Shown one piece after another: positions 1 through 62,301 of a DNA stretch of 62,301 nucleotides (position 1 is the first letter of the stretch; the number at the start of each line of letters is the position of its first letter). The notes under the pieces are model-generated. The model was given only the letters and a program-made list of their open reading frames with translations, ran no database searches and was not told where the DNA came from. The stretch is from an uncultured Gammaproteobacteria bacterium (lineage in GTDB: Bacteria > Pseudomonadota > Gammaproteobacteria > Immundisolibacterales > Immundisolibacteraceae). The stretch covers positions 1 to 62,301 of the forward strand of contig CAJXVN010000001.1 in the NCBI GenBank assembly GCA_913060775.1, in the 5' to 3' direction. A program made the position numbers and the translations under genes.

Positions 1-48
1 CGAGATGTAGAGAGGTCTCGTGGGCTCGGAGATGTGTATAAGAGACAG
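1..48. other. Illumina Nextera library adapter, not genomic: P7 tail CGAGAT, 8-nt index GTAGAGAG, GTCTCGTGGGCTCGG, then the transposase mosaic end AGATGTGTATAAGAGACAG
   Basis: Exact string match to the Nextera read-2/i7 adapter. Its reverse complement closes the other end of the contig. Confidence 0.95.
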
Positions 49-95
49 CCCACATTGACCCCATTCAGAGCACCGTCCGGCGAACAACATCCCCG

Positions 96-578
96 ATGAA
101 CAGCAAAACCAAAAACAAAACGCCCGATAACCGCATTGCCGTCAACCGCCGGGCGCGTCACGACTATTTTATCGAAGAAACCTACGAGGCCGGCATGGTT
201 CTCCAGGGGTGGGAAGTAAAAAGCCTGCGCACCGGCCACGCCCAGCTACAGGAGAGTTACATCATCCTGCGCGACGGCGAAGCCTTTCTGTTTGGCTCCC
301 ACATTCCACCGCTCACCACCGCCTCCACCCACGTCACCACCGATCCCCTGCGCACCCGTAAACTGCTCCTCAACCGGCGCGAACTGAGCCAGCTGGTTGG
401 CCTGGTAGACCGCAAGGGCTACACCATCGTGCCGCTCGACCTGCACTGGAAACGCGGCCGCGCCAAGCTCACCATCGGCCTGGCCAAAGGCAAACAGGGT
501 CACGACAAACGCGCCGACCAGAAAAAGAAAGACTGGCAGCGGGAAAAAAGTCGCATTCTCAAAACCTCTCACCGCTAA
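96..578 (+). CDS. smpB: SsrA-binding protein SmpB
   Basis: 160-aa ORF with the classic SmpB N-terminus ([29 protein letters not shown]) and a basic C-terminal tail. It lies directly upstream of the tmRNA. Confidence 0.95.
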
Positions 579-694
579 TCGCCCACCGTTAACCGCGCAA
601 CCGCGATTCAATTGCGCTTATAATCCGCGAACTAACCGCCGACCATCGCGGTCAGAGATAGCGTGACATTAATTTCCACTTCCACCACTCAACA

Positions 695-1102
695 GGGGGC
701 GACACGGCATTCGACGTGGGTTACAAAACCTTAGGTGCATGCCGAGGTGCAGAGTACCTCGTAAATCCATCTGCAAAACTATAGTTGCCAACGACGACAA
801 CTACGCACTCGCCGCCTAAGAAACGGTAGATTGCCATCTGACTGGAGCCGTGCTTGTGCGTCCAGGTTTCAACAGCCCGAGGCCTTAAAACCAAGGGTTG
901 TGGCGAAACACTCAGGTGTCATCTCTCACAAGATCGCGATGAAGCTTGTTCGGGGTGGATTCGTTAAAAACTTACCGAAATCGCCGCAGTACGCGCCACG
1001 TTAGCCGGGCAGTACGCGGTTAAAAATAATAGGCCGACTAAGCATGTAGAGCCGAAGGCAGAGGACTTGCGGACGCGGGTTCGACTCCCGCCGCCTCCAC
1101 CA
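695..1102 (+). ncRNA. ssrA: tmRNA (ssrA), one-piece, tag peptide ANDDNYALAA
   Basis: The 5' GGGGGCG (695-701) pairs with 3' CGCCTCC (1092-1098) followed by ACCA, giving a 7-bp acceptor stem with G3:U. The T-arm is GGACGCGGGTTCGACTCCCGCC. The tag frame 787-819 reads gcc aac gac gac aac tac gca ctc gcc gcc taa. Confidence 0.9.
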
Positions 1103-1111
1103 ATAAAGAAA

Positions 1112-1141
1112 CCCTGCCACGTTAGTGGCGGGGTTTTTTAT
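1112..1141 (+). terminator. Rho-independent terminator after ssrA
   Basis: Stem ccctgccac / gtggcgggg with loop gtta, followed by a T-run (ttttttatt). Confidence 0.75.
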
Positions 1142-1523
1142 TGGGCGGATACATCGTGAGTGGAACACAACAGCGCCGGGTGGCGCACAGGATGTGCGTC
1201 TGTCGCGAAGGACAGGAAGTCCGAGAGCGACGCGGACTAACAAACGCCACCAAAAATTCTTCCAGTCCCATCCCCTCGCGGTGGCTTTTTTATTTTTTAT
1301 TGACCGAATATAGAAACTCGCTTAACGCGGCCAGACAGATTCGCATCAATGCACGCATACAACACAGCACAAAGAGAAAGTAAGACCGAAACATTAACAA
1401 TCTGGCCTCAGCTATGGCCGTGAGTTATCACAAGCCACTTTATTAAATACCAGGTGTTATATTTCGCCTGCCTTCCTTTGCAATATAAGCCACAAGGCCC
1501 TATACCAATCGACGAGTTTGACT

Positions 1524-1814
1524 ATGAACAAACACCAAGCTCTCCAGTTACTCGCCCGTAGCAAACCTGAGCTACAAACTCGATTCGGCGTGACCCGGCT
1601 GGCGCTATTCGGCTCCACCGCCCGAAACACAGCGACCAGCGATAGCGACGTCGATATTCTTGTCGCCTTCGATGGCCCCGCCACCTCCAAACGATATTTC
1701 GGTGTGCAGTTTTTCCTGGAAGACCTGTTTGGCTGCCCCGTCGACCTGGTTACAGAAAAAGCCCTAAGAAAAGAATTACGCCCTTATATTGAAGAAGAGC
1801 GGGTCAGTGTCTGA
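1524..1814 (+). CDS. Nucleotidyltransferase-family antitoxin (MntA-like, MNT domain)
   Basis: Contains GSxxR...DxD (LFGSTARNTATSDSDVDILVAF), typical of minimal nucleotidyltransferases. It overlaps the downstream HEPN gene. An alternative TTG start lies at 1518. Confidence 0.8.
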   Translation: MNKHQALQLLARSKPELQTRFGVTRLALFGSTARNTATSDSDVDILVAFDGPATSKRYFGVQFFLEDLFGCPVDLVTEKALRKELRPYIEEERVSV

Positions 1815-2160
1815 TTCTAGTAAACGCGAATGGCGGTTCTATCTCAAAGACATGACCGACTTTGCTAATAAAGTACTCGCCTACACAGCAGATATGAACC
1901 AGGCTAATTTCGTGGCCAGCGGACTCACCTACGATGCCACCCTGCGCAACCTGGAATTAATTGGCGAAGCCGCTACTCATATCCCTGACGGGTTTCGAAA
2001 AGACCACCCTGAGATTCCGTGGCGAATGATCATCGCCACCCGTAATCAACTGATTCATAGTTATCTGGGCATCGACAACGACACGCTCTGGAGCATTATT
2101 CAGGATGACATACCCGATTTACTCTCCTTACTAAAATCCGTGCAAGACGAGGCCCCCTGA
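1789..2160 (+). CDS. HEPN/DUF86-family toxin (HepT-like)
   Basis: Carries the RNxLxH motif (ATRNQLIHSY), the HEPN RX4-6H signature. It is paired with the MNT gene. The start is uncertain: TTG 1789, or GTG 1807 overlapping the upstream stop. Confidence 0.8.
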   Translation: MKKSGSVSDSSKREWRFYLKDMTDFANKVLAYTADMNQANFVASGLTYDATLRNLELIGEAATHIPDGFRKDHPEIPWRMIIATRNQLIHSYLGIDNDTLWSIIQDDIPDLLSLLKSVQDEAP

Positions 2161-2183
2161 TAAACCTCAACCACGCCAAAGCC

Positions 2184-2351
2184 CTCAGGCCCAGTCTCTC
2201 ACAAGATCGCGATGAAGCTTATTCGGGGTGGATTCGTTAAAAACTTACCGAAATCGCCGCAGTACGCGGTTAAAAATAATAGGCCGACTAAGCATGTAGA
2301 GCCGAAGGCAGAGGACTTGCGGACGCGGGTTCGACTCCCGCCGCCCCACCA
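2184..2351 (+). repeat. Duplicate of the 3' ~170 nt of ssrA (attR-like remnant, non-functional)
   Basis: Aligns with 911-1102 with only a few differences: it lacks the 23-nt stretch 996-1018, has one substitution, and lacks the T of the acceptor strand (ccgcc-ccacca versus ccgcctccacca). There is no 5' tmRNA half upstream. Confidence 0.9.
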
Positions 2352-2360
2352 ATTAAAAAA

Positions 2361-2384
2361 GCCACCCTCGCGGTGGCTTTTTTA
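2361..2384 (+). terminator. Rho-independent terminator after the ssrA remnant
   Basis: Stem gccacc / ggtggc with loop ctcgc, followed by tttttt. Confidence 0.7.
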
Positions 2385-2505
2385 ATTTTTACTGGCCGGG
2401 AACAAAAACCCGTATAACGCGGTCAGACAGATTCGCATGGATGCACAAACTGCTGCACAGGCCAAGGATGGCCGATTTTTATTAAGTCGCTTCCATCAAT
2501 AAAAA

Positions 2506-2536
2506 GCCCCGCCAGCTGAATGACGGGGCTTTTTAT
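2506..2536 (+). terminator. Hairpin plus T-run, a paralogue of the 1112-1141 terminator
   Basis: Sequence gccccgcca-gctgaa-tgacggggc followed by ttttta. The flanking sequence is homologous to 1131-1192. Confidence 0.55.
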
Positions 2537-2698
2537 TGGGCGAATGCATCGTGAATCGAACACACCAACGTCCGGTGGCATACACGGCCTGGGCCTGGGC
2601 TCGAGATCAACACCATCATCGAATCGCGAGCAGCCTCAACAGTTTACTAGCGCGCGGCAACCAACAGCTTAGCCATTTTCCTTCGCTTCATGGACGAG

Positions 2699-2974
2699 TC
2701 AATACACATGATCATGACTGCCAATGTCCACCAGAATAATATCGCTATCGTGAATCACAAACTCCAAAACGATGCGATAACTCTTATTGATTGACACCGA
2801 CGACAAACCGCTGAGCTGGCCCCGCAAACTATGCAGACGTAACGAAGAGTGGTACGGATTGAGCTCTAACAGCTCCAGCGTTTTTTCATATTGCCTGATT
2901 ATCTGCGGCTGCTTTTTCAAAAACTTCCTGGCGCGACGCACATAACTATCGGTGTAAATCAGCCGATAAGGCAT
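2699..2974 (-). CDS. Type II toxin, RelE/ParE superfamily
   Basis: 91-aa basic protein located 3 nt downstream of a small antitoxin ORF. It has a RelE/StbE-like layout (KFLKK..., ...SINKSYRIVLEF...ILVDIGSHD). Confidence 0.75.
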   Translation of the reverse strand: MPYRLIYTDSYVRRARKFLKKQPQIIRQYEKTLELLELNPYHSSLRLHSLRGQLSGLSSVSINKSYRIVLEFVIHDSDIILVDIGSHDHVY

Positions 2975-2977
2975 CGT

Positions 2978-3235
2978 TCAGTCATTACCTTTCACACGTT
3001 GCATGTGTTCGGCCACCGTCTCGGTGGTGTAACGACCAGCCGCGTAATCCGCTTTAGCCTCGGCCACGGCCGTGGCCAGCTCCAGCTCTCGCAGATGATT
3101 ATATTTTTCAATATCCATCACCACAAAGCGGTGCCGCCCACGCACTGAGATCACCAGTTCGTCATCGTGCTTCAGCGCTTCTTCAACCGCTGAAACGCCA
3201 CGGGTCTTAAGTTCGTTGGCAGTGAGTGTGTTCAT
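2978..3235 (-). CDS. Type II antitoxin (Phd/YefM-like)
   Basis: 85-aa acidic protein immediately upstream of the toxin and co-oriented with it. The N-terminus (TANELKTRGVSAVEEAL...VISVRGRHRFVVMDIEKY) is Phd/YefM-like. Confidence 0.7.
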   Translation of the reverse strand: MNTLTANELKTRGVSAVEEALKHDDELVISVRGRHRFVVMDIEKYNHLRELELATAVAEAKADYAAGRYTTETVAEHMQRVKGND

Positions 3236-3402
3236 GCTGGCTTACCCTACTATTAAAAAGTCTCTAAATAGTACTCTTGACCGCACGGTTAAGGAAGTGA
3301 CTGCACCAACTTAATCCTGATGTAGAAAATCTCAAACCCTTACTAAAACGTAGCAATCAGCCAATCCAGGTCCAAGAAAACGAAACCCATCCAGCCCAGC
3401 CC

Positions 3403-4344
3403 TCAACTTGCTTCGTAACTCTTGGTTATTAATGCCTTAACCTGGTCCAGCTCAGTAGCCGACCGCACGTTCAGTTCAAAATCACCGGTACCCCAGTGGC
3501 CAATTTTGCGAACATCACGACTAAAGCCATCATCCTTCGCCTGTTCAGCGGGCAGCTTTAAATAAACCAGCAACCGGGGATCTTTCTGAACCGGCAAAAC
3601 CACGATTGAAACGAAGTTTTTAATACGCTTAAACGCCGTATAGAGTTTTAACTCCTTGCGCTGCACCTCGTCTCCCAATTGCTCCGTAAAATCACATAAC
3701 TCATCAAACAGCGCCCTTAACTCAGCCGAAGCATCCACCAACCGCTCAGCCTGAGATTTATCAGAGTTACTTTTATTTCCGCCATTCCTTGACGGCTTTT
3801 TAGTCACCGCCCCGCCAAAACTGCCAACCGGCACAGCCGCACTCTGCGCATTGACCAGTTCCAGCAACAGCAGTTGATCGCCAAAATAGCGGTAACGCAT
3901 CAACTCAATATTTCGATTAATCTGCTGCACCGCGTGCTCATCGTATTTATTGAAATCAGCGGCAATACAAATTAATCGCGTACCCGCCCACTCAATTGCT
4001 TCCGCGGCGGCTTCGTCGAGTTGCTTCATCACCAATAGCTGGAACTCGGCCTGGTGGTCCAACAACCAGTCGAGGTAGAACAGCCCCTGATTAATCACAT
4101 TTTCGTTACTGGAACGTTTGTACTCGATAATTACCGGGCAGCCATTCTCATCCAGCCCCAACGAATCGATTCGCCCCTTATGGGTTTTACCCGTGCTGTA
4201 CTCACTCGCCAGTATCCGCACCCCGAGAAAACCCAGCATGTCATTTTCGATCTGCGCCTGTAGATCGCGTTCCAGCGTTGCAACACTGCCGGTTAGCTCC
4301 GTAACTCCAGCGGCCGTCAGCGAAAACAATTTAATGTCACTCAT
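3403..4344 (-). CDS. PD-(D/E)xK nuclease-like N-domain plus DUF5655-like C-domain protein
   Basis: A D...E-x-K signature (RIDSLGLDENGCPVIIEYKR) in the N-terminal half. After a Gly/Ser/Lys linker, the C-terminal half resembles DUF5655 as I remember it. It lies directly downstream of hsdR. Confidence 0.55.
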   Translation of the reverse strand: MSDIKLFSLTAAGVTELTGSVATLERDLQAQIENDMLGFLGVRILASEYSTGKTHKGRIDSLGLDENGCPVIIEYKRSSNENVINQGLFYLDWLLDHQAEFQLLVMKQLDEAAAEAIEWAGTRLICIAADFNKYDEHAVQQINRNIELMRYRYFGDQLLLLELVNAQSAAVPVGSFGGAVTKKPSRNGGNKSNSDKSQAERLVDASAELRALFDELCDFTEQLGDEVQRKELKLYTAFKRIKNFVSIVVLPVQKDPRLLVYLKLPAEQAKDDGFSRDVRKIGHWGTGDFELNVRSATELDQVKALITKSYEAS

Positions 4345-4450
4345 GCAAGCCCTGCCCTGTCATTTAAAGAATCCAGTAAACCCATCCTTATGAACCGGGT
4401 CCGGCATCGGCAGGCTAAGCGACCAACCATCACACCAAGCCTTCTTCCTA

Positions 4451-7400
4451 TCAGATCGATCCCGTAATCAAACCAGACTGAACTCCCTCTAGCGCCTCAA
4501 AAATGCCCTCAATCACATTCTCTTTACCGCCGAACAGCGAATCCGGGCCTCCGGCGTGCAGGTTACTAAATGGCGCTTCATACAGCGCGGACGCCGTCAT
4601 CACACCCCGCGCAGTGAGTTGATCAATAATCATTTCAACAAAGCGGATCTGCTGCGCGGTAAGCGCCTCATCCGTAAGAAATTCAGCAAAGGCCGCCTGG
4701 GCGGCGGCACGATCCATCCCGACCATTCCCCGCACAAAATGGGCCAGCGACGGTGACTCGCTGCGCGCTATCAATCCGGCAAGCAGCTTTTCCCCATCAT
4801 TCTCACCAATCTCCACCAGCGTCGCTTCCAGCCCCTGCAGATCAGTCGTGGTCAGTGGCTGATTATTTCGCAGCCGGTGAATCACCAGATGATCCAGATG
4901 GCTGTTGAGGTAACTTTTCACTTTCTTTTCATACTGCACGCCAGTCATCTGCGGCATATAGTCGCCTTCTTCCTCGCGTGTGCCCCTGAATTCATCCTCA
5001 AAATCGGTGTAAACGATGTGACGTTTCCGTTTATCCAGAAAGATCACCAGCTCCCGCAACCGCAACCGCAGCTCTTCAAGCCCTGCAAGATCAAGCCCCT
5101 CCCAAAACCCGCTGTCCTGCAACGCCACCAAATACTCGAGCTGCGCCTTCACCACCGGGATTGAACTCTTCTCCTCCAGCAACATGGCAATTTCGATCAC
5201 CCGCCTGCGATGCTTTTCAAACAGCCTCACGTCATCTTCAACCAGCGCCAACTGCATCCGTAGCGCGGTCAGATCAAACAGCCGCGACTCAATATCATCC
5301 GCCTCTGACTCGCTCGGCAGCCCGGCAACCTCCCGTTGCAGCGTGAGCCGATCATTATCACTAAGCGAGTCCCACGCCGATCGCCGCTGAAAATGCTCCA
5401 CGGCCTGCAGGTGCAGACGAACAATAAAATTTTCCCGGTTCATCGCCGCCACTTCGTCATGCAGTCCGGTAATCAATGACTCAGCCAGCCCCTCATCCGG
5501 GTCCAGGGCGGGCGTCACCTGCAAATGCCCCAGCAGCTCAGTCCGTGCACGAAACAACCGCGCACCCAGCGCCACACCATCACCGCCTTCAATACCCTTC
5601 GGATTCTCACGGAAAAAATCGAAATTACAGCAGAAGTCGAAGATGCGAAAATCCAGCTTATCCTCGCCCGGCCCATATAAATCCGGGCAGAGCCGCGTAC
5701 CGCGGCCGATCATCTGCCAGAATTTAATCTTCGAATAGACCGGTTTAAAAAACACCAGATTAGCCACCTCCGGCACGTCGATGCCCGTGTCCAGCATGTC
5801 TATCGAGATAGCGATGTGCGGCGCCTTATCCTTTTGCGAAAAGTCATCAAGAATACTCTGAGCATAGGTCGCCTTGTGGGAGATGATCCTCGCAAAATGA
5901 CCCGCATGCTGTGGGTAGTGGTGGTTAAAGCGCTGCTCAATAAACTCAGCATGATCCTGATTACGAGCAAACAATATCGTCTTCGCTAGCCGGTCGCCGC
6001 CCTCCACCCGATGACCATGCTCCATCAGGTATTGCAGCACCCGGTCCACCGTGTCCTCATTAAAAAGCCAGCCGTTAACAGCCGCCGCATTTACCTTGTC
6101 GGGCAGGCCGTTTTCACCGGCATCATCACCCCAGTCCAGGCTCTCCCATTGCGCCTTCTCCTCATCGCTAAGGCTGTCGTAGTCAATCCCCTCGCGGGGG
6201 AATTTAAGATCAACCTGCTCGGCCCGCGGCGGCACCAGAAAACCATCCGCCACGGCAGTTTCCAGCTCATAGGCATCCGTCGGCACACCCGGTTCCAGAT
6301 CAAACAGATCATAGGTGTTTTTATCCACCTGCTCCCGTGGGGTAGCAGTCAGTCCCACCAGCAACGAATCGAAATACCGAAAAATCGCGCCATAGCGTTG
6401 ATAAACCGAGCGGTGCGCCTCATCAATCACAATCAGATCAAAATGCCCCACCCCAAAGCGCGCTTCATCACCACTGGGACTCGCCTGGGTCTGATCAATC
6501 AACCCCATCATGGTTGGATAGGTAGACACATAAACCCGGCCCGACTGATCTTTCTCGGTCACCAAATTCACCGGGCTTGATTCCGGCAAATGGGTTTTAA
6601 ACGCCCCCACCGCCTGATTCACCAGCGACACCCGATCCGCCAGAAACAGCGCCCGCTTTACCCAGCCCGCCCGCTGCAACCGGTCCACCAACGCAATCGC
6701 CGTGCGGGTTTTACCGGTGCCGGTGGCCATCACCAGCAGCGCCTTACGTCGTGACTGGGCAAACTGCTCGCCAATACTGCCAATTGCCCGTTTCTGGTAG
6801 TAGCGCCCGGCAATCTCGGCCTTAACCGGGACCCCATCCAGCACACTGCGCTGCGTTCGCCGCAGCATCAAGGTCGTCAGTTCTTCTTTTTTGTAAAAAC
6901 CAGCCACCCGACGCGGCGGATAGACCAGATCATCCCAGATTCGGGTTTCATAACCGTTGGTGTAGAAAATAATCGGTCGCTGACCATTCATCTGCTCCAG
7001 GCAATCCGCGTAGAGCTTGGCCTGCTGCTGACCCACCGCCGGGTCAACCGTGGTCTTCTTCGCCTCTACCACCGCCAGTGGCTTACCGTCATCGCCCCAG
7101 AGCACATAATCCACATAACCGATGCCCTTGTTATTGGGCATGCCGGTCACTTCGTACTCACGATCACGGGCCTGATCCAGCGGCCAGCCCGCCCGCCGTA
7201 GATCAATATCAATCAGATAATGCCGGGTTTGCGCTTCCGAATAATCGTGGCTGTCCGGCTGCTGCTCAGCAGATGCGCGCACCGCTGCCAACTCATCCCG
7301 CAGTGCCTGCAACTGCGCGTCAACCTGGTCCCGCTCCTGCTGCTGTTTCAGCGCCTCCTTATTCTGCTCGGCAAGTTGCTGCTCCAGCGCCGCCAACGCC

Positions 7401-7855
7401 TGCCGGGGCACCAGCTCGGCGCTGGCCTCCGGCCTTTTTAAGCGGTCATCCCGCCACCCGGCCCCATCGCGAGATGCCCGGGGGGTATAAGTGCGGGTCA
7501 GCCAGTAGCAAATATGGTGCAGTTCCTTAACCACCTGCAATGCGTCATGTTCACTCACCGGCCGCTGATCATGCACCGCCTGGTTACCCACCTTCTGAAT
7601 CAACCGCGCCTTCTGGAACAGCGCCTCCGGCAACAGGTTTTGCAAACTCGGTTCGTGCAGCAGCGCACCCAGGCCACGGTCATAAGGCATGCGCAAACTA
7701 CTGTCGTGGCGATAAAGCCAGTGCAGAATCGCCTCCAGCGTAAAGCGGCTATGAAAACAGGCCGCCCGCGGATCGGCCAGTAGGTGGCCCTCTGCCTTCG
7801 TCGCAGCTTCTGCAACGGTGCCAAACTCGGTGGGCAGAAAAGCAAAATTGCTCAT
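4451..7855 (-). CDS. hsdR: Type I restriction enzyme R subunit
   Basis: 1134 aa. Walker A is MATGTGKTRTA and the DEAH box is VIDEAHRS. The N-terminal region is DUF4145-like and the C-terminal region is EcoEI_R_C-like. hsdS and hsdM are adjacent. Confidence 0.9.
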   Translation of the reverse strand: MSNFAFLPTEFGTVAEAATKAEGHLLADPRAACFHSRFTLEAILHWLYRHDSSLRMPYDRGLGALLHEPSLQNLLPEALFQKARLIQKVGNQAVHDQRPVSEHDALQVVKELHHICYWLTRTYTPRASRDGAGWRDDRLKRPEASAELVPRQALAALEQQLAEQNKEALKQQQERDQVDAQLQALRDELAAVRASAEQQPDSHDYSEAQTRHYLIDIDLRRAGWPLDQARDREYEVTGMPNNKGIGYVDYVLWGDDGKPLAVVEAKKTTVDPAVGQQQAKLYADCLEQMNGQRPIIFYTNGYETRIWDDLVYPPRRVAGFYKKEELTTLMLRRTQRSVLDGVPVKAEIAGRYYQKRAIGSIGEQFAQSRRKALLVMATGTGKTRTAIALVDRLQRAGWVKRALFLADRVSLVNQAVGAFKTHLPESSPVNLVTEKDQSGRVYVSTYPTMMGLIDQTQASPSGDEARFGVGHFDLIVIDEAHRSVYQRYGAIFRYFDSLLVGLTATPREQVDKNTYDLFDLEPGVPTDAYELETAVADGFLVPPRAEQVDLKFPREGIDYDSLSDEEKAQWESLDWGDDAGENGLPDKVNAAAVNGWLFNEDTVDRVLQYLMEHGHRVEGGDRLAKTILFARNQDHAEFIEQRFNHHYPQHAGHFARIISHKATYAQSILDDFSQKDKAPHIAISIDMLDTGIDVPEVANLVFFKPVYSKIKFWQMIGRGTRLCPDLYGPGEDKLDFRIFDFCCNFDFFRENPKGIEGGDGVALGARLFRARTELLGHLQVTPALDPDEGLAESLITGLHDEVAAMNRENFIVRLHLQAVEHFQRRSAWDSLSDNDRLTLQREVAGLPSESEADDIESRLFDLTALRMQLALVEDDVRLFEKHRRRVIEIAMLLEEKSSIPVVKAQLEYLVALQDSGFWEGLDLAGLEELRLRLRELVIFLDKRKRHIVYTDFEDEFRGTREEEGDYMPQMTGVQYEKKVKSYLNSHLDHLVIHRLRNNQPLTTTDLQGLEATLVEIGENDGEKLLAGLIARSESPSLAHFVRGMVGMDRAAAQAAFAEFLTDEALTAQQIRFVEMIIDQLTARGVMTASALYEAPFSNLHAGGPDSLFGGKENVIEGIFEALEGVQSGLITGSI

Positions 7856-8020
7856 ACCAATAAACTCAGAAGTGGAAGGGCCGCATCATGCGCCCGTAAT
7901 CGAGTCGGGGGGAATTTCCCATCCTGGTAGAAAACCGCCTTTGAAGGCTCCAGATTTGTTTCGAACCTTATAAACACCCAGTAACCCGTCAGGCGTTTAT
8001 AACGAAGCTGAATAGTAAGA

Positions 8021-8210
8021 ACAAACGTTTTTGAGGTTAATCAATGACTATCAAACACATTTGACATTAACCAACGCGGAATTATTAACAACAAACCTCT
8101 TTGTGGTTAATCAAAGAAGATTAAACCGAGTTGACGTTAACTAAAATTGAATGAGCAACCACAAAGGTGATTGAGGTTTACCGATGAGCATCAAACCTAC
8201 TGGTCACAGA
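8021..8210. repeat. Imperfect 70-bp tandem repeat, about 2.7 units, AT-rich
   Basis: Units 8021-8090, 8091-8160 and 8161-8210 share acaaa..ttg(a/t)ggtta(atcaa)..tcaaac..ttgac(a/g)ttaac cores. About 70% of aligned positions match by eye. Confidence 0.7.
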
Positions 8211-8277
8211 CCAATACCGTTCAATCAAGGACAACACCGGCCCGCTTAGTGCTATGCGTCGCCAACACGGCTCCGGC

Positions 8278-9444
8278 TCAAAGTTCGCCGTTAAAGGCGC
8301 GCTGCTGCAAGGCGGCGAACAGGGTGTCGAGTTCCGCCAGATGGGCGCGCTGGCTGACCTTCTGCTCCTCGACGGATTCGACGATGGCTGCAAAGTCGTG
8401 TTGGAGATCGAGGGAAGGCACCGGAATCGGAATTTTTTTGACATCTCCTAGATTAATGCCCTTCACTGCGATTCCCTTTGTTCGCCTAGCCATGTGTTGC
8501 TGCAAACCCTGCGTAGAGAGGCATTGCATTACATAAGTCGCATTAGCGGCGGCAAGGGCAAGTCTCGCGGTATCTTGAGTAATATTGGTACCGGAGGCTC
8601 CGGGCGGCACTATAGCCATCCGGCCGACGTGGCCCCTGATTGACATGATTAAGTCCCCATCGATAAGCTGAGAACGCTTGTATTGACTCGCTATTGCTGG
8701 AGTAGTTCGTCGAAGCTGTTCCGTTAAAACTTTCTCGTTTTTGATGTCAACGACGCGCACGTATGGAATACCATCTTTGGTATCTGGGCCGGGCTTAAGA
8801 ATTCCGTAGGTAATTGGCCGATCTTTCTGAATAAGTCCCTGTAGTGCTTTCACCTCCCACCCCATCGGATTGGTGACGGGGTCACCGAACATATCGAGGA
8901 AGGTGGATTGGAGCAGGGTATCTAGCTGGGCGAGGGCGTCGCGGCGCCTGGCCCGCAGCTTGTCCGCCGCATCCAGAATCCCCGCAATCCGCTTCTGCTC
9001 GGCGAGGGGCGGGAGGGGGAACTCAATTTGGCGGAATATTTCCTTGGGAATCGTTCGACGACGATTAGTCGTGCCCCTCATTTTGGCGGCATAAATTGTG
9101 CGAGCGGTTGGTGATCTGAGAACTCGCTCAAAGAACTGCCTATCCAGTTCGTGCTGCCCAGTGGCCTCCCAAATGTCATAGGCAGGGCTGACGGCAGCAG
9201 CTTCATAACGCTGCTGGAATCCGAGAACGCCTTCATCAATGGGGAAGCCGACTACGAGATTCCCGCTGCGCACGACTTTGTATGTTGAGATATCACTGCT
9301 CGCGATGCGCTTCTTGAACTTCTCATGCTGATCGACTAACCCATCACGCATTGTGATAGACATGACGGGAAGATCACGTCGTTCGACAAGTTCTCTTGGG
9401 GCGAGTCTCAATATCTCACCGAATGGCACCATGGGCCAGCTCAT
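8278..9444 (-). CDS. hsdS: Type I R-M specificity subunit
   Basis: 388 aa with two variable target-recognition halves. They are separated and followed by conserved helices (LPPLAEQKRIAGILD...; ...LFAALQQRAFNGEL). It overlaps hsdM by 4 nt. Confidence 0.85.
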   Translation of the reverse strand: MSWPMVPFGEILRLAPRELVERRDLPVMSITMRDGLVDQHEKFKKRIASSDISTYKVVRSGNLVVGFPIDEGVLGFQQRYEAAAVSPAYDIWEATGQHELDRQFFERVLRSPTARTIYAAKMRGTTNRRRTIPKEIFRQIEFPLPPLAEQKRIAGILDAADKLRARRRDALAQLDTLLQSTFLDMFGDPVTNPMGWEVKALQGLIQKDRPITYGILKPGPDTKDGIPYVRVVDIKNEKVLTEQLRRTTPAIASQYKRSQLIDGDLIMSIRGHVGRMAIVPPGASGTNITQDTARLALAAANATYVMQCLSTQGLQQHMARRTKGIAVKGINLGDVKKIPIPVPSLDLQHDFAAIVESVEEQKVSQRAHLAELDTLFAALQQRAFNGEL

Positions 9445-11009
9445 CCCAACAATCCCGCCAACTCCTCACGCCCCTTTGCAATTTCCAACTCCAACCCCGC
9501 CAACCGTTCCAATATCACCTTTGGCGGATCGTACTCCACCGCTTCGTAGACCACTTCTTTATAGCGGTTGATGGAGAGGTCGTAATCGTTCTCGCGAATC
9601 TCGTCACTGGACACGCAGAAGGACTGCTCGGTGCGCTCTCTACCCAGTTCCGTGTTTTGAGTATCGTCTTCCCGATTCAATCGATGCCAGCGGCTGAGAA
9701 TATCCGGGAGATCATTGTTATCCGGTTGCGGTGCGCGTTTGTCGTCCAGGGAAAAGCCATCGGCCTGCATGTCGTAAAACCAGACATGGTCGGTGCCGCC
9801 GGAGTTGGTTTTGGTGAACAACAGAATGGCGGTGGAGACCCCGGCATAGGGCCTGAAAACGCCAGAGGGCATGGAGATGATGGCGTCGAGCTTCTGCTCG
9901 TCGATGAGCATTTTACGCAGGGCTTTGTGCGCTTTGCTGGAGCCGAACAGCACGCCGTCGGGCACGATGACAGCGGCGCGGCCGCCGGATTGGAGCAGAC
10001 GCAAAAACAGTGCGAGAAACAGCAGTTCGGTCTTTTTGGTTTTAACCACCTGTAGCAGGTCTTTGGCGGTGGATTCGTAATCGAGGCTGCCGGCAAAGGG
10101 CGGGTTGGCAAGGATAAGGGAGTATTTCTCAGCGTCGTTAGCGGTCGCCATGTCGGTGAGGGCGTCAGCGGGCTGGACACCTACTCCCTCGGCCAGTGAA
10201 TCCTTGTAGCGGATGTCCGGGTTCTCGACCCCGTGCAGCAACATGTTCATGCTGCCGATGCGCAACATGGTGTTGTCAAAGTCGTAGCCGTGGAAGGTGT
10301 GGTCGTTGAAGCGGCGGCGGGCGGTGGCGTCTTTATAAATAGCGTCGCTATGGTGGTCGTGCAGGTATTCGGAGGCGGCGATAAGAAACCCGGCGGTGCC
10401 GCAGGCGGGGTCGCAGATGACGTCCTGCGGTGTGGGCGCGGTCATGTCGACCATTAATTTGATGATGTGGCGCGGGGTACGGAACTGGCCGTTCTGCCCG
10501 GCGCTGGCAATTTTGCCGAGCATGTATTCGTAAAGATCACCCTTGGTGTCGCGGTCGGCCATGTCGATGCTGTCGAGCTGGTCGACGACGTTGGCCAGTA
10601 CCCGGGCGGTGGGCATCATGAACAGGGCATCTTTCATGTGGTGGGTATAGGTGGATTCTTCGCCGCCGCCGTCGTCGTCGCCGCCGCCGTCGTCGCCGTC
10701 GCCGTTGTTGCCAAGCGATTTAATAAAGGGGAACACCTGATCGCGCATGGTCTCAAACATCTGCTCCGGCGCCAGCTCTTTAAACCGTGACCAGCGCAGG
10801 TGGTCCTGATCAGCAGTGAACACCGGCTCTTCAATGGCCAGGCCAGTGCGGTTGGCTTTGGCCTCTTTCAGGGTATGTAGCTCGTCGAGCCGTTTGATAA
10901 ACAGCAGGTAGGTGAGCTGCTCGATAACGGAAAGGGGGTTAGAGATACCGCCAGACCACATGGTGTCCCAGATACGGTCGACTTTGGATTTGATTTCGCC
11001 GGTGATCAT
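9441..11009 (-). CDS. hsdM: Type I R-M N6-adenine DNA methyltransferase subunit
   Basis: AdoMet motif DPACGTAGFL, catalytic NPPF (LILANPPFAGS) and an HsdM_N-like N-terminus. Confidence 0.9.
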   Translation of the reverse strand: MITGEIKSKVDRIWDTMWSGGISNPLSVIEQLTYLLFIKRLDELHTLKEAKANRTGLAIEEPVFTADQDHLRWSRFKELAPEQMFETMRDQVFPFIKSLGNNGDGDDGGGDDDGGGEESTYTHHMKDALFMMPTARVLANVVDQLDSIDMADRDTKGDLYEYMLGKIASAGQNGQFRTPRHIIKLMVDMTAPTPQDVICDPACGTAGFLIAASEYLHDHHSDAIYKDATARRRFNDHTFHGYDFDNTMLRIGSMNMLLHGVENPDIRYKDSLAEGVGVQPADALTDMATANDAEKYSLILANPPFAGSLDYESTAKDLLQVVKTKKTELLFLALFLRLLQSGGRAAVIVPDGVLFGSSKAHKALRKMLIDEQKLDAIISMPSGVFRPYAGVSTAILLFTKTNSGGTDHVWFYDMQADGFSLDDKRAPQPDNNDLPDILSRWHRLNREDDTQNTELGRERTEQSFCVSSDEIRENDYDLSINRYKEVVYEAVEYDPPKVILERLAGLELEIAKGREELAGLLG

Positions 11010-11105
11010 GTTTGCTCGAATGTTATTGTTGATAAAAAATCAGGATCGCAGTGTAGCCGCTGGCCCGACGGGTGCAGCAACTTAAATGAGAAGGAAAGGT
11101 TAACC

Positions 11106-11828
11106 ATGGCTGTTTATGGCGTGGATGGTTGTCGGACAGGCTGGTTTTTTGTAAGAGCTGATGGCAATCATTTAGATTTCGGCGTGGTTAGTCAGCTTAA
11201 AGAGCTGGTTAATGAGGCCCCCGATGATTCAACGGTATTGATCGATATCCCGATTGGCCTGCACGACCAGTCCGGCGGACCCCGCCTGTGTGATCGCGAT
11301 GCCAGGAAACTGCTGGGGCATCCACGTGGATCGAGTGTGTTCCCGGCACCAATACGAGCGATCTTGAACGAACCTACCCATGCATCCGCCACGGCCAAAA
11401 GTCGCGAGCTGACAGGCCGAGGCATCAGCCAGCAGTCATTTGCAATCATACCGAAAATAAAAGAAATTGATGACCTGCTCGCGAGTAACCTGCGAGCAAG
11501 GCAAATGCTCCGGGAAGTTCATCCAGAACTCTGCTTCTGGGGGTTTAATCACCGCCAACCGATGCGTAACCGCAAAAAGGTGCGGGCTGGGCATGAAGAG
11601 CGGCTAGAAGTACTTAGCCGTGTATTGCCAGGCGCAGACGAACTGTATGCCAATGCATTGCAGCGGTTTTTGCGTAAGCAAGTTGCGCGGGACGACATCC
11701 TCGATGCGCTGGTCGCCGTTGCCACTGTGGTCCAGCCTGGCAGTCGCCTGCAAACCCTGCCCGAACGACCCGAGATAGATTCCTGCGGACTGGCAATGGA
11801 GATGGTTTACGTGGCATTGGCGAACTAA
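11106..11828 (+). CDS. DUF429-family protein (predicted RNase H-fold)
   Basis: The N-terminus (VYGVDGCRTGWF...VLIDIPIGL...R.CD..AR..L....SSVF..P) matches my memory of DUF429. Confidence 0.6.
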   Translation: MAVYGVDGCRTGWFFVRADGNHLDFGVVSQLKELVNEAPDDSTVLIDIPIGLHDQSGGPRLCDRDARKLLGHPRGSSVFPAPIRAILNEPTHASATAKSRELTGRGISQQSFAIIPKIKEIDDLLASNLRARQMLREVHPELCFWGFNHRQPMRNRKKVRAGHEERLEVLSRVLPGADELYANALQRFLRKQVARDDILDALVAVATVVQPGSRLQTLPERPEIDSCGLAMEMVYVALAN

Positions 11829-11988
11829 CCGCCCTGGCGGTGAAGAACCAGGCCGCTCTGCTAATGAATCCGGCCCAAAATAATGATCTATCCCAGAAAT
11901 CCCGCCGGCAAAATCATTAATAATAGGCCCCTGCCGCGATCGCCCCTGCCTGGCGACTCAATTCTTTACCCGAACAGGAACTGAATCA

Positions 11989-13200
11989 ATGAATTCTGAA
12001 CCCTCCGCCCGCTCACTGGAGCTAAAAAGCCGCCTGCAGGATTTTATGGATGAGCATATCTACCCGGCGGAGACGGCGTTTAACGAGCACATGGCCACCA
12101 CGGATAACATCTGGGCGCCGCCACCGCTGCTGACGGAGCTGAAGGCTAAAGCTAAAGCAGCGGGGCTGTGGAATCTGTTTTTGCCCGCGGACCATTACGA
12201 GGAGGGACTCAGTAATGTGGACTATGCACCGCTGGCGGAGGTGATGGGCCGGGTACTCTGGGCACCGCAGGTGTTTAACTGCAATGCCCCGGATACCGGC
12301 AACATGGAGGTGCTGATCAAATACGGTACCGAGGCGCAGAAAAAGCAGTGGCTCGAGCCGCTGCTAGCCGGGGAAATTCGCTCAGCCTTTGCGATGACGG
12401 AACCGGACGTGGCCAGCTCTGACGCCACCAACGTGGAGTGTTCGATTGTCCGCGACGCGGATGAGTACGTGATAAATGGCCGCAAGTGGTTTATCAGCGG
12501 CATTAAGCACGAGATCTGCGAAATCATGATTTTGATGGGTAAAACCGACCCGGACAACGCCAACCGCCACCAGCAGCAGTCGCAAATTCTGGTGCCTAAA
12601 GACACCCCCGGCGTCACGGTGGTACGGCCCCTGACCACGCTTGGTTACCACGGTGCCCCACTGGGAGAAGGAGAGATTCTGTTTGAAGACGTGCGCGTAC
12701 CGGCGGAGAACCTGATTCTCGGTGAAGGTCGAGGGTTTGAGATTGCCCAGGGCCGGTTAGGACCGGGCCGAATCCATCATTGCATGCGTCTGATTGGCTG
12801 CGCCCAGCGGGCGCTGGAGCTGATGAGCAAACGGGCCGACCAGCGCACCACCTTCGGCCAGAAGCTGAGTAAGAACCAGTCGGTGCGCGAAGACCTGGCC
12901 CAGTCTTATTGTGACGTGGAGCAGGCGCGGTTATTGACCTTGATGGCCGCCGAGAAGATCGACCGCGAAGGCGCGAAAGAGGCGCGGGACCTGATTGCGG
13001 CGATTAAGATTGTCACCCCATCGATGGCGGCACGGGTGATTGACCGGGCGATTCAGATCCACGGGGCCGGTGGTCTGACGGAGGATTATTTTCTTGCCGA
13101 AGCCTACAATTACGCCCGCCAGATTCGCTTTGCTGACGGTCCGGATCAGGTACACATGATGTCTCTGGGTCGCTCGCTGGTTAAGCAGTACGCCGAATAA
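11989..13200 (+). CDS. Acyl-CoA dehydrogenase, ACAD10/11 (FadE2-like) type
   Basis: 403 aa with ACAD N, middle and C domains. The N-terminus (LQDFMDEHIYPAE..F) is typical of the ACAD10/11 clade. Confidence 0.8.
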   Translation: MNSEPSARSLELKSRLQDFMDEHIYPAETAFNEHMATTDNIWAPPPLLTELKAKAKAAGLWNLFLPADHYEEGLSNVDYAPLAEVMGRVLWAPQVFNCNAPDTGNMEVLIKYGTEAQKKQWLEPLLAGEIRSAFAMTEPDVASSDATNVECSIVRDADEYVINGRKWFISGIKHEICEIMILMGKTDPDNANRHQQQSQILVPKDTPGVTVVRPLTTLGYHGAPLGEGEILFEDVRVPAENLILGEGRGFEIAQGRLGPGRIHHCMRLIGCAQRALELMSKRADQRTTFGQKLSKNQSVREDLAQSYCDVEQARLLTLMAAEKIDREGAKEARDLIAAIKIVTPSMAARVIDRAIQIHGAGGLTEDYFLAEAYNYARQIRFADGPDQVHMMSLGRSLVKQYAE

Positions 13201-13224
13201 TTTCGAATAACGATCAAAACCACC

Positions 13225-14274
13225 ATGACTGAATCTTCCAACGACCTCCCCATCGACACGCTTGGCCCCTACCTGGCCGAGCGCATTGATGATTTTGGCA
13301 CCCTGCTGAGCGCGGAGAAATTTTCCGACGGCCAGTCCAACCCCACTTTTCGACTGGTCACCGACCGCAATCAATTTGTGCTGCGGCGCAAACCGGCAGG
13401 TCCGGTGCTGCCATCGGCCCACGCGGTGGATCGCGAATACCGAGTGATGTCGGCCCTGGCAGACACGGCGGTGCCGGTGCCCAGAATGCGCCTGCTCTGC
13501 GAGGACGAATCGGTCATCGGCACGATCTTTTTTGTGATGGATTTTGTCGACGGCGAGATTCATTTCGATGCCCAGCTCAAAGCCATTAATGATCCGGCGC
13601 GGCGCGGCGCCATCTACGACCAGATGAACCAGGTGCTGGCGGACCTGCACAGCGTGGACCTGGCGGCGGTGGGCCTGATTGATTACGGCCGTCCCGGCAA
13701 CTATTTTGAGCGCCAGCTGAGCCGCTGGTCCAAACAGTATCGCGCCTCAGAAACCGAAGAGATTGCCGCCATGGAACAGCTGATGGCATGGCTACCCGAT
13801 AACATGCCGCTGGATGATGGCCGGATAAGCCTGATCCACGGCGATTATCGGCTCGATAACATGATATTTGCCACTGGCGGATCAGAGGTGATCGCACTAC
13901 TGGACTGGGAGCTCTCCACCCTGGGCCATCCGTTCTCTGACCTTGCCTACCAGTGCATGCAACTGCGCGGACCCAACGATCCGGCGCTGGGTAACCTGAG
14001 TGGACTCGGCGGCCTGGACCGCGCCGCACTGGGCATTCCCAGCGAAGAGGAGTACGTGGCCCGCTACTGCGAACGCATGGGTATTAGCGACATCGCCGAC
14101 TGGCCGTTTTACCTGGCGTTCGGCTTTTTCCGCTTTGCGGCCATTTTGCAGGGCATTATGAAACGCTATCAGGAAGGCAGCGCCTCCAGCACCCAGGCGC
14201 TGACCTACGGAAAAATGGCGCGGCCGATGGCCGAGCTGGCGATTGACTACCTCAACAGCGAGCAACGCCTGTAA
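13225..14274 (+). CDS. Phosphotransferase (APH/ChoK-like kinase) family protein
   Basis: Brenner motif LIHGDYRLDNMIF followed by DWE. It sits next to the ACAD, as in fused eukaryotic ACAD10/11. Confidence 0.8.
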   Translation: MTESSNDLPIDTLGPYLAERIDDFGTLLSAEKFSDGQSNPTFRLVTDRNQFVLRRKPAGPVLPSAHAVDREYRVMSALADTAVPVPRMRLLCEDESVIGTIFFVMDFVDGEIHFDAQLKAINDPARRGAIYDQMNQVLADLHSVDLAAVGLIDYGRPGNYFERQLSRWSKQYRASETEEIAAMEQLMAWLPDNMPLDDGRISLIHGDYRLDNMIFATGGSEVIALLDWELSTLGHPFSDLAYQCMQLRGPNDPALGNLSGLGGLDRAALGIPSEEEYVARYCERMGISDIADWPFYLAFGFFRFAAILQGIMKRYQEGSASSTQALTYGKMARPMAELAIDYLNSEQRL

Positions 14275-14323
14275 CACCGGCCCCGAATAGCCAGACCACC
14301 TTCACAGCGGAAACCTCAACATA

Positions 14324-15520
14324 ATGGACGCGGACCAACAGCCACCCCTTGCGGGCCTGAAAGTAATCGACTGCTCGCGGGTGCTCGCCGGGCCCTACTG
14401 CGCCACCCTGCTGGGCCTGATGGGGGCAGAGGTAATCAAAGTTGAGGCTCCCAGCGGTGACGAAGGCCGGGTGTGGCCGCCACACCAGGGTGAAATGGGC
14501 AGCAGCTTTCTGGCGCTAAACCTGAACAAGCGTGGTCTGGTGTTAAACCTGAAAAAACCCGAAGCGGTTGAGGTGTTTAAAGACCTGGTGCGCGACGCTG
14601 ACGTGCTGGTCGAAAACTTTAAGACTGGCGAGATGGAGGCCTTTGGCCTCGACTGGCCTACCCTGCAGGCACTGAATCCCAAACTCGTCTACACCAGCAT
14701 CTCCGCCTTTGGTCGCGTCGGTCCTAAAGCCAAGGACCCTGGCTACGAAGCGCTGGTGCAGGCCTACTCCGGCGCCATGGCCATTACCGGTTCCGCCGGC
14801 GGCGAACCGGTGCGCAGCGGCGTCTCCTTCCTCGATATGGGCACTGGACTGATGTCGGCCATGGGTACATTGGCCGCACTGCTGCGCCGGGGCACCACCG
14901 GCAAGGGTGGCAAGGTCGAGGCATCGCTACTTGGCAGTTCCATGGGGTTGATGGCCAATGGTGTGGCTAATTACCTGCTCCACAACTCACAACCGGCGCG
15001 CATGGGCACCGCCCACCCGCAACTGGTCCCCTACCAGGCATTCCCGACTCGCGACGGTTTCCTGTTCGTCGCCGGCGGCAACCAGGGCCTGTGGGAAAGA
15101 CTCTGCCGAACCCTCGATGCCGAAGCATTACTCAGCGACGAGCGGTTCAGCAGCAATCAGCAACGGGTGAATAACCGGGAAGCCTGCGTGGAAGCAGTCA
15201 CCAACCTGTTTGCCAACTGCGACACCGAGCCACTGCGCGTGAAACTCCGCGAGGCCCGAGTCCCCTGCACACCGGTCAACGACTATGCGGCAGTAATGGC
15301 CGATGGCCAGGTCGATGCCCTCGGCGTCATCGTCAGCGGCGAAGACCCGGACTATGGCGAGTTTAAAGTGCCCGGCCTGCCGTTTTCGATCAGCGACTAC
15401 CAGCCCGCCCCGCCGAAAACTGCGCCGCGGGTGGGCGAACACACGCGAGAAGTGTTGCTGGAGATCGGTTATTCCGAAGAGAAAATTGACCGGTTAAATG
15501 AGGTGGGGGCGCTGGGGTAG
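14324..15520 (+). CDS. Family III CoA-transferase (CaiB/BaiF)
   Basis: N-terminus PLAGLKVIDCSRVLAGPYCATLLGLMGAEVIKVE. Confidence 0.85.
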   Translation: MDADQQPPLAGLKVIDCSRVLAGPYCATLLGLMGAEVIKVEAPSGDEGRVWPPHQGEMGSSFLALNLNKRGLVLNLKKPEAVEVFKDLVRDADVLVENFKTGEMEAFGLDWPTLQALNPKLVYTSISAFGRVGPKAKDPGYEALVQAYSGAMAITGSAGGEPVRSGVSFLDMGTGLMSAMGTLAALLRRGTTGKGGKVEASLLGSSMGLMANGVANYLLHNSQPARMGTAHPQLVPYQAFPTRDGFLFVAGGNQGLWERLCRTLDAEALLSDERFSSNQQRVNNREACVEAVTNLFANCDTEPLRVKLREARVPCTPVNDYAAVMADGQVDALGVIVSGEDPDYGEFKVPGLPFSISDYQPAPPKTAPRVGEHTREVLLEIGYSEEKIDRLNEVGALG

Positions 15521-15535
15521 TAGGTGGGGTGTGCC

Positions 15536-15768
15536 GAGCAGGTCGCGCCTTTGTAGGAGCGACTTTAGTCGCGACCTGGGCTAGCCGGACACGCCTAACT
15601 ATCCTGGCTGCTATCCAACCAAAACCGACCAACTAATTAAACCAACGGTGTTCGGTTAAGAAGAAATTAAGCAGGAATAGCGGTGGCTAACGACACCGAC
15701 TAATCGCGACTGAAGTCGCTCCTACAGGTAAACCGGCGCTTTTGTAGGAGCGACTTTAGTCGCGACCC
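15536..15768. repeat. REP element cluster, left of the RAYT gene
   Basis: Three copies of the palindromic core GTAGGAGCGACTTTAGTCGCGAC in alternating orientation (about 15550-15576, 15703-15727 and 15741-15768). Confidence 0.85.
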
Positions 15769-15785
15769 ATATTCGCAGAACACAC

Positions 15786-16274
15786 CTAACTATCCAGGCT
15801 GCTATCCAGCCAAACCGCATCCCAAAGCGGGTAGTCTCCCAAACTTTCCACGAGTCCGGCCCGCAGGGGATTAGCGACCAGATAGCGGGCGGCGGCTCTC
15901 AGGTCTTCATCATCACGGATACCGTGATCGTAATAACCGGGTTGCCAAACGGATGAAACGCCCAGCCGCTGTAGGGCGCGGGCGCTGCTGCCTTTCAATC
16001 GGCGGACGACTTCGGCCAGGTCGAGCGTTTCACCCAGGGTAAATAGCCAGTGAAGATGGTCCGGCATCACTACGAAAGCCAGGGAATCGACCGCCCCCGT
16101 TTTATGGAGTCCGCGCAGGTTTGAGATCAACACTCTGGCGAGGATAAAGTCTGTGAAGAGAGGTCGACGATCTTTAGTGACCGTGGTGATTACGTAGGCA
16201 CGACCGGGGATGGAGACTCGGCCTTTGCGGAGGGCGGACTGGCCGGGAGGTTTGGGAAAGCGCTGCTGGCTCAT
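15786..16274 (-). CDS. REP-associated tyrosine transposase (RAYT, IS200/IS605 TnpA-like)
   Basis: HUH motif (MPDHLHWLF), a catalytic Tyr region (QPGYYDHGI), and REPs flanking both sides. Confidence 0.85.
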   Translation of the reverse strand: MSQQRFPKPPGQSALRKGRVSIPGRAYVITTVTKDRRPLFTDFILARVLISNLRGLHKTGAVDSLAFVVMPDHLHWLFTLGETLDLAEVVRRLKGSSARALQRLGVSSVWQPGYYDHGIRDDEDLRAAARYLVANPLRAGLVESLGDYPLWDAVWLDSSLDS

Positions 16275-16305
16275 CTCTCCTCCTGTTTTATTTAATCACC
16301 GTGAG

Positions 16306-16645
16306 AAGGTCGCGACTGAAGTCGCTCCTACAAAAGCCTCGAAGCCCTGCCGTAGGAGCGACTTTAGTCGCTACCTTCTTAACGGCACCCCCGATATTTT
16401 ATGGACAAACCTACTCGCCCAAAGAGATCAACTAATCACGGACATTATCGTTGGGACTGATCGCGACTGAAGTCGCTCCTACAAAAAACCTCGAGGTCCT
16501 ACCCGTAGGAGCGACTTTAGTCGCGACCTTCGTAACGGCACCCCCGATATTTTTTGGACAACCCTACTCGCCCAAATAGATCAACTATCCAACGACATTC
16601 TCATAGGGACTGATCGCGACTGAAGTCGCTCCTACAAAAACCCGC
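16306..16645. repeat. REP element cluster, right of the RAYT gene, including a ~153-bp tandem unit
   Basis: REP cores at about 16309-16335, 16350-16375, 16459-16488, 16503-16528 and 16611-16640. Unit 16376-16528 is repeated, truncated, at 16529-~16645. Confidence 0.85.
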
Positions 16646-16651
16646 GTCCCT

Positions 16652-17422
16652 TTAACGAAACCGTGCGACCTGGGCCTGGGCGGCGTTGCGCAACATAATG
16701 GAATCGGCGCCGATCAGCATAAAGCTGGCGCCTAACTCCCGGTATCGAGCCGCCTGGGCGGGATCACCACAAAACACGCCGGCGGCTTTGCCGCTGGCGG
16801 CTATTTTTGTGAGGGCCTGTTCAACGGCCTCGACGACCACCGGATGACCCGGTTGACCCAGATAACCCAGCGCAGCGGCCAGATCCGCGGGGCCGACGAA
16901 TACGCCATCAACGCCGTCAACGGCTGCGATATCGTCCAGTGCCTCAAGCCCGGCAACACTCTCGATCTGTAACACCAGGCAGAGTTCCTGCTCGGCGTTA
17001 GCCACGTAATCATCCACCGCGTACCAGCGAGCGGCTCGGGCCATGCCCGCACCGACACCACGGATACCGTTAACGGGGTAGCGAATAGCCTCCACTAGCG
17101 CTTGGGCCTGCTGGCCACTCTCTACCATTGGCACCAGCAGTGACTGAACGCCAATGTCGAGTAGTCGTTTGATCATGCTCTCACTATGATCGGCTGGGCG
17201 CACCACTGGACTGACATCGTAGGCGGCCAGGGCCTGCAGTTGACCGAGTACGGAACGCAGATCATTAGGACCGTGTTCGGCGTCGATCAACAACCAGTCA
17301 AAATCAGTGCTGGCCATTACTTCGGCGCAGTAGGGATCGGCCAGCGCTACAAAAGCACCTAGCTGATCACTGCGCTCAGCGAGTGCCTGTTTGAAATGAT
17401 TCTTTGGGTGAGGGAGTGCCAT
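16652..17422 (-). CDS. HpcH/HpaI-family aldolase (2,4-dihydroxyhept-2-ene-1,7-dioate aldolase-like)
   Basis: 256 aa with a family-typical N-terminus (FKQALA....LGAFVAL..P...EV.A...FDWLLIDAEHGPND). Confidence 0.8.
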   Translation of the reverse strand: MALPHPKNHFKQALAERSDQLGAFVALADPYCAEVMASTDFDWLLIDAEHGPNDLRSVLGQLQALAAYDVSPVVRPADHSESMIKRLLDIGVQSLLVPMVESGQQAQALVEAIRYPVNGIRGVGAGMARAARWYAVDDYVANAEQELCLVLQIESVAGLEALDDIAAVDGVDGVFVGPADLAAALGYLGQPGHPVVVEAVEQALTKIAASGKAAGVFCGDPAQAARYRELGASFMLIGADSIMLRNAAQAQVARFR

Positions 17423-17437
17423 GCAAATTAGCCCAGA

Positions 17438-18241
17438 TCAAACAAAGCGAAAACCCATACTGCCGAGTTCGCCGTAATCGAGATGAAAGGTGTCACCGGC
17501 TCGCACCGGTACTGGCCGGGTAAAGGAGCCACAGAGAATCACCTGTCCGGGCTCCAGATCGATACCGTGTTTGGCAAACCGTCGCGCCAGCCAGACAATG
17601 CCGTTGGCCGGGTGGTTAAGCACCCCTCCGGCCAGGCCGGTCTCTTCGATCACGCCGTTGCGGGAGAGCATGGCCCCCACCCAACGCAGGTCAACCGAGT
17701 CCGGCGGCACCGGACGGCCACCGGCAATAATCCCCGCACAGGCGGCATTGTCGGCGATGGTATCGGTGACCTGACGGCCCTTGCCGGTTTCCGGATCAAT
17801 GCGATGTGTACGGGCGTCGATTAACTCCACCGCCGGGCTGACGTACTCGGTGGCACGCAGCACGTCGGTGACGGTAACGTTTTCGCCACTGAGGCGATCA
17901 CCGAGATAGAACGCCAGCTCTACCTCGACCATCGGCACAATAAACCGATCAACCGATATATCGCTGCCCTCTGCAAACACCTGATCATCAAACAGGGTGC
18001 CGTAGTCGGGCTCCGTGAGGTTGAACATCTGCTGCATGGCGCGGGAGGTAAGGCCAATTTTTCGGCCAACCACGCGCCGCCCCTCGGCAAGCTTCAGGGC
18101 GGTCCACTGCTGCTGAATGGCGTAACCATCGTCGATGGTCATGCCCGGATGGGCCAGCCCAAGCTGGCCCATCGGTTCAACGTTTTTTTCAGCCTGATGC
18201 AGCGCCTGGGCGGCGGCCTCTATGGTTGACTGGTCGAGCAT
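17438..18241 (-). CDS. 2-oxohept-3-enedioate / 2-oxopent-4-enoate hydratase family protein
   Basis: 267 aa, MhpD/HpaH-like (GRKIGLTS...Q, ...EVELAF...). Confidence 0.8.
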   Translation of the reverse strand: MLDQSTIEAAAQALHQAEKNVEPMGQLGLAHPGMTIDDGYAIQQQWTALKLAEGRRVVGRKIGLTSRAMQQMFNLTEPDYGTLFDDQVFAEGSDISVDRFIVPMVEVELAFYLGDRLSGENVTVTDVLRATEYVSPAVELIDARTHRIDPETGKGRQVTDTIADNAACAGIIAGGRPVPPDSVDLRWVGAMLSRNGVIEETGLAGGVLNHPANGIVWLARRFAKHGIDLEPGQVILCGSFTRPVPVRAGDTFHLDYGELGSMGFRFV

Positions 18242-18250
18242 GAAAACTCC

Positions 18251-19093
18251 TTAACCCCAGTGTTCCCGCAGGGCTGGCAGCATGGCGTCCCAACGCTGGG
18301 TCTGTGCCCAGTGACCACAACGGTCAAGCACGTGCAGTTCGGCATTTTTCAAATGCTCAAGGAAGTAGAGGCTGGTTTCCAGCGGCACAATTCGGTCCTG
18401 CCGACCGTGGAAAATAGCAAACTCATGGGGCATCCGCGCCAGTGCAGAAGGCGGAATAATCAGGTCGTTCATGCCCTCTTTCATGGTGCGGATCAGCACC
18501 TGTTGAACGGCTTCTACGTCCGGGTGGGTCGCCAGGCCAAAACGGGTTTGCACAATATCTTCCAGCTCGGGTACCAGGGTCGGATCATAGACAAAGCTGT
18601 GCATCATTTCGCGGTAGCGGTTGATCCGCGGATCGTTGTAGAAATTCAGCAGCCGGCGCATTTCGGTGGTGGTGGTCATGGGCGCGCCAATCGCCCCCAT
18701 GATGGCCACTTTGTCAAAACGATCCGGCTCTTCCATGGTCAGATGAAAAGAGAGCGCGCCGCCCATGGAGTTACCCAGCATGTGCGATTTTTCAATGTTC
18801 AGCTCATCGAGAATGCCGATGGTCTGCTCCACCCGATGACCGATCCAGCCGCTGATGTGCTGAGGCATTTTTTCGGGTATTTCGGACTGCCCAAAACCAA
18901 TCAAGTCAGGGGCGATCACGTAGTAGTCTTCGGCCAGATCCGGCATGCAGCGGGTCCAGTTAGAAGCAGCACTCGCACCCGGTCCGGCACCGTGCATCAG
19001 AATCGCCGCGGGTTTGGAAGGATCGCCGCAGAGCAAGGTATGACTGGTCAGGCCACCGGCTTTTAGTTTCTTTTCGATGATTTCATGAGCCAT
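18251..19093 (-). CDS. Alpha/beta hydrolase, meta-cleavage-product (C-C bond) hydrolase-like
   Basis: HGAGPGAS oxyanion region, nucleophile elbow GNSMGG, and C-terminal DRCGHWAQ. Confidence 0.75.
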   Translation of the reverse strand: MAHEIIEKKLKAGGLTSHTLLCGDPSKPAAILMHGAGPGASAASNWTRCMPDLAEDYYVIAPDLIGFGQSEIPEKMPQHISGWIGHRVEQTIGILDELNIEKSHMLGNSMGGALSFHLTMEEPDRFDKVAIMGAIGAPMTTTTEMRRLLNFYNDPRINRYREMMHSFVYDPTLVPELEDIVQTRFGLATHPDVEAVQQVLIRTMKEGMNDLIIPPSALARMPHEFAIFHGRQDRIVPLETSLYFLEHLKNAELHVLDRCGHWAQTQRWDAMLPALREHWG

Positions 19094-19263
19094 TGTTTAT
19101 TTCTCCGCAATTTACGTTAAGTTTTAGTTAAGGAAGCTTTGATCCAATTAGTGGGTTTACGCTGCCTGAAAACTGAGTGTCATTTGGGTATCACGACCGG
19201 TAGCACCTCACAAGTGCCAGCCGCCTATCATAGCGAACTGGACCACGAGAATCTTAATAAATC

Positions 19264-19929
19264 ATGCATATTTTGCTCGTAGAAGATGACATGGCGCTGG
19301 CCTCTTCCCTGCAGCAGGCGCTGAAAAAACAGCATTACGCGGTCAATATCACGGCCAGCGGTATGGCTGCTGTGGATACGATTAATACCGATACGCCGGA
19401 CATTGTCATCCTCGATCTGGGGCTACCGGATATGGATGGCCTGGAGGTGATGAGCCGCGTCCGGAAAGGACACCCCACGTTGCCGGTACTGGTATTGACC
19501 GCCCGGGACCATTTGGATGACCGCATCGCCGGACTCGACGGCGGCGCCGATGATTACCTACCCAAGCCATTTGCCATGGCCGAGCTGTTTGCGCGATTGC
19601 GGGTATTAGAGCGGCGGCAAACCACCGCCAAAACCGCAAAGATTGTTGTGGGGCCGATCACCCTGGATATTAATCACGATAGCGTTGAGGTTAATGGCAG
19701 AGAACTTGACCTGCCGCGCCAGGAGTACCGGTTGTTAAAAAGCCTGCTTGAGAACGCCGGCCGAGTGCAAACCCGCAACGCGCTGGAGGCCCGTCTATAT
19801 AGTTGGGGAGAAGAGGTGGCCAGCAACGCGCTGGAGGTTCATATTCACCACCTGCGAAAAAAACTGGGCGCGGATTTGATCACCACGGTTCGCGGGGTTG
19901 GCTACAAAATTGACGCGCCCGCCCACTGA
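19264..19929 (+). CDS. OmpR/PhoB-family response regulator
   Basis: Receiver domain (ILLVEDD...DLGLPDMDG) plus a winged-helix C-terminus (VRGVGYKI). Confidence 0.9.
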   Translation: MHILLVEDDMALASSLQQALKKQHYAVNITASGMAAVDTINTDTPDIVILDLGLPDMDGLEVMSRVRKGHPTLPVLVLTARDHLDDRIAGLDGGADDYLPKPFAMAELFARLRVLERRQTTAKTAKIVVGPITLDINHDSVEVNGRELDLPRQEYRLLKSLLENAGRVQTRNALEARLYSWGEEVASNALEVHIHHLRKKLGADLITTVRGVGYKIDAPAH

Positions 19930-19947
19930 ACCCTGTCGGCTTAAGCC

Positions 19948-21294
19948 ATGCACTCCATCCGCATTTATCTGATTGCTGTCGTCCTGGCGACTGTCACCCT
20001 GTTTAATTTCATCGCAGCCCTGCGTGGGTATCAGTCGAGCCTGGTGGAGGCAGAACTACTGTTTGATAGCCAGTTGCTGGATAGCGCCCGCATCATCGCG
20101 AACATCGACCCCAAACCTACCGCTAAAACTGTTAACCCAACTGGCGACATCGCCTTTCAGATCTGGCATGACGGTCAGCTACTGCTGTCCTCGTCGAATG
20201 CCCCAGGGGCCGCCATTGGCCCACTCGCACCCGGTTTTGACCATAGCAATTTTGGCGGTTACCGCTGGCGCACCCTGGCCTATTACGAACCCAGCCGCAA
20301 CAACTGGATTCTGGTGGCCCAGCGAACAGACCTGCGCTATGCCCTGGCTGAAAATGTCGTACTGGAATCTATTTCGCCCATTTTGATTGGCCTGCCGCTA
20401 GTGGCACTGTTGATCTGGATGCTTATCACTCGAGGACTAAAACCGTTGCGCCAGCTGGCCGATGGGCTGGGTAGCAAACAACCGGATGACCTCAGCCCGC
20501 TGGCAATCAACGCCCCATGGCTGGAAATCGACCAGATAGTGAAGTCATCGAATACGTTACTGGCGCGACTGGAAACCTCGTTACTACGGGAAAGACGGTT
20601 TGCCTCCGATGCGGCCCATGAACTACGAACCCCCATCAGCGCGCTTAAGGTCCAGCTCTATAACCTTCGTGATGAACTGCCGCCAGAGGATGAAAACATC
20701 ACCCAGCTGACCGCCACTGCTGAACGGCTGGAAAATATTGTGGAACAGATTCTCGACCTCTACCGAAACTCCTCAGACCAGTATCACGCGGCCTTTACCG
20801 ATATCAATCTAGCAGCACTGATTCAGCAGGCAATGGCCAATGCCCACGCCGATTTTGATCGTAAAAACCAGTCTCTCGAATTCGACGGGGATTCCTGCTT
20901 CATCCGTGGGGACCACTTCGCACTCACCACCCTGGTACAAAACCTGCTCAGCAACGCCAATAAATACACCCCGGCGGGTGGAGAGGTAAGGGTCGCCCTG
21001 AAATTCGACGATGACACGGCGACCGTGACGGTGGAGGACTCGGGGCCTGGTATTCCGGCTGAACTGCGGCACGCAGTCTTTGACCGGTTCTACCGGGCCG
21101 GCGGCGACCGCCATGCCTCCAAGCAACCAGGGTCTGGTCTGGGTCTGGCCATCGTCAAAGTCATCGCCGATTTACACAGCGCATCGATAGCAATAACCGA
21201 TTCGACATTTGCAACCGGAGCCGCCTTTCATGTCACGCTTCCACGTAACTCATTCGGTACGCCTGATAACTCGACGATTCCAAAACCCGCATGA
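19948..21294 (+). CDS. Sensor histidine kinase (two TM segments, HAMP, HisKA, HATPase)
   Basis: H-box FASDAAHELRTPIS, N-box LLSNANKYTP and a G-box (GSGLGLAIV). It follows the response regulator by 18 nt. Confidence 0.9.
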   Translation: MHSIRIYLIAVVLATVTLFNFIAALRGYQSSLVEAELLFDSQLLDSARIIANIDPKPTAKTVNPTGDIAFQIWHDGQLLLSSSNAPGAAIGPLAPGFDHSNFGGYRWRTLAYYEPSRNNWILVAQRTDLRYALAENVVLESISPILIGLPLVALLIWMLITRGLKPLRQLADGLGSKQPDDLSPLAINAPWLEIDQIVKSSNTLLARLETSLLRERRFASDAAHELRTPISALKVQLYNLRDELPPEDENITQLTATAERLENIVEQILDLYRNSSDQYHAAFTDINLAALIQQAMANAHADFDRKNQSLEFDGDSCFIRGDHFALTTLVQNLLSNANKYTPAGGEVRVALKFDDDTATVTVEDSGPGIPAELRHAVFDRFYRAGGDRHASKQPGSGLGLAIVKVIADLHSASIAITDSTFATGAAFHVTLPRNSFGTPDNSTIPKPA

Positions 21295-21692
21295 TCCAGA
21301 TGAATAATCAGACCACCACTCCAGGCACAAAAGCGGCGATTAGAGCCGGCATGAAGGCGCCGTTTAAGCTCGCAAGGTTAATGGCGGCCAGCGCGCTACT
21401 AACCGTTTCGTCCACGTTACTGGCGGCCACCCCTATCGTGGAAATTCTGATTCGCGATCATCTATTTCAGCCAGCACAGATCACCCTTCCTGCAAACACC
21501 AAAGTAAAACTGATAGTCATTAATCAGGACCCGACGCCGGAAGAGTTCGAAAGCTACGAACTGAATAGAGAAAAAGTCATTGCTGGAAACAGCAAGGCGG
21601 TGATTTTTGTTGGCCCGTTACCGCCCGGCCGCTATCCGTTTTTTGGGGAGTTTTACCCAAAAACTGCCCAGGGGGTGGTGATCGTTGAATAG
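21291..21692 (+). CDS. Periplasmic cupredoxin-like protein
   Basis: Signal peptide and a ~100-aa beta-rich domain resembling the cupredoxin partners of FTR1 permeases. It shares an ATGA overlap with the kinase gene. Confidence 0.5.
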   Translation: MIQMNNQTTTPGTKAAIRAGMKAPFKLARLMAASALLTVSSTLLAATPIVEILIRDHLFQPAQITLPANTKVKLIVINQDPTPEEFESYELNREKVIAGNSKAVIFVGPLPPGRYPFFGEFYPKTAQGVVIVE

Positions 21693-21725
21693 CCACCGCG
21701 CACTCACAACCTCGGCGTCAACAGC

Positions 21726-22565
21726 ATGCTGATCAATTCTGTGATCCTGGTGCTGCAGGAAACCCTTGAGGCGGCCCTGCTCATTAGTGTGCTGCTGAGC
21801 ATCTGCTATCAGCGCCGCCTCTCGGTCACCTGGCTGCTGCCTGGAGTAATCGGTGGTATCGCTTTTTCAATCCTCTACGCAACCAATATGGGAAGCGTCT
21901 CCGCCTGGTTTGATTACGCGGGACAGGAGGTCATCAACGCCCTGTTACAGACGGGCATAGCCCTGTTTATTCTGGCCTACGCCTGGGTAGTCTTTATGCT
22001 TCCCGAGTCGGCTTTAAGGACACACCGAGACTCGCCACAAGTGGCACGTCATACTCCGTTGGTCGTCGCAGCCAGCGCCGCTGCCATGGTTGTCCTGGCC
22101 ATTACCCGGGAGGGGTCTGAGGTTTATCTCTACATCAGCGGTTTTTTCCTGAGTGGTTCCCACCTGCCCAGCGTTCTGGCGGGCGGGGCACTGGGCTTTG
22201 GCATTGGGTTAAGCCTGGGCACTCTGCTGTTCTTCGCCCTTGGCAGCGACCAGGGACGCTGGCGACGGCAATGCAGCGCCCTGTTGCTGGCGCTGTTTGC
22301 GGGAAATATGCTCTCACAATCGGTGCTGCAACTTACCCAGGCCGACTGGATCACTGCCTCCAGTGCCTGCTGGGACACCTCCGCCTGGCTGTCAGAACAG
22401 TCCGTCACCGGCAAGCTCATGTATGCCGCTCTGGGGTATGAAGCGACGCCATCAGCCCAGCAGGTTGCTGCCCACCTGACCGGTACCCTGCTGGTTCTGG
22501 GGCTTTTTGCCCTGCGCCTTAACCGGGCCCGAAAAAATGCGGCGCCAGAAATCCTCGATAACTAA
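21726..22565 (+). CDS. FTR1/EfeU-family iron permease-like membrane protein
   Basis: The N-terminal helix VILVLQETLEAALLISVLLSI resembles EfeU ...REGLEAALIVSL. The second motif TREGSEV is intact. Seven predicted TM segments. Confidence 0.7.
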   Translation: MLINSVILVLQETLEAALLISVLLSICYQRRLSVTWLLPGVIGGIAFSILYATNMGSVSAWFDYAGQEVINALLQTGIALFILAYAWVVFMLPESALRTHRDSPQVARHTPLVVAASAAAMVVLAITREGSEVYLYISGFFLSGSHLPSVLAGGALGFGIGLSLGTLLFFALGSDQGRWRRQCSALLLALFAGNMLSQSVLQLTQADWITASSACWDTSAWLSEQSVTGKLMYAALGYEATPSAQQVAAHLTGTLLVLGLFALRLNRARKNAAPEILDN

Positions 22566-22598
22566 CGACCCATAACGGGCGCAGGACTTCCCGATAGT

Positions 22599-23315
22599 AT
22601 GAAACAGCAAACCACGAGATTGATCTATACCGCGCTGCTGCTCTGTTACACCGGAACAATCCGTGCTGACGGCGCTGTCATCGACAAAATTTATCGCCCC
22701 TATGTGCAGCCACTGGAACAGGAGATCGAACTGCGGGCGCTAACCCAGGATGACCAGCCCGGCAGGGATGACCATCTGCAGCTTTACCAGCTGGCCTATG
22801 GACGCTCATTGACAGAGCGCTGGTCTGGAGAAATCTATTTGATCGGTAAGCGCTCGGATGAAGAGAGTTTCGAGATCGAGGGGTATGAACTGGAAGCGCT
22901 CTGGCAGCTCACCGAACAGGGAGAATTCAGCGCCGACTGGGGGATGCTATTTGAACTGGAAAAAGAGCGAGAACTCAATATTTGGGAGTTTTCAACGGGA
23001 CTGCTGGCGGAAAAGGAGTGGGGCAGATGGAGTACTACCGCCAACTTTGTTGTCACCTACGAATGGGGCCACGACATCGATAACGAGGTCGAATCAACCC
23101 TGGGTTTACAGGCGCGCTACCGCTATTCAAGCGCCCTTGAACCAGGCATTGAATTTTATAGCGGCGAAGATACTCGCGCCCTGGGGCCGGTGCTGCTCGG
23201 CCAGATAAGATTGGGCGGTAAACGCAAACTAAAATGGGAAGTCGGCGCCATTTTCGGACTCGACGATAAAAGCCCCAATAAAACCTTACGGCTGCTCACG
23301 GAGTTCGAATTTTAG
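22599..23315 (+). CDS. Putative outer-membrane beta-barrel protein
   Basis: Signal peptide, alternating amphipathic strands and a C-terminal ...TEFEF (aromatic terminal residue). Confidence 0.4.
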   Translation: MKQQTTRLIYTALLLCYTGTIRADGAVIDKIYRPYVQPLEQEIELRALTQDDQPGRDDHLQLYQLAYGRSLTERWSGEIYLIGKRSDEESFEIEGYELEALWQLTEQGEFSADWGMLFELEKERELNIWEFSTGLLAEKEWGRWSTTANFVVTYEWGHDIDNEVESTLGLQARYRYSSALEPGIEFYSGEDTRALGPVLLGQIRLGGKRKLKWEVGAIFGLDDKSPNKTLRLLTEFEF

Positions 23316-23355
23316 CTATTTATCCTGTTCTAACCCGATCCTGGGAGGCCACTAA

Positions 23356-24273
23356 TTATTCCGATGAAGGATAGATCAACTCATCCATCCCCCGCTCTCT
23401 AAATTGCTCCATGGCAAAGTCTATAAATGCTCGCACCTTGGATGGTATCAGGCGACTACTTGGATAGAGGAGGTTAAGATTCACCGTTCTAAATGACCAT
23501 TCCGGTAATAATTCAGTCAGCCGCCCCGCCGCTATATCAGCGCTGCACAGCCGGGACGGCAACTGACAAACTCCCACCCCGGCAAGGGTCGCTCCGCGCA
23601 TCACCTCCAGATTGCCGGCTGCGAGACGCGGATAAACCTTAACGGTTTTCTTGCCATCTGGACCCTGAAAGTTCCAACTTCCGCCCTGTGGGGGCAGGTT
23701 GTAAGAGATACAGTGGTGATGGGCCATATCCTCCGGTTTTTCCAGCGCGGGGGCCGACTGCAGGTAGTCCGGACTGGCGCAGAGAACGCCACGATCGGCC
23801 CCCAGCTTTCTTGCGATGAAGGTTGAATCCTGTAGATCACCAAACCGAAAGGCCACGTCCACCCCTTCGCCAATAATATCCACCAGGTTATCAGTACAGA
23901 TTATTTCCAGCGTCACTTTCGGATAGCGGCGCATGAACTCCCCAACCAATCCGGGCAATGAACCGGCAAAGTTGACCGGCGCAGTTATTTTTATCGGTCC
24001 GGACGGTTCCGCTTTGGCATTGTTGATCGCCTCCTCGGCCTCCTCGGCCTCGGCGGTTATCCGCGCACAATAGGCATAGTAAGTTTTTCCCGCGTCGGTG
24101 AGGTGGAGCGCTCGGGTAGTGCGCTGCAACAGTCGAACACCGAGCCGTTCCTCCAGACGGCTGATTCGCCGGCTCAAAGTAGATTTAGGCTGGCCCAGTT
24201 TTTTCGCCGCGCCGGTAAAACTGCCCGCTTCCACAACACTGGCAAACACCACCATTTCATTCAGATCAGCCAT
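23356..24273 (-). CDS. LysR-family transcriptional regulator
   Basis: HTH SFTGAAKKLGQPKSTLSRRISRLEERLG. The preferred start is MADLNEM...; the ORF also extends to an ATG at 24306. Confidence 0.85.
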   Translation of the reverse strand: MADLNEMVVFASVVEAGSFTGAAKKLGQPKSTLSRRISRLEERLGVRLLQRTTRALHLTDAGKTYYAYCARITAEAEEAEEAINNAKAEPSGPIKITAPVNFAGSLPGLVGEFMRRYPKVTLEIICTDNLVDIIGEGVDVAFRFGDLQDSTFIARKLGADRGVLCASPDYLQSAPALEKPEDMAHHHCISYNLPPQGGSWNFQGPDGKKTVKVYPRLAAGNLEVMRGATLAGVGVCQLPSRLCSADIAAGRLTELLPEWSFRTVNLNLLYPSSRLIPSKVRAFIDFAMEQFRERGMDELIYPSSE

Positions 24274-24402
24274 TCCCGCCCCCGAGTTATTGTTCCATTT
24301 TTGCAATAGTTATTTATATAAAAACTATCTATTCTTTTATTTGGAACATTAATAGCATAGTTCCACTCAATTTAAACCAGCCATTTATTAATGGAGATCG
24401 TC

Positions 24403-24600
24403 ATGAATAACAGCGAACAGGCGTTAACCAGTCCCTGCATGAATCCGGTCAGCAACCAGTGTGCTGCTTACCTTAATAACCGCGATCACAACGCACTTAG
24501 GATACTTGGTGGCATCATCGCCGCCGGCCTGGCGACCACTGCTTTCTTCCTGTACCACGCGGTGTTGAACACTAGCACCGTGGGTGCTGCTCCCTTTTAG
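24403..24600 (+). CDS. Small hypothetical membrane protein (65 aa), divergent from the LysR gene
   Basis: GGAGA lies 5 nt upstream of ATG 24403. There is a single C-terminal TM helix (ILGGIIAAGLATTAFFLY). No family was recognised. Confidence 0.35.
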   Translation: MNNSEQALTSPCMNPVSNQCAAYLNNRDHNALRILGGIIAAGLATTAFFLYHAVLNTSTVGAAPF

Positions 24601-25020
24601 CCTGGCTAGCCGGTTTTCGGTAGGCCAATTGCACGAAGGGGAAGCGCCCAGTCAGCCACAATTAATGGTGGCACTGATCCGGTAGCAGGTGGATGACATC
24701 CCGCTAATCCTGGTTAACCCCTCGCTGATCCGTTATCAACAAGGATCAGTGCCTGGTCAAAGACTGATCTAGTGCTCAGTGATCGTCAGGTCATTCACAA
24801 CCGCTCCGAAACGGTAACTATCCCCACCGCACAACCGATCATGCGAGCAGAATTATTCCCGGCAATTTAAGGGTTTAATGGTCAAATGAGCACCATAGAG
24901 GATTAACTCCGAGTCGGTGATAACCGCGGCTCGTGCCACTTAATCCGCAACAGAAACCCGAATCTTAAAATCAGCGTCAACTTAAGTTTTCCTTAAGTTC
25001 GCCCCATTAAGATCTGGGCC

Positions 25021-25752
25021 ATGAAATCAGAACAATTATCTGTCGATAGTCACCTGGTGCCTGCTGCTCCATTCACCCACTCCTCAGTAGCAGAGGATCA
25101 CGGCGTGATTCTCGTTGATGCGGCTCACCCGCTGCGTGCTCGGGCCGAAGCCTATATAAAACGGGTCTATCGCCGAGTTTTCTCGGCGCAAGTCAACCAT
25201 TTTTCTGCCCAGCTCCTGGTCAAGCTCGATGCGCAACAACGCATCATCGGCACCGTGGGCCTGACGTTGGCCGGCAAGCAGGCCCTTTTTGTCGAACAGT
25301 ATCTAAGCCAACCCGTGACGCACCTGCTGGCCGCTGACCCAAATGCTCAGGCACGGACCGAACAAAAAATTGTCGAGATCGGCAATCTTGCCATGGTCGA
25401 CCGCTGCTCGGTACGCCAGGTAATCTGCTTTCTCAGCCAATTTATGCTCGAACAGAAGGTGGACTGGGTGGTATTCACGGCCAGAACCGAGCTGCTTAAC
25501 AGTTTTAAACGCCTGGGACTTCCCCTGACCCACCTGGCCGATGCCAGCCGGGATAGCATCGACGACAATAACGACACCTGGGGTAGCTACTATGCGGGGT
25601 CCCCAAAGGTGGTCGCAGGGCGCCTTCAGGATGTGCTGTCGCTACAGATCGTTACCGAGACGGCGCAGTCTGCGGCTAATCCCTCGCCGGATTGCTCAGC
25701 ACTGCTGACAATGATTGCCTTGCCAGGTTTGGGTAAGGCGGCCTGTATTTAG
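25021..25752 (+). CDS. Thermostable-hemolysin-family (T_hemolysin-like) protein
   Basis: The blocks LFVEQYL..P, IVEIGNLA, WVVFTARTELLNSFKRLGLPL..LADA and WGSYY...PKVVAG match my memory of this family. Confidence 0.6.
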   Translation: MKSEQLSVDSHLVPAAPFTHSSVAEDHGVILVDAAHPLRARAEAYIKRVYRRVFSAQVNHFSAQLLVKLDAQQRIIGTVGLTLAGKQALFVEQYLSQPVTHLLAADPNAQARTEQKIVEIGNLAMVDRCSVRQVICFLSQFMLEQKVDWVVFTARTELLNSFKRLGLPLTHLADASRDSIDDNNDTWGSYYAGSPKVVAGRLQDVLSLQIVTETAQSAANPSPDCSALLTMIALPGLGKAACI

Positions 25753-27272
25753 TGAACTGGTTAATGACAGCGCTGGATCGATGGGCAGGACTCCAGCCAG
25801 ATAAACCTGCCCTCTGCGGTGGAGAGGCAACCGTTTCTTATGGCGACCTTCGTCGCCAGATTGAAACCCTGACCGACTGGCTAAACGATCAAAAAACTGA
25901 TCGCCTGGCGCTGCTGCTAGACAACTGTCCGGCCTGGGCAGTGATTGACATTGCCTGCATGAACGCTGGCAAAACCCTGATTCCCATCCCGGCATTTTTC
26001 TCACCGACGCAAATTGCTGGACTATTGGCGGACGCCCATGTTGAGCTATTACTGACTGACCAGCCTGACCGAATTCTGGCGCTGACCACGCAGGGCGACG
26101 CCTCAATGGAGTGGGCAGTTACTGGCACTCGGTTAGTTGCAGATAATCACATTAACTGTCTGACCCGGAGCAGTGCCGCCGGTCTCACTGAGTTGCGCCA
26201 ACCAATACCAGCGGGCACGGCCAAAATAACCTACACCTCTGGCAGCACTGGAGATCCCAAGGGAGTTTGCCTGACTAGCGAATCACTGCGGCAGGTCGCC
26301 ACCGAACTTACCACAGCGATGAAGGTAGACACGGGTTACCACCATCTCTGTCTGCTGCCGCTGGCGGTATTACTTGAAAACGTGGCTGGCCTTTATGTAG
26401 CGCTGTTCGCCGGGGCTACCTGTCGACTTGAGTCGCTGGGCAAGCTGGGGTGGCGAGGCATGACCGATTTCGATTTTTCACGACTGGCCGGGATAATGCT
26501 TGATGAGCCAGTTGAGAGCCTTATTCTGGTACCGGAACTGCTGGTCGGCCTGCTGGCGCTGGCTGAACAGCAACCGAATGCCGTTAAATCCCTGCGGCTG
26601 GTCGCGGTGGGTGGTGCAGCGGTACCCGCCAGCCAGCTAGCTTCTGCGCTGGAAATGGGGTTACCCGTTTATCAGGGCTATGGTCTTTCTGAATGTGGAT
26701 CGGTGGTAACCGTCAACCGCCCGGGAGAGAATCGCCCGGGCAGTGTGGGCAAACCCTTACCCCACCACCGGTTGACCATTACGGAAGATCACCAGATATG
26801 GATTGATCACCGAGGAGTTAATCCCTACCTGGGACTGAAACAACCGGTTAAAGATGGCTGGTGGGCCACCGGGGATCGTGGGCATTTCGACGCCGACGGT
26901 TACCTCTACATCGAAGGCCGCCACGACAATCTGCTAATGACCTCGTTTGGTCGAAATGTCTCCCCCGAATGGATTGAATTACTGCTCTTGGACGAGCCGG
27001 TTATCCAGCAGGCGGTGGTGATCGGCGGTGGCCAGCGCCAGCTTGAGGCACTACTGATAGTCGCTGCGGAGTGCCGCGATAAGCAGATCGAACAGGCACT
27101 GAATCAGGTTAATCAGCAGTTGCCTGACTACGCCCAGATTGGTCATTGGCGCCGGAGCGATCAGCGACTAACACTGACCAATCATCGACTAACTCGGGGA
27201 GGCGTGCCAAACCGTGCCGCTGTGACCGAGTTTTATAACGGCTTACCCGACCCTGACTGCTCGATCAACTAA
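25752..27272 (+). CDS. AMP-binding (adenylate-forming) acyl-CoA/acyl-AMP ligase
   Basis: A3 motif YTSGSTGDPKGV and a later GDRG.FD.DGYLYIEGR block. The GTG start overlaps the upstream stop by 1 nt. Confidence 0.85.
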   Translation: MNWLMTALDRWAGLQPDKPALCGGEATVSYGDLRRQIETLTDWLNDQKTDRLALLLDNCPAWAVIDIACMNAGKTLIPIPAFFSPTQIAGLLADAHVELLLTDQPDRILALTTQGDASMEWAVTGTRLVADNHINCLTRSSAAGLTELRQPIPAGTAKITYTSGSTGDPKGVCLTSESLRQVATELTTAMKVDTGYHHLCLLPLAVLLENVAGLYVALFAGATCRLESLGKLGWRGMTDFDFSRLAGIMLDEPVESLILVPELLVGLLALAEQQPNAVKSLRLVAVGGAAVPASQLASALEMGLPVYQGYGLSECGSVVTVNRPGENRPGSVGKPLPHHRLTITEDHQIWIDHRGVNPYLGLKQPVKDGWWATGDRGHFDADGYLYIEGRHDNLLMTSFGRNVSPEWIELLLLDEPVIQQAVVIGGGQRQLEALLIVAAECRDKQIEQALNQVNQQLPDYAQIGHWRRSDQRLTLTNHRLTRGGVPNRAAVTEFYNGLPDPDCSIN

Positions 27273-27358
27273 ACAGTCTGAATGAGTAATCGCACTAGCC
27301 ATGGCATCCAGCCCCGCTGATTCAACCCCGCTTTCACCCTAATCAGGAGAACGAGTTC

Positions 27359-38098: not shown

Positions 38099-38764
38099 CT
38101 ACATACCGACAATTACGCCTGCACAGTCCTGGCTTGGGCTGGCTGCGGCCACATTCCAAACGTTACCAGTTATACAGGCTGCAAAAGCACCGTTTTGAGA
38201 TGCTTGAAAAATCCCACCATTCGGATTGCCATCATCAATTTTTCGATCGATCTCCGCGATAATTCCCACCGGAATTCGTCGGCCAGAAATCAGTTCATGG
38301 CTATTCCCTGCGGTGCCAACCGCCTGGCTACCAAAGGCGACATGCATCGTGCCGCTAAAAGGGTTCGGCAAACAGGTTACATCGGGGCAACCGTAGTCAC
38401 TGGCACTGGCGGTGCCATTAAAATTGCCGGTCAGAAATCCAGCCACTCCTAACTGTGCCCACAACTGACCCTCTTCGGCGCCTCCAGCGACCTGTCCATT
38501 GCCATTACCATTGGCGATAGTCGTGCCTGCGGGAGGGTTAGGCAGATTAACCAGTGCCTGGGAATAATCGCCCGGCAACGCCCGGAAACGATCCTGAAAC
38601 GCATAGTAAGCCGCTTTGACCCCGTCGATCTGGTTAATCGTGCTGCGCACTTTCGCCGTCTGGATCAACTCCTGGCCCTTAAGGGCACCACCGAGTATCA
38701 GACCAATAATCACCAACACAATGGAGATTTCGATCAGGGTAAAACCAGATTGTTGCTGCTTCAT
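38099..38764 (-). CDS. Type IV pilin-like protein (prepilin N-terminal methylation domain)
   Basis: MKQQQSG|FTLIEISIVLVIIGLILGG class III signal. GAGGA lies 8 nt upstream of ATG 38764. The longer ORF to 38854 was rejected. Confidence 0.85.
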   Translation of the reverse strand: MKQQQSGFTLIEISIVLVIIGLILGGALKGQELIQTAKVRSTINQIDGVKAAYYAFQDRFRALPGDYSQALVNLPNPPAGTTIANGNGNGQVAGGAEEGQLWAQLGVAGFLTGNFNGTASASDYGCPDVTCLPNPFSGTMHVAFGSQAVGTAGNSHELISGRRIPVGIIAEIDRKIDDGNPNGGIFQASQNGAFAACITGNVWNVAAASPSQDCAGVIVGM

Positions 38765-38838
38765 TCGCTTAATCCTCGGAAAACTAATTAATTCAAACGT
38801 GCCGAGCGTCGATCGCTCCGGCCTCTGAACACAGAAAG

Positions 38839-38853
38839 GCAAACACCATGCCA
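38839..38853 (-). promoter_or_regulatory. Sigma-54 (-24/-12) promoter for the pilin gene
   Basis: The minus strand reads TGGCAT-GGTGT-TTGCC against the consensus TGGCAC-N5-TTGCW. It lies ~75 nt upstream of the pilin ATG, and a sigma-54 activator is encoded in the locus. Confidence 0.65.
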
Positions 38854-38965
38854 ATAGTTAAAATACTGCCAACAGCGCTTATATTAGCGTTTCTTCATCA
38901 AAAAAACCTGACGAAGAAAAGGCGTCTGCACCTTATCGGCGGCACTTCCGTCGAAAACTTGACAC

Positions 38966-39688
38966 TTATTCTGACGTTAACAACTCATATCGTTCCAGCA
39001 AAAACCTCAACTCGGCGGGATCTGAGACCTCCCCACTCTCGATCAACGCCCCCAGCATGACTGCTGCGGTCTCTGCCTCGCCCATGTCTTCGCGCAGAAA
39101 TATCTCCATCTGTCTGGCCCAGCCAGGAATCGGTAATCCCTCGGGCGCGGCCCGCAATGCCTGGGCGTAATGGAGTGCGAGTGGCAAGTCGCCAAGGTGA
39201 TGTCGAACCACCGTGATTGAATGAGTAAGCCAGCGCCAGCGCCGCCCCGGGTCATCGACATAGGCCCGATAGACCAGGTCTGCCATTAGTCGCCGCTTCT
39301 CTTCCTGATTAACCTCACCGTAAATACGACTGGCTAGCAACAGTGGGTATTGACCACGGGGATCGAGATTCAAAATCTGTTCGAGCCAGGCAATGACCCG
39401 AGGATAGTCGAGCTGCTGATAGGGAAGGCTTAACCCTGGCTGCTGATCAAACGCCTGCAACCAGAGCGTCATTAACCGCGCGACAGCAACCGGGTCGGCG
39501 CTGCCAATCATGGCGAACATTCTCTGTGGAGGATCTGGCAACTCTTCGGCGGCGGCGTACCAGGCATCGCGGTTTACGGCGGTAACGATTTTCAGCGTCA
39601 ACACCAGCGCCAGCAGCACCAGTAGTCGCGCGGGTGCCGGTCGCCCCGGATGGGTGCCCCTCCAGCCCGCAGACAGATCAAATTTCAC
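38966..39688 (-). CDS. Hypothetical membrane-anchored or periplasmic protein
   Basis: A GTG start at 39688 overlaps the upstream stop (GTGAAATTTGA). There is an N-terminal hydrophobic anchor (LLVLLALVLTLKIV). No family was recognised. Confidence 0.45.
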   Translation of the reverse strand: MKFDLSAGWRGTHPGRPAPARLLVLLALVLTLKIVTAVNRDAWYAAAEELPDPPQRMFAMIGSADPVAVARLMTLWLQAFDQQPGLSLPYQQLDYPRVIAWLEQILNLDPRGQYPLLLASRIYGEVNQEEKRRLMADLVYRAYVDDPGRRWRWLTHSITVVRHHLGDLPLALHYAQALRAAPEGLPIPGWARQMEIFLREDMGEAETAAVMLGALIESGEVSDPAELRFLLERYELLTSE

Positions 39689-40424
39689 GGCGGTGAAAAT
39701 CGACCAACGCAGCGAGCAGAAGCAACAGACAGACCAGTAGCGCTTCGCCGATGACGGGTAATAACTGGGTAGCGCTACCATCCGCATAAATAAGCCAGCT
39801 ACTCTGGTTGTAACGGTTAAAGTTAGGAATTAACCAGCTGATCCAGACCAGCCCTGCGCCAACGCCACCGGCGGCAGCACTGGTGGTCATGAGCACAAAC
39901 GCCTCGATAGAGCGTGATAACAGATAAAAGGCCATGGAAAGAATAATCCCCGTGGCCAGGCTGGAAAAAGTCACCACCACAAACAGGGTGAACAGCGCCA
40001 TCACCAGTAGCTCCATAAACAGACCAATGACCCAGAGCACCAGTTGTTCCCAGGGTGACCACCAGCCCACTGCCAACAGCGCCAGCAACACCAGAACAAC
40101 CGCGTATCCACCGCTACCTAATGCACGACCCAGCAAATACTGGCCCCGCGACAGATCCAGTGCCAGGGTCAGCTCGACCTGACCATTGCTGGACTCTTCA
40201 CTAAAGCTGGCGCTCCCCTGTACAACGACAACTGCCACCGCCAGCAGGCGCACCAGGGCGGCGCTGAGTCCCAGTCTGAATGCATCCTGCTCAATCAGCG
40301 CCAGTTCGGCCACAAATCCACCCCCCAGCATTACCAGTAACAGCAATAGCAGATAAACCCGGGTTAGGGTGCTGACGACGGCGTCGTGCAGAAAATGGCC
40401 CGCGATGATGATGATTCGATGCAT
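39678..40424 (-). CDS. Polytopic membrane protein, ABC-2-type permease-like
   Basis: 248 aa with about six TM helices and a large first external loop. It is divergent from an operon containing an orphan ABC ATPase. Confidence 0.45.
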   Translation of the reverse strand: MHRIIIIAGHFLHDAVVSTLTRVYLLLLLLVMLGGGFVAELALIEQDAFRLGLSAALVRLLAVAVVVVQGSASFSEESSNGQVELTLALDLSRGQYLLGRALGSGGYAVVLVLLALLAVGWWSPWEQLVLWVIGLFMELLVMALFTLFVVVTFSSLATGIILSMAFYLLSRSIEAFVLMTTSAAAGGVGAGLVWISWLIPNFNRYNQSSWLIYADGSATQLLPVIGEALLVCLLLLLAALVDFHRREI

Positions 40425-40576
40425 TTGAAAACGGTCTAATTTAGATCGTGATAACGATCCGTTACGTTGATGTGATTAAAATTCCGTTACTATCCAGCCA
40501 TCAACCGCCCACCTGCCCGGTGACGCGATAACGATACTGCCCGGAGAATAGATCCGGTGTTGAGGATTCGAAGAAA

Positions 40577-42256
40577 TTGTCGCACGAGACCACCGCCTCC
40601 ACATCTAAAGATAGTCAGCTAACCCGATTTATCCCGGCGTTACTCGGGTTATCGCTAATACCGCTTCACCTTACCAATTTTATTAGCGGTGCCTATCTGG
40701 ATTGGTTGTTAATCACCAACCACCTGCTTTTTGCCGGCCTCTGGTATGTTTCGGCAAGCGGCTGGCGACAGGCGTTAGTCCATCTGGTCGTCACCGGGGT
40801 TGGACTCGTCGCGGTCGCCCTTACCTGGTCAATACCGACGGCGACCACGGCCTGGCTGCTGGTGCTCACATCCCTGGTTAGCGCCCATGCGGTCACCGGA
40901 TCCCGCCTTTCATTGCTACTGCTGCTGTCGAGCGCCTATCTGTTGGCGGTCGTTGGTTACCAGCATTTCTATGTCGACCCTTTGGGGCCAACGAATGCCC
41001 CACTAGTCGCAACGCTGACCCTAAACACCCTGGCGAGTCTCGCCTTCGCCGCCTGTTTGGTCCCCCTGCCCACGCCAATCGATCCTGAAACGGAAAAATT
41101 CATTGGCCGTGCCCGAGGCCTTTATGCGGCGGTTGCTCTCGGTACGCTTGTCGCCGTTTGCGCGTTAACAGCAATCCCCGCGATGACAGGCCCACAGAAC
41201 TTTACTCAACTGATCACCGCCATCGCTGGACTCTTGAGCGTGCTGAGTGTACTGATTGGGCGCCGGGGAGCAGCTAGCGCCGATCCCTCTGAGTCGGCCG
41301 ATGAATTCCGCCAATGGGTGGCCCAAACACTTGAAAAACCGGCTGTCTGGAAAAACGAAGAGGATTTCCTGCTGGACCGCTTAACGGCTCTCGTGGATCT
41401 GGTAGGAATCAATGGTCTGGAATGGCAAATTGCCAACTTTTCGGGTTCCCTTGGCACCATCGGCGATCGCAATATGCAGGTCGAAACCGCTGACGGTGTC
41501 ATCGTCGCAACACTCGACCATGCTCCCTCCGGCGTTTTCATACAACGCATGCAATTGGCGTTGGCACTGCTCAACACCCTGGTCCGATTCCATCTCCAGC
41601 AGGCTCAGCTAAAAACGCAGAGTCATCTGGAAAGTATTTATGAAACCGGGGCCAGAATAACCCACGATGTTAAGAACCTGTTGCAATCACTGAACACTCT
41701 GACCACGGCCGTGGAACACAGCAAACCGGATCAGGCTGCCCAGATTCAAGTCCTTATCCGGAAACAGCTACCGGTCATTCGTCAGAAATTACAGACCACA
41801 CTGGAAAAGCTCGAAGCGCCCGAAGACGTATCCTCCACCTATCAGGTGGCACGGATCTGGTGGGAAAAACTGCGCGCCAGGTACGAATCGGAGCACCTTA
41901 TTTTCGATCTTCAATTGAGCATGGATTATCTGATCCCCCGTGATCTGTTCGAACGGGTCGCTGAAAACCTGCTTGAGAATGCTCAGCGCAAGCGCCAGAC
42001 TGAACCGGACATCACCATTCGTATTGAGTTTGCGGTAACCGAGCAACGCATTACCCTGCGGGTAACCGATACTGGCTCGCCGGCACCTGCAGAAATCGCC
42101 AGCGTGCTGTTCAAAGGGCCCATCGATTCGACCGGAGGCTACGGTATCGCGCTCTACCAGTGCGCCACTCAGGCATTGCGCCAGGGGTTTGAACTAAGGC
42201 TTACCCATAATGAGCCTGGCTGTGTGAGTTTCTGTCTCAGCGGAGAGATCGATTGA
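40577..42256 (+). CDS. Multi-TM sensor histidine kinase (PrsK-like architecture)
   Basis: About eight N-terminal TM helices, H-box ARITHDVKNLLQSL and a G-box GGYGIALYQC. TTG start. Confidence 0.8.
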   Translation: MSHETTASTSKDSQLTRFIPALLGLSLIPLHLTNFISGAYLDWLLITNHLLFAGLWYVSASGWRQALVHLVVTGVGLVAVALTWSIPTATTAWLLVLTSLVSAHAVTGSRLSLLLLLSSAYLLAVVGYQHFYVDPLGPTNAPLVATLTLNTLASLAFAACLVPLPTPIDPETEKFIGRARGLYAAVALGTLVAVCALTAIPAMTGPQNFTQLITAIAGLLSVLSVLIGRRGAASADPSESADEFRQWVAQTLEKPAVWKNEEDFLLDRLTALVDLVGINGLEWQIANFSGSLGTIGDRNMQVETADGVIVATLDHAPSGVFIQRMQLALALLNTLVRFHLQQAQLKTQSHLESIYETGARITHDVKNLLQSLNTLTTAVEHSKPDQAAQIQVLIRKQLPVIRQKLQTTLEKLEAPEDVSSTYQVARIWWEKLRARYESEHLIFDLQLSMDYLIPRDLFERVAENLLENAQRKRQTEPDITIRIEFAVTEQRITLRVTDTGSPAPAEIASVLFKGPIDSTGGYGIALYQCATQALRQGFELRLTHNEPGCVSFCLSGEID

Positions 42257-42990
42257 CCAGCGCAATTTCGATCGACCGGGTGACGTTAGGACCTAATAGT
42301 CGCCGCCTTAACGGCGTTACGATTGATATTAAAGCGGGCGAATATTTTGGCCTGGTAGGTATGAACGGTGCGGGGAAAACCTCATTAATAAAATGCCTGC
42401 TCGACTTCTGTCGTCCCAATGTGGGCGAGGTGTCGCTGTTTTCGCAACCGGCCAGCTCAGTTAGCGCCCGAGACCCGGTGGCTTACCTGCCGGAACGATT
42501 CAAGGCCAATGGCCGGCTGACGGGGGAGCAATTTCTACGACGGATGATGCAGCTCTATCAGGTCGCTTACGACCGTGACGCCACCCTGGCCCTGTTCGAC
42601 ACGCTATCGCTTTCCGCCGATGCGCTAAATCTGCCGCTAGGCAAGCACTCCAAAGGTATGGCGCAGAAAATTGGGCTGGTGGCCTGCCTGCTTAGTCATC
42701 GGCCACTATTAATCCTCGATGAACCCATGAGCGGACTTGATCCCTATGCCAGGGTGCGACTAAAAACACTGCTGCAGGAGCGCCGCCTTGCCGACTCTCC
42801 CGCCCCCACCCTGCTGCTCTCTTCGCACATGCTGGTTGACGTCGAAACCCTCTGCGACCGCATTGCGATTCTTCACGAGGGAAAGTTGCGATTTTCTGGC
42901 TCACCGGCAGAATGTTGCAATCAATTTAATGCCAACAGTCTGGAACAGGCCTACATGAACTGCATCACCGCCATTGGATCTCCGCCATGA
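42253..42990 (+). CDS. ABC transporter ATP-binding protein
   Basis: Walker A GMNGAGKTS, a degenerate signature HSKGMAQK and Walker B LLILDEP. It has 4-nt overlaps with both neighbours. Confidence 0.85.
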   Translation: MTSAISIDRVTLGPNSRRLNGVTIDIKAGEYFGLVGMNGAGKTSLIKCLLDFCRPNVGEVSLFSQPASSVSARDPVAYLPERFKANGRLTGEQFLRRMMQLYQVAYDRDATLALFDTLSLSADALNLPLGKHSKGMAQKIGLVACLLSHRPLLILDEPMSGLDPYARVRLKTLLQERRLADSPAPTLLLSSHMLVDVETLCDRIAILHEGKLRFSGSPAECCNQFNANSLEQAYMNCITAIGSPP

Positions 42991-44501
42991 AACCTGTCAA
43001 ACCGCTTTTACTGCTGATCGACGATGATCCGGTCATTCGCGACTCTCTGGAGTTCGTACTGCAGGCCGATTTTGAAATCGAGACAGCCGAATCCCGTAAC
43101 GATGTTCAGGAGCTACTGACTAAACTCCGTCGCGCGCCCGATGCAGTCCTGCTCGATCTGGGGCTGCCACCGGACGTGCACTCCCCGGAACAGGGCTTCG
43201 CACTGATCAGCGATCTGCTGGCCGTCTCCCCGAATATAAAAATACTCATTCTTAGCGGTCAGGACGACCGTAAAAATGTCAAACATGCGCTGGCGCTGGG
43301 TGCTTTTGATTTCGTCGCCAAACCCTGCGAAGTGGAGCTGCTGCGCAGCCGCCTGACTCACTCCCTGTTTATTCGCGATGCCGAGGTATCGCTGCAGCAG
43401 GAAGTGATCCGCCGCGAGGACGGATTCATTGGCAACTCACCGTCGATGAACAAATTACGCGCCCAGGTCGAACAGTTCGGCGACACCCCGTTTCCGGTGC
43501 TGGTCGAGGGGCCGTCGGGCAGCGGCAAGGAACTGGTCGCTAAAGCTTTACACGATGGCACTTCTCGGGCCGAGGCGCCCTACCTGGTGATCAACTGTGC
43601 GGCCATGTCCGCCCAGTTGATCGAAGCGCAGTTGTTTGGCCACACCAAAGGTGCCTTTACCGGAGCGACCGCTGCAAAAGCAGGATTCTTTGAAGAGGCA
43701 GACAAGGGCAGTCTCTGTCTGGACGAAATTGGTGAACTGCCGCTTGAACTGCAGGCCAAATTATTACGAATTCTGGAAAACGGTGAGTTCTACCGCATCG
43801 GAGAAACCCAGGTCCGCCACTCCTCTGCACGCATCATTGCCGCCACCAACCGAGATTTACGCAATGAAGTTGCCAGGGGAGCATTTCGTGAGGATCTTTA
43901 CCACCGATTAAGCGTGTTCCGTATTCAGATTCCGCCACTGGCTGAACGCGGTGATGATCGCCTGTTACTGCTGGAACACTTCAACAAATTTTATAGCAAA
44001 CAACTCGACACTCGCCCCTTCGCATTGACGGACGAGGCGCTGAACGCCTGGCGTCGCTACGCCTTCCCCGGCAATGTGCGCGAATTGAAAAACATTGTGG
44101 TGCGGTTGAACTTGCGGCTTAGGGGAGGTACGGCCAGTATCGAAGACATACGCAATGAATTTGACATTGAACAGGAACTTCACCCGCCGATCGAAGCCGT
44201 TCAACCCGAATCCACCGCAGCTCCGGACCGGGATATGGTCGCTTCAATCGCTCCACAGACCTCTAATCATGACGAGGAAAATCAGGAAGCCCGTATTAAA
44301 TTCGCTCACCAACAACTGCTGAACACTGAAGAATTCAAGCTCGATGATGTGCTTCGCCAGTGGGAGGGGTACTTCATCAAGGCAGCGCTAAAAGAAGCGG
44401 GTGGCAATTTGAGCAAAGCGGCCCGAAAACTTGGGATTAATCGCACCACACTCTACAGCCGGGTCCAGAAATACCCGGAACTACAACTCGACTCCGACTA
44501 G
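42987..44501 (+). CDS. Sigma-54-dependent response regulator (NtrC family, PrsR-like receiver)
   Basis: Receiver domain (LLLIDDD...DLGLPPD), AAA+ domain (GPSGSGKE, GAFTGA, ...), and a C-terminal Fis-type HTH (GNLSKAARKLGINRTTLYSRV). Confidence 0.9.
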   Translation: MKPVKPLLLLIDDDPVIRDSLEFVLQADFEIETAESRNDVQELLTKLRRAPDAVLLDLGLPPDVHSPEQGFALISDLLAVSPNIKILILSGQDDRKNVKHALALGAFDFVAKPCEVELLRSRLTHSLFIRDAEVSLQQEVIRREDGFIGNSPSMNKLRAQVEQFGDTPFPVLVEGPSGSGKELVAKALHDGTSRAEAPYLVINCAAMSAQLIEAQLFGHTKGAFTGATAAKAGFFEEADKGSLCLDEIGELPLELQAKLLRILENGEFYRIGETQVRHSSARIIAATNRDLRNEVARGAFREDLYHRLSVFRIQIPPLAERGDDRLLLLEHFNKFYSKQLDTRPFALTDEALNAWRRYAFPGNVRELKNIVVRLNLRLRGGTASIEDIRNEFDIEQELHPPIEAVQPESTAAPDRDMVASIAPQTSNHDEENQEARIKFAHQQLLNTEEFKLDDVLRQWEGYFIKAALKEAGGNLSKAARKLGINRTTLYSRVQKYPELQLDSD

Positions 44502-44508
44502 CCGAGTT

Positions 44509-45573
44509 ATGTACCTGGAGCATTTCGGTCTCTCCCGTCAGCCGTTTCAGATCACTCCGGATACCGACTTTTTCTTTCCCGGCGCCGAGCGTCAGGACAC
44601 CCTGAATGGCCTGATCCATAGCGCCGAGCACAACGAGGGCATTATCAAGGTCGTCGGCGAGATTGGCAGCGGCAAAAGCCTGCTCTGCCGCATGCTCGCC
44701 AATCAACTCCCGGATAATTTTCAGGTCGTCTTTCTGGCTAATCCCAACCTGAATGCTGATGCCGTCGTTACCGCCATCCTGGGCGACCTCGGCGTTGCGC
44801 CCGTCCCGAACGGTTTTAACCACCCAACCCAGTTGTTGCAACGTTACCTGCTGGAACAGAACCAGCAAAACCGACGGGTACTGCTTCTGGTAGAGGAAGC
44901 CCAGGCCATGTCACCGGCAACGCTTGAGGCCCTGCGGCTACTCACCAATCTGGAAACGGCCAAAACCAAGCTCCTGCGGATGATCCTGTTTGGCCAGCCG
45001 GAACTCGACCAGACGCTCAACACCCACGCCCTGAGACAATTTCGCGACCGCATTACCCAGAGTTTTTATCTCCGCGCGGTCCAGCTCGACGAATCCGGCG
45101 CCTATCTGCACCACCGACTGGGCGTTGCCGGTTACCAGGGCCCGCCACTGTTCCAGGATGAGGTGTTAACCCGATTGCAGCAGGAGAGCGCAGGCCGACT
45201 GCGACCTCTAAATGTCCTCGCGGATAAAACCCTGTTAGCTGCTTATGTGGATGATGCCCGGGTACCAACCCTGTCACACCTGCAACAGGCGTTACAGGAG
45301 ATCAATCTGTCCGACCCTGCCGGGGTTTCCCCGACCTCAAGCGCCGAGGATCTGGAACACCTCTCGTGGCGACAGGTTGCCGCCTTTATCGGCGGGGGAA
45401 CCACTGCCCTCGCGCACCAATGCGTTTTAAAATCGGCCAGAATCGCCCGTTACCTTATGCGCTCAATGGCGAATTCACTTAAGATGCTGGCTAGTCACCC
45501 GCTAACAACCAAGCTGACTTCAACGATAGGAAAAAAACGGCGTGCCATCGCTCGGTATTATGGACGCGACTAG
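44509..45573 (+). CDS. ExeA/MshM-like AAA ATPase
   Basis: MYLEHFGLSRQPFQITPDTDFFF... and Walker A GEIGSGKS. The start was moved to the internal Met at 44509. Confidence 0.8.
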   Translation: MYLEHFGLSRQPFQITPDTDFFFPGAERQDTLNGLIHSAEHNEGIIKVVGEIGSGKSLLCRMLANQLPDNFQVVFLANPNLNADAVVTAILGDLGVAPVPNGFNHPTQLLQRYLLEQNQQNRRVLLLVEEAQAMSPATLEALRLLTNLETAKTKLLRMILFGQPELDQTLNTHALRQFRDRITQSFYLRAVQLDESGAYLHHRLGVAGYQGPPLFQDEVLTRLQQESAGRLRPLNVLADKTLLAAYVDDARVPTLSHLQQALQEINLSDPAGVSPTSSAEDLEHLSWRQVAAFIGGGTTALAHQCVLKSARIARYLMRSMANSLKMLASHPLTTKLTSTIGKKRRAIARYYGRD

Positions 45574-45576
45574 AAA

Positions 45577-47388
45577 ATGCTATTCCTGGCAAACCAGAGT
45601 TGGGCATCAAGCCCCGAAACCACGAGTGTCAATCAACCCTTTACGATGACGATTATGAAGCCATTGCATTCTTTCCAGCCCCGTTTGCCCGCCGCCTCTT
45701 ACCTTTTTAATGACGCCCTGTTTGATCGAACGCCTGAGCAAAGCCGAACTCGTTTCTGGGCCGGCGTGGCCCTGATCGTGGCAATCGTGGTGACGGCTGG
45801 CTGCAGCCACCGGCCCCTGCCGGCGTCTGCCACCCATTTGAGCCAGGACGACCATGCACTGGACACGGCAGCGGAAAAATCTGCCAGCGCGATACCGTCG
45901 CTAATCACCGGCTTACCGGCGGCCATACCAGCCGACCAAACTAACCAGCAATTTTTCACGCTAGTGGTGACGGACGTTGCCGTGGACGAAGTGCTGTTTG
46001 CCCTGGCCCGTGACGCAGGAATGGACGTTGATATACGGGCGGACGTCAGCGGTACGGTCACCCTGAATGCCATCGATCAACCACTGGAGCGGATCCTGGA
46101 CCGCATTGCTGCCCTCGCCGGCTTGCGATTTCGTCTCCAGCACGGCAGTCTGATTATTGAGGCGGACCTGCCCTACCGACACACCTACGCCATTGATTAC
46201 ATCAATATGGACAGGAGCGTTATTCATCAGATAGCCGTCTCCACACAGATTGCAACCTCGGGATCGAGCGAACTGGCGGGTGGCGGTGGCGCCGGCAACA
46301 ACAACTCCTCCACCCAGCTTACCAGCCGAGCGAATAATGACTTCTGGGATCAGTTGATCGCCAATGTCGGCGCAATTGTTGCTCCTCGGACGGTCTCATC
46401 GGAAGCGGAACAGCCAACCGCCATCATTGCCAACCGCATCGCCAGTTTGCTCACCGTCACCGCCACCCAGTCCCAGCACCGCGAAGTCGCCGCTTACATC
46501 GACGAATTACTCACCTCCGCTCACCGCCAGGTACTCATCGAAGCCACCATCGCGGAAGTCAATTTAAGCCGTGATTATCAGGCTGGCGTCGACTGGAGTG
46601 TTTTTGGTAATCGCGGCTGGGGTGTCAACGCCAACACGACAAGTACCAACTTTAGTGATGTGCCATTTGCGGCACTCACCTACACCAACACCTCTTCACC
46701 GCTGGGCAACATCGACGTCGCCATCACCATGTTGCAAACCTTCGGCGATGTGAAGGTGCTATCGAGTCCGAAACTCATCGCTCTCAACAACCAGACCGCC
46801 CTGTTAAAAGTCGTTGACGAGCGCGTCTATTTCACCTTTGAGGTGGAGCGAGAGGAAAATGACGACGGCAATGACGACATTACCGTAGAAACCACTGTCA
46901 ATACCGTGCCCGTGGGGCTGGTAATGGCCGTGACTCCGCAGATCAATGAGAACGGCGAAGTCACGTTAAACGTCCGCCCAACCATCTCCCGCATCATTGA
47001 TTTTGTACAGTTTGATGACCCCTTTATTCGCGGCGCCGATGGCGAAGCCTCACTGATCAGCCGCGTACCGGAAATTCAGGTCCGTGAAATTGAAACCGTA
47101 TTGCGGGTAGCCAGTGGCCAGACAGTGGTACTTGGCGGGTTGATGCAGGACACCGTGGACAATTCCAGCGAGGGCGTGCCACTGATATCGAACCTGCCCT
47201 ATATCGGTGAGGCGTTTAAATACGAGAATGACATCTCCAGAAAATCAGAATTGGTGATCTTTTTACGCCCGGTGGTCACTTCCCGCACCAATATGGACAC
47301 CCCTCCCTTCGATCGCTACCAGCCGTATCTTCCTGATACTGACCAGCCCCTTTCCAGCTACCGCCAGAACGACGATACCCTGCAATGA
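45577..47388 (+). CDS. Secretin (MshL/PilQ/GspD family), lipoprotein type
   Basis: Lipobox VTAGC and a C-terminal secretin domain (VVLGGLMQD...VPLISNLPYIGEAFKY...SELVIFLRP). The exact start is uncertain. Confidence 0.85.
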   Translation: MLFLANQSWASSPETTSVNQPFTMTIMKPLHSFQPRLPAASYLFNDALFDRTPEQSRTRFWAGVALIVAIVVTAGCSHRPLPASATHLSQDDHALDTAAEKSASAIPSLITGLPAAIPADQTNQQFFTLVVTDVAVDEVLFALARDAGMDVDIRADVSGTVTLNAIDQPLERILDRIAALAGLRFRLQHGSLIIEADLPYRHTYAIDYINMDRSVIHQIAVSTQIATSGSSELAGGGGAGNNNSSTQLTSRANNDFWDQLIANVGAIVAPRTVSSEAEQPTAIIANRIASLLTVTATQSQHREVAAYIDELLTSAHRQVLIEATIAEVNLSRDYQAGVDWSVFGNRGWGVNANTTSTNFSDVPFAALTYTNTSSPLGNIDVAITMLQTFGDVKVLSSPKLIALNNQTALLKVVDERVYFTFEVEREENDDGNDDITVETTVNTVPVGLVMAVTPQINENGEVTLNVRPTISRIIDFVQFDDPFIRGADGEASLISRVPEIQVREIETVLRVASGQTVVLGGLMQDTVDNSSEGVPLISNLPYIGEAFKYENDISRKSELVIFLRPVVTSRTNMDTPPFDRYQPYLPDTDQPLSSYRQNDDTLQ

Positions 47389-48896
47389 GCCTGCTGCTTG
47401 ACGCCATCAAAAAAGCAGAACAACGTGAGCGTGGTAACGAGACTGAACCTCGCGAGCCTCCTGCCGTGGCTATCGAGGAAAATGAGGACCCGGTAACCTC
47501 GGATACCAGTGACCTTGACCTTGCCATCGACCTGGACCTGCTGGATGACCCGGTAGACCCTGTCGATACCCAGGCTGACGAAGCGGCCGAATCTGACACG
47601 GAAACGGCCACACCCGAGTTGACGATTGACACCGTCGATACGGCGCTCACTCTCGCCATTGAAGAACCGCAAAATGCGCTGGAGAAGGACCCATCGGCAG
47701 ACGCGACGCTCGCCGGTACCCCCCTGGTCGAAGAACCTGAACCTGTACCCGTCGTAGACCCACCGGCTACCAGCGAATCAGTCGCGCTGGAGCCACCTGC
47801 ACCCACCCCTGACCCGATCCCAGAACCTGAGCTGGTCATGCCAATTCCGGCACCGGTGACCCAGGATGAAGAACCTCCCGCATCACGAGAACCCGCCCGG
47901 AAATTTTCACCGGTTTTTTTCCTGGTGTTGCTACTCCTAGGCCTGGGCGGGGTTGGCGTTTATTACTACCTGGCAAGCCTGGGCGACACTCCGCCCACCA
48001 GCACCGCAGAGCACACCACAGTTTTTAGTAACTTTCACCGTCAGAGCGAACCGGCAGTCGGGGCCGATGAACCCGATCCTCAACCCTCGGCGCAGACCAT
48101 CGGCAACACCGTCACAAACACCGCAAACGCAGAACTTGACCAATCTGAGCAGTTAACCCCGGCACCGGCTACGTCGTCCTCGAACCCATTATCCCGAGCC
48201 GACCTGACCAATCCAGACAATCGACTCGACCCGGGCCCTGTAAATACTGCAGCCTTCCAGACCGTCATTCCTGCCGAGTCCATCGTGATAAAGCGCTCGG
48301 TGGCCGCCAACCACGAAACGCTTAAACAGCAGGCGCTCGCAGCGTTTGATTCCGGAGACCTGCAAGCTGCCGAACAGCAGTATTTGCGGTGGAAAAACCT
48401 GCAACCGCAATCCGTGGCCGCCCGTTTCGGACTGGCACGGGTCGCACTAGCGCGGGCCGACGTAACCTCTGCTCGTGCTTATTATCTGGATATTTTGCAG
48501 CTTGAGCCCGATAACACGGCAGCCCAGGCCAGCCTGCTAAATCTGCCCGGTCTGGAAAATCAGGAAAACCTGAGACGGCTACAAGCCCTGCTCGACGCCC
48601 ATCCGCGAAATAGTTACCTCAATTATGTGATGGGTAATTACCAGGCCGGAATTGGTCGCTGGCAGCAAGCCCAACAGCTCTATTTCAACGCACTGTCCGG
48701 TCAAAACGACAACGCGGTATACGCCTTCAACCTGGCGATCGCGCTTGATCAGCTAGGTCAATCCGCGGCGGCGGCGGATCACTACCGCCGGTCTTTAAGG
48801 TTAACCACCGAACCGCTTCCGGCAACGGCTCGACAGCAGGCCGAACAGCGGCTAATCCAGCTCACTCCTAGTACACAGCCGGTAAACCCGAAATGA
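47385..48896 (+). CDS. TPR-repeat pilus biogenesis protein (MshN-like)
   Basis: Short cytoplasmic N-terminus, an acidic Pro-rich linker, one TM helix and C-terminal TPR repeats. Confidence 0.6.
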   Translation: MSLLLDAIKKAEQRERGNETEPREPPAVAIEENEDPVTSDTSDLDLAIDLDLLDDPVDPVDTQADEAAESDTETATPELTIDTVDTALTLAIEEPQNALEKDPSADATLAGTPLVEEPEPVPVVDPPATSESVALEPPAPTPDPIPEPELVMPIPAPVTQDEEPPASREPARKFSPVFFLVLLLLGLGGVGVYYYLASLGDTPPTSTAEHTTVFSNFHRQSEPAVGADEPDPQPSAQTIGNTVTNTANAELDQSEQLTPAPATSSSNPLSRADLTNPDNRLDPGPVNTAAFQTVIPAESIVIKRSVAANHETLKQQALAAFDSGDLQAAEQQYLRWKNLQPQSVAARFGLARVALARADVTSARAYYLDILQLEPDNTAAQASLLNLPGLENQENLRRLQALLDAHPRNSYLNYVMGNYQAGIGRWQQAQQLYFNALSGQNDNAVYAFNLAIALDQLGQSAAAADHYRRSLRLTTEPLPATARQQAEQRLIQLTPSTQPVNPK

Positions 48897-50581
48897 ACAA
48901 ACCATTACCCATTGGCCTTCAACTCCAGCAAAAAGGCCTGGTCACCGAGGATCAGATTCAGATAGCCCTGCTGGAGCAGAAAAAAAACGGTGCCCCGCTG
49001 GCTCGTATTCTGGTTGCGATGGGTTTTATCAGCGATGCTGTCGCCCGTGACGCACTGAGTGAAAGTTTTGGCCAGGAAAGTGTCGACCTCAGCGAACTGG
49101 TACCTGACGAAGAGGCACTGGCCCTGGTGCCGCAGGAGCTGGCACGCCGACACCACCTGTTACCGATTAGCCTTGAGGAAAACGGCACTCAATTAGTCGT
49201 TGCCATGGCCGACACTCATGACATGATCGCTCTGGATCAACTCCAGGCGCTGGTCGGTAACCAAATTGGGGTCAAGCCGGTGATGGCCGGCGAAGGTGAT
49301 CTTGATGCCAATATTGATGATTTCTACGGTTACTCGGTCTCCATAGACGCCATCCTTAAAGAGATCGAAACCGGGACCATGGATCTGTCCTCGATCGAAT
49401 CGATGGGCCTTGAAACCTACGAACAGCCAGTGGTTCGATTGGTTAACGCACTGCTCACCGAAGCCGTCAAACAAAGAGCGTCGGATGTCCATTTTGAGCC
49501 AGAAGCACAGTTCGCTCGTGTCCGTTACCGCATTGACGGGGTACTGCGGCAGATCCGTAGCCTGCACAAAGATTACTGGCCCGCCATGGTGGTCCGGCTA
49601 AAAATCATGTCGGGCATGAACATCGCCGAGAACCGTGCCCCCCAGGATGGCCGTATCAGCCTGCGCTTGCGAGGCCGGCAGGTGGATTTTCGAGTCTCTG
49701 CCCAGCCAACGGTCCACGGCGAAAACATTGTGTTACGCATTCTTGATCGTAACCAGGCTATCGTGCCGCTTGATCATCTTGGACTTTCCGAGACGGCACT
49801 CACTCAATTGCAACTCATGATCGCGCGACCGGAAGGCATCATCCTTGTCACCGGCCCCACTGGCAGCGGCAAAACCACCACCCTCTACTCGGTGCTCAAT
49901 CACATTAATTCTGAGCGCATCAACATCATGACCCTGGAAGACCCGGTGGAGTACCCCCTGAGTCTGATTCGTCAGTCAACCGTCACAGAAGGAAAACTTG
50001 ATTTTGCGGAAGGTATTCGCTCGATGATGCGCCAGGATCCAGACGTCATCCTGGTGGGCGAAATCCGTGACAAGGAAACCGCCGAAATGGCCTTCAGAGC
50101 AGCCATGACCGGCCACCAGGTGCTCTCGACTCTGCACACTAACTCTGCTCTTGGGGCGTTACCTCGTCTGGCGGATATCGGCGTCAGTAATCAGATTATC
50201 GCGGGCAATATTATCGGCATCAGCGCGCAACGATTAGTACGCCATCTCTGCAAGGAGTGCCGTGAAGCCTACCGTCCGGGAGAACTGGAACGGAAACTAC
50301 TCGGCATCACGGATGCCGACATCACCCTGTATCGTGCGGTTGGCTGCGATGCCTGCCAGATGCAGGGCTATAAAGGTCGTTTTTCAGTCACCGAGGTGGT
50401 TCGTTTCGATGACGATCTCGACGAACTACTGCTACAGAATGCTCCCCTCACCGCTATCCGCAATCTGGCAAGGGAAAAAGGCTTTCAAACCCTTGCCGAC
50501 GATGGCACCGCGCGTATCCTCGATGGACAAACCAGTATCGACGAGATCACCCGCGTGATCGATCTCACTCAGCGTCTTTGA
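48893..50581 (+). CDS. GspE/PilB/MshE-family assembly ATPase
   Basis: Walker [12 protein letters not shown], Asp and His boxes, tetracysteine CKEC...CDAC, and an N-terminal MshEN/T2SSE_N-like domain. Confidence 0.9.
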   Translation: MNKPLPIGLQLQQKGLVTEDQIQIALLEQKKNGAPLARILVAMGFISDAVARDALSESFGQESVDLSELVPDEEALALVPQELARRHHLLPISLEENGTQLVVAMADTHDMIALDQLQALVGNQIGVKPVMAGEGDLDANIDDFYGYSVSIDAILKEIETGTMDLSSIESMGLETYEQPVVRLVNALLTEAVKQRASDVHFEPEAQFARVRYRIDGVLRQIRSLHKDYWPAMVVRLKIMSGMNIAENRAPQDGRISLRLRGRQVDFRVSAQPTVHGENIVLRILDRNQAIVPLDHLGLSETALTQLQLMIARPEGIILVTGPTGSGKTTTLYSVLNHINSERINIMTLEDPVEYPLSLIRQSTVTEGKLDFAEGIRSMMRQDPDVILVGEIRDKETAEMAFRAAMTGHQVLSTLHTNSALGALPRLADIGVSNQIIAGNIIGISAQRLVRHLCKECREAYRPGELERKLLGITDADITLYRAVGCDACQMQGYKGRFSVTEVVRFDDDLDELLLQNAPLTAIRNLAREKGFQTLADDGTARILDGQTSIDEITRVIDLTQRL

Positions 50582-50602
50582 TGATCTGGTTAAAAAACAC
50601 CG

Positions 50603-51805
50603 ATGCCCATACTTAATTATGTAGCGATTGATGCCGAAGGCCACCGCCAGAAAGGCAGCCTGAGTGCCGTTAGTGAGCAGGACCTAGAGACCCGATTGAT
50701 GGCGATGAATCTGAGCCTGATTTCCTCGCGGGAACAGAAGCTCGGCAAACGCAGTGGTCGCCGCGGGGTCCGCCGTAAAGATTTGATCAATCTCTGCTTT
50801 CATCTGGAACAGTTGATCCGCGCCGGCGTGCCTCTGCTGGAGGGATTAGAGGACATTCAACAAACCACGGACAACCGGGCGCTAAAAATCATCATTACCT
50901 CGATAATCGCGGACCTGCAGGGAGGAAAACTATTTTCCGAAGCACTGGCCGACTACCCGGAAGTTTTCGACAAGGTGTTTATTACCCTGGTCCAGGCCGG
51001 TGAAACCACCGGCGGACTGGCCGATATTTTTGCCGAATTAACCCGGTCGATTAAATGGCGCGATGAGTTAATCGCCAAAACGAAACAACTGTTAACTTAT
51101 CCGGCCATCGTCTCATTGGTCATGCTCGGGTCGATCAGCTTTATGTTCGGCTATCTGGTTCCACAGCTAGTGGATTTTCTAATCAACATGGGCCAGACGC
51201 TGCCGCTACAGACCCGTGCCCTGATTGCTATTTCGGACTTTTTTGTCGCCTGGTGGTGGGCCCTGTTTGGTTTTCCGCCGCTGTTGATCATCGTTGTTCT
51301 AGTAATCGCCAAACGTAACCCACATCTACGTTACCGCATCGACCAGTTCAAGATATCGGTATGGGTGATTGGCCCGATCCTGTACAAAATCATGCTGGCC
51401 AGAATGAGTAATACCCTCTCGATGATGTATGCGGCGGGCATACCTTTTATCGAATCCATCCGTATGAACCGTGAAATAAGCAACAACCTGGTGATGGAAG
51501 CCGCCCTTGACGAAGTGGCTGATTCCATTTCTCGGGGGACTCAGATCACTACAGCATTCTCTCAGGCAGGCATGTTTTCACCGCTGGTCATTCGCATGTT
51601 AAAAATCGGCGAAACCACCGGCGCCCTGGATCAGTCGCTGAAAAATGTTAGCTATTTTTACGACCGGGAAGTCGATGACGACGTCGGTCGATTGCAGGCC
51701 ATGATCGAGCCAGCCTTAATCGTCATTATGGGGGTAATGCTCGGCTTCGTCATTGTCTCGGTTCTCGGTCCGGTCTATGACATGCTAGGCAAGCTGGATA
51801 TTTAG
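50603..51805 (+). CDS. GspF/PilC/MshG-family platform protein
   Basis: 400 aa with two T2SSF repeats and three TM segments. Confidence 0.9.
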   Translation: MPILNYVAIDAEGHRQKGSLSAVSEQDLETRLMAMNLSLISSREQKLGKRSGRRGVRRKDLINLCFHLEQLIRAGVPLLEGLEDIQQTTDNRALKIIITSIIADLQGGKLFSEALADYPEVFDKVFITLVQAGETTGGLADIFAELTRSIKWRDELIAKTKQLLTYPAIVSLVMLGSISFMFGYLVPQLVDFLINMGQTLPLQTRALIAISDFFVAWWWALFGFPPLLIIVVLVIAKRNPHLRYRIDQFKISVWVIGPILYKIMLARMSNTLSMMYAAGIPFIESIRMNREISNNLVMEAALDEVADSISRGTQITTAFSQAGMFSPLVIRMLKIGETTGALDQSLKNVSYFYDREVDDDVGRLQAMIEPALIVIMGVMLGFVIVSVLGPVYDMLGKLDI

Positions 51806-51809
51806 AATC

Positions 51810-53444
51810 ATGGCCGACCAACTGATACTAATGATCTATCCTCAGAGCGCCTCGATGCAACGCTGGCAGGGGCGACGGTTGCTGGATCAATGGCCGTTGA
51901 CCACCGCTGAACAGAGCCGGGAATCAATCGCCAGCATCATCAAAGACCATGCACAAAGCCCGGTTACGGTTGTGCTGGATACCGCTGACGAGGAAATTCG
52001 CCAGGCTTTGATTCCTAAAATCCTGGGTAATGGCCGCCGCCAACTGCAGAAACGGACCCTGCAACAGGCATTCCCCAATAACGAATATCGCGCCCTTAGC
52101 TCTCAGGGTAGTGTTCGTGGAAAACGCACCGACGAGCGACTACTACTATTAGCAATTACTCACGACGATCTGCTCAACAGCTGGCTAACGTTACTTGCTG
52201 ATGCTCATGCGCTGGTGTGCCGGATCACCACTGCATCAATGCTACTGACAGAGCTGGCCCGGCAGATTGGGGGACAAAACGAGTATGAGCTGCTGGTATA
52301 CCGGCATCCGGAACAGGGATTGCGCCAGCTTTTCCTAAACAATGGACGGCCTGGGCTCAGTCGATTATCGATGCCTACCACTGGGAGCGGAAACATCGTC
52401 GATCAATTTGCCACCGAAGCGGCGAATACCCGTCTGTATCTGAATAACTCCAAAGCCATGCCTCGCGATGCGACTTTGACTGTCCATATCCTCAATCGTG
52501 ATCACATGAACACCGCCTTAAACGCAGCGCTCGCCGATCTGACTCAGGTAGACCTGCAACTGAGCAACCTTAGCGGCCTGGTGAAGCGGTTCTCGTTGAA
52601 GCTCCCGGATATCGAACAATCGGCTGAGCACCTGCTTGGTTCCATAGCCGCTAATTACCCACAGAAACTGATGGATCTGGCGCCTGCAAGTGTGCTCCGA
52701 GAATACAGCCGCTACACCACGGGCCGTTATGCTGTTTACGCTGCAGCAGTCGCCACCGCCGCCATGCTGATGTGGTCGGCGACCGAATTCTTTGCTGTGT
52801 GGGAGATTTCTAATCGGGCTGATGAACAGAAGGAGTTGCTAAGCCGCTGGCAACAACTGGAACAGAATGCCATCGCCGACGCACTGCCCAGTTCGGTTCC
52901 TCCGGCCACCATGAAGCAAGCATCGGAACTTATCGAACAGCTGCGAGAAGAACGTCGCTTTCCAGAACCGGCCCTGAGACAAGTCGCGGCCGCCCTGGCC
53001 GACCACCAACACCTGCGCTACCGAAAAATCGAGTGGGCCGCTCCTGATCAACCGCTCACCCGTTATCAACAGCCAAAGCAGATCGATGACAATATCGACC
53101 AGTTCACCGACTCAATGGAGCCTGAAGGTACACCCGGACCGACCGAGCAGCTGTTTCTGGAATTTCAGATCGAACCCTTCGATGGAGACTATCTGAGCGC
53201 TACTATAGAAGCAGAGAACACCGTAAAAATACTTGCCCAGTTGCCGGGGGCGAGAAGTGCCGAAATGGTCAGTGCACCACTAAACGTTGATTCCCAATCG
53301 GATTTCAGCGAAAACATCGCGTTGGGTGATCAAGCTGAACGGCAAAAACCCCAGGCCCGATTTCAGGTAGTCATCACCCTGGAGAATCCAGCCAATGTCA
53401 CTACCGGTGTTCCTAAAGGCTGGCGCCCGGAGACAATGCCTTGA
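51810..53444 (+). CDS. Hypothetical; PilM/PilN-fusion-like (MshI-like) assembly protein
   Basis: A ~320-aa cytoplasmic domain, one TM helix (YAVYAAAVATAAMLMW), then a coiled coil. The assignment is inferred from position and topology only. Confidence 0.4.
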   Translation: MADQLILMIYPQSASMQRWQGRRLLDQWPLTTAEQSRESIASIIKDHAQSPVTVVLDTADEEIRQALIPKILGNGRRQLQKRTLQQAFPNNEYRALSSQGSVRGKRTDERLLLLAITHDDLLNSWLTLLADAHALVCRITTASMLLTELARQIGGQNEYELLVYRHPEQGLRQLFLNNGRPGLSRLSMPTTGSGNIVDQFATEAANTRLYLNNSKAMPRDATLTVHILNRDHMNTALNAALADLTQVDLQLSNLSGLVKRFSLKLPDIEQSAEHLLGSIAANYPQKLMDLAPASVLREYSRYTTGRYAVYAAAVATAAMLMWSATEFFAVWEISNRADEQKELLSRWQQLEQNAIADALPSSVPPATMKQASELIEQLREERRFPEPALRQVAAALADHQHLRYRKIEWAAPDQPLTRYQQPKQIDDNIDQFTDSMEPEGTPGPTEQLFLEFQIEPFDGDYLSATIEAENTVKILAQLPGARSAEMVSAPLNVDSQSDFSENIALGDQAERQKPQARFQVVITLENPANVTTGVPKGWRPETMP

Positions 53445-54082
53445 GCACCTTTAGCCTCAAACGAGATGATTATCTCGGCCAGGCGCTGATCAAGGCAGCA
53501 ATCATTATCGGCGGCGGCCTGCTAATCGTCGCTCTGGCCTGGCAATTACGCTCAACGGCCGAAACAAAAGAACGGTCGTTTCAGCAACAGATGGATTATC
53601 TTCGCCAGGAGGTAGCGAGAATCCGCCAGGACCGCACCTGGACCGAAACGTACCAGCCCAATTACGAGAAAATGGTCGCTGATGGCCTGATCGGTGAAGA
53701 GAGCCGCCTCGAATGGCGAGCGCTGGTGCTCAACCTGGCGAAACAGCTCAAATTACCAAAAGTCGAAATCACCTTCAGTCCCCGCAAAAATAGAAACGCG
53801 GCGGACGACTTCTTCGACGAACTGGAAGCCCCATCGTCAATCGCCAGTTATGAGTCAAAAATGTCCCTCGATCTAACCCTCTATCACGCGCTGGACCTGC
53901 CACACCTGCTGGAGCAGTTAGATCAGTCAGCGACAGCTATCCTTATGCCCAAACGGTGCTATCTGGCACTCGACAAGGACCCGGTCTACCTGGACGCGGA
54001 ACCGTTAGTTGAATCGAATTGCGACCTTGGCTGGGTGACTGTCCAGCCAACCCCAGCCGCCGAGGCCTCCGGTGTTTATTAA
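53441..54082 (+). CDS. Hypothetical; PilO/MshJ-like bitopic protein
   Basis: An N-terminal TM helix followed by a coiled coil. The TTG start overlaps the upstream stop. Confidence 0.4.
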   Translation: MSTFSLKRDDYLGQALIKAAIIIGGGLLIVALAWQLRSTAETKERSFQQQMDYLRQEVARIRQDRTWTETYQPNYEKMVADGLIGEESRLEWRALVLNLAKQLKLPKVEITFSPRKNRNAADDFFDELEAPSSIASYESKMSLDLTLYHALDLPHLLEQLDQSATAILMPKRCYLALDKDPVYLDAEPLVESNCDLGWVTVQPTPAAEASGVY

Positions 54083-54587
54083 AGGATGGTTACGGCACCT
54101 GCCGGTGATCACACTGGTCGGCCTGCTTTGCTCTCCGCTTCAGGCGGCGAACGATCCGATGGCCCGGCTTTTCTACACCCCACAGGAACGGGCGCGACTG
54201 GATACGATTCGCCTGTCCGGGATGGAAACGCTCCGCTCCACGACCAACCAGGAAAGTATCACTGCTAAAACGGTCACGCTGAGCGGCATCCTTAAAAAGC
54301 GACAGGGCGGGCTACGTGCGTGGGTAAACGGGAAACCTCTGGAGACCAGTGCTACCGACCTTCCGGTGCGGGCGGGCCGTGATCTGACAGAACAAAATCA
54401 ATTGCCTTTATTACTACCCGGGGGATTAACTGCCGATCCAAAAGTGGGGCAGGTGGTCAATTTAATAAACGGCGAGCTGACCGAAAGCTATCAGCAGCCG
54501 CTGGAATCTCCGTCACCAACCGCTGAAACGGTGAGCAGCCCGCCCCTTGACTCAGAGGACGCCTCGGATGGGCGAGTCACTGACTAA
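54072..54587 (+). CDS. Hypothetical secreted protein (PilP/MshK-like position)
   Basis: Signal peptide (VITLVGLLCSPLQAA) and a Ser/Pro-rich C-terminus. GTG start. Confidence 0.35.
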   Translation: MFIKGWLRHLPVITLVGLLCSPLQAANDPMARLFYTPQERARLDTIRLSGMETLRSTTNQESITAKTVTLSGILKKRQGGLRAWVNGKPLETSATDLPVRAGRDLTEQNQLPLLLPGGLTADPKVGQVVNLINGELTESYQQPLESPSPTAETVSSPPLDSEDASDGRVTD

Positions 54588-56049
54588 TTGCCACCGCAAC
54601 CCCTGCAGCAACCATCGCCAGCAGGGGGTAGCGCTAATCCTCATGCTAACGCTCCTGGTACTGGCTGGCCTGGGACTGGTGCTCACCGGTCTGAATCTCT
54701 CCGATGGCCAGGCCGAGCGGGAACAGATCACCACGGCGGCGCTGGCCGAGGCTAAACAGGCGCTGTTAGATCACGGCGTATTTCTTGGCTACGAGAGCAG
54801 CACTGACCCCGGCTATTATTCCTTGCCCTGCCCGGACAGAAGCGTGGACGCAATTGCTGAGGGTGGAGCAGACGGCAGCTGTACGGTGGGACTCGGAAAA
54901 ACGGCCCTTGGCCGACTACCCTGGCGCACCCTGGGGTTGCCGCCAATCATTGATGGTAGCGGGGAGTGTTTATGGTATGTCCTCTCCGGAAACCAGAACA
55001 CTTCAAAACTGGCCAGCAACGGCTCCCTGTTTAATCCCGACAGCAAGGGGCAGCTAGAAATCCGCAATCGATCGAATACGATTCTGGCGGGCAATTCGCC
55101 CGATGAGCGAGCGATCGCCGCGATTATCGCCCCGGGCAGTGCCCTCGCCGGCCAGAATCGCACGGCTCTGCCAAACGGGGTGGATCACTGCGGTGGCAAC
55201 TACACGGCTGACAACTACCTCGACAATACTAATGGAATTGACAACGCCAGCCCCTCAACCATTACCGATGCTGTCACTCAGCTGATCACGACCCATCAGG
55301 CGACGGAAAGCCTGAATGACCGCATAATCTGGATCACCCGTCAGGAGCTGGCAGACGTTTTTAGTCAAAAAGTGAACTATCAGGATAAAAACGGCCGAAC
55401 CTTCAACGACAAAATCGACAACCTCCTTCTTGAGATCGGTATCTGCCTGGCTAATTACGACACCGGCGGATTATCCCGGCTGCCCTGGGCCGCACCGCTC
55501 GCCCTGGCTGACTATCGAGTGGACGCCAACTATGATGACGCACCAAACCAGCTGTTCGGCCGGCTACCGATGAGAATTGATGACAGCAATACCGATAGCG
55601 GCAATGGTGCGGCGGCGAGCTACGTCGAAGATTGCCTGGCAGCCAACCCCAGCACCGAAATAGAGAACTACCGCAAGCATTGGAAGGATCACCTGTATTA
55701 TGCGGTGGCTGGTGATCACGCGGCTGATCAGGTGGCCCTGCCCAACTGCAATACGGGAAACTGCCTGAGCGTCGATGGCAATGGTGATTACGCTGCCATT
55801 ATCCTGTTTGCCGGCCTGCCAGTATCGACCCTCAATCAAATTCGAAACGACGCTTTTCCGGTCGGCGATGTTGATACCAAACAACAGCTGGCCAGCTATC
55901 TTGAAGGCTCAAATCTGGCCAATTTCCCAGACAATAACGGCGACAAAGATTACGCGAATACCGCACTCCCCGGCATTAACGACCGGCTTTTCTGCATCGA
56001 CTCAGCCGATCTACTCAACGGCATCCAGCCGGACGGCGCCTGTGACTAA
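54568..56049 (+). CDS. Large PilX_N-like minor-pilin/pseudopilin-like protein
   Basis: The N-terminus QQGVALILMLTLLVLAGLGLVL resembles the PilX N-terminal domain. It is followed by a ~450-aa Cys-containing extracellular region. The start is uncertain (54547 or 54568). Confidence 0.45.
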   Translation: MGESLTNCHRNPCSNHRQQGVALILMLTLLVLAGLGLVLTGLNLSDGQAEREQITTAALAEAKQALLDHGVFLGYESSTDPGYYSLPCPDRSVDAIAEGGADGSCTVGLGKTALGRLPWRTLGLPPIIDGSGECLWYVLSGNQNTSKLASNGSLFNPDSKGQLEIRNRSNTILAGNSPDERAIAAIIAPGSALAGQNRTALPNGVDHCGGNYTADNYLDNTNGIDNASPSTITDAVTQLITTHQATESLNDRIIWITRQELADVFSQKVNYQDKNGRTFNDKIDNLLLEIGICLANYDTGGLSRLPWAAPLALADYRVDANYDDAPNQLFGRLPMRIDDSNTDSGNGAAASYVEDCLAANPSTEIENYRKHWKDHLYYAVAGDHAADQVALPNCNTGNCLSVDGNGDYAAIILFAGLPVSTLNQIRNDAFPVGDVDTKQQLASYLEGSNLANFPDNNGDKDYANTALPGINDRLFCIDSADLLNGIQPDGACD

Positions 56050-56065
56050 AAGTAAAGATAACGTC

Positions 56066-56785
56066 ATGGAAAATTTCACCGGTAGCGCAGACAACCACGG
56101 CGGCTTTTCATTGATCGAAATAGCCATCGTGTTAGTCATAATTGGTCTAATTCTAGGTGGATTACTGGCCCCATTGAGCACCCAGCAGGAGATCAGTGAT
56201 ATCAAAGAGACCCAGCAAATCCTGGATGAAACTTTAGCCGCGCTATACGGTTATGCCTACAGTAATGGTGGCACGCTACCCTGCCCCGACACGGACGGCG
56301 ACGGCCTCGAAGACAGCGCCGCCAACTGTCCTCGCCGCGAAGGAGACGTTCCCTGGGCAACACTGGGCACACCGAGTGGCGATAGCTTTCGTGGCAATCG
56401 ACTGGGGTACCGAATCGACGCGACCCTGACCAACCATGCCACGATTTTCTGCGATTCGTCGAATCCGGCAACCATGAATATTTGCACCGACAACACCTGC
56501 GGCACCACCCTGACTGGCGCCGCTGCGTTGGTGATCTGGTCCCATGGCAAAAACGGTTTTGGTGCTACTAATGCGCAGGGCGGCACCAACGTAGCCCCGG
56601 TTTCACTCGATGAGAACGTCAACATCCACACGGCCAATGATGCCCTCGCCGCCAACGACAATTTCGTCAAGCGCACCCGTACCGATGCCTCATCAGCGGC
56701 GGGGGAATTCGATGACATGGTCGAATATGTAACCGATGTGCGCCTGTGCGCCAGGATGGTCGAGGCCGGCATTATTGCTCCCTGA
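56066..56785 (+). CDS. Type IV pilin-like protein (prepilin N-terminal methylation domain)
   Basis: MENFTGSADNHGG|FSLIEIAIVLVIIGLILGG. The ORF-track start at 55775 was rejected because it overlaps the upstream gene. Confidence 0.8.
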   Translation: MENFTGSADNHGGFSLIEIAIVLVIIGLILGGLLAPLSTQQEISDIKETQQILDETLAALYGYAYSNGGTLPCPDTDGDGLEDSAANCPRREGDVPWATLGTPSGDSFRGNRLGYRIDATLTNHATIFCDSSNPATMNICTDNTCGTTLTGAAALVIWSHGKNGFGATNAQGGTNVAPVSLDENVNIHTANDALAANDNFVKRTRTDASSAAGEFDDMVEYVTDVRLCARMVEAGIIAP

Positions 56786-56971
56786 TGACTTGCCGATCAG
56801 CCGCCCAAACCGGTTGATACAAGCCGTGACGAATCACCCTTAACCCGTGGTTTCCTGGCAGAGGCTCTTGAATTAGTCCTTTGCCACCACCATCTGGGGT
56901 TAAATAGTCACCCTGTGAATGGCAGCTGGTTGAAGAAAATGTAGCGACCGTTCAGGTATACTGGCGCACGA

Positions 56972-57057
<86 letters not shown>

Positions 57058-57105
57058 GATATCATGTAATCCCCTCCCTAAATTGTCATATGGAAACGCT
57101 AGCCC

Positions 57106-62301: not shown

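Follow-up and report, generated by a model that had tools for sequence, protein, structure and literature searches.

The identity of the locus

What kind of machine is encoded at positions 38099-56785 of the window, the 62,301-nucleotide stretch that we analysed from an uncultured Immundisolibacteraceae bacterium? A first-pass annotation had read it as an MSHA-like filament locus with a non-canonical gene order, a reduced set of pilins and a regulatory/ABC module. That interpretation holds in part, and several of its details are corrected below. All 16 genes that it placed in this interval are there (Table 1), including two that it had left undescribed, an ABC-2 permease gene and the gene for p273, a protein of 240-273 aa. 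Judged by its gene content, the locus is a complete and conserved 16-gene type IV filament machine and a distant relative of MSHA. We think it fairly probable that this MSHA-related machine represents a distinct, widespread and unnamed lineage. The filament is most likely a pilus, as predicted from the genes, and by analogy it probably serves for adhesion at the cell surface.

Table 1. Features of the filament locus, in window coordinates
Feature	Position	Strand	Basis or remarks
Terminator-like hairpin	38016..38047	-	14-bp stem then T-run, just after Pil1
Pil1 prepilin, 220 aa	38099..38761	-	N_methyl and TIGR02532 matches; MKQQQSG|FTLIEISIV...
Candidate sigma-54 promoter	38839..38853	-	TGGCAT-N5-TTGC, 77 nt upstream of Pil1 ATG
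p273, true length about 240 aa	38966..39688	-	N-terminal TM segment, weak TPR-like motif
ABC-2 family permease	39678..40424	-	PF12698, 32.9 bits (cut-off 31.6); five hydrophobic segments
Sensor histidine kinase	40577..42256	+	Six N-terminal TM/hydrophobic segments, HATPase_c
ABC transporter ATPase, DrrA/NodI-like	42253..42990	+	Gene overlaps kinase and regulator genes
Sigma-54-dependent response regulator	42987..44501	+	REC, AAA+, HTH_8 domains
ExeA/MshM-like AAA_22 ATPase	44509..45573	+	42.5% identical to Aeromonas MshM
MshL-type lipoprotein secretin	45577..47388	+	TIGR02519 match; Secretin and Secretin_N_2 domains; lipobox VTAGC
Bitopic TPR protein, MshN position	47385..48896	+	TM at residues 174-192
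Extension ATPase, MshE/PilB type	48893..50581	+	MshEN domain, GspE/PilB-type, MshE-related c-di-GMP motif
GspF/PilC-type platform	50603..51805	+	Profile match
X544, GspL/MshI-like fusion, 544 aa	51810..53444	+	AF2 model and Foldseek
X213, bitopic inner-membrane protein, 213 aa	53441..54082	+	TM at residues 15-33; two invariant Cys
X171, small exported protein, 171 aa	54072..54587	+	Signal-like segment at N-terminus
X500, pilin-like, 500 aa	54547..56049	+	N-terminus RQQG|VALIL, no Glu5
Pil2 prepilin, 239 aa	56066..56785	+	...HGG|FSLIEIAIV...; generic pilin N-terminal motif

The core machine

The five parts proposed as the core, an ExeA/MshM-like ATPase, a lipoprotein secretin, a TPR protein, a GspE-type ATPase and a GspF platform, are all identified by profile matches. 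On the NCBIfam MshL equivalog TIGR02519 (cut-off 250.2) the secretin reaches 252.6 bits, as opposed to 158 bits on GspD and 125 on PilQ, and secretins of the family score 248-265 bits on the MshL model. The real start codon of the secretin gene probably lies inside the ORF, ahead of the lipobox. The TPR protein combines an acidic, low-complexity N-terminus with TPR repeats at the C-terminus. The c-di-GMP site of the extension ATPase lacks the Arg of the first motif in its clade. That clade is separate from the reference ATPases in 100/100 bootstraps, and its sister relation to MshE is weak, being recovered in just 48/100.

The MSHA loci of Vibrio cholerae and Aeromonas run mshI-J-K-L-M-N-E-G-F followed by mshB-A-C-D-O-P-Q (Jones 2015). 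Our locus shares with them the MshL-type secretin, an ExeA-like MshM, a TPR protein encoded after the secretin and MshM genes, an ATPase that has both the MshEN domain and the c-di-GMP motif, a GspF-type platform and a GspL-like protein in which PilM and PilN are fused. Unlike them, it is permuted to M-L-N-E-G followed by genes in the I/J/K position, which bears out the non-canonical order first proposed, and its extra genes encode a kinase, a sigma-54 regulator and, together with p273, an ABC-2 transporter. Compared with T4aP systems, the ATPase is PilB-like, but the locus has no PilT/U, PilD, PilMNOPQ operon or FimU/PilVWXE/PilY1 set, and its secretin has no PilQ-type score.

That the locus encodes neither a prepilin peptidase nor a retraction ATPase had been listed among its distinguishing traits. 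The absence itself is real: neither Peptidase_A24 nor the PilT family matched among the locus proteins or the 30 upstream ORFs of at least 150 aa that were scanned, and the downstream ORFs of at least 80 aa are just tig, clpP, clpX and short overlapping ones. It does not set this locus apart, because a single locus without either enzyme is the rule for MSH systems (Denise 2019; Jones 2015).

Envelope proteins and the comparison with type II secretion

The genes downstream of the platform had been labelled PilM/N-, PilO- and PilP-like. Their position after the ATPase and platform genes is as described, and the first label survives at the level of fold. X544 has no Pfam or NCBIfam match. In its AF2 model (pLDDT 74) an actin-like (PilM-like) domain in the cytoplasm is joined by a membrane helix and a coiled coil to an alpha/beta domain at the C-terminus. 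In Foldseek searches the model matches PilM (PDB 5eou, E 4e-12), and its highest target-normalised TM-scores, 0.61-0.69, are to the EpsL/GspL cytoplasmic domain. The predicted fold thus supports a GspL/MshI-like PilM-PilN fusion. The other two labels find no profile support: neither X213 nor X171 has detectable homology, including to PilO/GspM and PilP/GspC respectively, in Pfam/NCBIfam and further homology searches. Solely from position and topology, we infer that X213 could be the PilO/GspM equivalent and X171 the PilP/GspC equivalent.

These proteins raise the possibility of a T2SS-like secretion device, in which a short periplasmic pseudopilus would drive folded exoproteins through the secretin and no surface pilus would form. 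The order secretin-ATPase-platform, followed further on by an L-like protein and after it by one in the M position, is nearer to gspD-E-F...L-M of the gspC-M operon than to mshI-J-K-L-M-N-E-G. The GspL-like fold of X544 and the GspK-like N-terminus of X500, the largest pilin-like protein, which lacks Glu5, agree with such a device, as do the slightly better scores of platform and ATPase on GspF/GspE than on PilC/PilB models and the identity of the most similar reference ATPase over aligned columns, XcpR (42.5%). However, the secretin fits MshL about 95 bits better than GspD, and the ATPase aligns at full length, including the MshEN N-domain, with PilF/PilB structures (393-438 bits) but only C-terminally with GspE structures. 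The major pilin candidate has 220 aa and matches GspG only over the common N-terminal helix (25 bits; cut-off 89). Orthologues of GspC, G, H, I and J are absent, none of the sampled loci shows obvious substrate genes, and MshM-like and MshN-position proteins are present. We therefore regard a secretion device as unlikely, if still credible, and favour the filament machine.

Three pilin-like proteins

T4aP, T2SS and MSHA systems use at least four minor pilins, and this locus has just three pilin-like genes. Pil1 and Pil2 are canonical prepilins with G|F(T/S)LIE motifs. Pil1 is the orthologue of the terminal pilin of 206-223 aa found elsewhere, with 34-40% identity to the pilins of related loci L010, L011 and L013 (E 1e-19 to 1e-27), and is the candidate major pilin. 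Pil2, the candidate minor pilin, has as its orthologue in other members a pilin of 251-269 aa encoded after X500.

X500 had been called PilX_N-like, a label for which Pfam and NCBIfam give no profile support. All 49 sequences of its family examined lack Glu at +5, and the family, which has at least 374 homologues, is weakly similar to that of Pil2. The AF2 model, a confident one (pLDDT 86, pTM 0.82), shows an N-terminal helix of 58 residues joined to a globular, Cys-rich domain of roughly 415 aa, and its fold has no match in PDB or BFVD. In tip complexes the cap is the subunit without Glu5, and by that analogy X500 is a candidate filament cap. The lineage thus has a putative cap protein of no known fold as well as ABC-transporter and regulator genes of its own.

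The reduced set, with two pilins at the edges on opposite strands and one 500-aa protein, was described correctly. X500, Pil2 and Pil1 correspond by orthology to three genes that lie side by side in other members and form a conserved set, and comparison of the loci indicates that Pil1 at the left edge is a relocated member of the set, moved with the permease and p273 genes.

Pil1 expression and the accessory genes

Exact matches to TGGCA-N6-TTGC number two in the whole window, where 1.0 is expected by chance, and one of them is the pil1 candidate. The closest orthologous promoter, that of L005 pil1, carries an imperfect motif (GG-N10-GT), and no sigma-54 motif lies upstream of the pil1 orthologues in L010, L011 and L013 (Woeseiaceae, Rhodocyclaceae). 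The major pilin may be sigma-54 dependent, with a candidate promoter limited to this lineage. The candidate promoter and the flanking hairpins suggest that pil1 is a separate, strongly expressed unit.

As first noted, the operon is headed by a multi-TM kinase, an ABC ATPase and a sigma-54 activator, and the regulatory and ABC genes form a conserved accessory set with the permease and p273. Homologues of the kinase occur in L001, L002, L005, L006 and L021, with a fragment in L009; in that betaproteobacterial locus the ABC ATPase orthologue (45% identical) adjoins the regulator orthologue (52%). The permease has homologues in L005, L021 and L022, where it is paired with p273 at the pilus locus; the pair lies beside Pil1 in L005 and L021, and in both the kinase gene is divergent. 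Members of the p273 family are strongly conserved, and their genes lie together with those of the permease and Pil1. The family has no Pfam match, only weak TPR-like matches in the PDB, and at least 934 homologues at E ≤ 0.001; identity is 43-95% for the best 120.

The proposed resemblance of these regulators to PrsK/PrsR is weak. It corresponds to a reading in which the genes would serve a PEP-CTERM/exosortase (XrtA) exopolysaccharide system as its accessory apparatus for secretion and regulation, and PrsK, PrsR, TIGR03015 and PrsT are indeed the top NCBIfam matches of kinase core, regulator, AAA protein and TPR protein. Yet all score far below the curated cut-offs (41.7/300, 360.6/502.6, 189/324.5 and 38.7/312, respectively), and NtrC scores nearly as well as PrsR for the regulator (351.9). 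In addition, the genes sit inside a full pilus operon, and no exosortase matched among the window ORFs scanned (locus proteins and upstream ORFs) or in the Pfam lists of sampled related loci, which leaves this reading highly improbable. For a pilus machine, closer functional analogies are T4aP PilS/PilR, likewise a multi-TM sensor kinase and sigma-54 activator with, as here, a candidate sigma-54 promoter before a monocistronic pilin gene, and the Myxococcus PilGHI transporter, which is required for pilin translocation: here too an ABC ATPase, a permease and a third protein are encoded beside the pilin gene.

We propose a working model. A prepilin peptidase encoded elsewhere would process the three pilin-like proteins by cutting on the C-terminal side of the conserved Gly, and X500, lacking Glu5, would cap a small priming complex with Pil2. 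X544, X213 and X171 would hold the ATPase and platform, which would polymerise Pil1 beneath the X500-Pil2 complex and push the growing filament outward via the secretin. Pilin supply could be set by the kinase and sigma-54 regulator through the candidate pil1 promoter, following PilS/PilR logic, and the target of the ABC transporter and p273 may be the pilin or its pool in the membrane, as in the PilGHI analogy.

A distinct lineage or a shuffled MSHA operon

Related loci were fetched from Immundisolibacteraceae, Woeseiaceae, Rhodocyclaceae and Burkholderiales, and the core order recurs in all of them (in part in the fragmented L021). Wherever a related locus covers these genes, it keeps the order secretin-(TPR)-E-F-X544-X213-X171-X500-Pil2(-Pil1), and the arrangement is not due to chance.

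The locus might still be an ordinary MSHA operon with shuffled genes and no distinct biology, which TXSScan or PGAP would label MSH/MshL. The secretin does reach the MshL equivalog cut-off, genes resembling mshM, mshN, mshE (c-di-GMP motif included) and mshG are all there, peptidase and PilT are absent as in MSH loci, and by its published rules (a quorum of 3 mandatory and 4 total genes; Denise 2019) TXSScan would probably call the locus MSH. Nevertheless, identity to the Aeromonas proteins is 25% for MshL, 37% for MshE and 29% for MshG, compared with 36-45%, 57-60% and 41-44% within the family between Beta- and Gammaproteobacteria. The ATPase clade is separate, homology to MshI/J/K, MshF, MshB/C/D/O/P or MshQ is undetectable, and the family-specific X500, Pil2 and p273 have no Pfam/NCBIfam model beyond the generic pilin motif of Pil2. 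A mere rearrangement of MSHA thus appears quite unlikely.

By sequence comparison, the lineage is large, unnamed and present in many environmental Beta- and Gammaproteobacteria. The phrase 'undescribed T4P-related subclass' in the first-pass annotation is a fair one, because the arrangement defines a large, unannotated lineage. The X544 family alone comprises 1,966 clusters, 1,270 of them at E ≤ 1e-10, and its named members that we sampled are all called 'hypothetical protein'.

Gene content of the locus

The 16 genes counted at 38099-56785 encode an MSHA-related type IV filament system that is real and conserved and belongs to a large, unannotated lineage, marked by a cap protein without a known fold and an ABC module linked to the pilin. 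Together they supply the parts for a full type IV filament machine; three encode pilin-like substrates, and one of these substrates has no Glu5. The plus-strand genes overlap or lie no more than ~20 bp apart, and the locus is followed by tRNA-Leu and then by tig, clpP and clpX, which are the ORFs downstream of it.

Genes of the locus, with coordinates in the window
Feature	Coordinates	Strand	Remarks
Pil1	38099-38761	-	220-aa prepilin, MKQQQSG↓FTLIE
p273	38966 to ~39688	-	240-273 aa, one TM segment, unannotated
ABC-2 permease	39678-40424	-	PF12698
Histidine kinase	40577-42256	+	six hydrophobic segments
ABC ATPase	42253-42990	+	
Sigma-54 response regulator	42987-44501	+	
ExeA/MshM-like AAA_22 protein	44509-45573	+	
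Secretin	45577-47388	+	VTAGC lipobox
Bitopic TPR protein	47385-48896	+	
GspE/PilB-type ATPase	48893-50581	+	MshEN domain
GspF platform	50603-51805	+	
X544, X213, X171, X500	51810-56049	+	544, 213, 171, 500 aa; without Pfam/NCBIfam match
Pil2	56066-56785	+	second prepilin

The extension ATPase matches PF00437 with 427 bits and the PilF, PilB and GspE structures with 380-438 bits; PilF and PilB are its best solved relatives and align over the full length. The platform protein matches PF00482 in two stretches (155.8 bits) and TIGR02120 with 302.8 bits, under the equivalog cut-off of 424. Both canonical prepilins, Pil1 and Pil2, score above the N_methyl and TIGR02532 cut-offs and carry a class III signal peptide, G↓F(T/S)LIE. 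A prepilin peptidase or PilT family match was found neither among the locus proteins nor among the 30 upstream ORFs scanned in the 62-kb window. On the strength of the gene calls, the family assignments and this negative scan, the inventory in the first-pass annotation, with its missing peptidase and retraction ATPase, was accurate.

We set the antisense ORFs aside as artefacts arising from coding sequence of low complexity. One such ORF (47276-47839, minus strand; 187 aa, Ser/Gly-rich) overlaps the low-complexity stretch at the N-terminal end of the TPR gene and is almost certainly an artefact.

Relation to MSHA and to secretion systems

The window secretin passes the MshL equivalog model TIGR02519 marginally (252.6 bits against a cut-off of 250.2). 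Secretins across the family score 248-265 bits on this model, an annotated Legionella MshL scores 256, and the family's MshL scores stand ~95 bits above GspD and at least ~125 bits above PilQ. The MshM-like protein matches AAA_22 with 90 bits; beside Woeseiaceae-type members, no MshM-like gene was found. A neighbor-joining tree of 17 ATPases recovers the family as monophyletic in 100/100 bootstraps and groups Aeromonas with Legionella MshE in 100/100, but joins the family to the MshE group in 48/100 only. A search of a plasmid database with the ATPase returned nothing above 43% identity and no family member.

Amino acid identity of core proteins to Aeromonas Msh proteins and within the family
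Protein	Window vs Aeromonas	Within family (Beta vs Gamma)
MshM/ExeA-like	42.5%	41-44%
MshL/secretin	25%	36-45%
MshE/ATPase	37%	57-60%
MshG/platform	29%	41-44%

A secretion role like that of a type II system (T2SS) is possible, as the gene order can be read as D-E-F...L-M, X544 is GspL-like and the N-terminus of X500 is GspK-like. It is made less likely, however, by the MshL-type secretin (158 bits on the GspD model, cut-off 351), by an ATPase with full MshEN, by the large size of Pil1 and by the missing GspG, H, I, J and C; the GspG model (25 bits, cut-off 89) and the GspH model (26-28 bits, cut-off 80) match the N-terminal helix only. We also rejected a link to PEP-CTERM/XrtA loci, to whose PrsK/PrsR regulators the first-pass annotation had drawn a resemblance, because all four models fall far below their cut-offs (PrsK on the kinase, 41.7 vs 300; PrsR on the regulator, 360.6 vs 502.6, with NtrC at 351.9; TIGR03015, 189 vs 324.5; PrsT, 38.7 vs 312) and no exosortase was matched in the window ORFs scanned.

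The absent peptidase and retraction ATPase had been listed as an oddity of the locus. The absence is real, but it is normal for the MSH class, since the mandatory genes in TXSScan are mshA, mshE, mshG and mshL, plus mshM (Denise 2019) and V. cholerae encodes PilT outside the msh locus (Jones 2015). In the evolution of MSH, the TPR protein MshN was acquired and PilT and the peptidase were lost from the locus (Pelicic 2023); in the window, the TPR gene lies 3' of the secretin gene and neither PilT nor a peptidase is present. TXSScan would probably label the locus MSH.

The order of the genes is nevertheless not that of canonical MSHA, which runs mshI-J-K-L-M-N-E-G and then a pilin operon. In the window it is M-L-N-E-G-X544-X213-X171-X500-Pil2, with Pil1 divergent. 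The Aeromonas caviae msh locus (L014), read from its ORFs, runs mshH-I-I1-J-K-L-M-N-E-G-F-B-A-C-D-O-P-Q, and the canonical order has been reported for V. cholerae (Jones 2015). Neither MshI/J/K sequences nor the MshB/A/C/D/O/P/Q pilin set were found in the window. Its pilins gave no tblastn match to the Aeromonas msh locus at E≤1e-3, and they match pilin models by the shared N-terminal motif only.

The ATPase also passes an MshE-related c-di-GMP motif model from NCBIfam (49.9 bits, cut-off 38). The first of these motifs (window 48893-49070) reads PIG instead of RLG in the window clade, RLG in the betaproteobacterial locus L009 (13189-) and PLG in the Woeseiaceae type (L010 4448-). Given this variation, control by c-di-GMP may differ between sublineages, even though the protein still passes the model.

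Putative alignment proteins

Scans of X544, X213, X171 and X500 against Pfam and NCBIfam gave no match even at E≤1. The AlphaFold model of X544, built from 12 homologues (mean pLDDT 74), has an N-terminal actin-like domain, a long helix that is moderately hydrophobic around residue 310, a coiled coil and, at the C-terminus, an alpha/beta domain. Foldseek matched it best to P. aeruginosa PilM (E 4e-12) and to the EpsL/GspL cytoplasmic domain (TMt ≤0.69). These matches support, at the level of the predicted fold, a GspL/MshI-like PilM-PilN fusion. The earlier guess of a PilM/N-like protein therefore holds for the fold, but no sequence profile detects it.

In X213, residues 15-33 form a TM segment and two cysteines are invariant; X171 begins with a signal-like segment. 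By topology and position, X213 would be the PilO/GspM-like and X171 the PilP/GspC-like partner. The assignment remains positional because every homology test failed: neither protein gave a match in profile searches of PDB sequences, nor in hhalign comparisons with the proteins at the PilO and PilP positions in a Legionella locus of MSHA type or with Aeromonas MshI/J/K.

The candidate cap protein X500 and the candidate minor pilin Pil2

The model of X500 from 49 homologues (pLDDT 86, pTM 0.82) shows an N-terminal helix of 58 residues and, after it, a globular domain of ~415 residues, in which nine cysteines are invariant or nearly so. Foldseek found no match for the globular domain in PDB or BFVD, the best E-values being 2.5 and 0.57. 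The N-terminus reads R-Q-(R/Q)-G↓A-A-L-L in 47 of the 49 sequences, and none of the 49 has Glu at position +5. An N-terminus without Glu5 is the signature of the capping subunit of the tip complex (Pelicic 2023), and X500, judged from its sequence, carries this signature. X500 is weakly similar to the Pil2 family (E 5e-8 to the pilin of L009). For Pil2, the generic pilin N-terminal motif is all that Pfam and NCBIfam recognize.

Conservation and genomic setting

A word-indexed search with X544 found only 12 close homologues; an exhaustive profile search found 1,966 clusters (50% identity) at E≤1e-3 and 1,270 at E≤1e-10, all of ~490-570 aa. Every sampled member that has a name goes by 'hypothetical protein'; these named members are from MAGs of Burkholderiales. 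X500 has at least 374 homologues, including proteins from Woeseiaceae, Rhodocyclaceae, Beggiatoa and other lineages. Because a genome scan with narrow patterns from the secretin alignment gave five loci only, wider sampling of loci was drawn from protein look-ups. The loci came from Immundisolibacteraceae and other Gammaproteobacteria (L001-L003, L005-L007, L012) and from Betaproteobacteria (L008, L009, L011, L016, L021, L022), and included one Woeseiaceae locus and two loci closely related to it (L010, L013, L015).

The first-pass annotation had proposed a survey of synteny. Every fetched locus that covers these genes has the same core order, secretin-(TPR or small protein)-ATPase-platform-X544-X213-X171-X500-Pil2, and in L010, L011, L013, L015 and L016 the next gene after Pil2 is Pil1.

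The surroundings vary. Woeseiaceae-type loci have unlinked sigma-54 activators and c-di-GMP genes nearby in place of the accessory module. HDOD proteins and sigma-54 activators flank L010 (13193-17330), L013 (13011-19897) and L015 (13081-17239); the activators contain GAF domains in L010 and L015 and are otherwise of other kinds. A GGDEF/EAL protein and a PilZ protein are found in the flank of L013, and giant CLIPPER/OmpA proteins in those of L010 and L015. Among Betaproteobacteria, the locus abuts mlaF/mlaE in L009 and L011 and kefB-kdsD-kdsC-lptC-lptA in L011 and L021; L021 continues into lptB-rpoN, so that the locus there lies beside the sigma-54 gene cluster. In the window clade, the locus lies upstream of tRNA-Leu-tig-clpP-clpX-lon.

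Pil1 and the linked ABC module

Pil1 is the orthologue of the terminal 206-223-aa pilin of other members (34-40% identity, E 1e-19 to 1e-27), relocated in the window lineage to the divergent side. The gene stands alone as a monocistronic unit between an upstream hairpin and a downstream terminator with a 14-bp stem, and its sequence features suggest separate and strong expression. The sequence TGGCAT-N5-TTGC, 77 nt upstream of the ATG, is one of two exact matches to TGGCA-N6-TTGC in the 62 kb, against a chance expectation of 1.0. The adjacent sigma-54 regulator is a candidate for control of pil1, as PilS/PilR controls pilA. We propose this for the window lineage only, because no locus but the window has a convincing motif: that of L005 is degenerate, and none precedes the Pil1 orthologues of L010, L011 and L013.

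A different motif, TATGCATTG, lies upstream of the Pil1-type pilin in L010 (~12270-12290, Woeseiaceae) and L011 (~12195-12210, Rhodocyclaceae). These sites have no sigma-54 motif, and may represent a different conserved promoter or operator element.

By gene context, the permease, the TPR-like membrane protein p273 and the ABC ATPase form a set tied to Pil1. p273, which belongs to no Pfam family and gives a weak TPR-like signal, is more conserved than every other locus-specific protein: at E≤0.001 it has at least 934 homologues, of which the best 120 share 43-95% identity with it. In L005, L021 (10001-10726) and L022 (10001-10738) it lies at the pilus locus, adjoining a homologue of the ABC-2 permease. 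In L005 and L021 the pair sits beside the Pil1-type pilin, and the kinase is divergent there just as it is in the window. L001, L002, L005 and L006 share the arrangement kinase-ABC ATPase-regulator, and in the betaproteobacterial L009 an ABC ATPase (45% identity) adjoins the regulator (52%), with a kinase fragment downstream. What had been described as a private regulatory and ABC module is therefore real, and common to a large subset of the family. By analogy, the set recalls Myxococcus PilGHI, which is needed for pilin translocation.

Proposed assembly and classification

A peptidase encoded elsewhere would process Pil1, Pil2 and X500; X500 and Pil2 would prime filament assembly, and Pil1 would be the major subunit. 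The product of the locus is most likely an adhesive pilus.

Reviews recognize six bacterial classes of type IV filament, among which MSHA is poorly characterized and confined to a few Proteobacteria (Denise 2019, Pelicic 2023), and our literature search found no paper describing a system with this architecture. The first-pass annotation suggested an undescribed subclass or a secretion device; its observation stands, and its interpretation is supported in part. We tentatively suggest, as a possibility rather than the expected outcome, a seventh bacterial subtype, sister of or parallel to MSHA. Four features would jointly define it: its own family of GspL-like alignment proteins; a three-pilin minimum with a large, Cys-rich, Glu5-less cap whose fold has no PDB counterpart; in a large subset, a functional tie of the major pilin to an ABC-2 transporter and a TPR-like membrane protein; and sigma-54 regulators at or near many members. 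Such a subtype would be widespread in uncultured Beta- and Gammaproteobacteria of sediment, wastewater and soil, including Woeseiaceae, where it may be a principal attachment organelle.

The locus shows an MSHA-related machine, built from a different set of parts, to be common in environmental Beta- and Gammaproteobacteria. X544, X500, Pil2 and p273 have no Pfam or NCBIfam family of their own, and their annotation is 'hypothetical'; the locus would justify new family models and, in TXSScan-type tools, a class of its own. One cap and one minor pilin would make a minimal priming complex on which to test filament initiation. X500 has a new extracellular domain fold and may be an adhesin, and the module would add to Myxococcus PilGHI a second example of an ABC transporter with genetic ties to a pilin.

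Other features of the window

The region 695-11009 looks like a genomic island inserted at ssrA: the tmRNA gene (695-1102) precedes genes for a DUF5655 protein and for a complete type I restriction-modification system (hsdR 4451-7855, hsdS 8278-9444, hsdM 9441-11009). An IS200-like Y1 transposase gene (15786-16274, minus strand) is surrounded by catabolic genes for an acyl-CoA dehydrogenase, a CoA-transferase and an HpcH aldolase. A plus-strand cluster at 25021-29560 comprises genes for a thermostable-hemolysin-family protein, an AMP-binding enzyme, a Haem_oxygenas_2 iron enzyme and a short-chain dehydrogenase, together with one for a TPR protein.
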